DNA from: Phoronis australis | Taxonomy: Eukaryota > Animalia > Phoronida | Assembly (NCBI GenBank): GCA_002633005.1 | Contig: NMRA01000252.1 | Span: 172,267-229,777, forward strand | Reading direction: 5' to 3' | DNA: 57,511 bases | Part shown: piece after piece, positions 1 through 57,511 of the stretch | Numbering within the stretch: position 1 is the first letter of the stretch | Layout: the number at the start of each line of letters is the position of its first letter | Program-made: the position numbers and the translations under genes | The notes under the pieces: generated by a model | Database searches by the model: none | What the model was told of the DNA's origin: nothing | What the model saw: only the letters and a program-made list of their open reading frames with translations

Positions 1-2
1 GA

Positions 3-438
3 GCGTGTCGACGATGTGGCCAGTGTTTTAAATACTCCAGTGGAGCAGACGAAGACGGTCATCTGTCACCCTACGTTTACGATCTTGTCGTGGCTCTGTG
101 TGGAAGACGGATTGAAGAGGCCATGGTACGCGTGATTCCAGCTGCCCGGGACCGTATGCTGGATTTGTGCAAAGGATGCGGGAAGCCATTTTTTACTGGT
201 CGCTGTTGTCCACCCGGGAACTGCTGTGGATGCGGCTGTGGCGGATGCGGGGGTGGGTGCGGGGGTGGGTGCAGAGGCGGGTGCGGAGGTGGATGCGGGT
301 GCTGTTCTAGAGGAGGCATCTGCTGTGGTAACGACCCAACAAAGACGCCTGCCTGCTTTGATCCGTGTCCGCCGTGTCCACCGATCGGGACGTACCAAGC
401 GTACATGTCACTACCGTGGATGCCTCGTCTTGGCCCGT
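3..438 (+). CDS. G0: partial exon (5'-truncated by window edge) of a Cys/Gly-rich protein with module A and a (C/G)n + PCPPCPP tail
   Basis: Frame of ORF 90..575 is open from position 3 (ACRRCGQCF...). Module A at 96-200, followed by CCPPGNCCGCGCGGCGGGCGGGC. Strong donor T|GTAAGT at 438/439 (phase 1). Confidence 0.75.
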
Positions 439-638
439 GTAAGTATGACGTAACATACTCTCATCAACTGTTCTCAGTAGTCTCGGAGCCCAAGTCTCTG
501 ACTATTACACTTCACTTCGTCCTAAAGGTGGCAGGCTCCAAAGAAATTCTAAAATCGTTTATCTTCTTTGACTAATAGTATGCATGAAAATTTAAAATGT
601 TCTGCTTTACTGTTATTTAGTTTCTATCCACATAGCAT

Positions 639-858
639 ACGCGCACCCAGCCTTTAATATGGGAGGCTCGAATTTCTGGCGATGTGGACCTTTTGCTGAC
701 AAAAAAGCAGCAGGACTAAAAAAGGGGGGTACCACCTTCAGAACAGTTGTGTGTCTGCGCCTTTTTAGTGGATTTTTGTCTCGTTTTCTCGGGTCTTTTT
801 GTTTCTCTGTGGCCGACTTTTTGCCCTCCGAGCCACCTCTCTGACCTGGGTGCGTGCA
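639..858. mobile_element. Small MITE-like insertion
   Basis: Imperfect inverted ends GCGCACCCAG...GGAGGCTCG and CGAGCCACC...CTGGGTGCGTGC around ~220 bp of non-coding DNA; no clear TSD. Confidence 0.3.
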
Positions 859-1057
859 CGCATACAATGTAACTACGTAAATGGGATCTAGTTGCACTGA
901 AGTTTTCACGCACCAGTAAGACAAATAAAATTTAAGTGTGTGCTTAGTCCGCAACAATGCAGTCAAAAGCTCCTTGTTTCATTTTTCGTGTTTTTATTTG
1001 AAATCGATGTCACCAGTAATGGACGCTATACGCATGTCGAGACGTTTTGTTTTTCAG

Positions 1058-1199
1058 GACCGATCGACACAACCGGACTCAATAGATAAATAACCTCAAC
1101 GCCCGCTGCTGGGGGAAACACCACATTATGTCGGCACCAGGTCAATTTTAATTCAATATTCTTCACTGCAAAATATTTTATCTGGGAAAATTGAATAAA
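1058..1199 (+). other. Possible terminal exon/3'UTR of G0, with the stop codon split by the intron
   Basis: Acceptor TTTTGTTTTTCAG ends at 1057. Phase-1 T (438) + GA (1058-1059) gives TGA. AATAAA at 1194-1199. Confidence 0.4.
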
Positions 1200-1879
1200 A
1201 TCGGTTTGGCATAGCTGTACCCTTTTCCCAAGCCTTCTGGGCGAATGTTGATTAATCATATCCATGAGGCAGCCTGGCATAAGGGGTTACAAGATAGACC
1301 TAACACCCACTTTAACATTATTTCTTCCGGAGAACGGAATCTGACTGTACTTTATATTTAGATCGTGACCGACTTCATATGGAAAGTGCGTCTTGATGGG
1401 TTACTAGGACGATAGCTCGTTAACACAAATTCTTTGAACGATAACAAATACGGTTTCGGCCTATTAACATAAATTAAAAACGACTTTCATAATTATCCAT
1501 TTCACTGATGCTCTGTAGCCATAGACAACCCTCAAACACGTCTGTAGCAAATTTGAAAATCATTACAACATCTTATAAACAGGCAAGCGTGACTTACGCT
1601 AAAGGTGAGTAACACAAGTGCATCGAAAAACCACCCACGGAGATCGATAATATCTTATACGTGACTCAGAATGTATGAATTGTTAGTTGAATCCTGCTTT
1701 TATCAGACAAGTGATGATGCATTAGGAGGTGACAGAACGAGCGTTGTTTGAAGCCACCAGTGGTTTAGTATCCTTTTAACAACAAGACTTTGCGGTACCC
1801 GTACAGTTCACTTTATAGTAAATATATAGACGCTGATGTTGGCAACAGTGAAACATATCAAGTAAAACAGGAAAGTCAG

Positions 1880-1954
1880 GAACCCCAAGTGGGAGTCGAA
1901 CCACAAGCCTTTAGGTTGCCGGTCTAGTGCTCTTACCTCTGAACTACTGAGGAC
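1880..1954 (-). mobile_element. tRNA-derived SINE head or tRNA pseudogene (possibly Cys-like)
   Basis: Minus strand reads CCTCAGTAGTTCAGAGGTAAGAGCACTAGACCGGCAACCTAAAGGCTTGTGGTTCGACTCCCACTTGGGG, with Pol III A-box-like and B-box (GGTTCGACTCC) motifs. Anticodon arm pairs poorly. Confidence 0.6.
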
Positions 1955-2497
1955 CCTACATCTATGCAATTACTATTTGAAGCCAACTGTTATGTCACAT
2001 ACTGGTAAATTGCTGATTATATAATTGTCGAAATCTCGTGTGAAAAAGCGATGCCACTCATGGGATGGATGATACTAACTTTTTTATTTTCAAAAACAAA
2101 TGCGCTTCAAATTTTAATGTGAATTGTCATTACTCCAACATCTGTATTCTAAAAAGACTCAAAATAAAATGCTGCATCTGAAACTATTTTAAAGTTTTCC
2201 AACCCTTAAGAGGCCTCCTCAGTTACCCCTACAGACGGTGAAAACCCACATACGCGCCTCTTAATCAGCACTGGGACTCGGAATAACCACTAAATATATT
2301 CACGACAAATTTTCCATCCAACGCAACCCTTGTGACGTAGAAATCAACATAGGAAAACGTAAGCATTGCATTATTCGTTTATTAGTTTTTGTGTAATTGA
2401 GGAAGCTCAGGGTAAACTGCCCTCGGTGCTGGTTACTCCAACTCGATGGTCGTGCAATAACAGACAAGGCCTTGGTCAGGGGCTTGGACATTGCGAC

Positions 2498-5072
2498 ATG
2501 TTAGCTACACTCAGATCAAAGAACAATTCGGCCCAGTATGATGTAGACGTTACAGAAGCAACAACGGCTGATCACAGAAAAATTCACAAAAAGAAGAAGA
2601 AAAAAGGTAAAAACAAAGAACCAACTGAAGACAAAGTTGAGGAATGTGTCGACGGAGTACAGCAAGACGTGGACATTGTGAAACAGGGTACTAAAAATAG
2701 CAAGAAGAAACACGGCAAAAGTGAAGACACAGAACACAAGGGGAACGAAACGGAATCAAATGTGAAAATGAACTTGGGACCAGCAACTGGTGAAAATGAG
2801 GAACACGAGGACGGAAGGAGAGAAAAGAAAAAGAAGAAGAAAAGGAAAGAGAGAGAAAACTATGAGAAAGAAAGTCCAACCACGTTGGTCAAAGAAACAA
2901 GAAATGACAGTCTCGGAGGTAAGGTCGAGACTAACGAATCCAGAAATAAAAAAGACAGCGAAGTTAAGAAAAAGAAAAAGTCTAAAAATAAACACGGTGA
3001 TGTTGACCAAACAACAAGTGGTGACATCAAAGATAGTGAAACAAATGAAATTGAACTATTTCAAGAAATCGTTAATCACGACGATGATCAAAAAACAAAA
3101 CCAGGGGGCGTTAAAGAAGACAAAACAAACAAGAGTGTTGACAAAATCCAGACATCTGAAAATTTGCATGATACATTGGTTACCAAAGGGAGTGAAGAAA
3201 TTACGAAAAGTGAAATTCCCGTTGGAGCGATAGGAAATGAGGTTGCAGAAACCACTAGCAGCAGCAAGAAAGAAAACAAGAAAAAAGGAAGGTCTAAACA
3301 AAAATCTCAACAAAACACAAATCTTGAAAACGGCACATCTCCTACTGAGGGAAAACCCCACAAAGAAAGCCTCAAGCGGAAAGAGAATGCAGAGACGACA
3401 AAGAAAAATATAAGCGATAGAAATGATACGGGAAAAAACAGCTCCAAGCCGAAAAAGCATCGCCATAAAAGTGGTGGGCATCAAGACGAAAAGGAGACAA
3501 GTTCAGCCTACAATGAGAGAAATTTAAAAGAACGAAGTTTTGAAAATATCGCAACTATTGAGTCAGGTGAGAATGTAGCAGGCGATGAGCATGAGCAGAC
3601 TAAACGACGTAAGAGCAGACGCAAGTCTAAAAACCGTCACGAAAAAAGTGGTGGAAAAGATAAAGAGGAAATGGCAGTGTCAGCTAGTCAAGAAAAGGTT
3701 GTCAAACCACAAAGTTTTCAAAGTGCAATAAATCTCGAAGCGGGTAGCGCCACTGGGTACAATACGACAGGCGATAAACACGAGGAAACCAAAAGGGACA
3801 GAAAAAGCTCTCAGACTAGAAATACACGCCATAAAAATGTTGACAATGTTGAGGATAAGGATGCGATTTCAGCTAGTTATGAAAAAAATATCAAAAAAAC
3901 GAAAAATGCCGCAACGATCGAAGCAGATGAGACGACAGCATCCAAGACAAAAATGCACCGCGATAAAAGTGGAGGAAATGAATATGAAAAGAAAGGAATT
4001 TTAGCTATCCATGGGAAGAGTCTGAAACAAAGCTATAAGCATGCCACGGGCAGCAAGACAGAAAGCGATGACTTAACAGAATTCAAAGATCACAAAAAAC
4101 ATACACGAAAATGTTCCAATGCGCCCTCTGACAAAAGCAATGATAATCAATACAGCAACGGGAAAGAACTGGAACGAGACAGTCGTAAAAACATAAATTA
4201 TGTCAGAAAACACAGAAGAGAGCATTCAGACCGCATTGGAGATGCTAATGATTTTGACGAATTCCTCAAGCCATCTGAACAAACCAGTGACGGTGACCTA
4301 TATAACCTTGTACAAGAAGACGACGTTCCAGCCAGTGAAAACGAATCGGACGATGATCAGGACTTCGGTGAACTACTAATAAGCAACGATAACGCTTCAT
4401 CTGTAGTTGGACTGCTTGGCGAAATCGAACAAAGACAAAAAATAGAGATTCCACCGAATGCAAGTAAACCAGGCATTCTGAGAAAAACAATTGGGGAGAA
4501 ACAAAAAGAGCAAATGGAAAGGAGGTCTTCGGAGGGAGAAAAAAATTCCCCACCGGATTTCTTAAAGGTTCCAAGCATGAAAGAAATAATGAAAGATAAA
4601 AAGAAACAGCGGAAGGGAGCAAAGGAAGCTAAACGATTACAGAAAAAGTCAGCAGCCATGAAAGGTGAAGACAGTGACCAGTCCAATCAATCACATACTG
4701 GTGAAATCGAAGAAGATGACTATGAACAACATTTGCACTTCCACAATTATTTGGGAAAACGGGAACCTGGTACCAGAGAACATCCTACAGACGGTACCGA
4801 CGCATCCCGAGATACCAATGAATTCAAACGCCTTGCAGCGAAATTCGAAGTATTGAGCAACAAAGAAGAAGGTGACCAATCGAGCTCGACGATGAGATCA
4901 ACCACAAGTGACACAACATCCTATCCATTTCAGGAAAGTTCTTCTTTTGCAAATGAACAGCTAAGAAAGGAACTATCACAACTTCGAAGGAGGATTTACT
5001 CGCTTGAACATTTTGAAAACAAACCACTTGTTAAACCAGGAAGTCATTTCATAACTCGAGTTGGAAGCATGG
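2498..5072 (+). CDS. G1 exon 1: very long Lys/Glu/Ser-rich low-complexity region ending in a short predicted coiled coil
   Basis: 909-codon ORF 2366..5095; first in-frame ATG at 2498. Poly-K tracts; EQLRKELSQLRRRIYSLE at 4955-5008. Putative GC donor G|GCAAGT at 5072/5073 (phase 1). Confidence 0.8.
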
Positions 5073-5474
5073 GCAAGTGTTTTTATTTCTGTTAAGTTTT
5101 GGTCGTTTTCATGGTAGACTATATTTGTGTGTTTAGCCTTTTCTTGCGTCTAGTGTTACTCCGTGTTTGTTGTTGAAATACAAGTGACAATGTAAAGTAG
5201 ATGAATACGGACACTTGTTAAAAACTACCAATATGAAATGTGTACCAACCAATTGATTTGATGGGCCCAGGAGGCGGAAATTGTTGGTCTTTTTGTGGAA
5301 AATGAAGGTCTGATTGTTGACCATCCGCGGGTCAGAAATGTGAAGCTCTCAGCTAGATGTCTATAATTCCATTGTTTATTCCCTTCTCGGCTCGTTGATT
5401 ACAAAACTGTTATGTGAACGGAAAGGAACGACTCTGAGCTTCTGTGTCATTAGAGATGTGCATTTCTTTTCTAG

Positions 5475-7117
5475 CTCCTTCCTGGGTAAATGAAATAGCT
5501 AAAAAGGCCAGACCTGTAATTAATCCTTTTACGATGAACTATCAGCCATTAACTCCGGAAACAGCGCAAAAATATCCAAGCCTGTCCAAATGCGGCCAAT
5601 GCAAAATTTGCAATAAGGAGATAACTGACTTTCGTGACGTGATCAACTGTAAACGGTGCAGTAAACCAATTCCGCAAGGACAGGTGAACGAAATGAAAAT
5701 CGGTCAAGATGACCATAATTCTAAAAGCAACTCGCCATTTGATCCACGATTCTACTTCCATGAACCAGATATTGCGTATGGAAAAGTTGCTGATGACCAA
5801 GAGAAATCAAGAGAAACCAACTATGGACACGGTGACCTTGGTATTGGAGAGTTTATGGGACCCGATGGGAAGATGAGGCAATGCTTGGTTTGCTTTGACG
5901 TGCATCTGCTTCCCGTCTCGGAGAGTGAAACCTTTGATGACACAAATACCTCAGCTGAAGACAGTACCAATACCCTAAGTGAGTTGTTTCAAAACAGAAA
6001 TCAACATGAAAACACTGTGCCTACGAAGCAAAAGCCTTCGGAAAACAAGTTTCAACTTCAAGGGGAGCCAATTCACATTCTTCGCGAGAAGCGGGGCTGC
6101 GGTGGTTGTGGTGGGAATTGTGCTTGCGCAAGAAATGCTGCTGCGAAATACAGAAAGTTGGGTAGTAATGTGCCTAATGCTGGGCCGTCGCTGACACCGA
6201 AAGATATTTATTCTGACGACCGCACTGTTGTGCGTTCAGAGCAACCTGCCTATAACAAGCATACTGTCCAAAGAAAAAACCCAATTTCTTCATTGAACGA
6301 CAGGACGCTCGCAAACAATAAGGCGATGAACCACCTGCAAAGTGGTCTTAGAGATCAGTTATATGCCAGTTATGCAACCGCCAATAACTCCGCAAGGAAC
6401 TCATCTTACTATTTTGTACCTCAGCCACAAAATGTTCACTTCCCCACGAGCACCGCCGATTCGTCACGAAGCTCATCTGATTCAGAGAGCAGTTCAGAAA
6501 CTGACAGTGACTCCATTAGGAACTGGTTAGAGCTACTGAGAAACAACAAGGATAATTGGCATCCCGATTCACCGATTGCCAATAATGTTTACAAAGAAAG
6601 ACGTTTAAGAGGTTTTTCAGACAATACATCTCCACAGCCATCAAGTTCTCGTTCTCGCAAACCTGTTTATAAACCCGGGTCAAGCAGCAAGCGTGTTCCG
6701 TATAACTCATCACTTAAAGCAAAGAACAACAACGCGAACTTGCAAGATTCTGTCGGAAAACTGTCCACTTCTTTGTGCAGGCAACGTGTAATGCAAGCAA
6801 TGCATTGGATATTGCCAGCAACCAAAAACGGCAAGCTGGCTATATGTAAGAAATGTTCCAAACCTGTGTTTTCTGGGGAGCTTATATGCTCCTCGGAAAA
6901 CAAGGTCACAATGAGATATCCAAAATGCCGGTGTTCGAAAAGTGCCGTTGCATACACGGTTGATATCCACGAAGAGACGTCCACTTTGTTGGATTCCCTG
7001 AACAAACAGGTTAGCAAAAAGGCATCGAAGAAACTGCACAATGAAGTGCCCCCAGCTTCTAGTAAACAGATTGTTCACAAAACCCTGAGTAACATGGTTG
7101 ACAGAGAATTTATCAAG
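5475..7117 (+). CDS. G1 exon 2: module B (N-terminal), Ser-rich linker, module A (C-terminal)
   Basis: ORF 5444..7132. Acceptor CATTTCTTTTCTAG ends at 5474 (phase 1, matching the exon 1 donor); donor AAG|GTAATT at 7117/7118 (phase 0). Clear similarity to G2 exon 2 (module B) and to G0/G3/G4 (module A). Confidence 0.85.
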
Positions 7118-7790
7118 GTAATTATCATTTGAGTTATTGAGCCAGCTGTGCGCGAAAAAATATCACCAAAACCGGCTTCAAAGCAGACTTTCGTCACAAA
7201 AACATTTGCCTCTTATCGTCATGAAAGTGGCCTAAAAATGTGTGAAACGTCGGTTATTGCTTGAGACCATGTTGCGTTCATTGTATGTTGGTTCGTCACG
7301 ACGTATCATGTTATGCACCCAGCATGCTTTCAAGAAACAACGAACTGTAGGTTGTTTGCACACTCAGAAACATTTTTTCATCTGAGTAAGGAACAAATTG
7401 AAATGCATTTTACAGGGGTAAGAGGCCTAGCTCTAAACTTTGTTTGTTGGTCGGAACGCAGGTTTATGGCTGCTTTGAGCTGCGTAGTGATGGTAACAGA
7501 CTAAACAGGACTTAGTAATGGGCTTACGTTTGAACTGATTATTCGACATTAGAATTATCCACCCAAAGTCTTCGCAGAACTGGAAAACGTGCGCCCTTTT
7601 TATATTAACTTCTTTAGTGCTAGGTCCGCCACCACCAGCTAACGACAAAAAAATCTCGGCGCGAATAAAATACACACAGTACTTGAGCTCAAAATCAAGA
7701 ACATTTTTCTGCCCAAAGAAACTAAGATAAGATCAAGTTTGAGTTTCGACATTCAACCTTTGGGCCCTGAGATTTGATTACCTTTTGTAG

Positions 7791-7877
7791 GTGGCTCAGA
7801 ATAGCGACACTACTTCCGGTCGAATGATGGTGGACATTGTGCTAGACCTCATGACTCATGGCCGAGCACAGACGTAG
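7791..7877 (+). CDS. G1 putative terminal exon (VAQNSDTTSGRMMVDIVLDLMTHGRAQT*)
   Basis: Acceptor CCTTTTGTAG ends at 7790. Phase-0 reading gives 28 codons then TAG; AATAAA at 8010-8015. Spliced G1 would be ~1434 aa from ATG 2498. Confidence 0.5.
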   Translation: MAQNSDTTSGRMMVDIVLDLMTHGRAQT

Positions 7878-10800
7878 GAGTGAAGAGGCACGAGAGAGTG
7901 TTTAGACATAATCATCCTCATGGCCGAGCACTGGCAGGGTAAACGGGCACTGAAGAGCTTCTGAAAATAATAATTCCCTCGTGTTGTCACAACTTGTGAA
8001 TCATGTACTAATAAAATTTACATACAACAGATTTTATAAAAACCACACGCGTGTTGCAACGTTTGTAGCAGACACACGAACTGAAATAACAAATCTCTCG
8101 AGTGACCCATACCCTTTTGTGAGATATTTTAGGTGACTTTATACAGATAGACAGTAGCATTTACACTACCTATGAATAAATGTATTGGAGTACGCCAGGT
8201 TTGGCAGTAGGTTTGCATTGCCAATAGTTCATGTGGATCCGATTTGCTTGTATTTGTGAACATGTTGTGAATGAGCGGCTGCAGATACACTTTCTTTAAA
8301 AGGGCGGCCCCTTGAATATTGTTGCTTGGTGCTCAGCAATTGCGTAATCTGTTACGACTTCAGTATGTGTTGAATCAGCCCAGAATTGAAAAAATGTGAC
8401 AGCACTTTGGACCACATTTGTAGAATTGTAGTATTAATAGTGAATTTGCGACTGGAATGCACTTGCATGGCTAGTGGCGAGCATCATCAGGGGAGTGGTG
8501 GTGTTGGGATGAAAACTGACAATTTTTGCTGCCTTTCTTCGAAGCCAGCTTCCTTTTCCGAGACACAATAAAGTTTCTGTGGTCATGTGTATCGCTTCTG
8601 AGGTGAAACAACTCACAACTTTTCATCTTGTTCGTAGTTTTCCAAAAGGTTAGAGGTTCAGCAAGTTCTGTGACGTGTGTACTGACAGGGAAACTCAGTG
8701 AGAATTTGACGTAACGGAGCTGGCCGCGAAAGGTTTCATTGCTTTTCCCTGTTTTCCAGTGGTCTTAGTTCTAACCTAGTGATGCAGTTATCAAACCAAC
8801 TAGAATCCCATTGTTTTGTCATTTTGTCCACAATGATGTCATCAAACGAGACTGTTGCGGCACGACTGCTGATAACTTAATGATTTTTCGGTAAAATTAG
8901 TCAACAAACTCGTCATTTACAAGTGCCGTCCTTCCTACGCAACGGCCTGTGTGTGGGAATAGCTGTCCTCTCACTTCAACACAAATCAATTTAAGCCCAA
9001 ATACTGTAGATTACGATCCCCATAAAGTACATGTATGTGTTAATAAAGAGGTAATTAGGGTCTATACTGTAATGTTGGTGCGTGACTTCCGTGAAGAATT
9101 CCGCCAAACGCACCGTGGCTTTCAAATTACAATGGTTGTCTGCGCGCATTTCCCGTAATCCATAAAATAAACACCTAGCGTTGGAAATAATAGCAGAGTC
9201 GTAAAAAAAGAAATATCCACCCACAATTTTAATTAAAATATCTTCCTTTACCTGTACATGTATAACTCCACTGTTCAAAAAGGTCAATCTTGTTTTAGTG
9301 TTCTTCCCCGGAAGGCAAGCAATGGTTTGCATATCTAATTAAAACAAAACTAAAGAAATGACAAAATTAAGAGCATTCACGATAACTTCATTCAGTGTCG
9401 TGTTCATTTCACAAACACGAAACTTCCACTGAGAACTACATTCTCGATTAAGCAACGAATGCAACTGTCAAATATACATTTATGCTCGGAATATGTCCCG
9501 AAAATAATAGGTGCGTCGCAAGCTCCGTTTCCAGAGATACAAAGGAGACCGTGTATAGGCGTCATTTATTATGACTGATAAGGTACAGAAATATGAGTGT
9601 ACAAATAACATAAAGATAAAATAATAATCTCTGGAAAGATGGGCAATAAAAAGCGCCCCCAGAGTAGAGGGTGGTAGAGGGTGGGAAAAATGAAGAGAGA
9701 TTAGCTCGAACCTAAGTGCTGCAAAGCGAAGTACAGATGGCAGGAAATATAACTTTCTTGAGAACAAAGGAGCCCTATGACACGAGACAATCATCAGCCT
9801 ATGGGAGCCAGGAGCTGACCAAACTCGTGGCAGTAATACAAACGAACCAATAGTGAGGCTGGAAATGGAATGTCCTAGTGCCTTGAGAGCAGGAGGACCG
9901 CATGCGAATCTACACAAGGGGTTATTGGACCAGTCCGAAAGAAGGGGGTATAAGAGGGACGAGTCCATATTCTCGCATAAATATATTTAACGAGTGAAAT
10001 GTCATGTATCTATCTTGCAGTTGCAATGGTTTACAATTTGGTTTATAAAAGTCAATGTTTATTCGCGGAAGAGATTTTGCTTAATTTTTACCGCAGCACC
10101 ACGACATACATTGTAGCACTCGTCATATACTGTCAGTCGTTTTCAAACTTCTGTAACGCTTGGGATGTGTTTTGAGAAAAGTGACTTAAGACAGCAATTT
10201 GGTCTTACACTCCCCGGTTACAGTTACTGAATAAAGGTTTAGACATACAATGATTAGCACATCACAGCCTAGAAACAATTTAAAGCAATCATCTATGTAA
10301 ATGAAGTTTATTATTTGAAATTTTGCTGGCGTGAGAATTAATATTTTGTAGTAATTGTGTGAAGCTTGAGACTACGTTTGTGACTTGGGCCACTTTTAAT
10401 GAAATCAAAGCCAGGGGGCGCTGACTTAATTTAACCTGAAATAGACCTTGAAAATATTCTTAACACGTCCAGTTCTATTTTGATGTGAACCCAAGATAAG
10501 TTGCTATTATTCTGTGCTCGGGTGTGTTATGACAAGACTGACTGTGCAGTTCTGTTCTGCACCCGACGACCCCAGCATTGAAGCTTTTTTGGGTCTGAAC
10601 TCGAAATTTTGAGTTTTTAATCCACATTGTACTTCGAATCTAGGGTAAACAAGTGCAAATTTGGACCACACATTATTTTGCGTTGTCCAAAATATATTTA
10701 AGCAGAGAAGAATAGATATGCATTATTATCTTGAGTTCGTATTAAAGGAAAACAGACAACGCCAAATATATTTTCCAGTTCGATTTAAATCCAAGGCTCT

Positions 10801-11256
10801 GGTGTCGTCTTGATATCCTGAGGCAAGCTTTAGGACATTTTGAGCCCACACATATCATACACCCATCCCTTCCAAAGGAAATACAGGAAAGAATTATTTT
10901 CCACATCATACTTCGCCAATTGAATGAGTGCTGATTTCCATAGAATGTGGTCAGTTAAGCCGTCACTCAAAATCCTGGCGATATGTCAATTGTCTGATTG
11001 ATTTGATCAATGTTTGAATGCATGTTCAGATCTCCAAAAACGTATCATATTTGGTTTGGTTTGACGTCATGAATAATAACTGTAGCTATGAATGGCATTG
11101 ATAATAAATGAGATTTTCCCGATTCAGATTAGAAGTACCAAATGATGTAAGTTCTTAATGACACAATGCTCCTTGACAGCTTATTTCACTAAGGAGTTTT
11201 CTGAAAACTGACCCAGTTTTACAACTTACAGGTACATATTCAAAATTGGGTTAGGC

Positions 11257-11430
11257 GAGTGAGGATTAAGCCACCACCAGCAATCTAAGGTTGCACGTCG
11301 GAGTGAGGATTGAGTCGCCACCAGCAATCTAAGGTTGCATCTCGGAGTGAGGATTAAGCCGCCATCAGTAATCTAAGGTTGCATCTCGGAGTGAGGATTA
11401 AGCCGCCACCAGCAATCTATGGTTGCATCT
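11257..11430. repeat. Minisatellite, 44-bp unit x4
   Basis: GAGTGAGGATTAAGCCRCCACCAGCAATCTAAGGTTGCATCTCG-like units start at 11257, 11301, 11345 and 11389. Confidence 0.95.
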
Positions 11431-13046
11431 GGCGACTTGAATCAGAAGAGGCAAGGAGTCTTTCAGTGGTTTGTTTTCAACTCAGTAGGCCCAGCCTACT
11501 TGCGTCAAATGATCCGTCATGTACATTTTATTTACAGCAAGTGTTTGTTTACGTGTCAGAAAAAAAGGACAGCATACTCAACCGATGGCCAATTATAAAC
11601 ACATCCTTAAGAAATTGACGTTTCAATCGGATTTTGATGGACCTTGAACGTAGCCACTTTCCATAGGTGACCTGCTTGTCGATTTAAAATAACTACTACT
11701 CAGCTTAGACCCATGTTGATGAAATTATGGCAAAACAAATTCGCTCTAAATTTATTATGACAAAAAATTAAAATTGACGTCTTTTAGCCCCAAACCACTA
11801 CTTCCCTGCCACTTTTAGAGATAAGCCAACACAACACTAGATTGTGAAAGCAAACTTCTTGCAGATTCCAAAATTGTGGTCCATAATGCCAACCAAACAG
11901 ATTGTTTTAGCAATTCTGGTGTGAGGCCTTCTTTAACTCGCAGTAGACTTTTTGTAGCTACACAGAGCTGCAACAATGGGACATGGCGTCGCCATTTTGA
12001 TTAAAAGTGTAATTACATCCGAACTAGTCGACTTTTTCTCATTCTCAAAATGTTCACAAATACAAACAAACCGGATTCACTGAAGCTACTAGTAATGCCT
12101 ACATTTAAACTGTCGCCAAACTTGACCAACCCCAAATATTTAATATCTAGTGTAAATTGAACGTGGCTGCAGTTGAACTGTAACGCTTAATTGGGATACT
12201 TTCTAATCATGACTCAATAAGGCAGAACGTTCATGTATTGTTCACTTTGGTAAAGCGGAAAACGTGAGAAAAGTGCAGTTCATTGTTCTCGTGCAAAAAC
12301 TAAAATTCAAGGTAATACATTTAAAAGATGTCGTCTTATAACAAACTTTTGTTTGTTTATAAAGTTTTGGTGTGCATTACACTTTAAAAGTTTAACGATT
12401 GTCAAAACTCGTGCTTGTATCATTTTTAGACATTGCTGCATTCGTCAAATGCCAATGGTAAAGCTGAGATGGAGCAACTGAGCATCAGATATCATTTTAG
12501 AATATAGGTGGACATGCATGCAATTTGTGTGTGGTACCATGGAGAGCTTGTTGAATAATAGTTTAACAGGCTTGTGTAAAGTGAGGTAAAAAACGCTAAA
12601 TAATGACAGCACTCCCATACTGTGGGCAACGAATGTTTTATTTGTTGTTCCAGTTGAATCAAACAAAGTTGCGAAATGCATAACTTGTGAACTGGGTATA
12701 TTCAATGTTTATCAGGGGCTAGATTAACTGATATGGACTGGCTTCTCACCTGCATGCTTTTTTAACAAAATGAGATCTTCAAGCACAGAAACTGAATCGG
12801 GGACAACAACGAATGTTATAAACTGGCCTCGTTTTTAAGAATTAAATGTATTAGTTAAATGTTGATATCCCGTGCGATGTTTTCCAACATGTTTATGGCG
12901 ACATCAATTGCCAGTTTGGTGATCCTGGGCGTTCCGGCAATAATGTGTGACGTTGTACGATTGAAGTGTACGTCACCTGAAGCCTGAACGTGTGTCGTCT
13001 ATATAACTACAAGGTGAAACGTGGTTCAGAAATATCTTATACACAA

Positions 13047-14139
13047 ATGAGTCCGTCACAGGTCAAGTGCTGTCACAAGCAGTGTGCAAACCAGGAATAC
13101 AATTATACAACACTACACGATCACAAACGGAATGTGAATGGGATACCAATGTGCAAAAGAAAGAAGGAAACGATACGACAGAAAGATATAAACAGAAAAC
13201 TTGGAGCACAACGGAAGATCCTTTTAAGAAACATGCAGAGTATTGAAGATTGGGTGAAGAACCAGATTTGGACAAAAGGAGATACTAGTGACGACATCAC
13301 ACAGTACAATCGTTTACAACTCCTGCCTACAGAATGCCAAGACACAACCAATACGTTGGCTATGGAATGCAAAGGTGACCAGTATACTGCTAACGAAAAA
13401 AATCAGCGTCTTCGCCGTGACCATTGTTTGTACGATTGCACCCATTTCTGTAGTAAGCCAAACGATTTTGAGAACTTTGAAAATCGAATGGTTCAAAATC
13501 ACGGCGATACATTTAACCGGCAAAAAAGTCGTATCTCGTTAAATTTTAGCAGCAAAAAAAGGAAACGGCACAAAAAGAAGTTTAACATGAAACGTGACGT
13601 GATAGCAAAAAAAGAGAATAGCACAGACAGTAAGTATTCGCGAAACAAAAATAAACAAGAGACAACAAAGAAAGAAAAGATAGATACCACGAAAAAAAAC
13701 AAAAAGTCGAAAAGAAGTGTCTCAAATATTACGAAAGCCTCATCAACAACAGACGCTTCCAGGATAAAACGGAAGAAGAAGAAAGAAAAAGAAAAGAAAT
13801 CTAGTCAATCTACACCGGAGTTGACCACTTCACAAGAAAAACAAGATGCACCTGTCTACAAAGAACCAGGTGTGGAGGAGGCAAAAACTGTTGAAGAAGA
13901 CCATGACGAAACAGCGTGCATTTCAAAAAGAGCGTCTTTTTCAAGTGAGGACGAGAAAGCAATGCGAGACGAACTTCAAAAACTTAAAGAAAAAGTTCGT
14001 TCACTGGAAAGCGACTTGGGTATTTCCGGGGGAAGCGAATTGCATTCGTCACAAGAAAGTTACCGTGAGCTTCATCGCATACGGTTAGAAAGGTACATGG
14101 GCAGAAAGGAAAAAAGACGCGTCCAAACAAAAAAATCGA
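13047..14139 (+). CDS. G2 exon 1: Lys-rich region plus short predicted coiled coil, paralogous in layout to G1 exon 1
   Basis: ORF 12990..14207, first ATG at 13047 (true start uncertain). AMRDELQKLKEKVRSLE at 13959-14009 resembles G1 EQLRKELSQLRRRIYSLE. Canonical donor A|GTAAGT at 14139/14140 (phase 1). Confidence 0.75.
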
Positions 14140-15642
14140 GTAAGTACAGTGAACATGGGGCTTCTGTTTCCGTGTTTCTTAGTCGTATTCCTAGTACGAG
14201 GATATAACGTCCCGGCAAGCATAGCCTCAACGGTTTTCAACCTTGAGCACTATAGTTAAAAATGTCCACGCAACATATTTGTGTTTCAAACTTGAGCAGA
14301 TCCCATTGTACATAGAAATAGCATTTTGGTGTAACCTGGACTCAAAAAAATCGAATTCGAAATTATCTTTCACATTTTCCGTTCTGTTAATGACCTTCAC
14401 AACACCTATATCTTAGTCTGCTCTCCAGCAGATTATGGTTTACGCATATGAGAGTCTTTCCAACTTTGCAAAGTCTGGGTTCGAGTTCAAAATCGATATT
14501 TCAAGAAATACTCAAAACTGGGAGTTCAGAATGGTGGAATCACCAAATGCAAAATAGGACTAAGCAGTCATCCATTTCAACCGTAATATCCTTGGGTGCA
14601 GAACAATAAACAAGAATCTTGACCTCTTACTATAGTGGAATAGAACATGTCATTTGGAGTAAAAAAGTTAGGCCCTAGGCCTGGACTTGTGAAAAAATGC
14701 GTAAATGCGTTAAGCCAGCAAGCGTTCGTGCAATGTTTTTTTTTGTAATTATCGAGGGTTTTCACCGTGTATAATACTTAAAAACGTTAAATCTAATTTT
14801 GAATTTTAAAGTAAAGTTAATAATTTTTGGTTTCTCCTCACGTGATGTCATCAGTGGAAGATGAGTTGACAGCATGTGTACTTGTATAATGGCGGTGGTA
14901 GCGATTGTAAGCTACGAACACTTAAATAGCAAGATTGACGAATATCATTAAGGCAGGAATGCAGATGGGGGTGAAGACGACACTCCAGACATATTTGAAA
15001 CAGAAAACAAGTTAAACCTCGCCATTTCGGCAGACTTTGCGTGCTTGTACGAACTCAACCCACCTACACCGGCGAGTGACCCCGAGTAAGAGCATATTCA
15101 GTTTACGGACACTAGTCCTGATTTCAGAACTAATATTTCTGAGGGGTATTTACATTTTTATATTGAATCGCGATTTAATTTTCAAAACTCTTTAGTGTCA
15201 AGAAGTATGCATATGTCTGGAACTGTTAATCTATAAGCAAAGGTTGTACCCTGTCTAAGTTCAGCAGAGAATAGCAGCAAAATTGAATTCATTTCTTCGA
15301 ATGCCAAGAACGATCATAACTAATTATGGTGATGCTAACTGGATTTTATTTCTGATAAATGATACTCGTTTCTGTCTTGTCTGTCCCAAACTTTTGAAAA
15401 CTTTGTACTGATTTTTCGTCGGATATTTCGGTCTCATAGTGCCCGACTTCGGTCTCTGTTCCGGCTATTGCGGTCGGTGACTTCAAACTATTTGCTGGGC
15501 TTCTGCTTTAAATTTCTACGATTGGGCATTGACATATATGTTGATAGCATGCATTTCCACAAACTCTTGAAAAATAATATAGACTGATGGAAACTTACTG
15601 CAATCATATTTATTATCTCAGTCACAATTCGATGCCGAGGCT

Positions 15643-15731
15643 CTCAATATGTGCCTGACAACTACGTTCCCGGCAATGGTACGACACTCATACTTAATAT
15701 GTGTCTGACAACCGCGTTCCCAGCTATTGTA
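15643..15731. repeat. Left remnant of the 50-bp minisatellite
   Basis: ~1.7 copies of the unit found at 17384-18190. Confidence 0.85.
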
Positions 15732-15740
15732 GTCAGATAT

Positions 15741-17380
15741 TGTCGTATAAAAGTGAACTGAATGTGGAAACTGAGAAGCCATGTTTATTCACCATTACAT
15801 GAGTCAGGAACAGGACACACAGAAGTATGGGTAACTCATGAAATTGGGTCACAGTCCACGGGAGATAGATGACCCACTAACTCATAACACTGACAATAGG
15901 TGGCGCTAGTGACATCCATTTAACAGTTCACAACATTTCTCCACACTTAGTTGAAGGAAAACCGAAAACAACAACTAACAACAGCACAGTTCACGAATCT
16001 CTAAGGAACTCTCTTGGAATATGTCAAACGATCGGGAGGTTTAGAGACTCGTGCATTGCGACGTAACGGAAGAGCAACTGGGGTTACGCGGCGAGTTCGA
16101 AATACCAGCAGTAACATCATCCTGAGTCCCTTCTGTTGTGGGAACAGGAATTGTGGACGAGGAGTCAACAGGAATGTCCAAATTTGACGGTTCCATGACT
16201 GTTTTGTGTTCAGTGTCCAAAGAAGCTCTGGCACTTTCGGTTTCATTTGACTGACTTGACGTTAACTCGTCGTCCACCTTCACATCATCTGAAAGACCAA
16301 TCAGATGATCAACATGACCAAATCTAACTTTTCCCTGGGCTTTAACCAGATACGTAAGTGGTCCACACACTCTCACAATACAACCTTTGATCCACTTGTC
16401 CCTGCCCTTATTGTGGTTTCTTACCAAAACAGGTTGAAACATTTCCAAAGTTTTCAATTTACTGCTAACATCTACAGCATTAGACTTACATTCAATAGAC
16501 TCTGCAGAGTTTGCTTTCAACAAGGAAAAACGAATTCTGGGTTCTCGTTTCAAAAGTATCTCCGCTGGAGTTTTACCCGTGACACTGTGTAGTGTGTTAC
16601 GATAACTCATCAAAAAACTACCGTAATCCGTGATTAAGAGTACTGTATGCCTTGTTATCGTGAACCTGAGGGATCAAAGCTTGCTTAATAGTCTGAACCC
16701 CTCTTTCTGCACTACCATTTGAGGCTGGATGGTAAGGAGGTACTAAAACTTGCTTAGCGCCATTCACCTCAAGAAAAATACGAAAATCAGCCGACGTGAA
16801 CTGAGGTCCATTATCGGAAACTACTTGTTCCGGCACACCATAAGCCGCAAATAAACGTATCAGAATGTCAATAGTCTTTTCACCAGTAACACTAGCCATG
16901 GCGAAAACTTCAAGCCATCTAAAATAGGTGTCTACAATAATAACAAAGTACTGTCCTTCCTTTTCAGCATAATCTATATGTATACGTTGCCAAATTCTAG
17001 TCGAACGAGGCCATGGCAACTTAAAGCAAGAAGGTGCATTGCGTGAATGCAGACACGCATCACACGAACTAACAACATCCTCAATTGATTTATCAATCCT
17101 AGGCCACCACACATGACTACGTACTGAGGCCTTCATTCGGGAGGTACCAGGATGTTCAAAATACAGTTTACTTAAAATTGTTTCCTGAGTTTAGTAGGGA
17201 TATCAACTCGTAAGCCCCACAACAGACAACCCTTGTCAACCGATAACTCGCCTTTGCGAGTATCTGGCCTCAAATCCTCATCTGGACAAAAACTAGGCCA
17301 ACCCTTAAAAGATAACTGATAAACCTGAGCCATCACAGAGTAGGACTTAGTCTTACTAGCAATATCACTAACTTAGCTTC
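15741..17380 (-). mobile_element. 5'-truncated Ty3/Gypsy LTR retrotransposon: degenerate integrase plus 3' LTR (~15741-15935)
   Basis: HPG..RMKASVRSHVWWP..C..C zinc finger, RIHIDYA, VSDNGPQF, YHPASNGSAERGVQ, YRNTLHSVTGKTPAE and a GPLTY tail; frameshift near 16616. On the minus strand a purine tract precedes TGTTG at 15935, there is an internal AATAAA (15784-15789), and the LTR ends CGACA at 15741. Confidence 0.9.
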
Positions 17381-17383
17381 AAG

Positions 17384-18190
17384 GGTACAACACTCATACT
17401 CAATATGTGCCTGACAATCACGTTCCCAGCAATGGTACAACACTCATACACAATATGTGCTTGACAACCACGTTCTCAGCAATGGTACAACACTCATACT
17501 CAATATGTGCCTGACAACCACTTTCCCGGTAATGGCACAACACTCATACTCAATATGTGCCTAAAAACCACTTTCCCGGCAATGGTACAACACTCATACT
17601 CAATATGTGCCTGACAACTACGTTCCCAGCAGTTGTACAACACTCATACTCAATATCTGCCCGACAACCACGTTCTCAGTAATGACGCATTACTCATATT
17701 CAATATGTGCCTGACAACCACGTTCCCAGTAATGGTACAACACTCATACTCAATATTTGCCTGACAACCACGTTCCCAGCAATAAATGATACAACACTCG
17801 TACTCAATATGTGCCTGACAACCACGTTTCCAGCAATAAATGGTACAATACTCATACTCAATATGTGCTTGACAACCACGTTCCCAGTAATGGTACAACA
17901 CTCATACTCATATATGCCTGACAACTACGTTCCCAGCAATGGTACACCACTCATTCTTAATATGTGCCTGAAAACCACGTCCCCAGTAATGGTACAACAC
18001 TCATACTCTTATACGCCTGACAATTACGTTCCCAGCAATGGTACAACACTCATACTCAATATGTGCCGTCAACCACGTACCCAGCAATGGTACAACATTC
18101 ATACTCAATATGTGCCGTCAACCACGTTCCCAGCAATGGTACAACACTGCCTCAATATGTGTCTGACAACCACGTTTCCAGCAATGGTAT
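17384..18190. repeat. Minisatellite, ~50-bp unit x ~16
   Basis: GGTACAACACTCATACTCAATATGTGCCTGACAACCACGTTCCCAGCAAT repeated head-to-tail with point variants and small indels. Confidence 0.97.
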
Positions 18191-18224
18191 AACAAAAACA
18201 CTACATATATTTCGAATGCACTTA

Positions 18225-18590
18225 CATGTTGGAGAAACCTTCATCAAATATCCACTTCTGCGATGGGTTGAAGCACGGTTCTTCAAAATGGGCTGATCAT
18301 AACGTGGCCCCTGAACTGATCGCCTGCACCGTGGATTGACATAACCGTTTCTGACGCACGTACGCACCTGCGCCACTTCTGGGTTATCTTATATCGTCTT
18401 ATGGTAACACAGAAATTGAAATATTGTCTGTCTGACTGCTATTACTGCATCCTTTGCAAACGCACCTTTCCGTAATACTCGTCTAAGGCAATAGTCAAAG
18501 AATGTTAAACTGCATTTATGATTATTGCTCTTCTTGGGGCATGAGTGTAAATCCCTGTTTTCAGAAATGGCCGCCAACTCAGAGCATATG
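18225..18590 (-). pseudogene. Degenerate THAP-domain fragment
   Basis: Minus-strand pieces LHSCPK ... QKWRR ... (frameshift) SAHFEEPCF resemble THAP FHxFP/W/CSxHF motifs; ends at a GTAAGT donor. Confidence 0.35.
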
Positions 18591-18639
18591 AGAAGTGGTA
18601 TTATGGAAATCAAGTAGCGGAGGTTGTCTCCCAATATGA

Positions 18640-19548
18640 ATATCGTGGAATATTTTTACACCAAGATTAGTTTGGTCCAAAGCCACTAAAACTCTGGCAC
18701 GTCAAGGTAGTAAAGCTGCTATGTCTATCTCTGAAATTAGAAACCGGTGCACGGAATTACCATTGAGTCTTTCACTTGAACTGTTTGATAAAATTGCTGT
18801 GCCAACTATGTGCTACGGTGCGGAAATCTGGGGATTCAAAGAATATGAATGGCTTGAAAATGTATTTGTTAAATTCTGTAAAATTGCTCTTGGATTTGGA
18901 AACTCTTGCTCAAATGCAGCTGTATTGGGTTAATGTGGAATTTATCCGCTCTATGCAAAGTACGATGTCACATGTGTAAAATATTGGCTAAAGTTATTGA
19001 AAATGCAACCTACTAGATACGCTAGAGCGGCTTATGACATGCTAGCTGATTTTGATCGGAATGGAAGAAATACTTGGGTATCTTCTGTTAGACAATTGCT
19101 ATCAAAATACGGTTCTTATGAAATTTGGTTGAATCCAGTTGTCACGTGCGAATTCTCGTTTTTAAGTATCTTCGCTCAAAGAGTTAATGACTGCTATGAG
19201 CAAGGTTGGCGATTAGAAATTGAGCATAATGCAAAACTTAAATACTATTGTAACCTTAAGACTCTGTACTGTTTTGAGCCATATCTTAAGTTACCATTAC
19301 ATGACAGTCTTATTCAAGTGTTTACTTTTTTACGTTGCTCCAACCATAGACTACAAGTGGAAGTGGGTAAACATGACAAAGTGGAATATTACAATAGATT
19401 ATGTTTGATTTGCAATGATGGTCTTGTAGAGGATGAATGCCACTTCCTGTTGATTTGCAAGAGATATTGTGAACTTAGGTCACGTTTTATGAAAGAAGTT
19501 CAATGGAAGCATCCAACTAAAGAATCCTGTGCACGCCTTATTTTATGA
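18640..19548 (+). mobile_element. Non-LTR retrotransposon (LINE) ORF2 3' fragment, inactivated
   Basis: LFDKIAVPTMCYGAEIWG, LRCSNHRLQVEVG and RLCLIC..VEDECHFLLIC are typical LINE ORF2 C-terminal motifs. In-frame TAA at 18931. Confidence 0.85.
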
Positions 19549-19653
19549 GTACGTGTGTTTCGTAATGTGATTCGTATTCTAAATCAACCAAACGGGCTGA
19601 TCAAAATGCGCATCCGGTATAGAAGAATTTGCAGAGTTCTGAAGTTTTACAAT

Positions 19654-19949
19654 GCTTTCTTCGTTATACAGAATTGGTTAAATACACGACACTTGTCGTT
19701 GTTAACAGTCTCTATTCCGTTGCGTTCGTATCCTCGGAACAAAGTTCGACACTAACGGAACATTGGTAAAGCAAATGACCAAGAGACGTGGTTGAAAGAC
19801 ATACGCTATTTCGAAACATACTTGTGTTCTCAAGTGGAAATAAAATGACACAGTAACACCACCACAGAGCAAACGGTACGCTGTAGTACCATACACGGCA
19901 CGTGTGAAATACTGCAAAGAATGACACATGAAGGCGGTAACAGGAAAGT
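19654..19949 (+). repeat. Dispersed repeat, inverted copy of 23684-23967
   Basis: GTTCGTATCCTCGGAACAAAGTTCGACAC and GTGGAAATAAAATGACACAGTAA appear as reverse complements at 23770-23900. Confidence 0.9.
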
Positions 19950-19975
19950 GTAGCGTCTAATTGGCTATTACTCAA

Positions 19976-20400
19976 TAAAGAGGTGGATCGTAGAAAACAA
20001 ATCCTGGTGAATAATGGCTACACGAATGCTCTTGTAGACCGTCATATTAGTCGATTCTTATCCAAAAATTATCGTGAATCCACTGCACTTAGCACTGTGT
20101 GACCAAAAAGGTATTTTACAAAAAAAAACTGTTATGTCCGATAATTACCTCTAGGACGAACACGCCATTAACAAACTCAGCTGGGATAATGTTAAAGTTT
20201 GTAAGCCCGATGATTACCTCGATGTCATTACTTGTTATCGGAATAGGAAGTCCTTCAACTTCGTCATGAAAAATAACATTTCTAAAGCGAAAGCCCGCCC
20301 CGTTGCCCATTGTAGTGTTCTTTATGAGTTTGTATGCCCTGTGAGCGAATGTCTTCGTTTAAATGTCAAACAGTAATACATTGGCACCCCCCAATGACTT
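19976..20400 (+). mobile_element. Penelope-like element fragment (RT C-terminal region to GIY-YIG start), degenerate
   Basis: KEVDRRKQILVNNGYTNALVDRHISRFL, then YEFVCPVSEC...YIG with frameshifts. Confidence 0.6.
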
Positions 20401-20899
20401 CAAACATGGGATATGCAGAATCGATCTTTGACGCGTTTCATTGGCTAACATTTTTGGCCATTTTTGCAAATTTCCGGATTCACCAACGAAAGTTTCGGGC
20501 CACTGCATAACACGTAATAAAGCGTTACAAAACAGCGGTGTTTCTACTAATTCTTAAGCGATAAACTTACCAAACTTTGTGGTGGACAAATATGTTTATC
20601 TTTCCCGTAAGATATCCTTATTACATGTACCAAATATCCACGACAATATCCCTGATATCGCACTGCAGCACTGGTCGGTTCCGTTGTTAGCATGCAAGCG
20701 GTGCCCGGAAGACAATCGCGATTCAGAGATGTGCGTCTCTTTTTTATCGCATAGGACAGCCAAAGGGAAAATGACAACCCAATTAATCACCAAACGACGG
20801 CCTAGTCTTTACTTTCAAACCCTTTACTTGTTTCTGGGGCTACGTGCGTGAAATATGATTTGTCTGGTTGTGGCCTTGAAGAGCGAATACGTGAGCTCA

Positions 20900-21885
20900 C
20901 TTGAACCCATGCTATTCACTTATTGTGAAATAGTTTGGCTAATGCTTAGAGTTCACGGATCCCCGCGACATGTACATTGCTGTATACTACCGCCACCAGA
21001 TGACACTGGTGAATCCGTAGAACACCTCATCACTTCAGTTCACAAAATTACTAATAATAATGGCGGTGATTTCAACTGCCCTCACATGCACTGAAACACC
21101 AACTCAACCCCTCTAAACACACCAAACAGAATCCTCTGTGACAAACTTCTTGACATTATTCAAGACAACTTCCTTCAACAAACAGTAACAAAACGTAACC
21201 GTGAAGACAATACACGTGATCTCTTCCTAACAAACAATCCCAGTAGCATTGTTAAAACTGAGGTCATCCCTGTAAATTCTGCTACACAAAAACAAAAACC
21301 TAGAAAATTCTACATATTCAATAAAGGAAAATACGATGAGCTAAAAACATACGTACTGTAGCTACTTTCTGAAACAAGGTCATAATTCCTGCTCCGTAAA
21401 CGACATGTCGTTCGTCTTTTGCAACACATGTCCTTGATGCTACTGAACGCTTCATCCTCCACAAAACTACAAGACCAAAATACCGAATTCCTTGGATAAA
21501 TCCCAAAATTAAAAAAATTCTCAGAAAAAGATACAATCTCTTTCGCCCCTCAAAACGTACTGGTAATGAATCTGACATAGAAAACTTCCTAAATCTTAGG
21601 AAACTAGTCCAACAAGAAACCTGCAAAGCCTCCTGGAATTACATCAACAATATATTACATCTTCCCAAAGTAATAATCCAAAATTATTTTACTCTTTCAT
21701 CAAAAGTCTCAACAAAGGATTACCAAGTATTGCTCCTTTGAAAAAAGATGGCATTCTACACTTTGACCCAAAAACAAAATCATAAATATTAAGCACACAC
21801 TTTCCTCGGTCTTCACAAAAGACGATGGTGCAGATACACCTGACAAGGTTACAAGCCCCTACAATTCAATGCATGATATAACCTC
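20900..21885 (+). mobile_element. CR1/L2-type LINE fragment (AP endonuclease end and linker), degenerate
   Basis: GGDFNCP, DNFLQQ..RNREDNTRDLFLTNNP, PWINPKIKKILRKR and IAPLKKDG motifs with stops and frameshifts; CA-rich sense strand. Confidence 0.8.
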
Positions 21886-22299
21886 ACAAGCCTCGCTGCC
21901 CGGTCTAAAGTCGGTAACGCAGTGATTTCTGCTGGCTTCTCAAAACATTTGCACTTAATAACTCTTCAAGGCATTACAAGTTGTATCTAATGAGAGAATT
22001 TGTTTCAATTTGATATTAGTTATTATTGGTTGGGGAGAGAATAATTCATGTTAAAACAGAACGCACAATAATAAAAGTCAACGTGGCAACTCGCAATCCC
22101 GACTTAGTGTTGATCCGACGAAGACTTCGCAGGTCGATCGTTAGGTTTCACAGGTTATCAATTCAAACAGGAATACACTGATCAAGAAATACTAGAGAAG
22201 CTCCGTGAACGTGCACAGACAACGGAACGTGGACAATTCCCAAAACCGAAAACTCATTAGGCACAACATTTGATTTCAGCCTCAGTCTCTTTTTCTGCC

Positions 22300-22704
22300 C
22301 TGGCGTGAGCTGTTTGGTTAGCCGGGATTTCATCGTTAGTGAAACCAGTGACGACGAAATGCCGACCGCTGACAAACACGGAGAAGTTTCACGGCCTCAT
22401 ACTTGATATTAACGGCGTAGTTATCATTATTCACTACCGCGAGCCACTTCCGAAGCATTATGGGCTCTCGAGGAAATCGAAAAAACATATGCCCGCTTTC
22501 CTCGCAGCTCAAGCGAGAACGATATACTACACCATAGCGGCACTCACTCTGCAGAACTACTGACGTCAGTGCGTCGTTATTCACCTTCCTCACAGGTTAA
22601 CGCGACACCTCTCGGCGAGGTAAGATCCACTGAATACGAGGTGATGTGGATATAGATCGATTAAGACGGTGACAAAAACTGATTTAATCGGGTGACATTC
22701 TCCT
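22300..22704 (-). mobile_element. Left end of a Kolobok-like DNA transposon with degenerate THAP domain
   Basis: FFRFPREPIMLRKWLAVV...RVCQR THAP motifs; minus-strand terminus TTAA|AGGAGAATGTCACCCG. Homologous to 35210-35478. Confidence 0.7.
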
Positions 22705-23683
22705 TTAAAACTAGTGAAATGCGTTTCGATTTGTGACTGACCTATTTTCCCCGTACTTGGAGTATTGAGGAGCAAACTCGAATTACCCGATGGAAACCCC
22801 CACGGAGTCGGGAATTATTTCGAGGCTATGCATATCGTGGAAAACTAATTGCTGAGTTCGTAAACAGCATAAGTATCACATTTTGTTGTGAAATTTGCAT
22901 TCCCGCGGAGCCAATTACGTTATTCTGTTAGGGCATCGTTTCAAGCTTTTTTTTGAGAGATGTTTTTCAAACGTCGAATTGCAAAATTTGAGCTGCGAGC
23001 AAAACGTGGACGGAATTTGCACTCCGAGTTTTTCGGATCTTTAACACCTTTGACGACAGCCAGTAGCATGCAGGTCAGAACTACCAAAATACCGGACACA
23101 TCCTCCCTTTTCACATCGCAAACTTAACTACTCGAATGCACGTGTCAGTAAGAGAGCACTGATTCAACTTTCACGTCGGCAACTTGCCTTGCTCTTTACA
23201 GCCTTTCAATGGCGGTAGTGAAGAACTGTAACGCCGTACCTGCATGAACGAACTCAATTTTGCGATCTGGAATTTGTAAGTATTTAACGCTGCAGGTAAA
23301 AGCATAATTTAAGCATTTTCTCGATGATCTAAAAAAATTAATTTTGGCGCGTAAAAATGGCGGGAAAATTTTGCAACTTGGCATTTATGAATGCGAACTG
23401 GATTTTGAAAATGCAACCTGGGATTTTGGCAAGGTCGCAAAATGCGACCTGTCGATTTTAATAGCGTCGAGCCCTGATTGTTCAAACGGTTTTCTGTTTT
23501 TCCCGTCGGTTATCTAAGCATCTTCAAAATGGCGCCATCCAAGAACATTTTCTGCAATGTCATGAACGTAAAATCAACGGTCAAGAAATTGTGGAAAATG
23601 CGTCAACTCCATACATGGAGCTGCATTTGAAAGTATTGGAGTCCCTTTTGATTGGATTTGAGAAGCCTGCATTTGTTTGCATG

Positions 23684-23967
23684 ACTTTCCTGTTACCCAC
23701 CATTTGTCATTGTTTGCGGTATTTTAGACCTGCCGTGTCCCACTGTGTACATGTAATTTACTAGCTTTTGCTCTGTGGTGGTATTACTGTGTCATTTTAT
23801 TTCCACGTGAGAATAAAGCAAGCATATTTCGAAAAAGCGTGTGTCAGTTGCTTTACCAATGTTCTGTTAGGTGTCGAACTTTGTTCCGAGGATACGAACA
23901 CAATGGAATAAAGATTGTTAATTACGACAGGTGTCGTGTACTTAACCAATTTTGGATAACTGAAAGC
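23684..23967 (-). repeat. Dispersed repeat, inverted partner of 19654-19949
   Basis: Reverse-complement similarity over ~290 bp; ends ~40 bp upstream of the G2 exon 2 acceptor. Confidence 0.9.
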
Positions 23968-24005
23968 GTGCTACCGAAGTACAGCCAATGTTTTCTTCAA
24001 CGTAG

Positions 24006-25363
24006 AAAAGAAGATTGGAAAAAAAGTCCATCAACCGGGGATTTCTGCGCCTGGTATTTGCAGACGATGCGACAAAGTGATCACAAAGTTTAGCGACATC
24101 ACCGAATGCAGCCGATGTTCAAAGCCTATTGCTCTGCTTAGAGGGGGACTAACACCGGCGACTGATTTTAAACAGAAGCTGGCCATACCTGACAAGGAAG
24201 AGAAACAGTGCATGTATTTTGACGAAGAAGAAGCGAAATATGACACGAACATTTTCTATCACAATCCAGATATTATATATGGCGGCGCAGTCGAAAAGAA
24301 ACTGAGTGAGTCTCAGAGCAGTTGCGGAGACCTTGGGGTAGCTGAATACGTCGGGAATGACGGCATCACGAGACGATGTTTGATGAGTTATGACATACAT
24401 CTCTTCCCGCTTCCGGAGAGCGACGATCAAGCGGAAGAAGAAATTGAACTTAAGAGTCGTTATCGTACGTGCAGTTTCTGTAATCAGTTCATGGCCCCAA
24501 TCAGACCGCAAACAATTCGAGGTACTTATGGCCTCTTTGAAACATTCACCGATCTCGGTTACCTAACTCCATTGTGCAATTGTGCGTTTCATAAGGGTTG
24601 GATTGATGTTAAATTTTCCGACGAAAATATCCAACTAAAAGAAGAACCAGTTGTTGAAAAAGAAGAGAAAATTGCAGGTGATTTAGAGGAGGCAGATATC
24701 GAGAAAATGCAGGCGAAAATGAAAGGAAGCAAGTACCGTCGAGACTTGGTGCATTGTGGTCGTCCAACAGACCAGAGGATACCCAGGGAAATGAGATTCA
24801 GGCCCCACCCAACAAGCTCGAATGAAGCTCATGTTCATTCAGAAGAACGGGACAAAAAACGCAAGGCATTTAAGAGAGCTAAAAAAACAAAATCGGTGTT
24901 AAAGACAGAGCAGGGCGGTGAATCGTCATCAAGTAAATCCAAGTCAGATAAGAAGCTTAGTCGTTCAAAGGAAGCGCACAAAAAGCATAAAACGTTCTCT
25001 ACGTCAGCACTAAAGAAGGCGTTCCATGGGAAGTCAAAACAGAGTGATGAGACATCGTCAAGCAAATCGGGCACAGACAAGACTCATGGGCATTCTCCTC
25101 AAGGGCAGAAAAAACACAGAACTTCACGGATATCAACAGAAAAAAAGGCGTTGTTAGGGAAGTCGAAAGTACGGAAGTCGCAAGCAACGTCAGCTAAGCA
25201 TAAAACCAAGACAGTCAAATCGGATAATACTGCAGCAGGTCAACAGGGGCTAAAGGGAAACTTGAAAACAGAAAGTAAGGTTGAGAGATCTGAAACCGGA
25301 ACCTCAAGGTCGCGTGCTTCGAGAGTTTCGTTCCAAAGCCCGTTAAGTACAAGTTCTCAATAA
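24006..25363 (+). CDS. G2 exon 2: module B followed by a Lys/Ser-rich basic tail
   Basis: Acceptor TTTTCTTCAACGTAG ends at 24005 (phase 1). The frame extends ORF 24077 upstream to give GICRRCDKVITKFSDITECSRCSKPI, matching G1 GQCKICNKEITDFRDVINCKRCSKPI. AATAAA at 25359 and ~25413. Spliced G2 would be ~816 aa. Confidence 0.85.
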
Positions 25364-28300
25364 ATGATTGACACCAACCCCCAGTAAATGGTACACAATA
25401 CATGGGTAAAAAAATAAAACAATCGAACTGGTATGAAACGATATGGCAACTAGCCCGTATTCAATGGATATCATATAAGTAAATGTGCACACATGCGCAC
25501 ACATTTTGCGTTTTGACAATAGATTCGCGTCTTTCTTTAGATTTTGATAAAAACTTACTCAGGGTTTATCAGCTCTTTCACGCTGTTTGTTAAGATATTA
25601 ATTACAACAGTACCGTTTACTATAATTTTGATAGAAGGCAAGTCTTTTTGGTTAAGGTCGTTATAAAAAGGATATAGCAACAAAACATGAATTTCAATAG
25701 GACCGTCCTTAAATACACGCCCACTGAAGTCTCGCTTGTCGCGGAGATAAGAATTCGCGTGACCTCGTTTTGGAAATCAGGCACATATTTGTGTCTCTTT
25801 TTGATGCCGTAAATGCGAAGAGTTTCAGTTCACACATCCAGGGGAATTTGTCAAGTTTATCAAACTTTTTCACGTCGGAGTTGCAGCCCAAAGTACAGAA
25901 GCAACACTTTTTTAGCATAGGAGGAATGAAGAGTAATGTAATCGAGAAATCAATGTAAAGAATCAAACAGCAAATAACATGTGAAACTCCAGTGGCACGA
26001 AAACGAGGCAGCAAATGTGCCTGACGGATGTTTATGACATTGTGACAAGATTCGAGCGTCGCTGTGGAATCCGGGACGCACTATTCCAATGACATTTTAG
26101 TTTCAACAAATGCACACCCATTTATCTGTAAAACTTTTACGACTTGTTCAGCGATCGTGCTGTTGCTTTTATCGGTGAGTCTGTCATATTTATGTTGTTG
26201 TAGGACGTCTCAAGAACTGAGATAACTTACGGAATGAAGAGTTCGGAAATGGTGAATTCCGTGTCCAATATTGACTACTTTTTTGCCTGTGCGTCACAGT
26301 GGACGTCACCAAAGGTGAAGGTCGCGTGTCCAAAACTACTTAATATATAAGGCGCTTCAATTACATGTACAGCATAAGCTACAGGACGTCAAAACATCAA
26401 AGGCTCCATGCACCTCCAAAGTAGCGTGTCGTTGTTTATACACACCACTGTATTTTGAATGTTCTGTCAACTCTTTGGCTGGTGCCGGGGTCTAATGTTC
26501 GTACTCGAAATCTTACTCGAAATTAATTTTGACATTTCTGTTTTACTTTTGTGCAAACTCAAGATAAGTGTCCATTAGTCTGTTTTCCAGTACGATTACG
26601 GTTTAAGTATACGAGTTTCTAGTACAAGTTCGCCTTTGGTGACCCCAAGATTCGAAATACAATGTTGAGTAAAACTAGAAATTCAGAGTTCAGACATGAG
26701 CTTCAAGTTTAAATTCTGGGCTTTTCAAAGGCAAACTAGGATTATAAAGGTATCCATGTAGGCCGTTATGTACGTGCAGAAATTGTAGATGCTCATCTTG
26801 AGTTTGCACGAAAGAAAAATAGAAAACTCGAACAATAATTTCAAATAAAAACAGTAGACCCTGGGCCCTGGTGTGATTTCGGATGTACAGTATTCGTCGG
26901 TCTCAGCATCAGTCTTCAAATGGCTGCATGTCCAGCACTTTTTTCAAATGTCGGTAATAAATCTATAACAAGCTTCACTGGCCGACCCACAGTGATGGAA
27001 AATAACTTCGTGCCACGGGAAACCTCCATCCATAGCTAATACGTTTACTTTACGTCCCCACCTATCGTACGCGCATCTGCCATCATCTTCTTATCACTGA
27101 TGTCGAGTGTCTTGCGCATTCTTCAAACGGATTTATAAGGGCACTAGGTACTACCACTAGGAACGCCACGTTATCCAACCCTCCCCTCTTCAAGACTCCA
27201 ATGTGTCTCTTGCCTTTGACAGACAATACGTTCGATTTCAATAATTCACTTCTGGTTAGTTGACAACAGCACGATATTGGGACGGAGTGTCGTAATTGCT
27301 TAATCTGGAAGGAATAGTTTCCGCGGTGGGCCATCTCTCATTTTCCTTTCAACACTGTTCAGAATTTAGGGATCCTGAGGTTTGGTTCATGGAAAGTGGC
27401 TGACGACTGAAAATAAGTCTTCCACCAGTCTCACGATTGTGGAATAAAGGTTTGTTCACGTACATGTCCGTGACTACAACACCGTCGAAACATCTTAGTA
27501 ACTTAGCAGGAAGACATTATCAGGAAGGTAACTGACGCTTTTGGTCTCTTTCCACGGAAAAACAATTGGTGTCATCGGAAAGAGTAAATCTTTTTCTATA
27601 GAATGATATCAATTAGCTATCTTCATGTCTACAAACAGCGGCATAATTATTCATTGAAAATGACGAATTCAGAGCACGCAATCACAATTTCCTACATGCA
27701 CTGGTATTTTACGAGTGAGCCGTGAAATATAAATGGCGTAGCAGTCACCTAACACCTCATTAGCTTATCTTTGGAATAAACACAAACAGACACACGCCCA
27801 CCCACAATTGCTCACACGCACACACATACATACATGTATTAGAATATTAGAAATGAGGTGGTAGTTTTTCCTTGTTTTTGTAATTAAGCGAGTCGATTCG
27901 GCAAGTTTGAAAGCCAAAAGCAGAAAAAACAACCCGACCAAATCAAATCAAAGACCTACCAATGTTACAACTGTCGTTTCCGGCAAAACGTAATCGTCTC
28001 GTCTGCTCTTCAGTGAATAGCAGATTCAAGCTTTTTGGGAGAGTACAAGGAAGCGACGAATATGTAATTTCTTCAGTAAATACAGTTTGAAAACTGTTAA
28101 ATAAAAAGTATATGAACGTTATATGGGGTAGTGTATATTGTGAACGAGTATACAACAGAAAACAAACTAAAAATGTGAAATTATGTCTATTGACGTTAAC
28201 GTACTCTCTTCCTAAGTAGTTCCGGGCCATTGGTAGCCGCTCGTGGAACTATTTCCGTTTTTTTCCCTATTTCAGATCACGTTCTTATGCCACTTTCTGT

Positions 28301-30694
28301 TTTTAACCATCAGACTTTTCAGGCAGAGCAGATTCGCGAGTAGGTAAGTCTTATAGGAAAGTCATTCAGCGACGTAATATAAGTATCGCCAGTCCGCCAG
28401 ATGTCGTTTCGCTGTAGTCAGCGCCCTCTCTCTCTGTGCCGTCTGCCATTTTGTTCTGGTGCCGTTCATTCTATTTAGCTCTCAATAAACCTTAGTGTTT
28501 CGTCCAAAGTTGTTCGTTGTGCATACGCATTGCCTTCTGGCTTATGAAATGTATAAAGCGCAACTTCTATTGCCGAACGTCGTGGGTTGAGGGGGTTGTG
28601 TATCGAGGGGGTGGTTGGATATGGGGGTCGACTGGTCGAGGGGGGGGGGTTTAGAACAAACCCCTTTGACTTCGGTATGACAAACGGTCTGAATCACCAT
28701 TTTAGTCTAGGGTAACTATGAAGGTGTGTAAAACGTAATTTAAAATTGAAAAATTCAAAGCAAGGGACTGGGCACGACAGTTAAAAGTATGAGATTTCAT
28801 TTTCCAGACACTCGGAAAGGGAGTATCCTATTCCCAGTTGCGTATCTCATCAAAAGTAGTCAATTACCCCCGAAGCCTTCACTACCTTTATTGACTGTGC
28901 CACGCATGAGGTCATGTGGACGGTTGCACGAAACAGTCCCAAATAGTGACTCAACTAAAGTCTCTTAAGTCTTTTTGTGTATTTGAGTCTTTATAGGCTA
29001 ACAGATGAAATATGTTTCTATCATTTCATCTTGATTATGAACTGCTCTTTGAGTGCTGACGTTTTCTAATAATATAACTAAAAATCGAACCCAGAGTTCA
29101 TTGAAAATACATGTAATTAGGGACTGAGTCCTTAAATTGGGGGTGTTGCATGAAAAGGTCACCCTGGTCTTCAAAGCAATCACTGGAGCTTCCTCTCTCT
29201 CCGTGTAATCCTCGATGCCGGCTGTACCCGTCTCAAACTACAGTTCAGCGTCTCACCCTAAATGTCTTTAACAAATTATGCCATTTCATCACTTTGAGTC
29301 TTCTCAAAATCATCTGTCAAGTCACTCGCTAACTGTTGTTTGAAACGCTTCAGTCAACGTCTGCGTCTCGTTTTGTGCTTTGGTGCGGGGGGAACAACAC
29401 TAACGGTGAAAGATATTGCACCGCCACCAGTTTGCGCCGTTTTCTTGTCAAGTCTCGTTAACTGCCTGAATTTTCCTGAACATTGCAGGCACAGGCCTTC
29501 TCGTTTAGACCGGTATACCAGAGCTTTTTTGGGCATGGTAACCAATTTTCTTTGGTGCCACAGTGCTCTGTAGGTATCCTGATGCTTGGAAATGGTCGTC
29601 TGGCAGGTTCACTTTGGTGGGTGTGGTCCGGGGAGCCAAGAGAATGACAGTAAAAAATTGAGCTAGATCAACTTTTCTAGTAACCACTTCAAACTGCCTT
29701 GGATGCCTCCTACATAATCCACTGTATCAAAATTGGTCACTGCCAGACAATTTCAGTGGTGGGGAGTATCAGCCAGACGGTTATCACCCCGGCCAACCCG
29801 TGATCGAGAACGACCGGAAAGCGATCGAGAACGAAACCGGTTGCGAGAAGCGAAGCCAGGCAAGGTGAGTAAATTTGATGAATTTACGTTGTTTTTACTT
29901 CCAATGTGAAAACAGAGACATGAGTTCAAGGCGTAACACATTGAGGAAGGGCAGGTAGAGGTTTGGGCTGGTGTCTTTTCCAGTTATTGGAGATAAGTTA
30001 CGTTGAACGAGGCATCGCTTGAGTCAAAGGGGATTCGTATGTTATTTTGGCAAATTGCGGTTATTTTTGGCACTAAATCAATAAATTGACCATGAAGTTA
30101 TGAAGAAGTGACTAGTGAAAATATAACACAACGCTTGTTTTTCGTAGTTTTGTCAGGATCTCTGATTTTTCGACACTTTTCTGTTTAAAGATGCGATCGA
30201 GAACGCAAAGATAAGCGATCGGAAACAAATTTTTGTAGTGTTTATGCGATCGAGAACGCATCGTGGTGTGCCGAAGAGTTATGGACTTTTTACTTATAAA
30301 ACAGGAACAGGGTTACAAAATAAGTGTGGTACAATGAATTAATCACATTTTGAGTCATTACTGTTACTTTCGTTTCCAAACTAAACAATATCACAGCATT
30401 ACCCTTACATTAAAATGAGCGACTACATGTACATCAAGCCCTATTTTAATTATAGATATTTTCACAAATGAATTTATTTTCATTTCAGGAAACACGTTCA
30501 CTGTTATTATTGTGAGGCGAGCTCCAACGAACAGATTGATCAGGGCGTGAAAGTACACCCTACCAGGGTTTTGGAATACAAGTACTTTTAGACGAAACCA
30601 AGTGGAACAAGGGGTTCTAAACTAAGACTCACCCAGCAATTGTCCCATGTGGCGTGTAAGCCAGGAGTAAACAAATTGTTGATGCAGATGAAAG

Positions 30695-31004
30695 CAGTGA
30701 CGGATTTAGGAGGGGGGTTGTCAAGGGGGCCATGCCCTGTAAAATTCTCTCAGATATCATTTGGCAGTCCGGGGTGCGAATTGCCGACTAGCATATGCGC
30801 GCACCCAAGTGGGCTCGAGGGGTTAATGCGCAATTCATAGGCCTTGAACAAACCCCGTGTACCTTTTTTTAGTAATAAGGTCCACAAACCCAAAAATTCG
30901 AGGCCCCTGCATCCCTACACATTAGGCTGGGCGCGCGCATGTGGCAAAATTCTGACTATTCCTGTGCCCTGCCCCCCTAACTCAAAATCCTGGATCCGCC
31001 CCTG
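30695..31004. mobile_element. MITE of the CAG(G/T)GGCGGATC family nested in the CAC element
   Basis: Ends CAGTGACGGATTTAGGA / TCCTGGATCCGCCCCTG, flanked by the direct repeat GAAAG (30690-30694, 31005-31009). Confidence 0.75.
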
Positions 31005-32119
31005 GAAAGTGAGTGCCGAATCTTCTTGCAAGATTGTGACAGAAAAAGGGAAAAAATAACAAATACGCCAGTGAAGTTAACGAATGATGATAAGCGTGCC
31101 TGTGGGGAGCAAGAAGAGTGCGGCAACACCATTCGTGAAGTGATTCAAAGATTACCGCTCATGAACGTCTGGGATTTAAAAAAATGCTAGAAATAGTGTT
31201 AACTGTTTTGCTGATAAAACTGGTGATATTTTCTTGGATGTTTTACTGATATTATCGATACAGTGATGAACAGATTGACTTGTGGCACTTGTGTGGCTTG
31301 GATATACAACATATGTTTGACTCTTCTGTTTTGAAGTATTGGTCCTGAGTGCATCTTCATTTCATGATCTCCTGTTTAACATGACATTGAAAAAGAGCGA
31401 CGCCAAGATATAATACACCTACTATATTGGGATTTTCTCAAAAACGTAGTTAAAATGTTGTCTTTAACATCACATCAAGACACAACGTAGTGATTACACA
31501 GGAAATCAACAACAATATTAAAGCAATTCTATAATATTAGTAATTTTTTATCACGCATACCTCAAAATTGGTTATACGGAAAAAAGATATAAAACATTGC
31601 TTTAGGGAAATCAACATAACACATCCAGTGTACATTTCCTGTGAATTATTTTTGGAGTGTATTAGACTAAATCATCACTGAATCATAGACAATCTATTTC
31701 GGACCGGTTCATAGTAAAAAATTCTCTCACAGGGAATCAACAACAATATGAAAAAAGTTTCTACAGTTATGGCAGACATATAGTTTTTTCTTAAAATACT
31801 AATTGGTCTTAACAATTGTATGTAAGAATCACCCAATGACACATAGAGTGGCCATTTAAATGTACCCAAACACAACAAAAATGCACTGGTTCTGTTAAAG
31901 ATGCTGCTGAAATAACACAGATAGGAAAAAGGTTCAAAACAAAACGTCAAAATACTATCACATCAGACAACTACCAACCATAAACTCTGTAAATCTGAAT
32001 AAAGTTTCGTAAATTAACAACTTTCACTACTGGACTGAATAATTTTATTCATGGTGATTCTGATTCTCATGTCTGTAGAAGGAGGCATACTCTTTGCATG
32101 ACACATTCACAACTTACAA

Positions 32120-32460
32120 CAAGGAGTGTCCTCAGGCTTACTCTTTCTGTGAAACATTGTTCGCAGATAGGGCACTGAAACAACTTGGTTCCTGAGCACT
32201 ATGCTTCATATTGTGTTTCCTTATACAATAAAAAATTCTTGCCCTATGCAACACGGGGCTCGTAAAGGTCTTGCTTGCAACTAGTGAGTGACACTGTGTT
32301 TTATTGTCATGTGGTTATACAAAAAGGGTTTCTTCCTGAACGAAGCTCCACAACATATATGCATACACAGCCCTTTGTCACATGCAGCAGTTGTGCTACC
32401 GGTACTCTTTTTTGAAGGCTTGTGTGTTAACACTCTGAAGGACTCCTCATGCGGCTACAG
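32120..32460 (-). pseudogene. Decayed C2H2 zinc-finger-like coding remnant inside the CAC element
   Basis: Minus-strand translations HICCGASFRKKPFLYNHMTIKH and FQCPICEQCFTE. Confidence 0.45.
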
Positions 32461-34434
32461 TTCAACTGAAAAATCAAACGCATTTAATCACATTTGTGAG
32501 GCTAAATCTCACACAGAAATCATAAAAAACGGTGAAAGTGTAACAAACAATTGACCTGTCAACTACTTCATGGTCGTATTATTCTAAAATTATTGATATA
32601 ACACCGTTACTTGAACAATTATTCAGGAAAATGCACAGAAAAAAACGTGCGTTCACGATCGCATTTTTGCATTCACGATCGCCATGGAGAATTAACAGCT
32701 TCGTTCCCGATCGTCGTATCACACAAGGACCTGCTTGTATCGGTAGATAGCTCGAATTGTTTCATAAATTATAACTAACAAAGGTGTCACCAGGGACAAT
32801 TTAACTATAAACGTCACACGTGTCCACTGAAGAACCCAGAAATTGCTCATAACAAGTAGAAATTGACGAATTTACGAGACGCAAGTCATTTTACCGAAAG
32901 CCATTGCATTCTGCGGTCTCTATTTCAAAAAATAGCAAAAGCCAAGTATTATTTCAGATCCACAACAAAGGCTAAGCTCTGACGCTTTTCGATGTGTCGC
33001 ACCGGTACCAAAGCTCTATTTAAGAAGAAAATGACACTTAAACTCACAGGGTACTTCACTGCCGTCTGTCATTTTTGGTGTAAGGTCTCGTTCTCGATCG
33101 CCTTCCGGGCGTTCTCGATCGCGGGTTGGCCGGGGTGGTTATGAACAAGGTAAAAAAATTGAGGTAGATCAATCCAAGAGGCAACCGCTTGAAAAAAGTT
33201 GCAAAATATTCACAGTGAGCCCAGGTATCACGAATGAACACTGCTAGACAAATCTAGTGGTGGGTTAACCCCGCCACACATGCCCAAATACCCGAGTTGA
33301 GCTAGACCAATCCATCAGGTAACCGTTTGAAACCAATTGCACGATGTTCAGCATCACTGTACATAGCACAACTGACAATTTCAGTGGTGGGGTGCCCCTG
33401 CCAGACGATTATCAAAAAGGGTTAAAAATTGACCTAGATCAACCCAAGAGGTAGCATGCAGGGGCTTGGTCGATGCAGGGTCGACTTTTTATTAGACGCC
33501 CCTATCTCTACTCAAATGCATTTATCCTATTCAGGCCCGTAGCCAGCATTGAGCTGGGGTGGTTTGAATTTCAAGAAGGTGGTTGAACCTTTGGTATTTT
33601 GCAAACGTCGACACTGTAAGGCCTTTGACTCAGCTTAATTAGGAGGAAGAGAACATTCTCGCATTATTTTCTGCCTAAGTTTCAAATCAGCCATGCTTAA
33701 ATGAGTGATTACACCTCATTGCATACTCAGAAGGAAATATGAAATTTAGTCTGTGAATGACTTACCAAAATTGTTTGTCTGGTTGTATTTTAGTGTGTTA
33801 CTTAAGTTGCTTACATCGCTGGAAATGGGAACATACCACTATTTCAAAGGTTTAATACTCGTAAGGTTCACTATTCCGAAGATACACTAGTTTGACAATT
33901 CACCACTCCAAAGATTCACCGCTTCAAAAATATTTAAACTTTCAAACTCAGATGTGATTTTTAAACTTTTCATGCAAAAATTAACGATATTTCGGTTATT
34001 AGATGCACCTATACCGAAAACAACACCCGGACACTTGGTTTGGATTCCATGTGACCACCGTATCCAGCAGGCCAGCACAACTAGAAAGCTTAGTTAGATT
34101 TCATATGCATGCGAAATTGCCCGCATGTCTTAAAATGAGTACGCACTTGCATTTTAAAATGATATGAAGTAGGAATACTGATGCATTATCAACCATGACA
34201 CAATTCATCAAATCCGTGTCAAGATCGAATCGCAGCGCGACGCACGGCCAGGTCGAAACTAAATGAAGTTAGAAGGGCACACTCTCCCTGCCACTTCTCA
34301 CAAAATCATGAAGTCCCATTTAGTCTTCTTAAATTTGAAACTGCCGTTGGTCACCGTAGCCGTGCCTCAGATGTTGTCTCTGCTTGAGAATGAGTCGTGA
34401 TCACACAATCACGGTAGAGAACTGTCGGAGTTTT

Positions 34435-34826
34435 GGGCCCAGTCTCGTATCTTTTTACTCGACATGGAATTCGAAATTATGTTTGGCATTTTTACTCTAC
34501 TTTTGTGCGAAGTCAAGAAGTGTCTATTAATCTAAGCTCGAGTACATAACGTGGACGATTTATTAGTCCTAGTTTGCAGTTGATACATCCATCATTAAAG
34601 CAAAACGTTCGAGTTTGAACTCGAAATGTCGAGTTTTTACTCGAGTTTGTAGCACGAATATCAGGATTTTCAAGTGCAAACTTGGACTATAAACTCATAT
34701 GCATGAACTATAATTATTCGAGCACAGTTTGATAACCACTTTTCTGGATTTAGCACAAAAGAAGCAGAAAAATTGCCAAAATTAATTTCGAGTTTGTTTC
34801 GAGCACAAAGATTAGAGACCGGGCCA
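34435..34826. mobile_element. MITE (~390 bp); partial relatives near 10595-10675, 14330-14575 and 26480-26720
   Basis: Inverted ends GGCCCAGTCTCGTATCTTTTTACTCGA / TCGAGCACAAAGATTAGAGACCGGGCC. The internal GAACTCGAAAT..GAGTTTT..CAAGTGCAAA.TTGGAC block recurs at 10597-10667. Confidence 0.6.
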
Positions 34827-35209
34827 TGGTTTTGGAATAGTGGAATTCAAAGTAGTGAATTTTAGAAGATAACGAACCCTCGAAGTAATGATCAATCGGA
34901 GTACTGGACCTTCGGAGTATCGAACCCTCGACTCGTCATAGTGGCATGGAACCTTGGCAATCTTTTCCATCAAGTTCGTATCTCATATGAAGTCAGCAGG
35001 ATTGTGCACCATTGACATCGGTTGACAACAGAAGAATTTCATTGGCCAAAGGTGGGGTCTGAATAACATAAATTTGAATTTTTGGCGATCACTTACAATT
35101 CAAGATTTGAAAATGCCTACACCTCTACCGTACTGTGGTTGCAGTTAAAACCAAAATAGTAGAATAACAAATCTCAGTTTTCTGCTGTTTTGTTTCTTGG
35201 CGAGTTTAA

Positions 35210-35478
35210 AGGCTAATGCCACCCGATTTAATTAGTCTTTTTTACCGTCTTAATCGGTCTGGGGCCACATCGGCTCGTACACGGTCGACCTTACCTTGCC
35301 GAGAGGTGTCGCGTTAGCCTGTGAGGAAGGTGAGAAAGTCCGCAGCGACGTCAGTGGTTCGTATGCAGAGTGAATTCCGCCATGGTGTGGTGTGTCGTTC
35401 CTGCCTGTTCGAACTATGAAGCGGCGAGGAAAGCGGGTACATCGTTTTTTCGATTTCCTCGAGAGCCCGAAATGCTTC
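35210..35478 (+). mobile_element. Left end of a Kolobok-like transposon with THAP start, cut by the assembly gap
   Basis: TTAA|AGGCTAATGCCACCCG terminus; MVWCVVPACSN...FFRFPREPEML THAP N-terminus. Homologous to 22300-22704. Confidence 0.75.
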
Positions 35479-35673
35479 NNNNNNNNNNNNNNNNNNNNNN
35501 NNNNNNNNNNNNNNNNNNNNNNNNNNNNNNNNNNNNNNNNNNNNNNNNNNNNNNNNNNNNNNNNNNNNNNNNNNNNNNNNNNNNNNNNNNNNNNNNNNNN
35601 NNNNNNNNNNNNNNNNNNNNNNNNNNNNNNNNNNNNNNNNNNNNNNNNNNNNNNNNNNNNNNNNNNNNNNNNN
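35479..35673. other. Assembly gap (195 N)
   Basis: Run of N. Confidence 1.
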
Positions 35674-36119
35674 CCCCCCCCCCCCGCTACGGCCTGTACC
35701 ATTAATGATGAAAGTAAAAAGGTGAAGCATAAAGTAGAATTTTTAATTAATTTAAATGCAACCCCCTCCCCCAATGTGGATGCCTGGGGCCGTCGCCACG
35801 GTGACTGAGCACCATAAAGAAAATCTGTGAATAATTAATGCAAACGTGTTTTATAAACACTATAAAGACAAAAATCGAACAGTTCCATTCCCCGCATGTC
35901 TGTCGTGCAAATGAAATGATAGTGAATCTAGCTAAACTGAAAAACTATGAGGACTCGTTATACCCATTAATTTTGAATAACATGTTCGCAACATGAACGG
36001 AATGTTTTATCTACGTTACAGCTTTGATAGTTTCCACGAAATCTAACACGACCATACGTACCCAATATCAGGTGCCGCAGAGGTGTTTTCAGCCTTTTTG
36101 GAGAACACCATACCAAACA

Positions 36120-36420
36120 TAAAAATACGGACTGTTCCAAAGAGAGGTCAACAGCCGATCTATTGAAGTTTTTCCTCGTACGTAGCACTGAGAACGCGCC
36201 GTTTTCCAGCGCTTCACGCAATATTGGGTCTGCGAATTTCAACATTTGGTAAAACAATGTTCCCCATTTGGCGTAGTTTGGGCGGTTCAGGGCAAAGAAT
36301 ACATTTAGCACTAGTGGGGAAAATGTTGATATAACCGCTGGTGTCATTGTTCTTGACGCATCTCTGGAGTTCTGGTTTATGAGAAAGATAGGGATTGTCT
36401 AAAACTACTAAATTTTGCCA
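36120..36420 (-). pseudogene. DNA transposase fragment (Academ-like)
   Basis: FFALNRPNYAKW...GAFSVLRTRKNFNRSAVDLSLEQSV matches the FFAxxxxNYARW...GxFxVxRT..FS...D...EQ pattern I associate with Academ-type transposases (from memory, not searched). Confidence 0.6.
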
Positions 36421-36919
36421 TATGTGCCATTAATCACTGAGTGAAATGAATGGAGTTGGCGTGCATACGTAACGCAGGCGACAGCCAAAGACGGCATTTC
36501 AATTATTATTCGTTTTAGTATTGCATCAAATGACTCGTCCGAAAACAGAGGGACGCAGCTTAGACTGGTAAAATAGGACAACGAAAAATTGAAATTCGTG
36601 CAATCACATTGTGCTATCCGTCTAGGAAAGGTTTTTAGGTTTTGTTTTTAGTTGTGAATAATGTGGAGTATTCCACTGTTTTCGCATGGACTTGTGAGGT
36701 CGCTTCAACATCAGGCGGGATGTTTCTGGTTTTCATGCCCTGACGTAAACTTGGCGGACAAAAATCTTTCACCTTGTGTGGTACCTATGTCGTACGGACT
36801 CGGTGGCTTTATTAAAAATCGAAGTGTTCAGTTCCTCAATGTGATGCTTATTCATTTTGAATGGGCTTATAATCAATTTTGTTTCGAGTTTTTATTTGTC
36901 TGATTGGGGCATCTTACTT

Positions 36920-37853
36920 TTGTGCCACGTGCAGTGATGCTGAACATTGGACGATTGGTTCCAAACGGTTACCTGGTGGGTTGATTTAGCTCAACTCAGG
37001 TACTTGGGCGTGTCTGGCGGGGATAACCCACCACGAAATTTGTCTGGCAGTATTTATTCATGATACCTGGGCTTACGGCGAATATTTTGCAACTGGTTTC
37101 ATGCGGTTACCTCGTGGGTTGATCTAGCTCAACTCAGGCCTTTGGGCGTGTCTGGCGGGGCTAATTCACCCCTAGATTTCTCTGGCAGTGTTTATTCGTG
37201 ATACCAGGGCTTCCGGTGAATATTTTGGAAGTGGTTTCAAGCGGTTACCTCTTGGATTGAACAAGCTCAATTTTTAATCCTTTTTGGTAATCGTCTGGCA
37301 GGGGGGCCCCATCACTGAAATTGTCTGGCATCTAATAATTGTGCCATGTACAGTGATGCTGAACATCGTGCAATTGGTTTCAAACAGTTACCTGATGGAT
37401 TGATCTAGCTCAACCCGGGTATTTGGGCGTGTCTGAGGGGGCTAACCCACCACTAGATTTGTCTGGCAGTGTTCATTCGTGATACTTGGGCTCACGGTGA
37501 ATATTTTGCAACTGGTTTCACGCGGTTACCTCTTGGATTGACCTAGCTCATTTTTTGACTTTGTTCATAACCGTCTGGCTGATACTCCCCACCACTGAAA
37601 TTGTCTGGCAGTGACCAATTTTGGTGCAGTGGATTATGTAGGAGGCATCCAAGGCAGTTTGAAGTGGTTACCAGAAAAGTTGATCTAGCTCAATTTTTTA
37701 CTGTCATTCTCTTGGCTCCCCTGACCATACCCACCAAAGCTTACCACCTGCCAGACGGCCATTTCCAAGCATTAGGACACCTACAGAGCACTGTGGCACC
37801 AAAGAAAATTGGTTACCTTTCCATGTCTAAATAAGCTCTGGGATCCCGGTCTA
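36920..37853. repeat. ~140-bp periodic repeat forming the right arm of the Academ-like element
   Basis: GGTTACC anchor recurs at 36967, 37105, 37243, 37386, 37524, 37666 and 37811, usually followed by TTGATCTAGCTCAA-like sequence. Confidence 0.85.
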
Positions 37854-38653
37854 TTTCTCCTGCGCCAATAGTTTGCCAATGAATTCTTATCTGCTGTATT
37901 GAGAAACGTGAACTGTTGCACCTGGTTGGCCTGCTGTAGTCTATAAGTTGGATGCGGAACTAGAATCACTGCATTTACTACGTAAGCCAACGTGTAATTT
38001 CTTACTCATATAGAGTATATTAACCTGCGCGAAAGTCGTTCACTTCTGTCACATGGTGGCTCTCCATTTCTGTTTTAGGCAGTAGCGTGTTTCTGAATCG
38101 ATGTAAGTGTTACAGAACTGTTGTAAATGCCGACTCAGATCAATCTCGGAACCGGGAATCTAAACTAGGCCAGCAATGTATGCCTGTACGGTTGTACATG
38201 TATAAAAAGCGAGTTAAAAGGGGTCTGAAGGTAAATTGGTGATTTTCGACACCTCACTGTGGCCTCTTGGACTTGGACAGTTGCAGCCGATTTCACAAAG
38301 GTGGTTTTAAGTTAAACCTGGTTTAAACTGGATTTGGACCAAGGTTAAAGATAATCTGCATTACATAAAGGTGGTTTAACTTTTAGACCAGTGGTCTAGT
38401 ATAATCTGATTTAACTCCAGTTTAGACCTGCTCTAAGTAAGTTTTCCTTTCACCAAAGAGGTCTATCCTTTACACCTGTATTAAGATTTTAAACCAGGTT
38501 TAACTTTAGACTTAGTCAGACCCAGGTTTAGCTGTTAATAAATATGACCGATTTGCATGATATAGGTGCAACTGTATGATGCCGCGGTGTGCATTTACGA
38601 GGCAGTTTTAGAGCGGAAATGGACTATTTTCAATATTCAGTTTTACGACGACA

Positions 38654-38799
38654 CAGGGGTGGATCCAGGAATTTTAAGAGGGGGGTTTCGGTCATGGATT
38701 GTTTAAAAGGGGGACCAAGTCAACAATTTGAAAATTATAGATTTGATATCACTAAAATCAAGGGAAAAAGGGGGTCCGGACCCCTTGGATACGCCTATG
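38654..38799. mobile_element. Short MITE of the CAG(G/T)GGCGGATC family
   Basis: CAGGGGTGGATCCAGG ... CCTTGGATACGCCTATG inverted ends; TSD not preserved. Confidence 0.55.
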
Positions 38800-39044
38800 T
38801 GTAGACCAGTACGTGCTGGACGGTGTCCTGCGGATTCCTCAGAATACGATTGGTCTAGCGCCATTGTGGTAAGCGCTACGGGTTTGACTGAAGACAGCAT
38901 CTTCTGATTCTTTTGAGTTCCACCTCCATTGGTCTACTATTTAGTGTTGCCGGGAAGGGGTCTTTCCCCCCCCCCACTAAAATGGCACGGAAATAAATTT
39001 GGACATTTATCATGTTGCAGCTAATCGCGAGCATTTTACTTTTT

Positions 39045-39531
39045 GATGCGTGTAAGTGTGTTTAGAACTGAAAAAATCGCAAGTCTAAAAATACAACACG
39101 CAGCTATGTTCTTCTGTCTGTACTTCACGGACGTATAACTTGAATTTATCACCAAACAGACCCAAAACTGCCGCGACCGACCTTGGTAAATTGGAACGAA
39201 CTTTGTAGGCTACGGTACGTTAGAATACCTAAAATCCGTAACAGCGAAATAAAAAACACGTTTTTCAATAACTCGTAATTTGTTATTGTTTTACATCGCA
39301 TTTTGATGATTTATTGGTATAAAACAATGAGTTCAAGCGATTAACTGACACCAGTAAGCGTGTTGTGAACTGCTGAACAGACTGCATTCGAACCTCGGAC
39401 GTCATTGGTTAATTTTAACACCCCCATCTGCCGTCAGGTGTCAGTTAAAAGAGCTGTACTTGCTGTTATTGACCAGTACTACTTGATCTAAATTAATGCT
39501 AAATAGGTTGTTCTTTGAGTGGCATTCTCCT
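39045..39531 (+). mobile_element. Right end of the Kolobok-like family (inverted copy at 54331-54812)
   Basis: Ends GTGGCATTCTCCT|TTAA, the reverse complement of the AGG(A/C)(G/T)AATGCCAC terminus; ~480 bp similar to 54331-54812. Confidence 0.75.
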
Positions 39532-39535
39532 TTAA

Positions 39536-39860
39536 AGTGGCATGGCACGCGAAAGCTTGTTAAAAATATCTTTTAAACAATTCCTGACGAAATTACCATC
39601 TTTCAATGTCTAGTAAGAGTAATTCATTTTCCCCTGTGAAGACATTTCCCGAAAAAATCACAAATTTCACAATTTTTGAAATACTTGCGAAGGAAAAACA
39701 CGCGAGCAGTTGACAGATAGTTTATATGAAATTTGAAACTAAATGAAAATATGTACGAACAAAGCCTAAAAATACCTGGTGAAGAGGTTGAATTCTGTTT
39801 CAGTGGCAGAGAACCTTTTCAATAATGCAATTTAGTATGTTTGCCGCGTTCCAGGCCTCT
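39536..39860. mobile_element. TTAA-flanked MITE (325 bp)
   Basis: TTAA|AGTGGCATGGCACGCG ... CGCGTTCCAGGCCTCT|TTAA; TIR match 13/16. Confidence 0.7.
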
Positions 39861-42609
39861 TTAAAAGTTCTCTAGATTGAGACAGGCTCCTAAATTCAGA
39901 ACACAGAAATCATTGCTGAAATTTAATTTTCTTTATCCTGAAATTTGAGGCATGAGTGAAAGTTGTGTTTAAGCATAACAGGTTTCATTCTTGAAAGTTC
40001 ATAAAAGTAACTCTCGTGACAAACACGTTTAAAAAATGTTTCCAGTCCCCTTGAATTTCAGGCAGGCAATTGTGTGAATTTCTAAAAATTGGTACAAGCT
40101 CGGACCTTTATCAAAATAGTTATTCACTGTCCCAAACTGGAGAATGTTTGCGTAATTAACTGTTGAAGTTCAGTGGGTAGATAGCAGTAAAACTGATGGA
40201 TACCTGTTCTTGTTTATAAGAGGATCTGGAAAAGAGGTTGTAACAGTGATGACAATTTATTATTTATTTTTTTAATGTTGGGTGATGGCGTGGTACTTAA
40301 CACCACGTTTACTTTATATGCGTAAAATGTCAGTGGCTCAAGGTAGAAATCATAAATGACAACAGATATCAATTGTCCATTTCAGTTAATAACTATAAAG
40401 CAAATGATAATAGTGGCAGTACCATGACATAATGCTTTTGATTTAAAAAACTTGAGGAACTCTATGATATGTAAGCCAAATGTGTTTTTCTCAAAACAAA
40501 TGATATGTGTGTTGTCAAAATCAATTGCATACTGAGTTAGTAAATGCTTAATATTCCCAAGGAGTTTCGATCAAAGAGTTATATTTAAATGGTTAGCCTG
40601 ATACATACCACAGACTATATACATACCGAGGGAACTAAAGCCTTATGATAAGATGCTATTGTTTACATATGTTTCGGAAAAATAAATGGTGCAACGGGAT
40701 CATGGAACGTTAGAATTGTGTCTTTAGCAACTAACGTCAATGTATAGCACAGAATTACTTTTACATAAATATTTAAAATGTTATAGATTTTGTGTTGCCT
40801 ATATATAGTTAAGGTTGAGATTGCATGACGTTCTGTGCGCATTTGTTGCTTTAATAACACTGTCACTGATGGTGATACTTTGTCAAAAATAAAAAGAATC
40901 AAAGGGCAAATTTAACAGTAAAATGATCCATGAAAATCTGATTTTAATGATGTGAATTTCCGACTCGGTGCTCCAAGTTTTTGTACTTTAGGGTAACCTA
41001 AAAGAGCTGCTGCTGGAATACCTGTTAATTCTCAGTCGACGTGTCTTTTGGGAGGTATTTTTAGTTGTAGTGCATCTGCATTGAACAAATGTATTTAGAT
41101 TATTTTTGGCAGCTTTTCCAGGAACATATTCGGAAATTCTGGGCCAATAGTGTATTAGAAAAGGCATAGAAATTGGTGCTGGGAAACGTGTTGTGATACG
41201 AATAGATGTTTTTGATATATCTGCAATAAGCTCACCATCGCTTTCTGGCAACTTAAACATTTAGTTTTGAAATCAAGTTGGAAAACACGTTAATATGCAC
41301 CAAAACAGTTGTCCCTTCCTACTGGGTATATTATCAGAGACTTTCAAATTCAGATCAAATTTCTGACTTAGTCTTGAGACTGAATATCAGAGACATATCT
41401 TAGACATTTTGGAGTGTAAGTGGCTTCTGTAGAAACAAAGAGCATCCATAATAATTTTAGATCAAACACACACAATTCATGGAAACCGAGACCACAACGA
41501 CATATTCGGGCTATTTTGGTCGTGTTGACAAGAATGAATTTCTAAAATTGTCATTGAAGTGAATCACAAACCCGAGCTATTAGTTGTTAGTATTCTTTAT
41601 GAGAAGTTAGGGCGAACGTTCGTGACCAGCAGTTAGACTGAATTGGTATCTTTATGCGGCATCCCGATACATTTCATTCACATTTGTGCAAGCTCCATCG
41701 AGAGCCTCAAAGGAGTTTAAGAAGAGTCTGACGTATTTTGACAGATACTAGGCGGAACCTTGCAATAAACAACCACCACAGTGAAACGGCCAAAGAGTAG
41801 TCGTTGAAATATTTCATAGAAATTACTTTGTCTGAATACAATATGTGCCATTTAAGCAAATATTGAAAGAATGAAAGAGCAGGCTCCTTAAAACAATCTA
41901 TAATGAATAAAATGAAAATAATAAAGTTCGGAAACACTCAAAGCTAGTATTTTTTTCTGTCGACCAAATCTTCGACGTCGATAACACGAGATAGATGGCA
42001 TAATTATTTCAAAATCTTTGGAAATCAAGATGAACCAATAGAAAGTCACTGTTGAGAGGTGCATGTATCACCTGCGGCCATACAGGTCATGTCACGTATT
42101 GCAAAACCTGTGAATCTAATATAAAAAATGAACGAGAAAATAACTGCATCTGCAATTTGTAACCGTCACCTAATGGCAAGGCTGTGGATCAACAGACTTA
42201 TAGTCGAGATGATTAAAAGTCCTAATATACTTTCTCAGTAAGTTACCGTTCAAATTTTGTATCGCCTGTGTAACTGAAAATTCCAAACTGGTAATTGTTC
42301 ACAATTGTGGTTTGACGCATTGGCGCTTTATAAGCATGGCAGTGTCAGTGACAAAACATTAGGGTATCAATACCTATAATCTCGGCAACAATTCTGCTTT
42401 CAGCTTCAAGATTTTCCTGATGTCTCTCATGTTGCCAATGACAATCGCTGATCCAAATCCCGACGAAATCTGCGCATTCTGACGAGGTAATAACGACCTG
42501 ATCAGGGCAAGTGAAGACGGTTTATTTGGTTTATTTGCTCACTAGACTATAGACCCTATTCACGCCGACAGGAGGCGCGTTCCAAAACGAAGCTCGCTAC
42601 GATAGCTCT

Positions 42610-42830
42610 GGTGGCTTATCCGCGTAGTTGTACATGTACTACGCGTTGCTCGAACAGCTACAAAAAACACGGACACTCAACTGTTTGTTTTACAATCCTT
42701 AAGGACGTGGGGATTCGGAAGCGTTGGGTCCTTGCCATACGCCACGACGAAGGAAAATATGTCCGTGTAAAATTTATAACTGTTTTCGAATCATAATTTA
42801 ATTGTCGCATCTCGGTTGCCGCCATAGCAA
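42610..42830 (+). pseudogene. Degenerate THAP-like fragment
   Basis: C...RCSNS..GHSTVCFTILKDVGIRKRWVLAIRHDEG resembles a THAP N-terminus. Confidence 0.5.
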
Positions 42831-45800
42831 TGAGGACCGGAGAATCTTCGGCCAGCCACGCTGTGTTTTCATGACTATGGGTTGAAGAGCGATGCATTTT
42901 TCTTTACAAAAAGGACAGGGCCCTCAATCCCTCAATCATGACAGCGTTTTCCCGTTCAGTGACTTTACCAGACGTAGGGGGTTCTGAGCGTGTGATAACA
43001 TCTAGCTTCTTTGTTAACTGCCAACCACACTCTTTTACCTGTTACGACAACAAGCAGGCCAGTTATCTACCAGGCTTATAACAGACCTCGTGTGAACACT
43101 GTCCAACTCAGAGTGAATTGGTGTATTCGGAACTAGATTGTCGTAACTTCGGTTGCAGTCGGGCGATTTTGGCGATTCAAAAACTAAGCGCGATCACTAT
43201 TTGATGAAGATTTCAGAAATGCTATTGTTTTATGTTCAAATATGTTATAACTTAACTTTTATTTTTAACAGAACAACCCAGTCAGGGTAGATACGATCTT
43301 ATTGGAGATTAGATCAATTATCGAACAAACGAGCTGGCCCTCCAAACATCAATACCAGAATGGAGTTAATCAGTCGTGTAAGATATTAGCTACAGGGGTA
43401 AACTTCCCAACTTGTTGTTGGGCTATAGAATCGAACAAGTTGCCATGGGAGCAACGGGAAAACGCCGTAATGTTTTGGGGCCAAATATCGGCCCTATTCC
43501 CCTCTCAAAAATATTGAAAAATCACGCGAAATTACCGGCCCCACGAGGCCTAAAAATTCCCTTAGTGATTGAAAATTTCTATCCAACGGTTCAAATCACC
43601 TGTGACCACAGAGGTGGCAATTTGAAAAATACAAAATCATAGGTGGATTTAGGGGGAGGGGGTAGGGGCCCGCCCCCCCTTGACTACCGCAAGCAAAATA
43701 AACCAGCAAAACGTGAAGCGGAAGGAAATACTGAGTTCGATCTAGGACCCGGCCGGGAGCGGACGAGGGGGAAAAACACGTTCCGTTTTTTTATAGTCCA
43801 ACCACAGATTTCCTGAGCAGAAGGTATACATCCTCGGCGACCGCAACTTCCGGGTCGCTTGCGTGCATACAATAGCGCTTTGCCCGCTTTTCCGAGGATG
43901 TCGGCTCCCCCTCATGGTATCCTAGATAAGCCACTGAAAATTCTACTTGAGACAGAGCTATGAGAGCTTGCAACAGGGCGGGGTGCTATTGATGGTGATC
44001 GGGAGGTCAGTAGATTTTTCACTGACCCGTCACTCGGCGAAACTTTCACCTCTCAGAAGGCCGCACACTGGCACCTTTCCCCTAGGATATGAACGAGGCC
44101 TCTGAAGAAACATGATAACTATGCTTGTTCCAGGGGGATCCAGGACTTTGAGTTAGGGGGGGGGGNGTATTAGCCAGGATTTTGCCCGTCAGACATTTGC
44201 GCTCCTGAACTGCTAAATGGAATCTGGGAGAATTTTCCGCCACTATGATCTGTCCAGTTAACTGAAATTGAGTTCTAAAACGAGGTTATGCTTTGGAAGA
44301 AAGAATTAGGTGTTTTAATTTTAAAATTCAACTTGGTCGAGATTGATATTTGAAAAATATAACACATAAAATAGACGTAATTATTAAAACCAATAAAGCA
44401 GAATTTATGGTCACTAATTTTTATTTTCCGGCATTTGCGAGCCTCTGGTTTTTTATCGTAATCAAAATATTTATTTAATAACATCAAGTATTATTTCAGA
44501 TCAATGACAAATCAACTGTTAGTCCCGGTAGTGCCTACCCTACCAGGACCTAGGCTATGATTGAAGTTAATAGGCCTACTGTTGATCAACAAATTAAACC
44601 AGATGTGACTAATTGCACATGACAGCAAAATGCTGATGAGCCACCACTGTCGAATATATCTTCAACTCGTCAGCAATACGACCAGATGACCTGGTTCGTG
44701 AAAGCATTTTTATCAAGAATTTATTAGAAGAAATGTAACCCTGCATTCAGCATGATATCTAATCCGTAACACTACGATCGCCGCAATTTGGTCACGTTTA
44801 CTTTTCATGTTTCGAACCTAGTTTTCCGAAAAAAAAAATATATCGTTTCGTCAGACAACTCTTTGGTGCAATGACTTGTTCTTTAATTGTATTTTTCTAC
44901 GTTTCTGTGGTTAAATATTGACACATTTTTTAAGATTTAATATTCAGGTTGGACTCCAAAGACCGGCCATTTAACTCACGCAATGTAAATTTCCGCTTTG
45001 TTTATCGCAGTGAGCCTCGCTTTGGATTTTAATATCCGCGGCTTGAATTGGGTCTATGGGTGAAGTTCCTCGTAAGGAGAGGAGTTCATGAATCACTATC
45101 ATCTGAAAAAAAATTGCGGATAATTTTCCTCAAAAAATTTATCAGATAATTTTCATCAAAAAGGAGTAAAGGACAATGGATATTTGAAGACAGAATTACG
45201 TAGTACTCGGCCCAGAGCTTCTTAAGAACATGTATCAGCAAAATGTCTTGAAAAAATAAAAATGAATGAAGAGTTCTTGTTGAAAGAACTGTCCTACATA
45301 TTCACGCAGGAAACGAGCTTTTGCTCCCAAAGCTTGTTGTGTCGTCAGCGGAAGCTGTAAAAATCATGATTAGCATACGAAGTACTTGCTGGAAATAAAC
45401 AGTGCTATATCTGCCATTTGTCCCTAGTGAATAATGATATCACGGCTTTTGCGTAAGATCATATATTTCGTCCCTTGAAAATATACGGAGTTGGCGGTCC
45501 ATGTACTATAGTCTATAATGGCAGATAGAACGTGCTATATTCTAGCGTGCAATACTATTTCTAAATTCGGTTGAAAATACCTTGGTCGTCAACTGTGATA
45601 TGAATCTCTACCAGGCAGTCGAAATACTCATTCCACAGCGCGGGTGCATAACGATTCACCACTAGAACAACTCTATGGATCATTGGATGTTCATAGTAAA
45701 AATGCGACAACAGCAAAGCGAATTTAAGACAAACAAGTAGGTACTTATATTTTCGATAGCAGTACTGTCTAATGACATCATAGTGCATCGCACTCCCGTT

Positions 45801-46279
45801 TAACCCGTGTTCCAGAGGCCAGGGATGAGTTGCATAAAACTTCAAATTTATCCGCTGGATAAGTTTGATTGTTGCATAATGTCAGGTGCATTGTTCAACA
45901 ATAACAACGTGGCGCGTCATAATGCGACGTCATTGTTGCTATGCAGCGTATAACTTTTTTGGAACCGGTGTCAATCATTATTTTGTTAAACACCAGGCTC
46001 GTTCTATTGTCCGATATCACGAGGCATAGACCAACTGTGTTGACGTAACAATGGCACTCCGCGCACGTGAATTAGTGTATGCTGTTTAGCAAAACAGAAT
46101 CCAAAATAGAATCAAGGAATAACATCACTGTCGGTGACAGAGGCTGTCGTCAGGGTATGCACAGATTGATTTTACATGCTGAAGAACTCGAATCATAGTT
46201 TATGGCATGAAACAGAAGAAATTATCAAACGTGAAGAGAAAGGTCATAAGGTAGACTGTAGCAGTGTTTCTTTTTGGGA

Positions 46280-48445
46280 ATGGGACTGGGTCTCCCCAAA
46301 GACAAAACAATTCACAAAGATACATCAATAAAACATCATATTACTTCGTCCAACGTGGCGCGTTTCCAAGGAAACAGTTCTCTGTCACCGGTATGGCACT
46401 GTTCTCTGTTCACTAACAACTCCAATAGGAATCGCAGGAAAAAACGCCATAGACATAGCCACTCCCTGCCCAAGACGAGCCGTCGTCGGAACCGTCGACA
46501 TTATGCTTCATATTCGTCAGTCACTAGTGTGAGTGACAACAGTAATTTTTTTGATTACCACGATGATTTGGCTAACGAGAACGATAATCTATGGCAAAGT
46601 AACTCGGCTTGGCCAAGTGACTTGAGTGATTCCTGGAGACGTGAAGCGTCGCACAGAAAAAAGAAGAAAAAGAAAAAGAAAAAGAAAAAATCCGGTAAGC
46701 ATCTACCTGATCATGACGAAAACCATCCCCGGCGCATGCCCACGGAACGTCCAAAACCAAACGTTAAGCAGCTTTCTGAACGTGTTAGTGAACTGCGGGC
46801 TGAAGTAGAGTCAGACTTAGCAAAAGGTGTCGACATCAAGAAAAAGTATCAAGACAGAGCTACTAAACAGAAAAAAATAGAAGAAAAAGCGAGACAAGAC
46901 AGGTTGAAAATCTTAAAAATGAGAGCAAGACGTATCAGAATACCTAAAAAAAGGAAGGCTGTTTTGAAACACAAAGGGAAAACTATTGATATAACGGAGC
47001 GATTTCGCAAGAAACTGGAGAAATCCAACTTGGCACCTTTGAAGATTCGAGTATGCGGTGCCCATGGTTGTGGTGCCGTTTGGCCGGTCGTAAATCCGGA
47101 AAGCATACGTTATCCATCCGGCAAACCCGTTATTTTTAAGAATCCTCAAACGTGTCTCAAATGTAACAGTAACAACCAGTCTAATAATGAAAACAATTTT
47201 ATTGACGAAAAAACTGACAACGAGAACAACTGTGCCAGTCCACGCACCCAGCCTCGAAGAGATATTCCGTCACGTGACCGGGAGGTGGGCAGCTTTTCGG
47301 ACATGCGAGGAGGGAGGGGGCAAGTGAGAATCTCACCTTCTTGGTACGAAAGAGGGAGGGAGTTCCCGTCACGTCATAGTCGTGATGACCCAAAAGGCAG
47401 AGGCGGCCCGTCACGCGGAGGGTTAAGGGGCCGAGGCGGACCGCCGCGAGGAGGATTACGAGGCAGAGGAGCTCCGCGACGTTACGGTGCCGGACGTAGC
47501 AGATCTAGTCGACCGCCAACTTTGCTCAGTGGAAAAAGTATAATTAGAACGAAAAATACGAATAAAATGAGTCATCATGTAGGGGATGTCTTCAAGCCGT
47601 GTCCGTGTTGTTGTTGTTGCAGAGAACCTTGCACCTGGTATCCGGTAGAAGATGGCCAAGCTACTGATAGCAAAATATTTCAGGCAGATGCTTTAAATGA
47701 TTTCGTTGACGTACAAACTGAGAAGGCACATAAAACGAAAAACGAAGAGAACAATTCCACGTGCAGTTGCCGATGTTGTGACTCCAGCTTTGAGTCAATA
47801 GACTGCATGAATGAGGTTCTGGACGGTGGATATGGAAAAATAGCTGAAATGTGCGCAGAAAGAATAAAAGATGCACTTGATTGGATTATCCCGGCAGCAC
47901 AATGTGGTGATCTCACCTTATGCGATTTCTGTGATAAACCCGTGCTTGTTGGGCGCCCACACTGCTGCAGGGCATTAAGAACATGCTTCGCAGAGTGTTG
48001 TAAAGACGGTGAGTCCAGTGGGGGGAAACAATATGACTCGGACAAAGATGCCAAAACGAAAAAAGAAAAAGAGAAGAAAAGGAGGGAAATGGAAAAAAAG
48101 AAAAAACAAAATAGTGAAAAAAGTAAGGGCGATGGGAATTCAGATGACAAAAACAGACAGAGAAGAAAAAGAGATGACCAAAACAGACAGAGAAGAAGAA
48201 AGGATGACGAAAACATGGATAATGAGGATGAACACATAAGTTCGAAAGTTTCAAAACACAAAAGGACAGATCCGCCTCCGAAGGAAGGAAAGGAATATTA
48301 CTGGAGCACGAAACCGGAAGAAAAGGAGGAAGAAATTCCCGAGTTATTTAAACATGGCCATTTCCAAAACAGGCAAAAAGACTTAAGACAAACTCCGCCA
48401 AACGAAAACATTAATAGAAACTGTAGCAAACGTTTAAACTGTTAG
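46280..48445 (+). CDS. G3: ~721-aa basic protein (Arg/His tract, poly-K, predicted coiled coil, motif C, RGG repeats, Cys clusters, module A, charged tail)
   Basis: Uninterrupted 723-codon ORF, first ATG at 46280. Module A at 47849-47953, motif C at 47036-47092. Colinear with G4. Confidence 0.85.
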   Translation: MGLGLPKDKTIHKDTSIKHHITSSNVARFQGNSSLSPVWHCSLFTNNSNRNRRKKRHRHSHSLPKTSRRRNRRHYASYSSVTSVSDNSNFFDYHDDLANENDNLWQSNSAWPSDLSDSWRREASHRKKKKKKKKKKKSGKHLPDHDENHPRRMPTERPKPNVKQLSERVSELRAEVESDLAKGVDIKKKYQDRATKQKKIEEKARQDRLKILKMRARRIRIPKKRKAVLKHKGKTIDITERFRKKLEKSNLAPLKIRVCGAHGCGAVWPVVNPESIRYPSGKPVIFKNPQTCLKCNSNNQSNNENNFIDEKTDNENNCASPRTQPRRDIPSRDREVGSFSDMRGGRGQVRISPSWYERGREFPSRHSRDDPKGRGGPSRGGLRGRGGPPRGGLRGRGAPRRYGAGRSRSSRPPTLLSGKSIIRTKNTNKMSHHVGDVFKPCPCCCCCREPCTWYPVEDGQATDSKIFQADALNDFVDVQTEKAHKTKNEENNSTCSCRCCDSSFESIDCMNEVLDGGYGKIAEMCAERIKDALDWIIPAAQCGDLTLCDFCDKPVLVGRPHCCRALRTCFAECCKDGESSGGKQYDSDKDAKTKKEKEKKRREMEKKKKQNSEKSKGDGNSDDKNRQRRKRDDQNRQRRRKDDENMDNEDEHISSKVSKHKRTDPPPKEGKEYYWSTKPEEKEEEIPELFKHGHFQNRQKDLRQTPPNENINRNCSKRLNC

Positions 48446-48716
48446 TTGAATCTTGTTGGAGTCGGGACGGCCTAATCGTTTAAATCAGGCTAAGACTCAA
48501 AACACAACCAAACACCCTGATTCGAATACGTATGCAAGTTTCCTGTAATCGTACCATGCAGTAGATCTAGTATAAAATCATACCCCGGTCTTCATTTCGT
48601 ATTAATTTACATACATGTTTACAAAATTCACGTGATTTAAGGAATGTTGCGGTGATAGTAAAAACATGTTCACGCTCTAAACGACAGCATGTAACCAAAC
48701 TAGCGTTATCGAACTC

Positions 48717-50105
48717 ATGAACTCTCTCATACAGCAAACCCTCAGGCTCAACGAAATCATTCCACTAGAAGACGTTTTGGACAGAGTGGTTGTGTTAGAA
48801 TTGCATAGCGTCACTGCACACAAATCTAATTCCGCAAACTCGAGCAAGGAAACATTTCGATCGGCAATACCATGTAGAAAATGTGGAACCACTTCCTTCA
48901 AAGTTGACGAATTGAACATCACTACAAAGTTACACGAAGAACATGGGAGCAGGTCGCAATCATCAGTTCTCCGTACATCCAACCAAACATATTGCGGTAA
49001 CATCTCAAACAACAGCAGACGACCGTCCAGAGCAAGACGACGACATCATCATCGACATCATTCGCGACAAAGCGATAACGAGTCAAGAAGACAAAGACGA
49101 TCCAAAATTGTTCGATCAAAACGGAGAAGTGGGTCGTCATTGAGGCGAAAACACATGAGGAGAAAGAAAAAGAAGGAGAAAAAGAAAAAGAAAGAAAAGA
49201 AAAAGGGAAAGGAGTTGACAGACAAGCAACAGGCAGAAAAGGATATTATGCAAGCCGCGGGTCAAACAAAAATGACGCGAAGAATGAATGAAAACTGGAT
49301 GAACGTGCATAAACAAAAACGAGATGTTATGAGCTTAGGAGCCAGGTGTAATTTATTAGCAAAAAAGATGAAACTTTTAGAGCAATACCCCGTAAGATCT
49401 GCCAAAAGTTTTATGAAAGCAGCACAAATGATTCCACTTACGGTTCGATGCTGTGGAGCCCCTGCATGCCCGCCTTGTCCGCCGGTAGTAGTCAAGTGTT
49501 GCTCTGAACAGGACTGTCAGGGATGCGGCTGCAAGAAAAATGCGGACACTGTTATAGCCGGCAAAGACATTAAGCGCGATGATTTCGGCAACGACGTCAA
49601 CTTGCAAATAGGCAACGTCGATACTGGAAACGATGACAGGTGTTCGTGCAATAAATGCTGTTCTGTTAAAGCTGGGAAACGTGGTAATAGGGGCAATGTT
49701 TCAATAAATGGACGGAAACTGAGCGACAGGGACTTCATGCAGTCGAAAGGAAACATTGCATTGAACAGATTCCGTGCCGGCAAACGATTTTCTGAAAACG
49801 ACTTTCCGTGTCGAACTAGAATACCACAACTTTGTCAACGTAGAAACTCACGAAGTAGTGACGACTCTGTCGATGCTAACGAGGTATTAGAAGGTGGTTA
49901 CGATAAAATTGCAAACATGTGCATTGACAGAATTAAAAATGCGCTCGATTGGGTTGTACCCGCCGCGAAAAAAGGAGAACTGGAACTTTGTAAGAATTGT
50001 AACAAACCAATCCTCAGTGGAAAAGAACATATTTGTAAAGGTAATCGCTTACCATGGGACACAAAAGTTAGACGGGATAAGAAAGCGAAAAATAATAAAA
50101 AGTGA
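48717..50105 (+). CDS. G4: 462-aa basic protein, tandem paralog of G3
   Basis: ATG-initiated ORF. NEVLEGGYDKIANMCIDRIKNALDWVVPAAKKGELELCKNCNKP aligns with G3 NEVLDGGYGKIAEMCAERIKDALDWIIPAAQCGDLTLCDFCDKP. Motif C at 49434-49490. Confidence 0.88.
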   Translation: MNSLIQQTLRLNEIIPLEDVLDRVVVLELHSVTAHKSNSANSSKETFRSAIPCRKCGTTSFKVDELNITTKLHEEHGSRSQSSVLRTSNQTYCGNISNNSRRPSRARRRHHHRHHSRQSDNESRRQRRSKIVRSKRRSGSSLRRKHMRRKKKKEKKKKKEKKKGKELTDKQQAEKDIMQAAGQTKMTRRMNENWMNVHKQKRDVMSLGARCNLLAKKMKLLEQYPVRSAKSFMKAAQMIPLTVRCCGAPACPPCPPVVVKCCSEQDCQGCGCKKNADTVIAGKDIKRDDFGNDVNLQIGNVDTGNDDRCSCNKCCSVKAGKRGNRGNVSINGRKLSDRDFMQSKGNIALNRFRAGKRFSENDFPCRTRIPQLCQRRNSRSSDDSVDANEVLEGGYDKIANMCIDRIKNALDWVVPAAKKGELELCKNCNKPILSGKEHICKGNRLPWDTKVRRDKKAKNNKK

Positions 50106-50916
50106 TCAATCTCATGCACCAGACTATGCGTCCAGGCTTACAGTAAGGTTTTACTTCATGCCTACTGGGAAATTTAGGCGTGTGAACCGTTGTGTACTCT
50201 TATGCACAAAAACGGCAAATGAACAATATGGTTTTGGAGTACGAAAATTCAACAAACAAAACTACTGGAAACTCAAAAACGCCAAGGTAGTGAAATGTTC
50301 TTCCCACGTTCGTTTTGTAGAATTAATCCATCGGAAAATTACCTTTTTAGAAAAGGATACCATAAGTAATCGTATTTCCAATTCAATAAACGAATCGGTT
50401 ATTTTAACATTGATTTATGAGTTCATATATTCGTACTCCCTACTACCAAAAAAAACAGTTTTCAAGCCTCACCTTAAGAAAACTGAGGGAGTAGCGATAT
50501 TTTTTCACACTTAAAAACATGGAGCCATCACAAATTGAATGGTTGACTTCCGCTGATTAAGTTCATTACCAACTTTACTGAGCGGTGTAACCTGCTTTCA
50601 CATGAGTACCATTATTGCATTTCGAAAACCCACTAAAACGTAAGTATTTTAAGCTAATTACTTTCTCATGTTGGAAGATAATCCCGAATGGAGTGAACAA
50701 GGCTGGTTATGTGCATCAGTATCCACCACTGGTCACTTCAGTTATAGAACCTGCGCTCTCTGAAAAACAACATGGCGATTATTCTAAATCTTCCAAGCCT
50801 GGCTGAAATTGGCATAGTTCGCAGGTGAAGTTAGCATGGGCTGCCAACGTTACTCAACGCCATGCCAACGTTATGTACTATGTGGCCAACTAAAACCAAT
50901 TTAACTTCTTTCAGCA

Positions 50917-51410
50917 TGCCTCGAACATAAATAAAGATAAGCGCCTTTTACAAGCTACTGACCGGAAGATCTAACAAATCTAGTATCTGTAGTTGAAGGT
51001 GGAATGAGTCAAGCTGAGGCAGCAAAAACGTTTAAGGTCCCGAAGAGGACCCTGCAAAATCCCCTGAAGGCCGACCACATGGAATGTCACGGGGGCCAGA
51101 AGGTGTTGTCGGACACTGAAGAAAATTCAATCGCAGATAATGTAGCAGTGATGGCTGATTGGGGTTTCCCTATAGACAAGTTGGATTTACGCCTGATGGT
51201 GAAGGCCTTTCTAGATATAATTGGTCAATAAGTGAAACGATTCAAATAAAATTTATTTGGGAAGGAATGGGTTCACAGTTTCGAGAAAAGACATAAGCAA
51301 ACCCTCGCAAGTAGAACATGTCAAAACATAAATCGTGCGAAAGCAAAAGTTAGTCGCGAAACCGTCGAAAGTTAATTGGAAACCTCAAGAAATCCTTGAA
51401 CGGCGAACTG
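50917..51410 (+). mobile_element. pogo/Tigger/Fot1-like transposase N-terminal fragment (psq-type and CENP-B-type HTH), degenerate
   Basis: MSQAEAAKTFKVPKRTL, VLSDTEENSIA..MADWGFP..DLRLMVKAFLD and GKEWVHSFEKRH, with in-frame stops. Confidence 0.8.
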
Positions 51411-52214
51411 TAGATCAAGATGCATGTGGCTTTGGCTTTATCAAGTCAGTATAGTAGACATTGCTTTTAAGGCATTTGTTCAAAATGATAAAACAATAGG
51501 TTTAAGACCCGTCTTCTCATAGTATTTCTCATAGTTTTGTAAGTTTAACAGATGTGGAATCATTTGAGCTTAAATCGGTCGTAGTTATGAATTGTTTTTG
51601 TTGATGCGTAAAGTTTCTATTCATTTTTTTTCCGTTTTTTCCGTGTTTTCGTTCATTGAACCACTACTTGCCGATAACGAATCGGAGGTTGATTATAAGA
51701 CACAATTATGTTCGGCGTCGTAATATTTATTTCTTCAAATAAGAGGAAAATTGACACTCGTAGCAGTTTTGACAATCCATAATTTTAGACTGTTTTGACT
51801 TATTTAAAACAAAATGTAGTTTTCGAAAAACAAAGTTGTTTGCAATGGCAATATTAAATGAAAAAGAGGTTGTCGCTTAATTACCTCCCCTTTATTCATC
51901 CAGCCTCTAATGCGATGTTTCACCATCCTCATGATACCCGTTTCTGTTACCTCGGCTCTGTATTCCACGAACCCGATGTTTCCAAGAACTCACTACCCAT
52001 TCATTCTTTTTTTCTGCGTGACCTGGTAGTGTCCAGCAAGTGAATGAGCCTACATTCACAAAACGGATTCTTTTAATGGGACAACTTGGTGGCACTTTTC
52101 AATACAACAAAATGAAATGACGGGCGAATGGAGGTTAGATATTGACAAAACTTTGTTTACAGGTTTAAAGATTGTCACAAGTTGCAAACATGGAGCAATA
52201 GCTCCAAGCTAAAA

Positions 52215-52530
52215 CACCATTGAGTAATTATCAAAGAAGTCATGTTGTGTAGCAACTCAACTGCAATGAATGTGAACAGTTTTACATCGGAGTGACCAAT
52301 AGGATTTTTAGCATCAGAGTCAAAGTACACTTTAAAAACACACACAGTGCTGTTCTCGACCATTCATTGACAACTGGTCACACTATATATTACTCTAGTG
52401 TTCAGTTCTTAGATAAGGATAATGTTATCCTCAGGCTCCTCATAAAGGAGGCTATGCATAACAGGGTTGAACCATGTTGAGCGCTATCTCAATAGAAGCA
52501 TTGGTTCATTTGAGTTCCAACTGTTTTGAT
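52215..52530 (+). mobile_element. Penelope-like element GIY-YIG endonuclease fragment
   Basis: CNECEQFYIGVTNRIFSIRVKVH..SAVLDHSLTTGH..LLIKEAMH. Confidence 0.75.
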
Positions 52531-53139
52531 TTTTGGTCTCTCCCCTCACAATGCATTTTGACGTGTACCTGTACAGTCTGTTCTCTACCTGTGTCGCCTA
52601 ATTGAAACTGTGAGCTTTTGCTCCATTTCCCATTTACACTCTGACTTAGGTTTCTTAATGTCGGTGAAGATGGAACAAATAATGTCTAAAAACCCTTTGC
52701 ATCCTTCCGTAAATAACTGCTAAATGCATTCAAGGAGAATTGATATGAACACTTTTAAATTTACTTTGAAACACAATTATATTCTACAAAGACGATTTTC
52801 ACTGACACCTCGAACCTTTTATCATGCGGTCTAAACAAAAGAAATCGCTATCAGAGGTATACATATCTCTGATAAATCTTAAGTCTTTTACAAACTAAGA
52901 CTTACAAAAAACACTATCGTCTCCGATCCCCTAGTTACTTTTAATCCACAAAAGTTGATTCAAGAAGTCTTCTTTGTCAGGGTAGACCTGAGTCTTGCGC
53001 CTGATTTTGCGTTTCAGTCGGTTCAGCATCATTTTGTTCTGAGCACCGCCATGTGAATGGCGACCACCAACAGCCACAGTCTTCATTGGACCAGCCTCAT
53101 TACAGACTCGGTGCACTCTTCAGATACAGCTTGACAACT

Positions 53140-53480
53140 AAACTTCATTAACTTCTACAGCCACACAAAGACAGGAAAGACCAGCATTCGAATCCAGGTG
53201 TTTACCGTATTCCCCTGCAAGTGCGGTAAAGTCTACATCGGCGAAACAGGACGCCCCATTACCATCCGCCTCAAAGAACACAGAGCCAATGAAAAAAAAA
53301 AACAGCCATAGTCAAACACGCACAGCGAGAAGATCATCTTATCGACTGGGAAAACACCAAACTCATTCACAGAACACAACACTGGTACAGCAGAAAAATT
53401 CAAGAAGCAATAGAGATCTTCGAACACGACACAGTTCCACAAGACAGTGGTCTACACACCAGCTCTATTTAGAACGCTGT
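53140..53480 (+). mobile_element. Second Penelope-like GIY-YIG fragment (different family)
   Basis: PGVYRIPCKCGKVYIGETGRPITIRLKEH..HLIDWENTKLI..RKIQEAIEI, frameshifted at a poly-A run. Confidence 0.85.
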
Positions 53481-54330
53481 ACTTATTTCATCGTACCTCG
53501 GGATCCAACCGCAGACTGACACCCCTCGCTGGTTCCCTACGTGCTAGCCGGCACGCAGGTATCACGCAGTAGCACGAGTTTTAGCATTGGTTGATTTAAC
53601 TTAGGCAGTCATTATTTAGCTTTACAACAACGTGTAAAAATGGCGGAATATCAACGACTTTTAGCCTTGTCATGCAAGTGGCGTAGCAGCAACTATTTCG
53701 TTTAAGTTCCGCAGTAATATCTAATAGCCGCGTTCTTGAAGCACATATAGGTACAATAACCACATATCTGGATGATTTAACCGGTGTGTTATTTACACTG
53801 TATGAATACAGGACAGTATCGTAAACAAAAGTCATCGACAGCAGAAAGATGCACTCCGAAAAGGCGCAACCACAATTTCTGAGATTCACATTTCCTGAAC
53901 ATAAATTTTAAGCAGCGACTTGTCTTTGCAACACACCACATTTACACTTGCTCCATCAGTCATGCTAATTTGTTTGCGTAAAGCGCTGCCTGTTAAGAAT
54001 TTGACCAGCCAGCCGTAGTAAAAAAATCCAGAGGAAAATTAAGTGATACCTGGGAGCTGGCTACCACTTAGCGACACGCAGGGAACCAGCGAGACTGACA
54101 CCCAACCGATCAGAAGCCAGAAACCTACCAGCCAACAGACACCGCACATTTCTTCAAGACACAATAACAATCATCTAATCACAAGTCAAGACTACCGACC
54201 AATCACAAGACAAGTTATTCAGCCAACCAGCAGCCAAGTTATTCAGACAATCAAGAGCCAGATTATTTCACCAATCATACAAGTCCTAGCTACACATAAG
54301 GCACGGATACTCCAGCTGGATTTATTAAAA

Positions 54331-54812
54331 AGGAGAATGCCACCCAAAAAACAACCTATTTTGTATCAATTTAGATCGCGTAATTCTACTCGATAACCGG
54401 TTGCGTTACCTGACACCTGACGGCAGACGGAGGTGTTGAAATTATCCAATGACGTAATTGGTTTCACACGCAGTCTGTTCAGCAGTTCACAACACGGGTT
54501 AGTGGTGTCAGCTTATCGCTTGAATTCATCGTTTAACACCAATAAATCATCAAACTTCGATGTAAAACCCTTAAAAATACACCGAGTTCTTATAAAAACG
54601 TGTTCTTTTATTTCGCTGTTACAGATTTACTGGTATTTGGACACAACGTAGCCTACAAAGTTCGGCAGGCCAATTTACCAAGGTCCATAGCAGGAGTGTA
54701 GGGTCTTTTCTGAGATAAATTCGAAGAATTCTTTCGTGAAATACAGACAGGAGAACCCAAATCTGTGTTGTTTATAATTGGGATTTTTGGAGTTCTAAAC
54801 ACGCAAAACGCT
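54331..54812 (-). mobile_element. Kolobok-like right end, inverted copy of 39045-39531
   Basis: Starts AGGAGAATGCCACCC; CAGTCTGTTCAGCAGTTCACAACACG is the reverse complement of 39359-39385. Confidence 0.75.
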
Positions 54813-54824
54813 TGTTATCCCAGT

Positions 54825-55030
54825 GGCTCTGAACCCGATGAGGCCCGTCGGGTCCGGACTGACTCGTTAACCCGACCCCTGGCTCGGAACCCGATCAGGC
54901 CCGTCGCGGCAGGACTGACTCGTTATCCCGGCCAGTGGCTCGGAACCCGGCGATCAGGCCCGTTGCAGCCGGACTGACTCGTTATCCTGGCCAGTGGCTT
55001 GAAACCCAGCGATCAGGCCCGTCGCGGCCG
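54825..55030. repeat. GC-rich minisatellite, 56-59-bp unit x ~3.6
   Basis: GGCTCGGAACCCGATCAGGCCCGTCGCGGCAGGACTGACTCGTTATCCCGGCCAGT-like units start at 54825, 54881, 54937 and 54996. Confidence 0.9.
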
Positions 55031-55993
55031 CCGGAACTTGCACGAACATTAACCAGCTTGAGTTGGAAACTAAGCCTCCAGTCACATAAAAAGACTATAA
55101 TAGTTAGCGAGTGAAATAATGTGCACGTAATTAGCCGGCACTAAACTGAAAACCTACTTACTTGTCGGGGGCTGCGAAGTCGGGTTCCCCTACCATAGAC
55201 CCGCGTCAGGGCAAAGGTAACAATGACTTGAATAATGCATTTGTATTTCTAAATAAAGATTCCCCTAACATGTGACAATAGCATATAAAATCAAGTAATG
55301 GCCTCGGTGCCCGGTCAATTACCTTTGTTGCCGGCATCAAAAGCCGATAAAGCAGTGGTATATTAATAGCGGATTTGCAGCGCAAACGAACTACGCATTG
55401 CGCATGTGCGAGTTACTTCCTGCGCAAAGGCTCATGGGATAGCTTGTGGTCAGGCATGTCTTGAGCAGGCTGGATGCAAACGCGACCCAGTCGCAAAATT
55501 ACCTTTTTTTACTCTCGCGACATCTAGCGCCCAGATAGCGTTTTGATGACATGCGCGTTAATAGAATGACCCCGAGTCTTCACAAGTGGAGGAGTATTTT
55601 ATATAGGAAGTAAACACTTGCGGAGGTCGGCTTTGTTTTTGTTTTGAAATTACACTGCAGTTGTATTCTTTGATAATTTGTAAAGGTGTAAACAAAAATA
55701 CTCCAAGTATATGGCCTTTGTGCTTATGATATACCTCGCATTTTGCCTAATATAACTTTTGACATAAGTAATTGGCTTGTAAAATGCACACTTTATCTAT
55801 TCATCAGCCTTACAGTTTACACAGTCGGTCATAAAGCCGATGTTACGTTTATTTGACGCCGCATGGTTGTCAATACTTGCATTTGAAGGCAACATGTTCA
55901 TCTAATCAGATTTTGAATTTGTCAATGCCCAAATAACATGCAGTGCTGCGAACACAAACGAATTTGCAAGTGTGAGGAACTGGCTGTACTAAT

Positions 55994-56309
55994 CAGTGGC
56001 GGATCTAGGATACCATTAAGGGGTGTCCAACATGTTGCCTCGGGACATTGTGCAAGGTGTGATTGGCAATTGCATGTGCGTAAGCAGCCCAAAAGGTGAG
56101 GGAGCCAGCCCGCGGAAGTGCACCTTCCATTCAGGAAAATCTACCATTCGACTATCGATTAAAAAAAAAGAGCAGCCACTCCGCGACAACTTGGACGTTC
56201 ACCGCTACCGGTCCTACTTCCTAGACTCAATATTTCCTCACACTCCACACTGTTGGCCCTTCATTTGCTTGCGGCAGCTGAGGAGGGGAGGGGGCTAAAT
56301 CCGCCTATG
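55994..56309. mobile_element. MITE of the CAG(G/T)GGCGGATC family
   Basis: CAGTGGCGGATCTAG ... CTAAATCCGCCTATG, flanked by the direct repeat CTAAT (55989-55993, 56310-56314). Confidence 0.8.
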
Positions 56310-57511
56310 CTAATTTCCATAAATTCTGAAGGTGTTTCGTCTTTAGTCAAGAGGTAGTTCTTCGTGGTAAATGGAAATGTAATCCTATCAAGGTAAAAAC
56401 TATAAAAAATTTTATAAGCGTAAAGCGAGGTCGCATTTCATTTCTTACAGCTAAATGGTGTGCAATGAAGCCTAAAGTCAAAAATAGAATGTACATGTAG
56501 GCTAATTTCAACATTCTGAACACCATAAAACTTAGTGTAAGCAGAAATATTGTATTTACCATCAGAGAAAACAACGTAGGATTTGCAGGTGATTCATTTT
56601 ATTTTACATTGTTTCATGACACCTAAGAACCATCTTTAAGGATCTGTATTTCTAGATATACAATATTAGTTAGCATTGATGAGACTTATTCAAAGCAGAC
56701 ACCTGCAGAACAAATGAAGTCTCAAACAACTGAAGAAGAATAAAAATAATTATTGAATAATGTGAAATAAAAATCTCATACACACTGAATAGTGGACCAT
56801 AGTCGGATATGGCATAACCTAACTTTTGAGAACCAGTTTGATGCCTATTATTGAGTGGAGAAACTAGTTCACAAAATGCGCTACATCTGACTTAACCCTG
56901 TGTCTTATCCACGTGCAACTCACAATTTTCAACCTGTTGCAACATTTTGAGTACAAATACAAATTTCGAAATACATATTTTACAAATATTAGACTTTATT
57001 ATTTAGAAAGACAATTATGCCCACTATAGTGTACATTTTCAGAAAAAAAATAGTTTTGCAATACAAATAATTACGTGCACACAACTAAGAGAATGGCAAG
57101 TCAATGAGTAACATGGTATTAAATAGGTGTAGCTTATAAATGAATGCCCCTCTGACTGACATCTCAAATAAAGTTAAACTTGTTTTTATTGAACAACATA
57201 CTTTTCCTTGTTCTGTGGATGATGCTAAAGAGGGCTTCAAGTTATGCATTCAGCAGTGATTGCTCAAAACAACCAACCACCTTCCAAATGAACAACCCAT
57301 CCCCTCAAAACAGATGTATTTTTATCCTAAAATATAATTACAAATAATTTACACCAAAACAACAGCAACACTGAGTACTGAGAATGGATGTTGATTGTTA
57401 TCAAATACTGATGCAAAATATGTTAAAAAACAACATCAGTTGTGTTGTTGTCAACACTTTCCAACATTTGAGCACTTTGGAAATAAACTGGCATCTAAAC
57501 TGATGCAAAAA

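Follow-up and report, generated by a model that had tools for sequence, protein, structure and literature searches.

An apparently undescribed tandem gene family with two candidate zinc-binding modules in Phoronis australis

Sperm and nucleolar proteins as comparators

Proteins of the ODF1, SMCP and Mst87F type are marked by CGP or Cys-x-Pro repeats, joined in ODF1 by an alpha-crystallin domain, and in animals the general machinery of the nucleolus is conserved as a rule. Mst87F and the outer dense fibres are described as Cys-rich sperm tail proteins (excerpts of PMC12584897), and the cylicins as lysine-rich basic scaffolds of the sperm head with repeated KKD/KKE motifs and a pI above 10 (excerpts of PMC10684152). 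Protamines and protamine-like SNBPs are either very Arg-rich proteins of 50-110 aa or combine an H1-type winged helix with a basic tail (excerpts of PMC13148410). For nucleolar proteins, K-blocks together with E-rich regions have been described as a signature (excerpts of PMC11938373).

The DNA analysed here, referred to as the window, is a stretch of 57,511 nucleotides from Phoronis australis that carries a cluster of open frames, labelled G0 to G4 (Table 1). The products of G1-G4 contain 18-23% K+R, 8-11% Ser and 1.3-5% Cys alongside 10-16% D+E, and the predicted pI lies between 9.1 and 10.1. Acidic 50-residue windows with up to 36% D+E adjoin others with up to 56% K+R. An earlier note, made from the sequence alone, had called the proteins basic and Cys-rich; at these acidic and Cys contents both terms are overstated, and the predicted products are polyampholytes.

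Like the cylicins (CYLC1/CYLC2, of the sperm calyx or perinuclear theca), the cluster proteins are large, lysine-rich and net basic and form a small paralogue family (excerpts of PMC10684152). Unlike them, they carry Cys modules, have no Pfam or sequence match, exceed pI 10 in just one of the four complete predicted products (G4) and show no clear KKD/KKE enrichment, the KK[DE] counts per frame being 0, 2, 0, 4, 0, 1 and 2 against shuffled means of 0, 3.6, 0.4, 1.1, 1.1, 1.4 and 0.7. Their short K/R-rich stretches (the 56% maximum above) and some Cys are shared with protamine-like SNBPs, from which they differ in length (462-1410 aa), in their acidic residues and in their overall K+R content; no histone-H1 (winged-helix) or HMG Pfam match was found at E 0.1 in any of the seven frames. 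The Cys/Gly and Cys/Pro repeats of G0 and a short Cys/Pro stretch in G4 recall ODF1, SMCP and Mst87F, whereas the missing Pfam match and the confinement of Cys in G1-G4 to short modules do not. CGP triplets are absent from all seven frames, and C-x-P occurs 4 times against 2.4 expected in G0 and 2 times against 0.8 in G4. The proposed assignment to protamine-like SNBPs, cylicins or CGP families thus fails for want of a winged-helix/HMG domain, KKD/KKE enrichment and CGP repeats, respectively, although the cluster proteins may still work like these sperm families.

We tentatively propose that about five paralogues, which arose here in tandem long ago, encode large, mostly disordered, charge-blocked proteins. 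These would act as cell-type-restricted scaffolds, with the male germ line as the likeliest setting. The choice of the male germ line follows from analogy with lysine-rich sperm-head proteins (excerpts of PMC10684152) and Cys-rich tail proteins (excerpts of PMC12584897). Order-promoting residues make up a fraction of 0.32-0.38 within the modules of G1-G4 versus 0.16-0.24 outside them.

Similar features could also belong to nuclear or nucleolar condensate proteins that regulate chromatin or RNA and are not sperm-specific, a close competitor, if itself doubtful, in which K-blocks would direct localisation and act as stickers in condensates, with the zinc modules binding nucleic acid or a protein partner. 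K/R runs of 5-12 in G1a, G2a, G3 and G4 and the juxtaposition of acidic and basic windows favour it. So do an RG/RGG stretch in G3 (8 observed vs 0.8 expected) and the K-block/E-rich grammar (excerpts of PMC11938373), both of which suit this alternative as well as they do a germ-line scaffold and count against the latter. Blocky K and D/E tracts and one RGG stretch are likewise found in the nucleolar disordered proteins NUCKS, LYAR and nucleolin (excerpts of PMC11938373); unlike these, the cluster consists of lineage-restricted tandem paralogues with no sequence homology to them. The Cys/Gly repeat of G0, which looks structural, and the undepleted CpG discussed below argue against such a regulatory role.

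The Cys/Gly and Pro/Cys repeats of G0, the large low-complexity tandem exons and the lack of homologues would also suit a Cys/Lys cross-linked somatic matrix of a lineage-specific organ, such as chaetae, cuticle, tube, shell, cement or a hardened cell layer. Secretion would then require missed 5-prime exons: no signal peptide was seen at the first ATG of G1-G4 (the start of G0 lies beyond the window), and the highest 19-residue Kyte-Doolittle mean across the seven frames is 1.15, which agrees with the earlier remark that signal peptides and TM segments are lacking. As CxxC knuckles and K-runs would, moreover, suit a reducing intracellular setting, we regard a somatic matrix role as improbable.

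Open frames and predicted gene structures

All six stop-free frames of at least 400 codons in the window lie on the + strand, as had been reported, and in each region the remaining five reading frames contain stops. Their length does not stem from A-rich composition, because 300 order-2 Markov simulations per region, run at the same local composition, gave longest frames of 185-276 codons against the 408-910 observed; for the shorter frame of G0, the 190 codons observed were matched by one simulated maximum. A leave-one-out codon model was positive for six of the seven frames, barely so for G1b, and slightly negative for G0, whose composition differs. The codon model and tblastn revealed no further family exons in the window.

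Splice sites were scored with rough matrices of our own and are expressed as percentiles; the gene structures in Table 1 are predictions. Joining G1a to G1b keeps the frame and would yield 1410 aa with no internal stop, and the G2a-G2b join, which also keeps the frame, would yield 816 aa. Support for the long G2 join comes from a nearly constant spacing: between the coiled coil and the first CxxC of module B lie 66 residues in G1 and 64 in G2. The exon junction lies 24 residues past the coil in G1 and 46 in G2, and the same intron position is therefore not established. For G0, a predicted phase-1 GT donor at 439 ranks in the 99th percentile; the candidate second exon was downgraded because it overlaps a short dispersed repeat (E 0.006 for DNA, 6e-4 for protein) that is also present at 30864-30902.

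Five genes are the simplest reading. The tandem cluster of five described earlier is real as a cluster; its count depends on predicted splicing. Fewer, larger genes (G0+G1, G1+G2 or G3+G4), with the modules as internal repeats, would be compatible with any of the functions considered here, but strike us as unlikely. Such fusions would account for the doubtful next exon of G0, for a strong phase-0 donor at 7118, four codons before the G1 stop, which makes further G1 exons possible, and for phase-0 acceptors of G2a in the 78th-83rd percentile; G3, in addition, has a strong donor at 48009 and no poly(A) hexamer, and G4 follows closely. Against this, no strong phase-1 acceptor for the G3 donor occurs between 48030 and 49100, G3 remains open and charged for 145 codons past that donor, the G3-G4 gap contains a TATAAA, and AATAAA is found at the stops of G2 and G4.

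Table 1. Features of the cluster and its surroundings, in window coordinates; exons and introns are predicted
Feature	Position	Strand	Remarks
G0 frame	3-572	+	190 codons; open at window start
G0 coding exon	3-438	+	cut by window start; module A, Cys/Gly repeat 240-313, Pro/Cys stretch
Module A in G0	54-212	+	helix Cys at 99, C-x2-C-x-K-P at 168
G0 possible next exon	636-844	+	doubtful; in frame; AATAAA at 924
tRNA-like element	1881-1953		
G1a frame	2363-5092	+	910 codons
G1 first large exon	2498-5072	+	from first ATG; K-blocks, acidic tracts, short coiled coil ~4952-5014 (heptad score)
G1 intron	5073-5474	+	phase-1 GC-AG, 402 nt; donor 98.8th, acceptor 99.2nd percentile
G1b frame	5438-7129	+	564 codons
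G1 second large exon	5475-7132	+	module B 5576-5929, Ser/Asn-rich linker, module A ~6731-6889
G2a frame	12981-14204	+	408 codons
G2 first large exon	13047-14139	+	from first ATG; K-rich region, coiled coil ~13953-14015
G2 intron	14140-24005	+	phase-1 GT-AG, 9,866 nt; occupied by remnants of transposons and a 50-bp tandem repeat
G2b frame	23960-25360	+	467 codons
G2 second large exon	24006-25363	+	module B 24035-24424, basic Ser/Lys tail, without module A; AATAAA overlapping stop
G3 frame	46262-48442	+	727 codons
G3 single 721-codon frame	46280-48445	+	R/H and K tracts, coiled coil ~46763-46825, module C from 47036
G3 RGG-rich stretch	47306-47506	+	
Module A in G3	~47810-47980	+	followed by charged tail
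G3-G4 gap	48446-48716	+	271 nt, G3 stop to first G4 ATG; one TATAAA at 48571
G4 frame	48681-50102	+	474 codons
G4 single 462-codon frame	48717-50105	+	R/H and K tracts, module C from 49434, module A ~49878-50048

Shared modules and their age

The earlier note's account of the parts is largely right, and the distribution of modules given there was reproduced for A and B. Module A (~55 aa) is present in G0, G1b, G3 and G4 (blastp E 3e-6 to 5e-21; 33-55% identity) and module B (~125 aa, 36% identity) in G1b and G2b (blastp E 4e-22), while profiles built from three copies of module A recover the fourth in all four trials with 39.8-78.7 bits (E 3e-23, 1e-19, 2e-14 and 4e-11). No further copies of either module were found in the six-frame translation of the window, where all six C-x2-C-x-K-P motifs fall inside modules A or B, with at least one per gene. 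Twelve columns of module A are invariant, and its four-Cys pattern, C-x22-C-x2-C-x8-11-C, is kept in all four copies; from this pattern the module is predicted to bind zinc, as is the CxxC-x12-CxxC head of module B. An AlphaFold model of module A reached a pLDDT of 75 overall and of 85-90 over residues 21-60, with a helix at 19-44 and a hairpin, and a predicted homodimer with zinc scored 0.01; the model of module B was unusable (pLDDT 34).

CxxC knuckles also occur in small C4 zinc knuckles such as the DksA/TraR finger, UBZ, LIM/RING halves and DUF2688, but none of these has the Cys spacing of module A or matches the second half of module B. The evidence that the knuckles of A and B share an origin is suggestive only: a knuckle-only profile from module A ranked the B knuckles 5th and 7th, at non-significant E values of 0.33 and 2.5.

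Of the remaining parts claimed earlier, module C scores in both the G3 and G4 copies (alignment score 54, reached by none of 1000 shuffles), but it is short and weak, with boundaries set by eye, and blastp at E 10 did not pick it up. The coiled coils are also short. For the G1/G2 pair, 4 and 26 of 1000 shuffles attained the observed score, and in a crude heptad test the G4 coil was no better than background. Module C compared with the start of module B gave borderline results in four pairings (14, 6, 116 and 383 of 500 shuffles), and we claim no link between the two.

The order of parts is constant, running from a charged region through a coiled coil, B or C and a linker to A. This does not bear out the earlier description of the modules as shuffled, since with a fixed order the pattern is explained equally well by duplication, loss and divergence. 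Linkers of G1 and G2 are indeed unalignable (145 of 500 shuffles reach the observed score before B and 218 of 500 after it), but the same statement made for all low-complexity parts does not extend to the N-terminal parts of G3 and G4, which are colinear in tract order (1 of 500 global shuffles; 11 and 48 of 500 local ones).

Identity at codon positions 1/2/3, from protein-guided alignments that somewhat inflate positions 1 and 2, is 0.50/0.69/0.31 for module A (327 aligned codons, 6 pairs), 0.54/0.68/0.31 for module B (120 codons) and 0.45/0.67/0.31 for module C (42 codons). Because identity at third positions stands at chance level (0.31) and that at second positions at 0.67-0.69, the copies can be read as old paralogues under protein-level constraint. 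Of the 35 residues that are identical in the G3/G4 pair of module A, 24 are encoded by different codons; dN is 0.38 for this pair and 0.57 for module B, with dS saturated and not computable. Judged by these codon patterns, the duplications are old and the modules constrained as protein, which, together with the lack of a homologue in any library searched, upholds the view of an unrecognised paralogue family under selection.

Search for relatives and a proposed history

No Pfam family reached its cut-off for any of the seven frames or nine module and repeat pieces. The best scores below cut-off were 19.7 bits for DUF2688 (cut-off 25) and 15 bits for zf-dskA_traR (cut-off 24.9), and the weak look-alikes at 10-20 bits, all below cut-off, were mostly zinc fingers (zf-dskA_traR, Prok-RING_1, zf_UBZ, FYVE and C1_1), a likeness that fits the predicted zinc binding and would also suit nuclear or nucleolar regulators. 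An unfiltered search of 1.84 billion protein representatives used profile A as its query and left out module B, module C and the G0 tail. Its three matches were rejected as sums of 5-7 short stretches in repeat proteins, which by eye are LRR-like, ankyrin-like and a Cys repeat. A relative as distant as the G0 copy (~40 bits) should have appeared in this search, because 37 bits gave an E value of 2e-4 there. The missing true match for profile A sets the modules apart from conserved nucleolar machinery and speaks against nuclear or nucleolar regulators.

Searches of a 5.8-billion set, which were word-filtered and are weak evidence of absence, returned none of 5431 candidates for G1b at near lengths and, at longer lengths, none of 2711 for an alignment of module A and none of 2925 for one of module B. 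The best ESM Atlas values, 0.75 for A and 0.87 for B, stayed under the lead level of 0.9. Among PDB sequences module A reached an E value of 0.36 at best, and a match of module B to an antibody chain (E 0.0012) was rejected; fold searches with the module A model ended at a best E of 1.9 (Foldseek) and a best Z of 3.1 (VIA-align). Two metagenome loci matching 15 residues were put down to chance. An exact look-up matched none of four sequences, and a search of the literature, which covered the sources in part, found no published description of such a family. No true homologue thus turned up in Pfam, the 1.84-billion and 5.8-billion sets, the ESM Atlas or PDB, and the sequence searches gave no known domain that would contradict an unrecognised family. 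In poorly annotated invertebrate genomes orphan families are frequent, and 'lineage-restricted' should be read as absent from the libraries searched, whose coverage of this animal's relatives may be thin. On sequence grounds, the gene family is real and apparently undescribed, with two candidate new zinc-binding domains.

The frames lie intact among decayed neighbours, as previously observed, with remnants of a Gypsy-type integrase (rve E 2e-13), THAP and HTH_psq between the cluster genes. A coiled coil combined with a basic region and a Cys knuckle resembles the layouts of retroelement ORF1/gag proteins, and in so transposon-rich a region the frames might themselves come from transposon or viral proteins, for example LINE ORF1-like ones or those of an endogenised large DNA virus. 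We consider this very improbable. The seven frames match no transposon family, in line with the earlier expectation, while the neighbouring remnants, matched by the rve, Integrase_H2C2, THAP and HTH_psq families, serve as positive controls; viral contigs held no relative for either of two queries and phage records were also blank. Predicted spliceosomal introns, and the lack of an intact polymerase frame alongside, argue in the same direction.

Under the scaffold reading that we prefer, a single ancestral arrangement, in which a charged region was followed by a short coiled coil, a middle Cys module, a linker and module A, would have undergone duplication in place long ago. The linkers would then have drifted while keeping their composition, and the middle module would have diverged into B and C or been replaced; G2 may have lost module A or may carry it in an unfound exon. 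Module A, with its predicted helix and beta-hairpin knuckle, and the head of module B might each bind one zinc ion, and the zinc-bound modules could attach the cluster proteins to a conserved partner; co-assembly through the shared modules, as suggested earlier, may also occur. Together with nucleic acid or with one another, the K/R blocks and acidic tracts might condense into a dense body, for which a perinuclear or flagellar accessory structure or nuage are candidates, and the cysteines could later be oxidised to cross-links. If expression proved gonad-specific, the family would represent an independent solution for building dense germ-cell structures from disordered charged proteins and small docking domains.

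Since they are constrained and old, and module A has no true relative among the 1.84 billion representatives, the modules qualify as candidates for new domain families and could readily be used to probe for the lineage in which they occur. A bolder and rather unlikely proposal takes A and B for two zinc-binding domain families not described before, which may go back to one knuckle and would mark out an ancient, clade-specific class of germ-cell scaffolds. If true, a sperm or nuage structure of a whole invertebrate lineage would consist of proteins without equivalents among the cylicins, ODFs, SNBPs or Oskar/Buc-type organisers; in the paralogues the docking module would stay fixed as the charged disordered regions turned over.

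CpG is undepleted in the cluster frames (o/e 0.86-1.14), also at codon boundaries (0.93; 192 observed, 206 expected). In oyster, the housekeeping genes are those that are methylated and low in CpG (excerpts of PMC3840415), and if gene-body methylation is presumed here, undepleted CpG is a weak hint at tissue-restricted expression. The clue does not set the cluster genes apart, because the background also lies at 0.8-0.9 and the whole window at 0.90. The window has a GC content of 40.7%, contains one gap of 195 N and one single N, and includes several tandem repeats.

A predicted non-canonical intron in G1

The two large exons of G1, one of the clustered paralogues with shared Cys modules, are separated by a predicted GC-AG intron. 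Its donor lies in a good context and its acceptor is strong, and the predicted splicing preserves the frame across the join.

Minor features of the window
Feature	Position	Strand	Remarks
tRNA-like match	1881-1953	-	33 bits in Rfam; in the G0-G1 interval
GC-AG intron of G1, predicted	5073-5474	+	non-canonical
Gypsy-type retrotransposon remnant	16044-17372	-	broken; integrase zinc finger and core domain
50-bp tandem repeat	17380-18194		16 copies; adjoins Gypsy remnant
Decayed frames	18640-19545, 21095-21738, 52253-52477	+	
THAP-domain remnants	22452-22709, 35205-35478		related pair
Dispersed repeat family	29506-29838, 33084-33453, 36908-37853		both orientations
480-bp repeat	39058-39533, 54329-54802		inverted pair
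HTH_psq remnant	50962-51228	+	E 1e-6

Remnants of mobile elements

The tRNA-like element is probably the head of a tRNA-derived SINE, and the HTH_psq remnant is likely a fragment of a pogo/Tigger-type transposase. Three decayed frames had no Pfam matches; by eye, we take them to resemble LINE reverse-transcriptase/endonuclease and Penelope-type pieces. The THAP remnants are 78% identical to each other, and one extends into a 195-N assembly gap (35479-35673). The Gypsy-type remnant sits within the predicted intron of the paralogue G2.

Tandem and inverted repeats

A related copy of the 50-bp repeat, comprising about two more units, lies 1.7 kb off (15643-15731). The dispersed family carries an internal tandem unit of approximately 140 bp. 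The 480-bp inverted copies are 77% identical and flank the neighboring paralogues G3 and G4 on both sides.

What the first reader, a model, noticed from the sequence alone, without database searches (positions are those of the whole stretch)
96..50021. Module A: 35-aa ungapped Cys motif present four times
Seen: LCGRRIEEAMVRVIPAARDRMLDLCKGCGKPFFTG (96-200), LCRQRVMQAMHWILPATKNGKLAICKKCSKPVFSG (6773-6877), MCAERIKDALDWIIPAAQCGDLTLCDFCDKPVLVG (47849-47953) and MCIDRIKNALDWVVPAAKKGELELCKNCNKPILSG (49917-50021). Eleven of 35 positions are invariant (C2,R5,A9,P15,A16,L22,C25,C28,K30,P31,G35) with no indels, and each copy is followed within 2-5 residues by another Cys (RCC, ELIC, RPHCC, KEHIC). Inference: an amphipathic helix plus CxxC knuckle forming a small Zn-binding or oligomerisation domain I cannot assign.
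Basis: partly seen in the sequence, partly recalled or inferred. Interest (0 to 1): 0.82.

Follow-up and report, generated by a model that had tools for sequence, protein, structure and literature searches.

The report
Orphan zinc-knuckle module in basic proteins
Four of five neighbouring, co-expressed genes in what is likely an invertebrate animal share an old 40-residue helix-plus-cysteine module with no relative found in our searches; it likely binds zinc and likely acts as the docking unit of large basic proteins that are likely made in developing sperm.

Summary
Leave-one-out profiles score the omitted copy at 43-75 bits against a background under 9, and synonymous sites are near saturation (pS 0.58-0.97, pN 0.28-0.39), so this is an old protein module under purifying selection. 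RNA reads place the copies in four of five same-strand genes (g1, g2, g4, g5). All five genes are at about 80-260x in runs X2 and X3 and about 0 in X4. The four complete products (462-1434 aa) are basic, with no signal or membrane segment. AlphaFold2 predicts helix plus CxxC hairpin (pLDDT 80, pTM 0.47). No Pfam family or outside homologue was found, but animal coverage of the libraries is uncertain. Best reading (0.45): a single-zinc docking module of lineage-restricted sperm structural proteins. Tissue, zinc binding and partner are inferred, not shown. It is not a cylicin, protamine-type protein, Mst(3)CGP protein or canonical treble clef. Real and unassigned, but of modest interest.

The parts
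96..209 (+). Module A copy 1, with the downstream Cys pair, in g1
6773..6889 (+). Module A copy 2, near the C-terminus of g2 (residues 1292-1330)
47849..47968 (+). Module A copy 3, in g4 (residues 524-563)
   Evidence: also held in an X1 contig (table 8)
49917..50036 (+). Module A copy 4, near the C-terminus of g5 (residues 401-440)
3..439 (+). g1 coding exon, open at the 5' end of the window; spliced to about 1059, where the frame stops; 145 aa visible, 17% Cys, Cys/Gly/Pro tail at 204-383
   Evidence: joint 438-1058 GT..AG in 77 (X2) and 58 (X3) reads; depth 84/79/0; translation
2498..7877 (+). g2: three exons (2498-5072, 5475-7117, 7791-7877), 1434 aa, pI 9.1; K-rich N-terminal half, short coiled-coil-like stretch (4952-5008), module B, module A copy 2
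   Evidence: joints in 219/168 and 188/143 reads (X2/X3), depth about 110-236 over the two large exons, 0 in X4
5576..5929 (+). Module B in g2 (CxxC-x12-CxxC-x-KP plus two further conserved blocks)
   Evidence: blastp with the g3 copy 36% over 132 columns, E 5e-19; alignment A3
13047..25363 (+). g3: exons 13047-14139 and 24006-25363, 816 aa, pI 9.7; paralog of g2 through module B; no module A
   Evidence: exon 1 depth 113/105/0; loose ends at 14139 in 50 and 34 reads match only 24006-24029; GT..AG, frame kept.
24035..24424 (+). Module B in g3
46280..48445 (+). g4: one long open frame, 721 aa, pI 9.8, K+R 22.5%; module C (47036-47164) and module A copy 3
   Evidence: depth 126-160 (X2), 115-126 (X3), 0 (X4), no joint listed within it (121 joints were not shown)
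48717..50105 (+). g5: one long open frame, 462 aa, pI 10.1, K+R 22.7%; Arg/His/Lys tract at 49017-49214, module C (49434-49526), module A copy 4
   Evidence: depth 224-263 (X2), 194-244 (X3), 0-0.3 (X4); RNA 3' pile-up at 50355
2333..2338 (+). CRE-like TGACGT, 43 nt before the 5' pile-up of g2 reads at 2376
   Evidence: noticed after the fact
12948..12953 (+). CRE-like TGACGT, 29-41 nt before the 5' pile-ups of g3 reads at 12977 and 12989
   Evidence: noticed after the fact

Best explanation
Module A is an old, conserved protein module shared by four co-expressed genes of a five-gene cluster, and it likely folds around one zinc ion and likely docks these large, basic, probably disordered proteins onto a common partner, most likely in developing sperm. 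Shown: the module, its purifying selection, the gene models and the shared on/off expression. Predicted: a helix followed by a CxxC beta-hairpin. Inferred: (1) C2 in the helix, C25, C28 and the Cys at 37-40 are the four zinc ligands, with the invariant Pro15 bending the chain so that C2 can reach the knuckle; (2) the invariant helix face C2/R5/A9/A16 with L22, K30 and P31 is the binding surface; (3) the Lys/Arg tracts bind a polyanion such as DNA or tubulin tails; (4) the extra Cys clusters cross-link the structure once zinc leaves, as described for mammalian outer dense fibres; (5) the expressing tissue is testis.
For: Conservation at protein level only. Four Cys in 4 of 4 copies. AlphaFold2 helix plus hairpin, pLDDT 88-90 over residues 21-70. 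All five genes stranded, + sense, about 80-260x in X2 and X3 and about 0 in X4, while repeats in the same stretch are covered in all three runs. The four complete proteins have pI 9.1-10.1, K+R 18-23%, large hydrophobic residues only 18-21%, and no 19-residue window above 1.11 Kyte-Doolittle, so no signal peptide or membrane segment. Of 26 listed coding differences between reads and genome, 16 change the residue; the only one inside module A is synonymous, at invariant P31. CRE-like TGACGT within 60 nt upstream of 2 of 2 mapped 5' ends, against 3.4% of window positions. Parallels in print (passages read): basic Lys-rich, fast-changing cylicins (PMC10684152); clustered Cys-rich male-specific Mst(3)CGP genes (PMC10645079); zinc bound to outer-dense-fibre cysteines before oxidation (PMC7589359); CREM occupying clustered spermatid genes (PMC3091680).
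Against: The tissues of X2, X3 and X4 are not given, so testis is an inference. X2 and X3 share heterozygous sites (5992 and 6117) and may be one animal or one pool, which leaves one on/off contrast. The AlphaFold2 helix runs unbroken through Pro15 and pTM is 0.47 from a four-row alignment, so the model as reported does not show C2 at the zinc site. The last Cys shifts between positions 37 and 40. The helix of copy 2 is not amphipathic. g3 is co-expressed without module A, so the module is not needed by every member. The CRE-like site was found after the fact, is absent from the 271 nt before g5, and CRE sites near -45 are not confined to testis genes (PMC3091680, passages). Defining features of cylicins, sperm nuclear basic proteins and Mst(3)CGP proteins are not met.
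Confidence: 0.45

Rival explanations
1. The module is the same zinc-binding docking unit, but the cluster serves another cell type or stage (oocyte, a ciliated or epidermal cell, a larval stage) as intracellular structural or nucleic-acid-binding proteins.
For: The on/off pattern in unlabelled runs fits any restricted tissue, sex or stage. Basic, low-complexity composition is not specific to sperm (own knowledge).
Against: The combination of very large exons, basic and Cys-rich composition, many residue-changing differences, no relatives found, clustering and a CRE-like upstream site is most typical of male germ-line genes (papers cited above; own knowledge). No single item is decisive.
Confidence: 0.27
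2. The cysteines are for disulfide cross-linking, not for a structural zinc site; the module is a helical interaction motif with a redox-active CxxC.
For: The proteins carry other Cys runs (six in a row in g4; 24 Cys in 145 residues of g1). The fourth Cys is not in fixed register.
Against: L-x-x-CxxC-x-KP-x-x-x-G with a predicted hairpin is the layout of zinc knuckles, and the weak, non-significant sequence matches to solved structures are to such knuckles (eL24, bL31, PINCH LIM, p62; E 0.3-2.4). The proteins have no signal peptide, so they would sit in a reducing compartment.
Confidence: 0.13
3. The helix is an A-kinase-anchoring (AKAP)-like helix that binds D/D domains (PKA regulatory subunit, ropporin, SP17 type) in the flagellum, with the knuckle as an appendage.
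For: A recalled AKAP consensus pattern matches copies 3 and 4 at module positions 6-17; both helices are amphipathic.
Against: The pattern fails in copies 1 and 2 (2 of 4 match), contains the invariant Pro15, and is permissive. The consensus is from memory; a paper search for it returned nothing. It does not explain the invariant C2 and R5.
Confidence: 0.08
4. The copies are remnants of a transposon or endogenous virus protein, or a chance likeness among low-complexity frames.
For: The window holds mobile-element relics (integrase at 16621-17190; Psq helix-turn-helix at 50995-51228).
Against: Copies lie in intact, stranded, expressed frames, two of them in spliced genes. Reads over them are not repeat-like (none in X4). 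There is no DNA-level similarity between copies, synonymous sites are near saturation, and leave-one-out scores are 43-75 bits. A long-domesticated origin cannot be excluded.
Confidence: 0.04

Closest known systems
Treble-clef and related mononuclear zinc fingers (eL24 type; classification in PMC4999995, passages read)
   Same: A CxxC knuckle in a beta-hairpin together with a helix that carries a Cys; module A's best, non-significant, solved-structure sequence match is an eL24 knuckle (E 0.33).
   Different: The canonical order is knuckle, loop, hairpin, helix, with two ligands from the helix start. In module A the helix comes first, holds one conserved Cys, and the fourth Cys follows the hairpin.
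Cylicins CYLC1/CYLC2 (PMC10684152, passages read)
   Same: Large, basic, Lys-rich proteins with most of the coding sequence in one big exon and a volatile sequence; structural role in the sperm head.
   Different: Cylicins are defined by KKD/KKE repeats and pI above 10. Here there are 1-4 KK[DE] per protein and only g5 reaches pI 10. No Pfam match to any family.
Drosophila Mst(3)CGP sperm-tail proteins, Mst84D and Mst87F (PMC10645079, one passage read)
   Same: Clustered, co-expressed, Cys-rich genes; the g1 tail is a Cys/Gly/Pro run.
   Different: No Cys-Gly-Pro triplet in any of the five products; the products are large and basic and share a folded module.
Sperm nuclear basic and transition proteins, such as TNP2 and the Drosophila HMG-box SNBPs (PMC9917458 and PMC9258737, passages read)
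   Same: Lys/Arg/Cys-rich; g5 has an Arg/His/Lys tract; TNP2 DNA condensation is zinc dependent (seen only as a reference title in PMC9258737).
   Different: SNBPs are mostly under 200 aa with pI above 10. These are 462-1434 aa with 10-15% Asp+Glu and no HMG-box or histone H1 domain match.

Membership tests
Any Pfam-A family | Score at or above the curated cut-off | tested here: not met
   0 of 11 queries and 0 of the 4 module A and 3 module B queries reach a cut-off; best for module A is Zn_ribbon_PADR1, E 0.049, 13.9 bits against 25.1.
Canonical treble-clef zinc finger | Order knuckle, loop, hairpin, helix from N to C | tested here: not met
   The model has the helix first, then the knuckle hairpin; definition from PMC4999995.
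Canonical treble-clef zinc finger | Two ligands from the knuckle and two from the helix start | tested here: not met
   One conserved Cys in the helix (C2); no second conserved Cys or His there.
Circularly permuted treble clef or zinc ribbon | Structural superposition with a solved member | tested here: inconclusive
   the long helix dominates the comparisons and pTM is 0.47.
Zinc finger (any) | Tetrahedral zinc binding by four Cys/His | not testable with these tools
   Four Cys kept in 4 of 4 copies; binding needs an assay.
Cylicins | Repetitive KKD/KKE motifs | tested here: not met
   2, 4, 1 and 2 occurrences in g2, g3, g4 and g5.
Cylicins | pI above 10 | tested here: not met
   1 of 4 complete proteins (g5, 10.13); the others 9.09-9.78.
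Mst(3)CGP | Repetitive Cys-Gly-Pro | tested here: not met
   0 occurrences in 5 of 5 products; g1 is seen only in part.
Sperm nuclear basic proteins | Small (under 200 aa) and strongly basic | tested here: not met
   462-1434 aa, pI 9.1-10.1; full size of g1 unknown.
Sperm proteins (any class) | Testis-restricted expression and presence in sperm | not testable with these tools
   Runs carry no tissue label; on in X2 and X3, off in X4.
AKAP RII-binding helix | Amphipathic helix matching the consensus pattern (recalled) | tested here: inconclusive
   2 of 4 copies match, with a Pro inside the match; D/D binding not tested.

The most novel reading that the evidence does not exclude
Module A is a zinc-finger topology not yet described: a helix gives one Cys, and a following hairpin gives a CxxC and a fourth Cys. 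It acts as the shared assembly tag by which a lineage-specific family of large basic proteins, mixing modules A, B and C in different combinations and transcribed together from one cluster, builds a sperm structure, a solution reached independently of mammalian cylicins and outer dense fibres.
Probability: 0.2. Interest if true: 0.6.

Novelty: new variant of a known kind. Interest (0 to 1): 0.32.

Why it matters
If the best reading holds, it gives a defined 40-residue folded unit in proteins that are otherwise unalignable, so the family can be traced in related genomes and its partner fished out. It would also give a marker cluster for one tissue or sex in this animal. The ligand layout does not fit the canonical treble clef and could be a new small zinc fold. 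Against a higher score: lineage-restricted, basic, Cys-rich gene clusters are common in animals, no relative or partner was found, and no long-standing question becomes testable through it.

Tried and rejected
Homologue searches. Word-based search with the module A alignment, longer proteins: 0 of 900 candidates at E<=1. With g5 residues 370-462: 0 of 33. With module B: 0 of 964. HMMER over 1.84 billion representatives with the 51-column profile: 3 hits at E<=0.001, all rejected because the scores sum 5-10 short matches in repeat proteins that lack the module's Cys pattern. ESM Atlas: no usable hit for g5 380-450 or for g2 exon 2; this shows neither absence nor novelty. g4 and g5 exact sequences are not in the collection. 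Viral contigs 0 of 74 and metagenome contigs 0 of 228 (module A) and 0 of 80 (module B) confirmed. These collections are mostly microbial, so absence in other animals is not shown. No whole genome is held, so further copies outside the window are unknown. Folds: Foldseek against PDB and BFVD gave no match at E<=0.001; VIA-align against 48,161 chains gave best Z 3.7, generic long helices; a missing match does not show the fold is new. Solved-structure sequence searches: nothing credible for module A, module B (one antibody hit from two summed weak stretches) or g5. Module B model was unusable (pLDDT 40). Complex prediction of two copies of copy 3 with zinc: no verdict (score 0.02, mark 0.32, alignment not used); it is not evidence either way. 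Run search: no RNA holder listed on record; the raw-read runs came by species label. Earlier scan findings: none near, none by sequence, none in relatives, none for sperm or testis words. A paper search for the AKAP consensus string returned 0. A resemblance of the knuckle to Headcase (recalled) was dropped: no Pfam hit.

Full report
Observation. The four peptides are in the sequence as quoted, all on the + strand. A further Cys follows at module position 37, 39, 39 and 40. A profile of any three copies finds the fourth at 42.8-75.3 bits; the best unrelated score in the window's six frames is under 9 bits and no fifth copy appears. Best ungapped 35-mer identity between host proteins (15-24) exceeds the maximum of 15 block shuffles (11-15) in 6 of 6 pairs. 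Between copies, pS is 0.58-0.97 and pN 0.28-0.39 in 6 of 6 pairs, and blastn finds no DNA match between them. The module is therefore old and conserved as protein.

Setting. The window has low coding density, 41% GC, spliced introns and mobile-element relics, which points to an animal genome. Unreviewed notes on other pieces of the same genome call it an invertebrate (not checked by me). No whole genome is held. RNA reads of three runs and contigs of a fourth were laid on 1-14600 and 38000-57511; 14601-37999 was not covered. They define five same-strand genes. g1 is open at the window's 5' end and splices 439 to 1059. g2 has three exons and 1434 aa. g3 (816 aa) joins 14139 to 24006; this joint rests on loose read ends (50 and 34 reads) that match one place only, with GT..AG and the frame kept. 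g4 (721 aa) and g5 (462 aa) are single long frames with no joint among those listed (121 joints were not shown). Module A lies in g1, g2, g4 and g5, 61-197 residues from the C-terminus. g2 and g3 share module B (36% over 132 columns, E 5e-19). g4 and g5 share a weaker Cys motif, module C, seen by alignment only.

Expression. All five genes are read on the sense strand at about 80-260x in X2 and X3 and at about 0 in X4, a run of the same study and species label in which repeats of the same stretch are covered. The runs carry no tissue label. X2 and X3 share heterozygous sites at 5992 and 6117 and may be one animal or one pool, so this is one contrast, not two.

Proteins. The four complete products have pI 9.09-10.13, K+R 17.8-22.7%, D+E 10-15%, runs of five or more Lys/Arg, and no hydrophobic 19-mer above 1.11. 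I infer intracellular, largely disordered proteins; no disorder predictor was run. Of the 26 read-versus-genome differences that the two tables listed in coding sequence, 16 change the residue; the tables omitted 1183 and 10 further rows over the whole stretches. The one listed difference inside module A is synonymous at invariant P31.

Structure. AlphaFold2 on the four-row alignment gives a helix (5-41) and short strands around the CxxC, mean pLDDT 80.1, pTM 0.47. The helix is significantly amphipathic in copies 3 and 4 only. Four Cys are common to all copies: C2, C25, C28 and one at 37-40. I infer a single zinc site with the chain bent at Pro15. The model as reported does not show this bend, so C2 could instead bind in trans or form a disulfide. 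The canonical treble clef has the order knuckle, hairpin, helix and two helix ligands (PMC4999995, passages), which module A does not meet; a permuted form could not be decided.

Relatives. No Pfam family reaches its cut-off. The protein, contig, Atlas and fold searches are listed under Tried and rejected; the only three HMMER hits were repeat artefacts. The libraries are mostly microbial, so 'orphan' means that nothing was found here.

Mechanism. Best reading (0.45): a zinc-stabilised docking module that brings large basic proteins to one structure, most likely in developing sperm, with Lys/Arg tracts binding a polyanion and spare Cys clusters cross-linking later. The sperm inference rests on composition, very large exons, clustering, many residue-changing differences, on/off expression and a CRE-like TGACGT 29-43 nt before both mapped 5' ends (background 3.4% of positions; noticed after the fact; absent before g5). 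Rivals: another tissue (0.27), disulfide rather than zinc (0.13), AKAP-like helix (0.08), mobile-element remnant or chance (0.04).

Comparison with the literature. Passages were read in PMC10684152, PMC10645079, PMC7589359, PMC3091680, PMC9917458, PMC4999995 and PMC9258737; no whole text and no supplement was read. The supplements of PMC4999995 describe each treble-clef family and could bear on the permuted-fold question. The proteins work, on my reading, like cylicins or outer-dense-fibre and Mst(3)CGP proteins, but fail the defining features of each and of sperm nuclear basic proteins. The eight paper searches were for comparators; the module has no name to search for, so I cannot say that it is absent from print. 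The AKAP consensus and the Headcase resemblance are recalled, not from a call.

Verdict. Real, expressed, conserved and unassigned: a new small Cys module in a lineage-restricted cluster of basic proteins. Novelty: new variant of a known kind.

Noticed in passing
window 5576-5929 and 24035-24424: Module B: a second unassigned conserved module shared by g2 and g3 (double CxxC ending in CxxC-x-KP like module A's knuckle, plus two more conserved blocks). No Pfam cut-off reached (best DUF2688, E 0.00055, 19.8 bits against 25), no homologue found, model unusable.
   Followed up: partly
window 47036-47164 and 49434-49526: Module C: a Cys motif shared by g4 and g5 after a basic helical stretch; blastp did not pick it up, so its significance is not established.
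   Followed up: partly
window 5073-5474: The first intron of g2, used in 219 and 168 reads, has a GC donor (GC-AG intron).
   Followed up: yes
window 1138-2193, 7937-11231, 11448-13060: Minor spliced read-through links g1 towards g2 and g2 to g3 through a small exon at 11231-11448 that holds a 44-bp tandem repeat (1-8 reads per joint and run).
   Followed up: no
window 48446-48716: g4 and g5 are 271 nt apart, with no AATAAA in the gap and no 3' pile-up listed; binned depth doubles from about 125 to about 250. g4 RNA may run through g5 to the shared 3' end near 50355-50400.
   Followed up: partly
window 16041-17190 (-): LTR-retrotransposon integrase relic (rve E 2.4e-13, Integrase_H2C2) inside the 9.9-kb intron of g3.
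   Followed up: partly
window 17380-18194 and 15643-15731: 50-bp minisatellite of 16 copies, with a short second patch, inside the g3 intron.
   Followed up: no
window 18934-19548 (+): 204-codon frame resembling the C-terminal end of a LINE reverse transcriptase (recalled resemblance; no Pfam hit).
   Followed up: partly
window 50995-51228 (+): HTH_psq transposase-like relic (E 3.4e-5) just downstream of g5, in a stretch read at about 5-14x in X2 and X3 and 0 in X4.
   Followed up: partly
window 1881-1953 (-): tRNA-like sequence (Rfam 33.1 bits) not called by ARAGORN; probably a tRNA-derived repeat or pseudogene.
   Followed up: partly
window 35479-35673: Assembly gap of 195 N between g3 and g4; 25364-37999 was not covered by reads, so a further short cluster member there is not excluded.
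   Followed up: no
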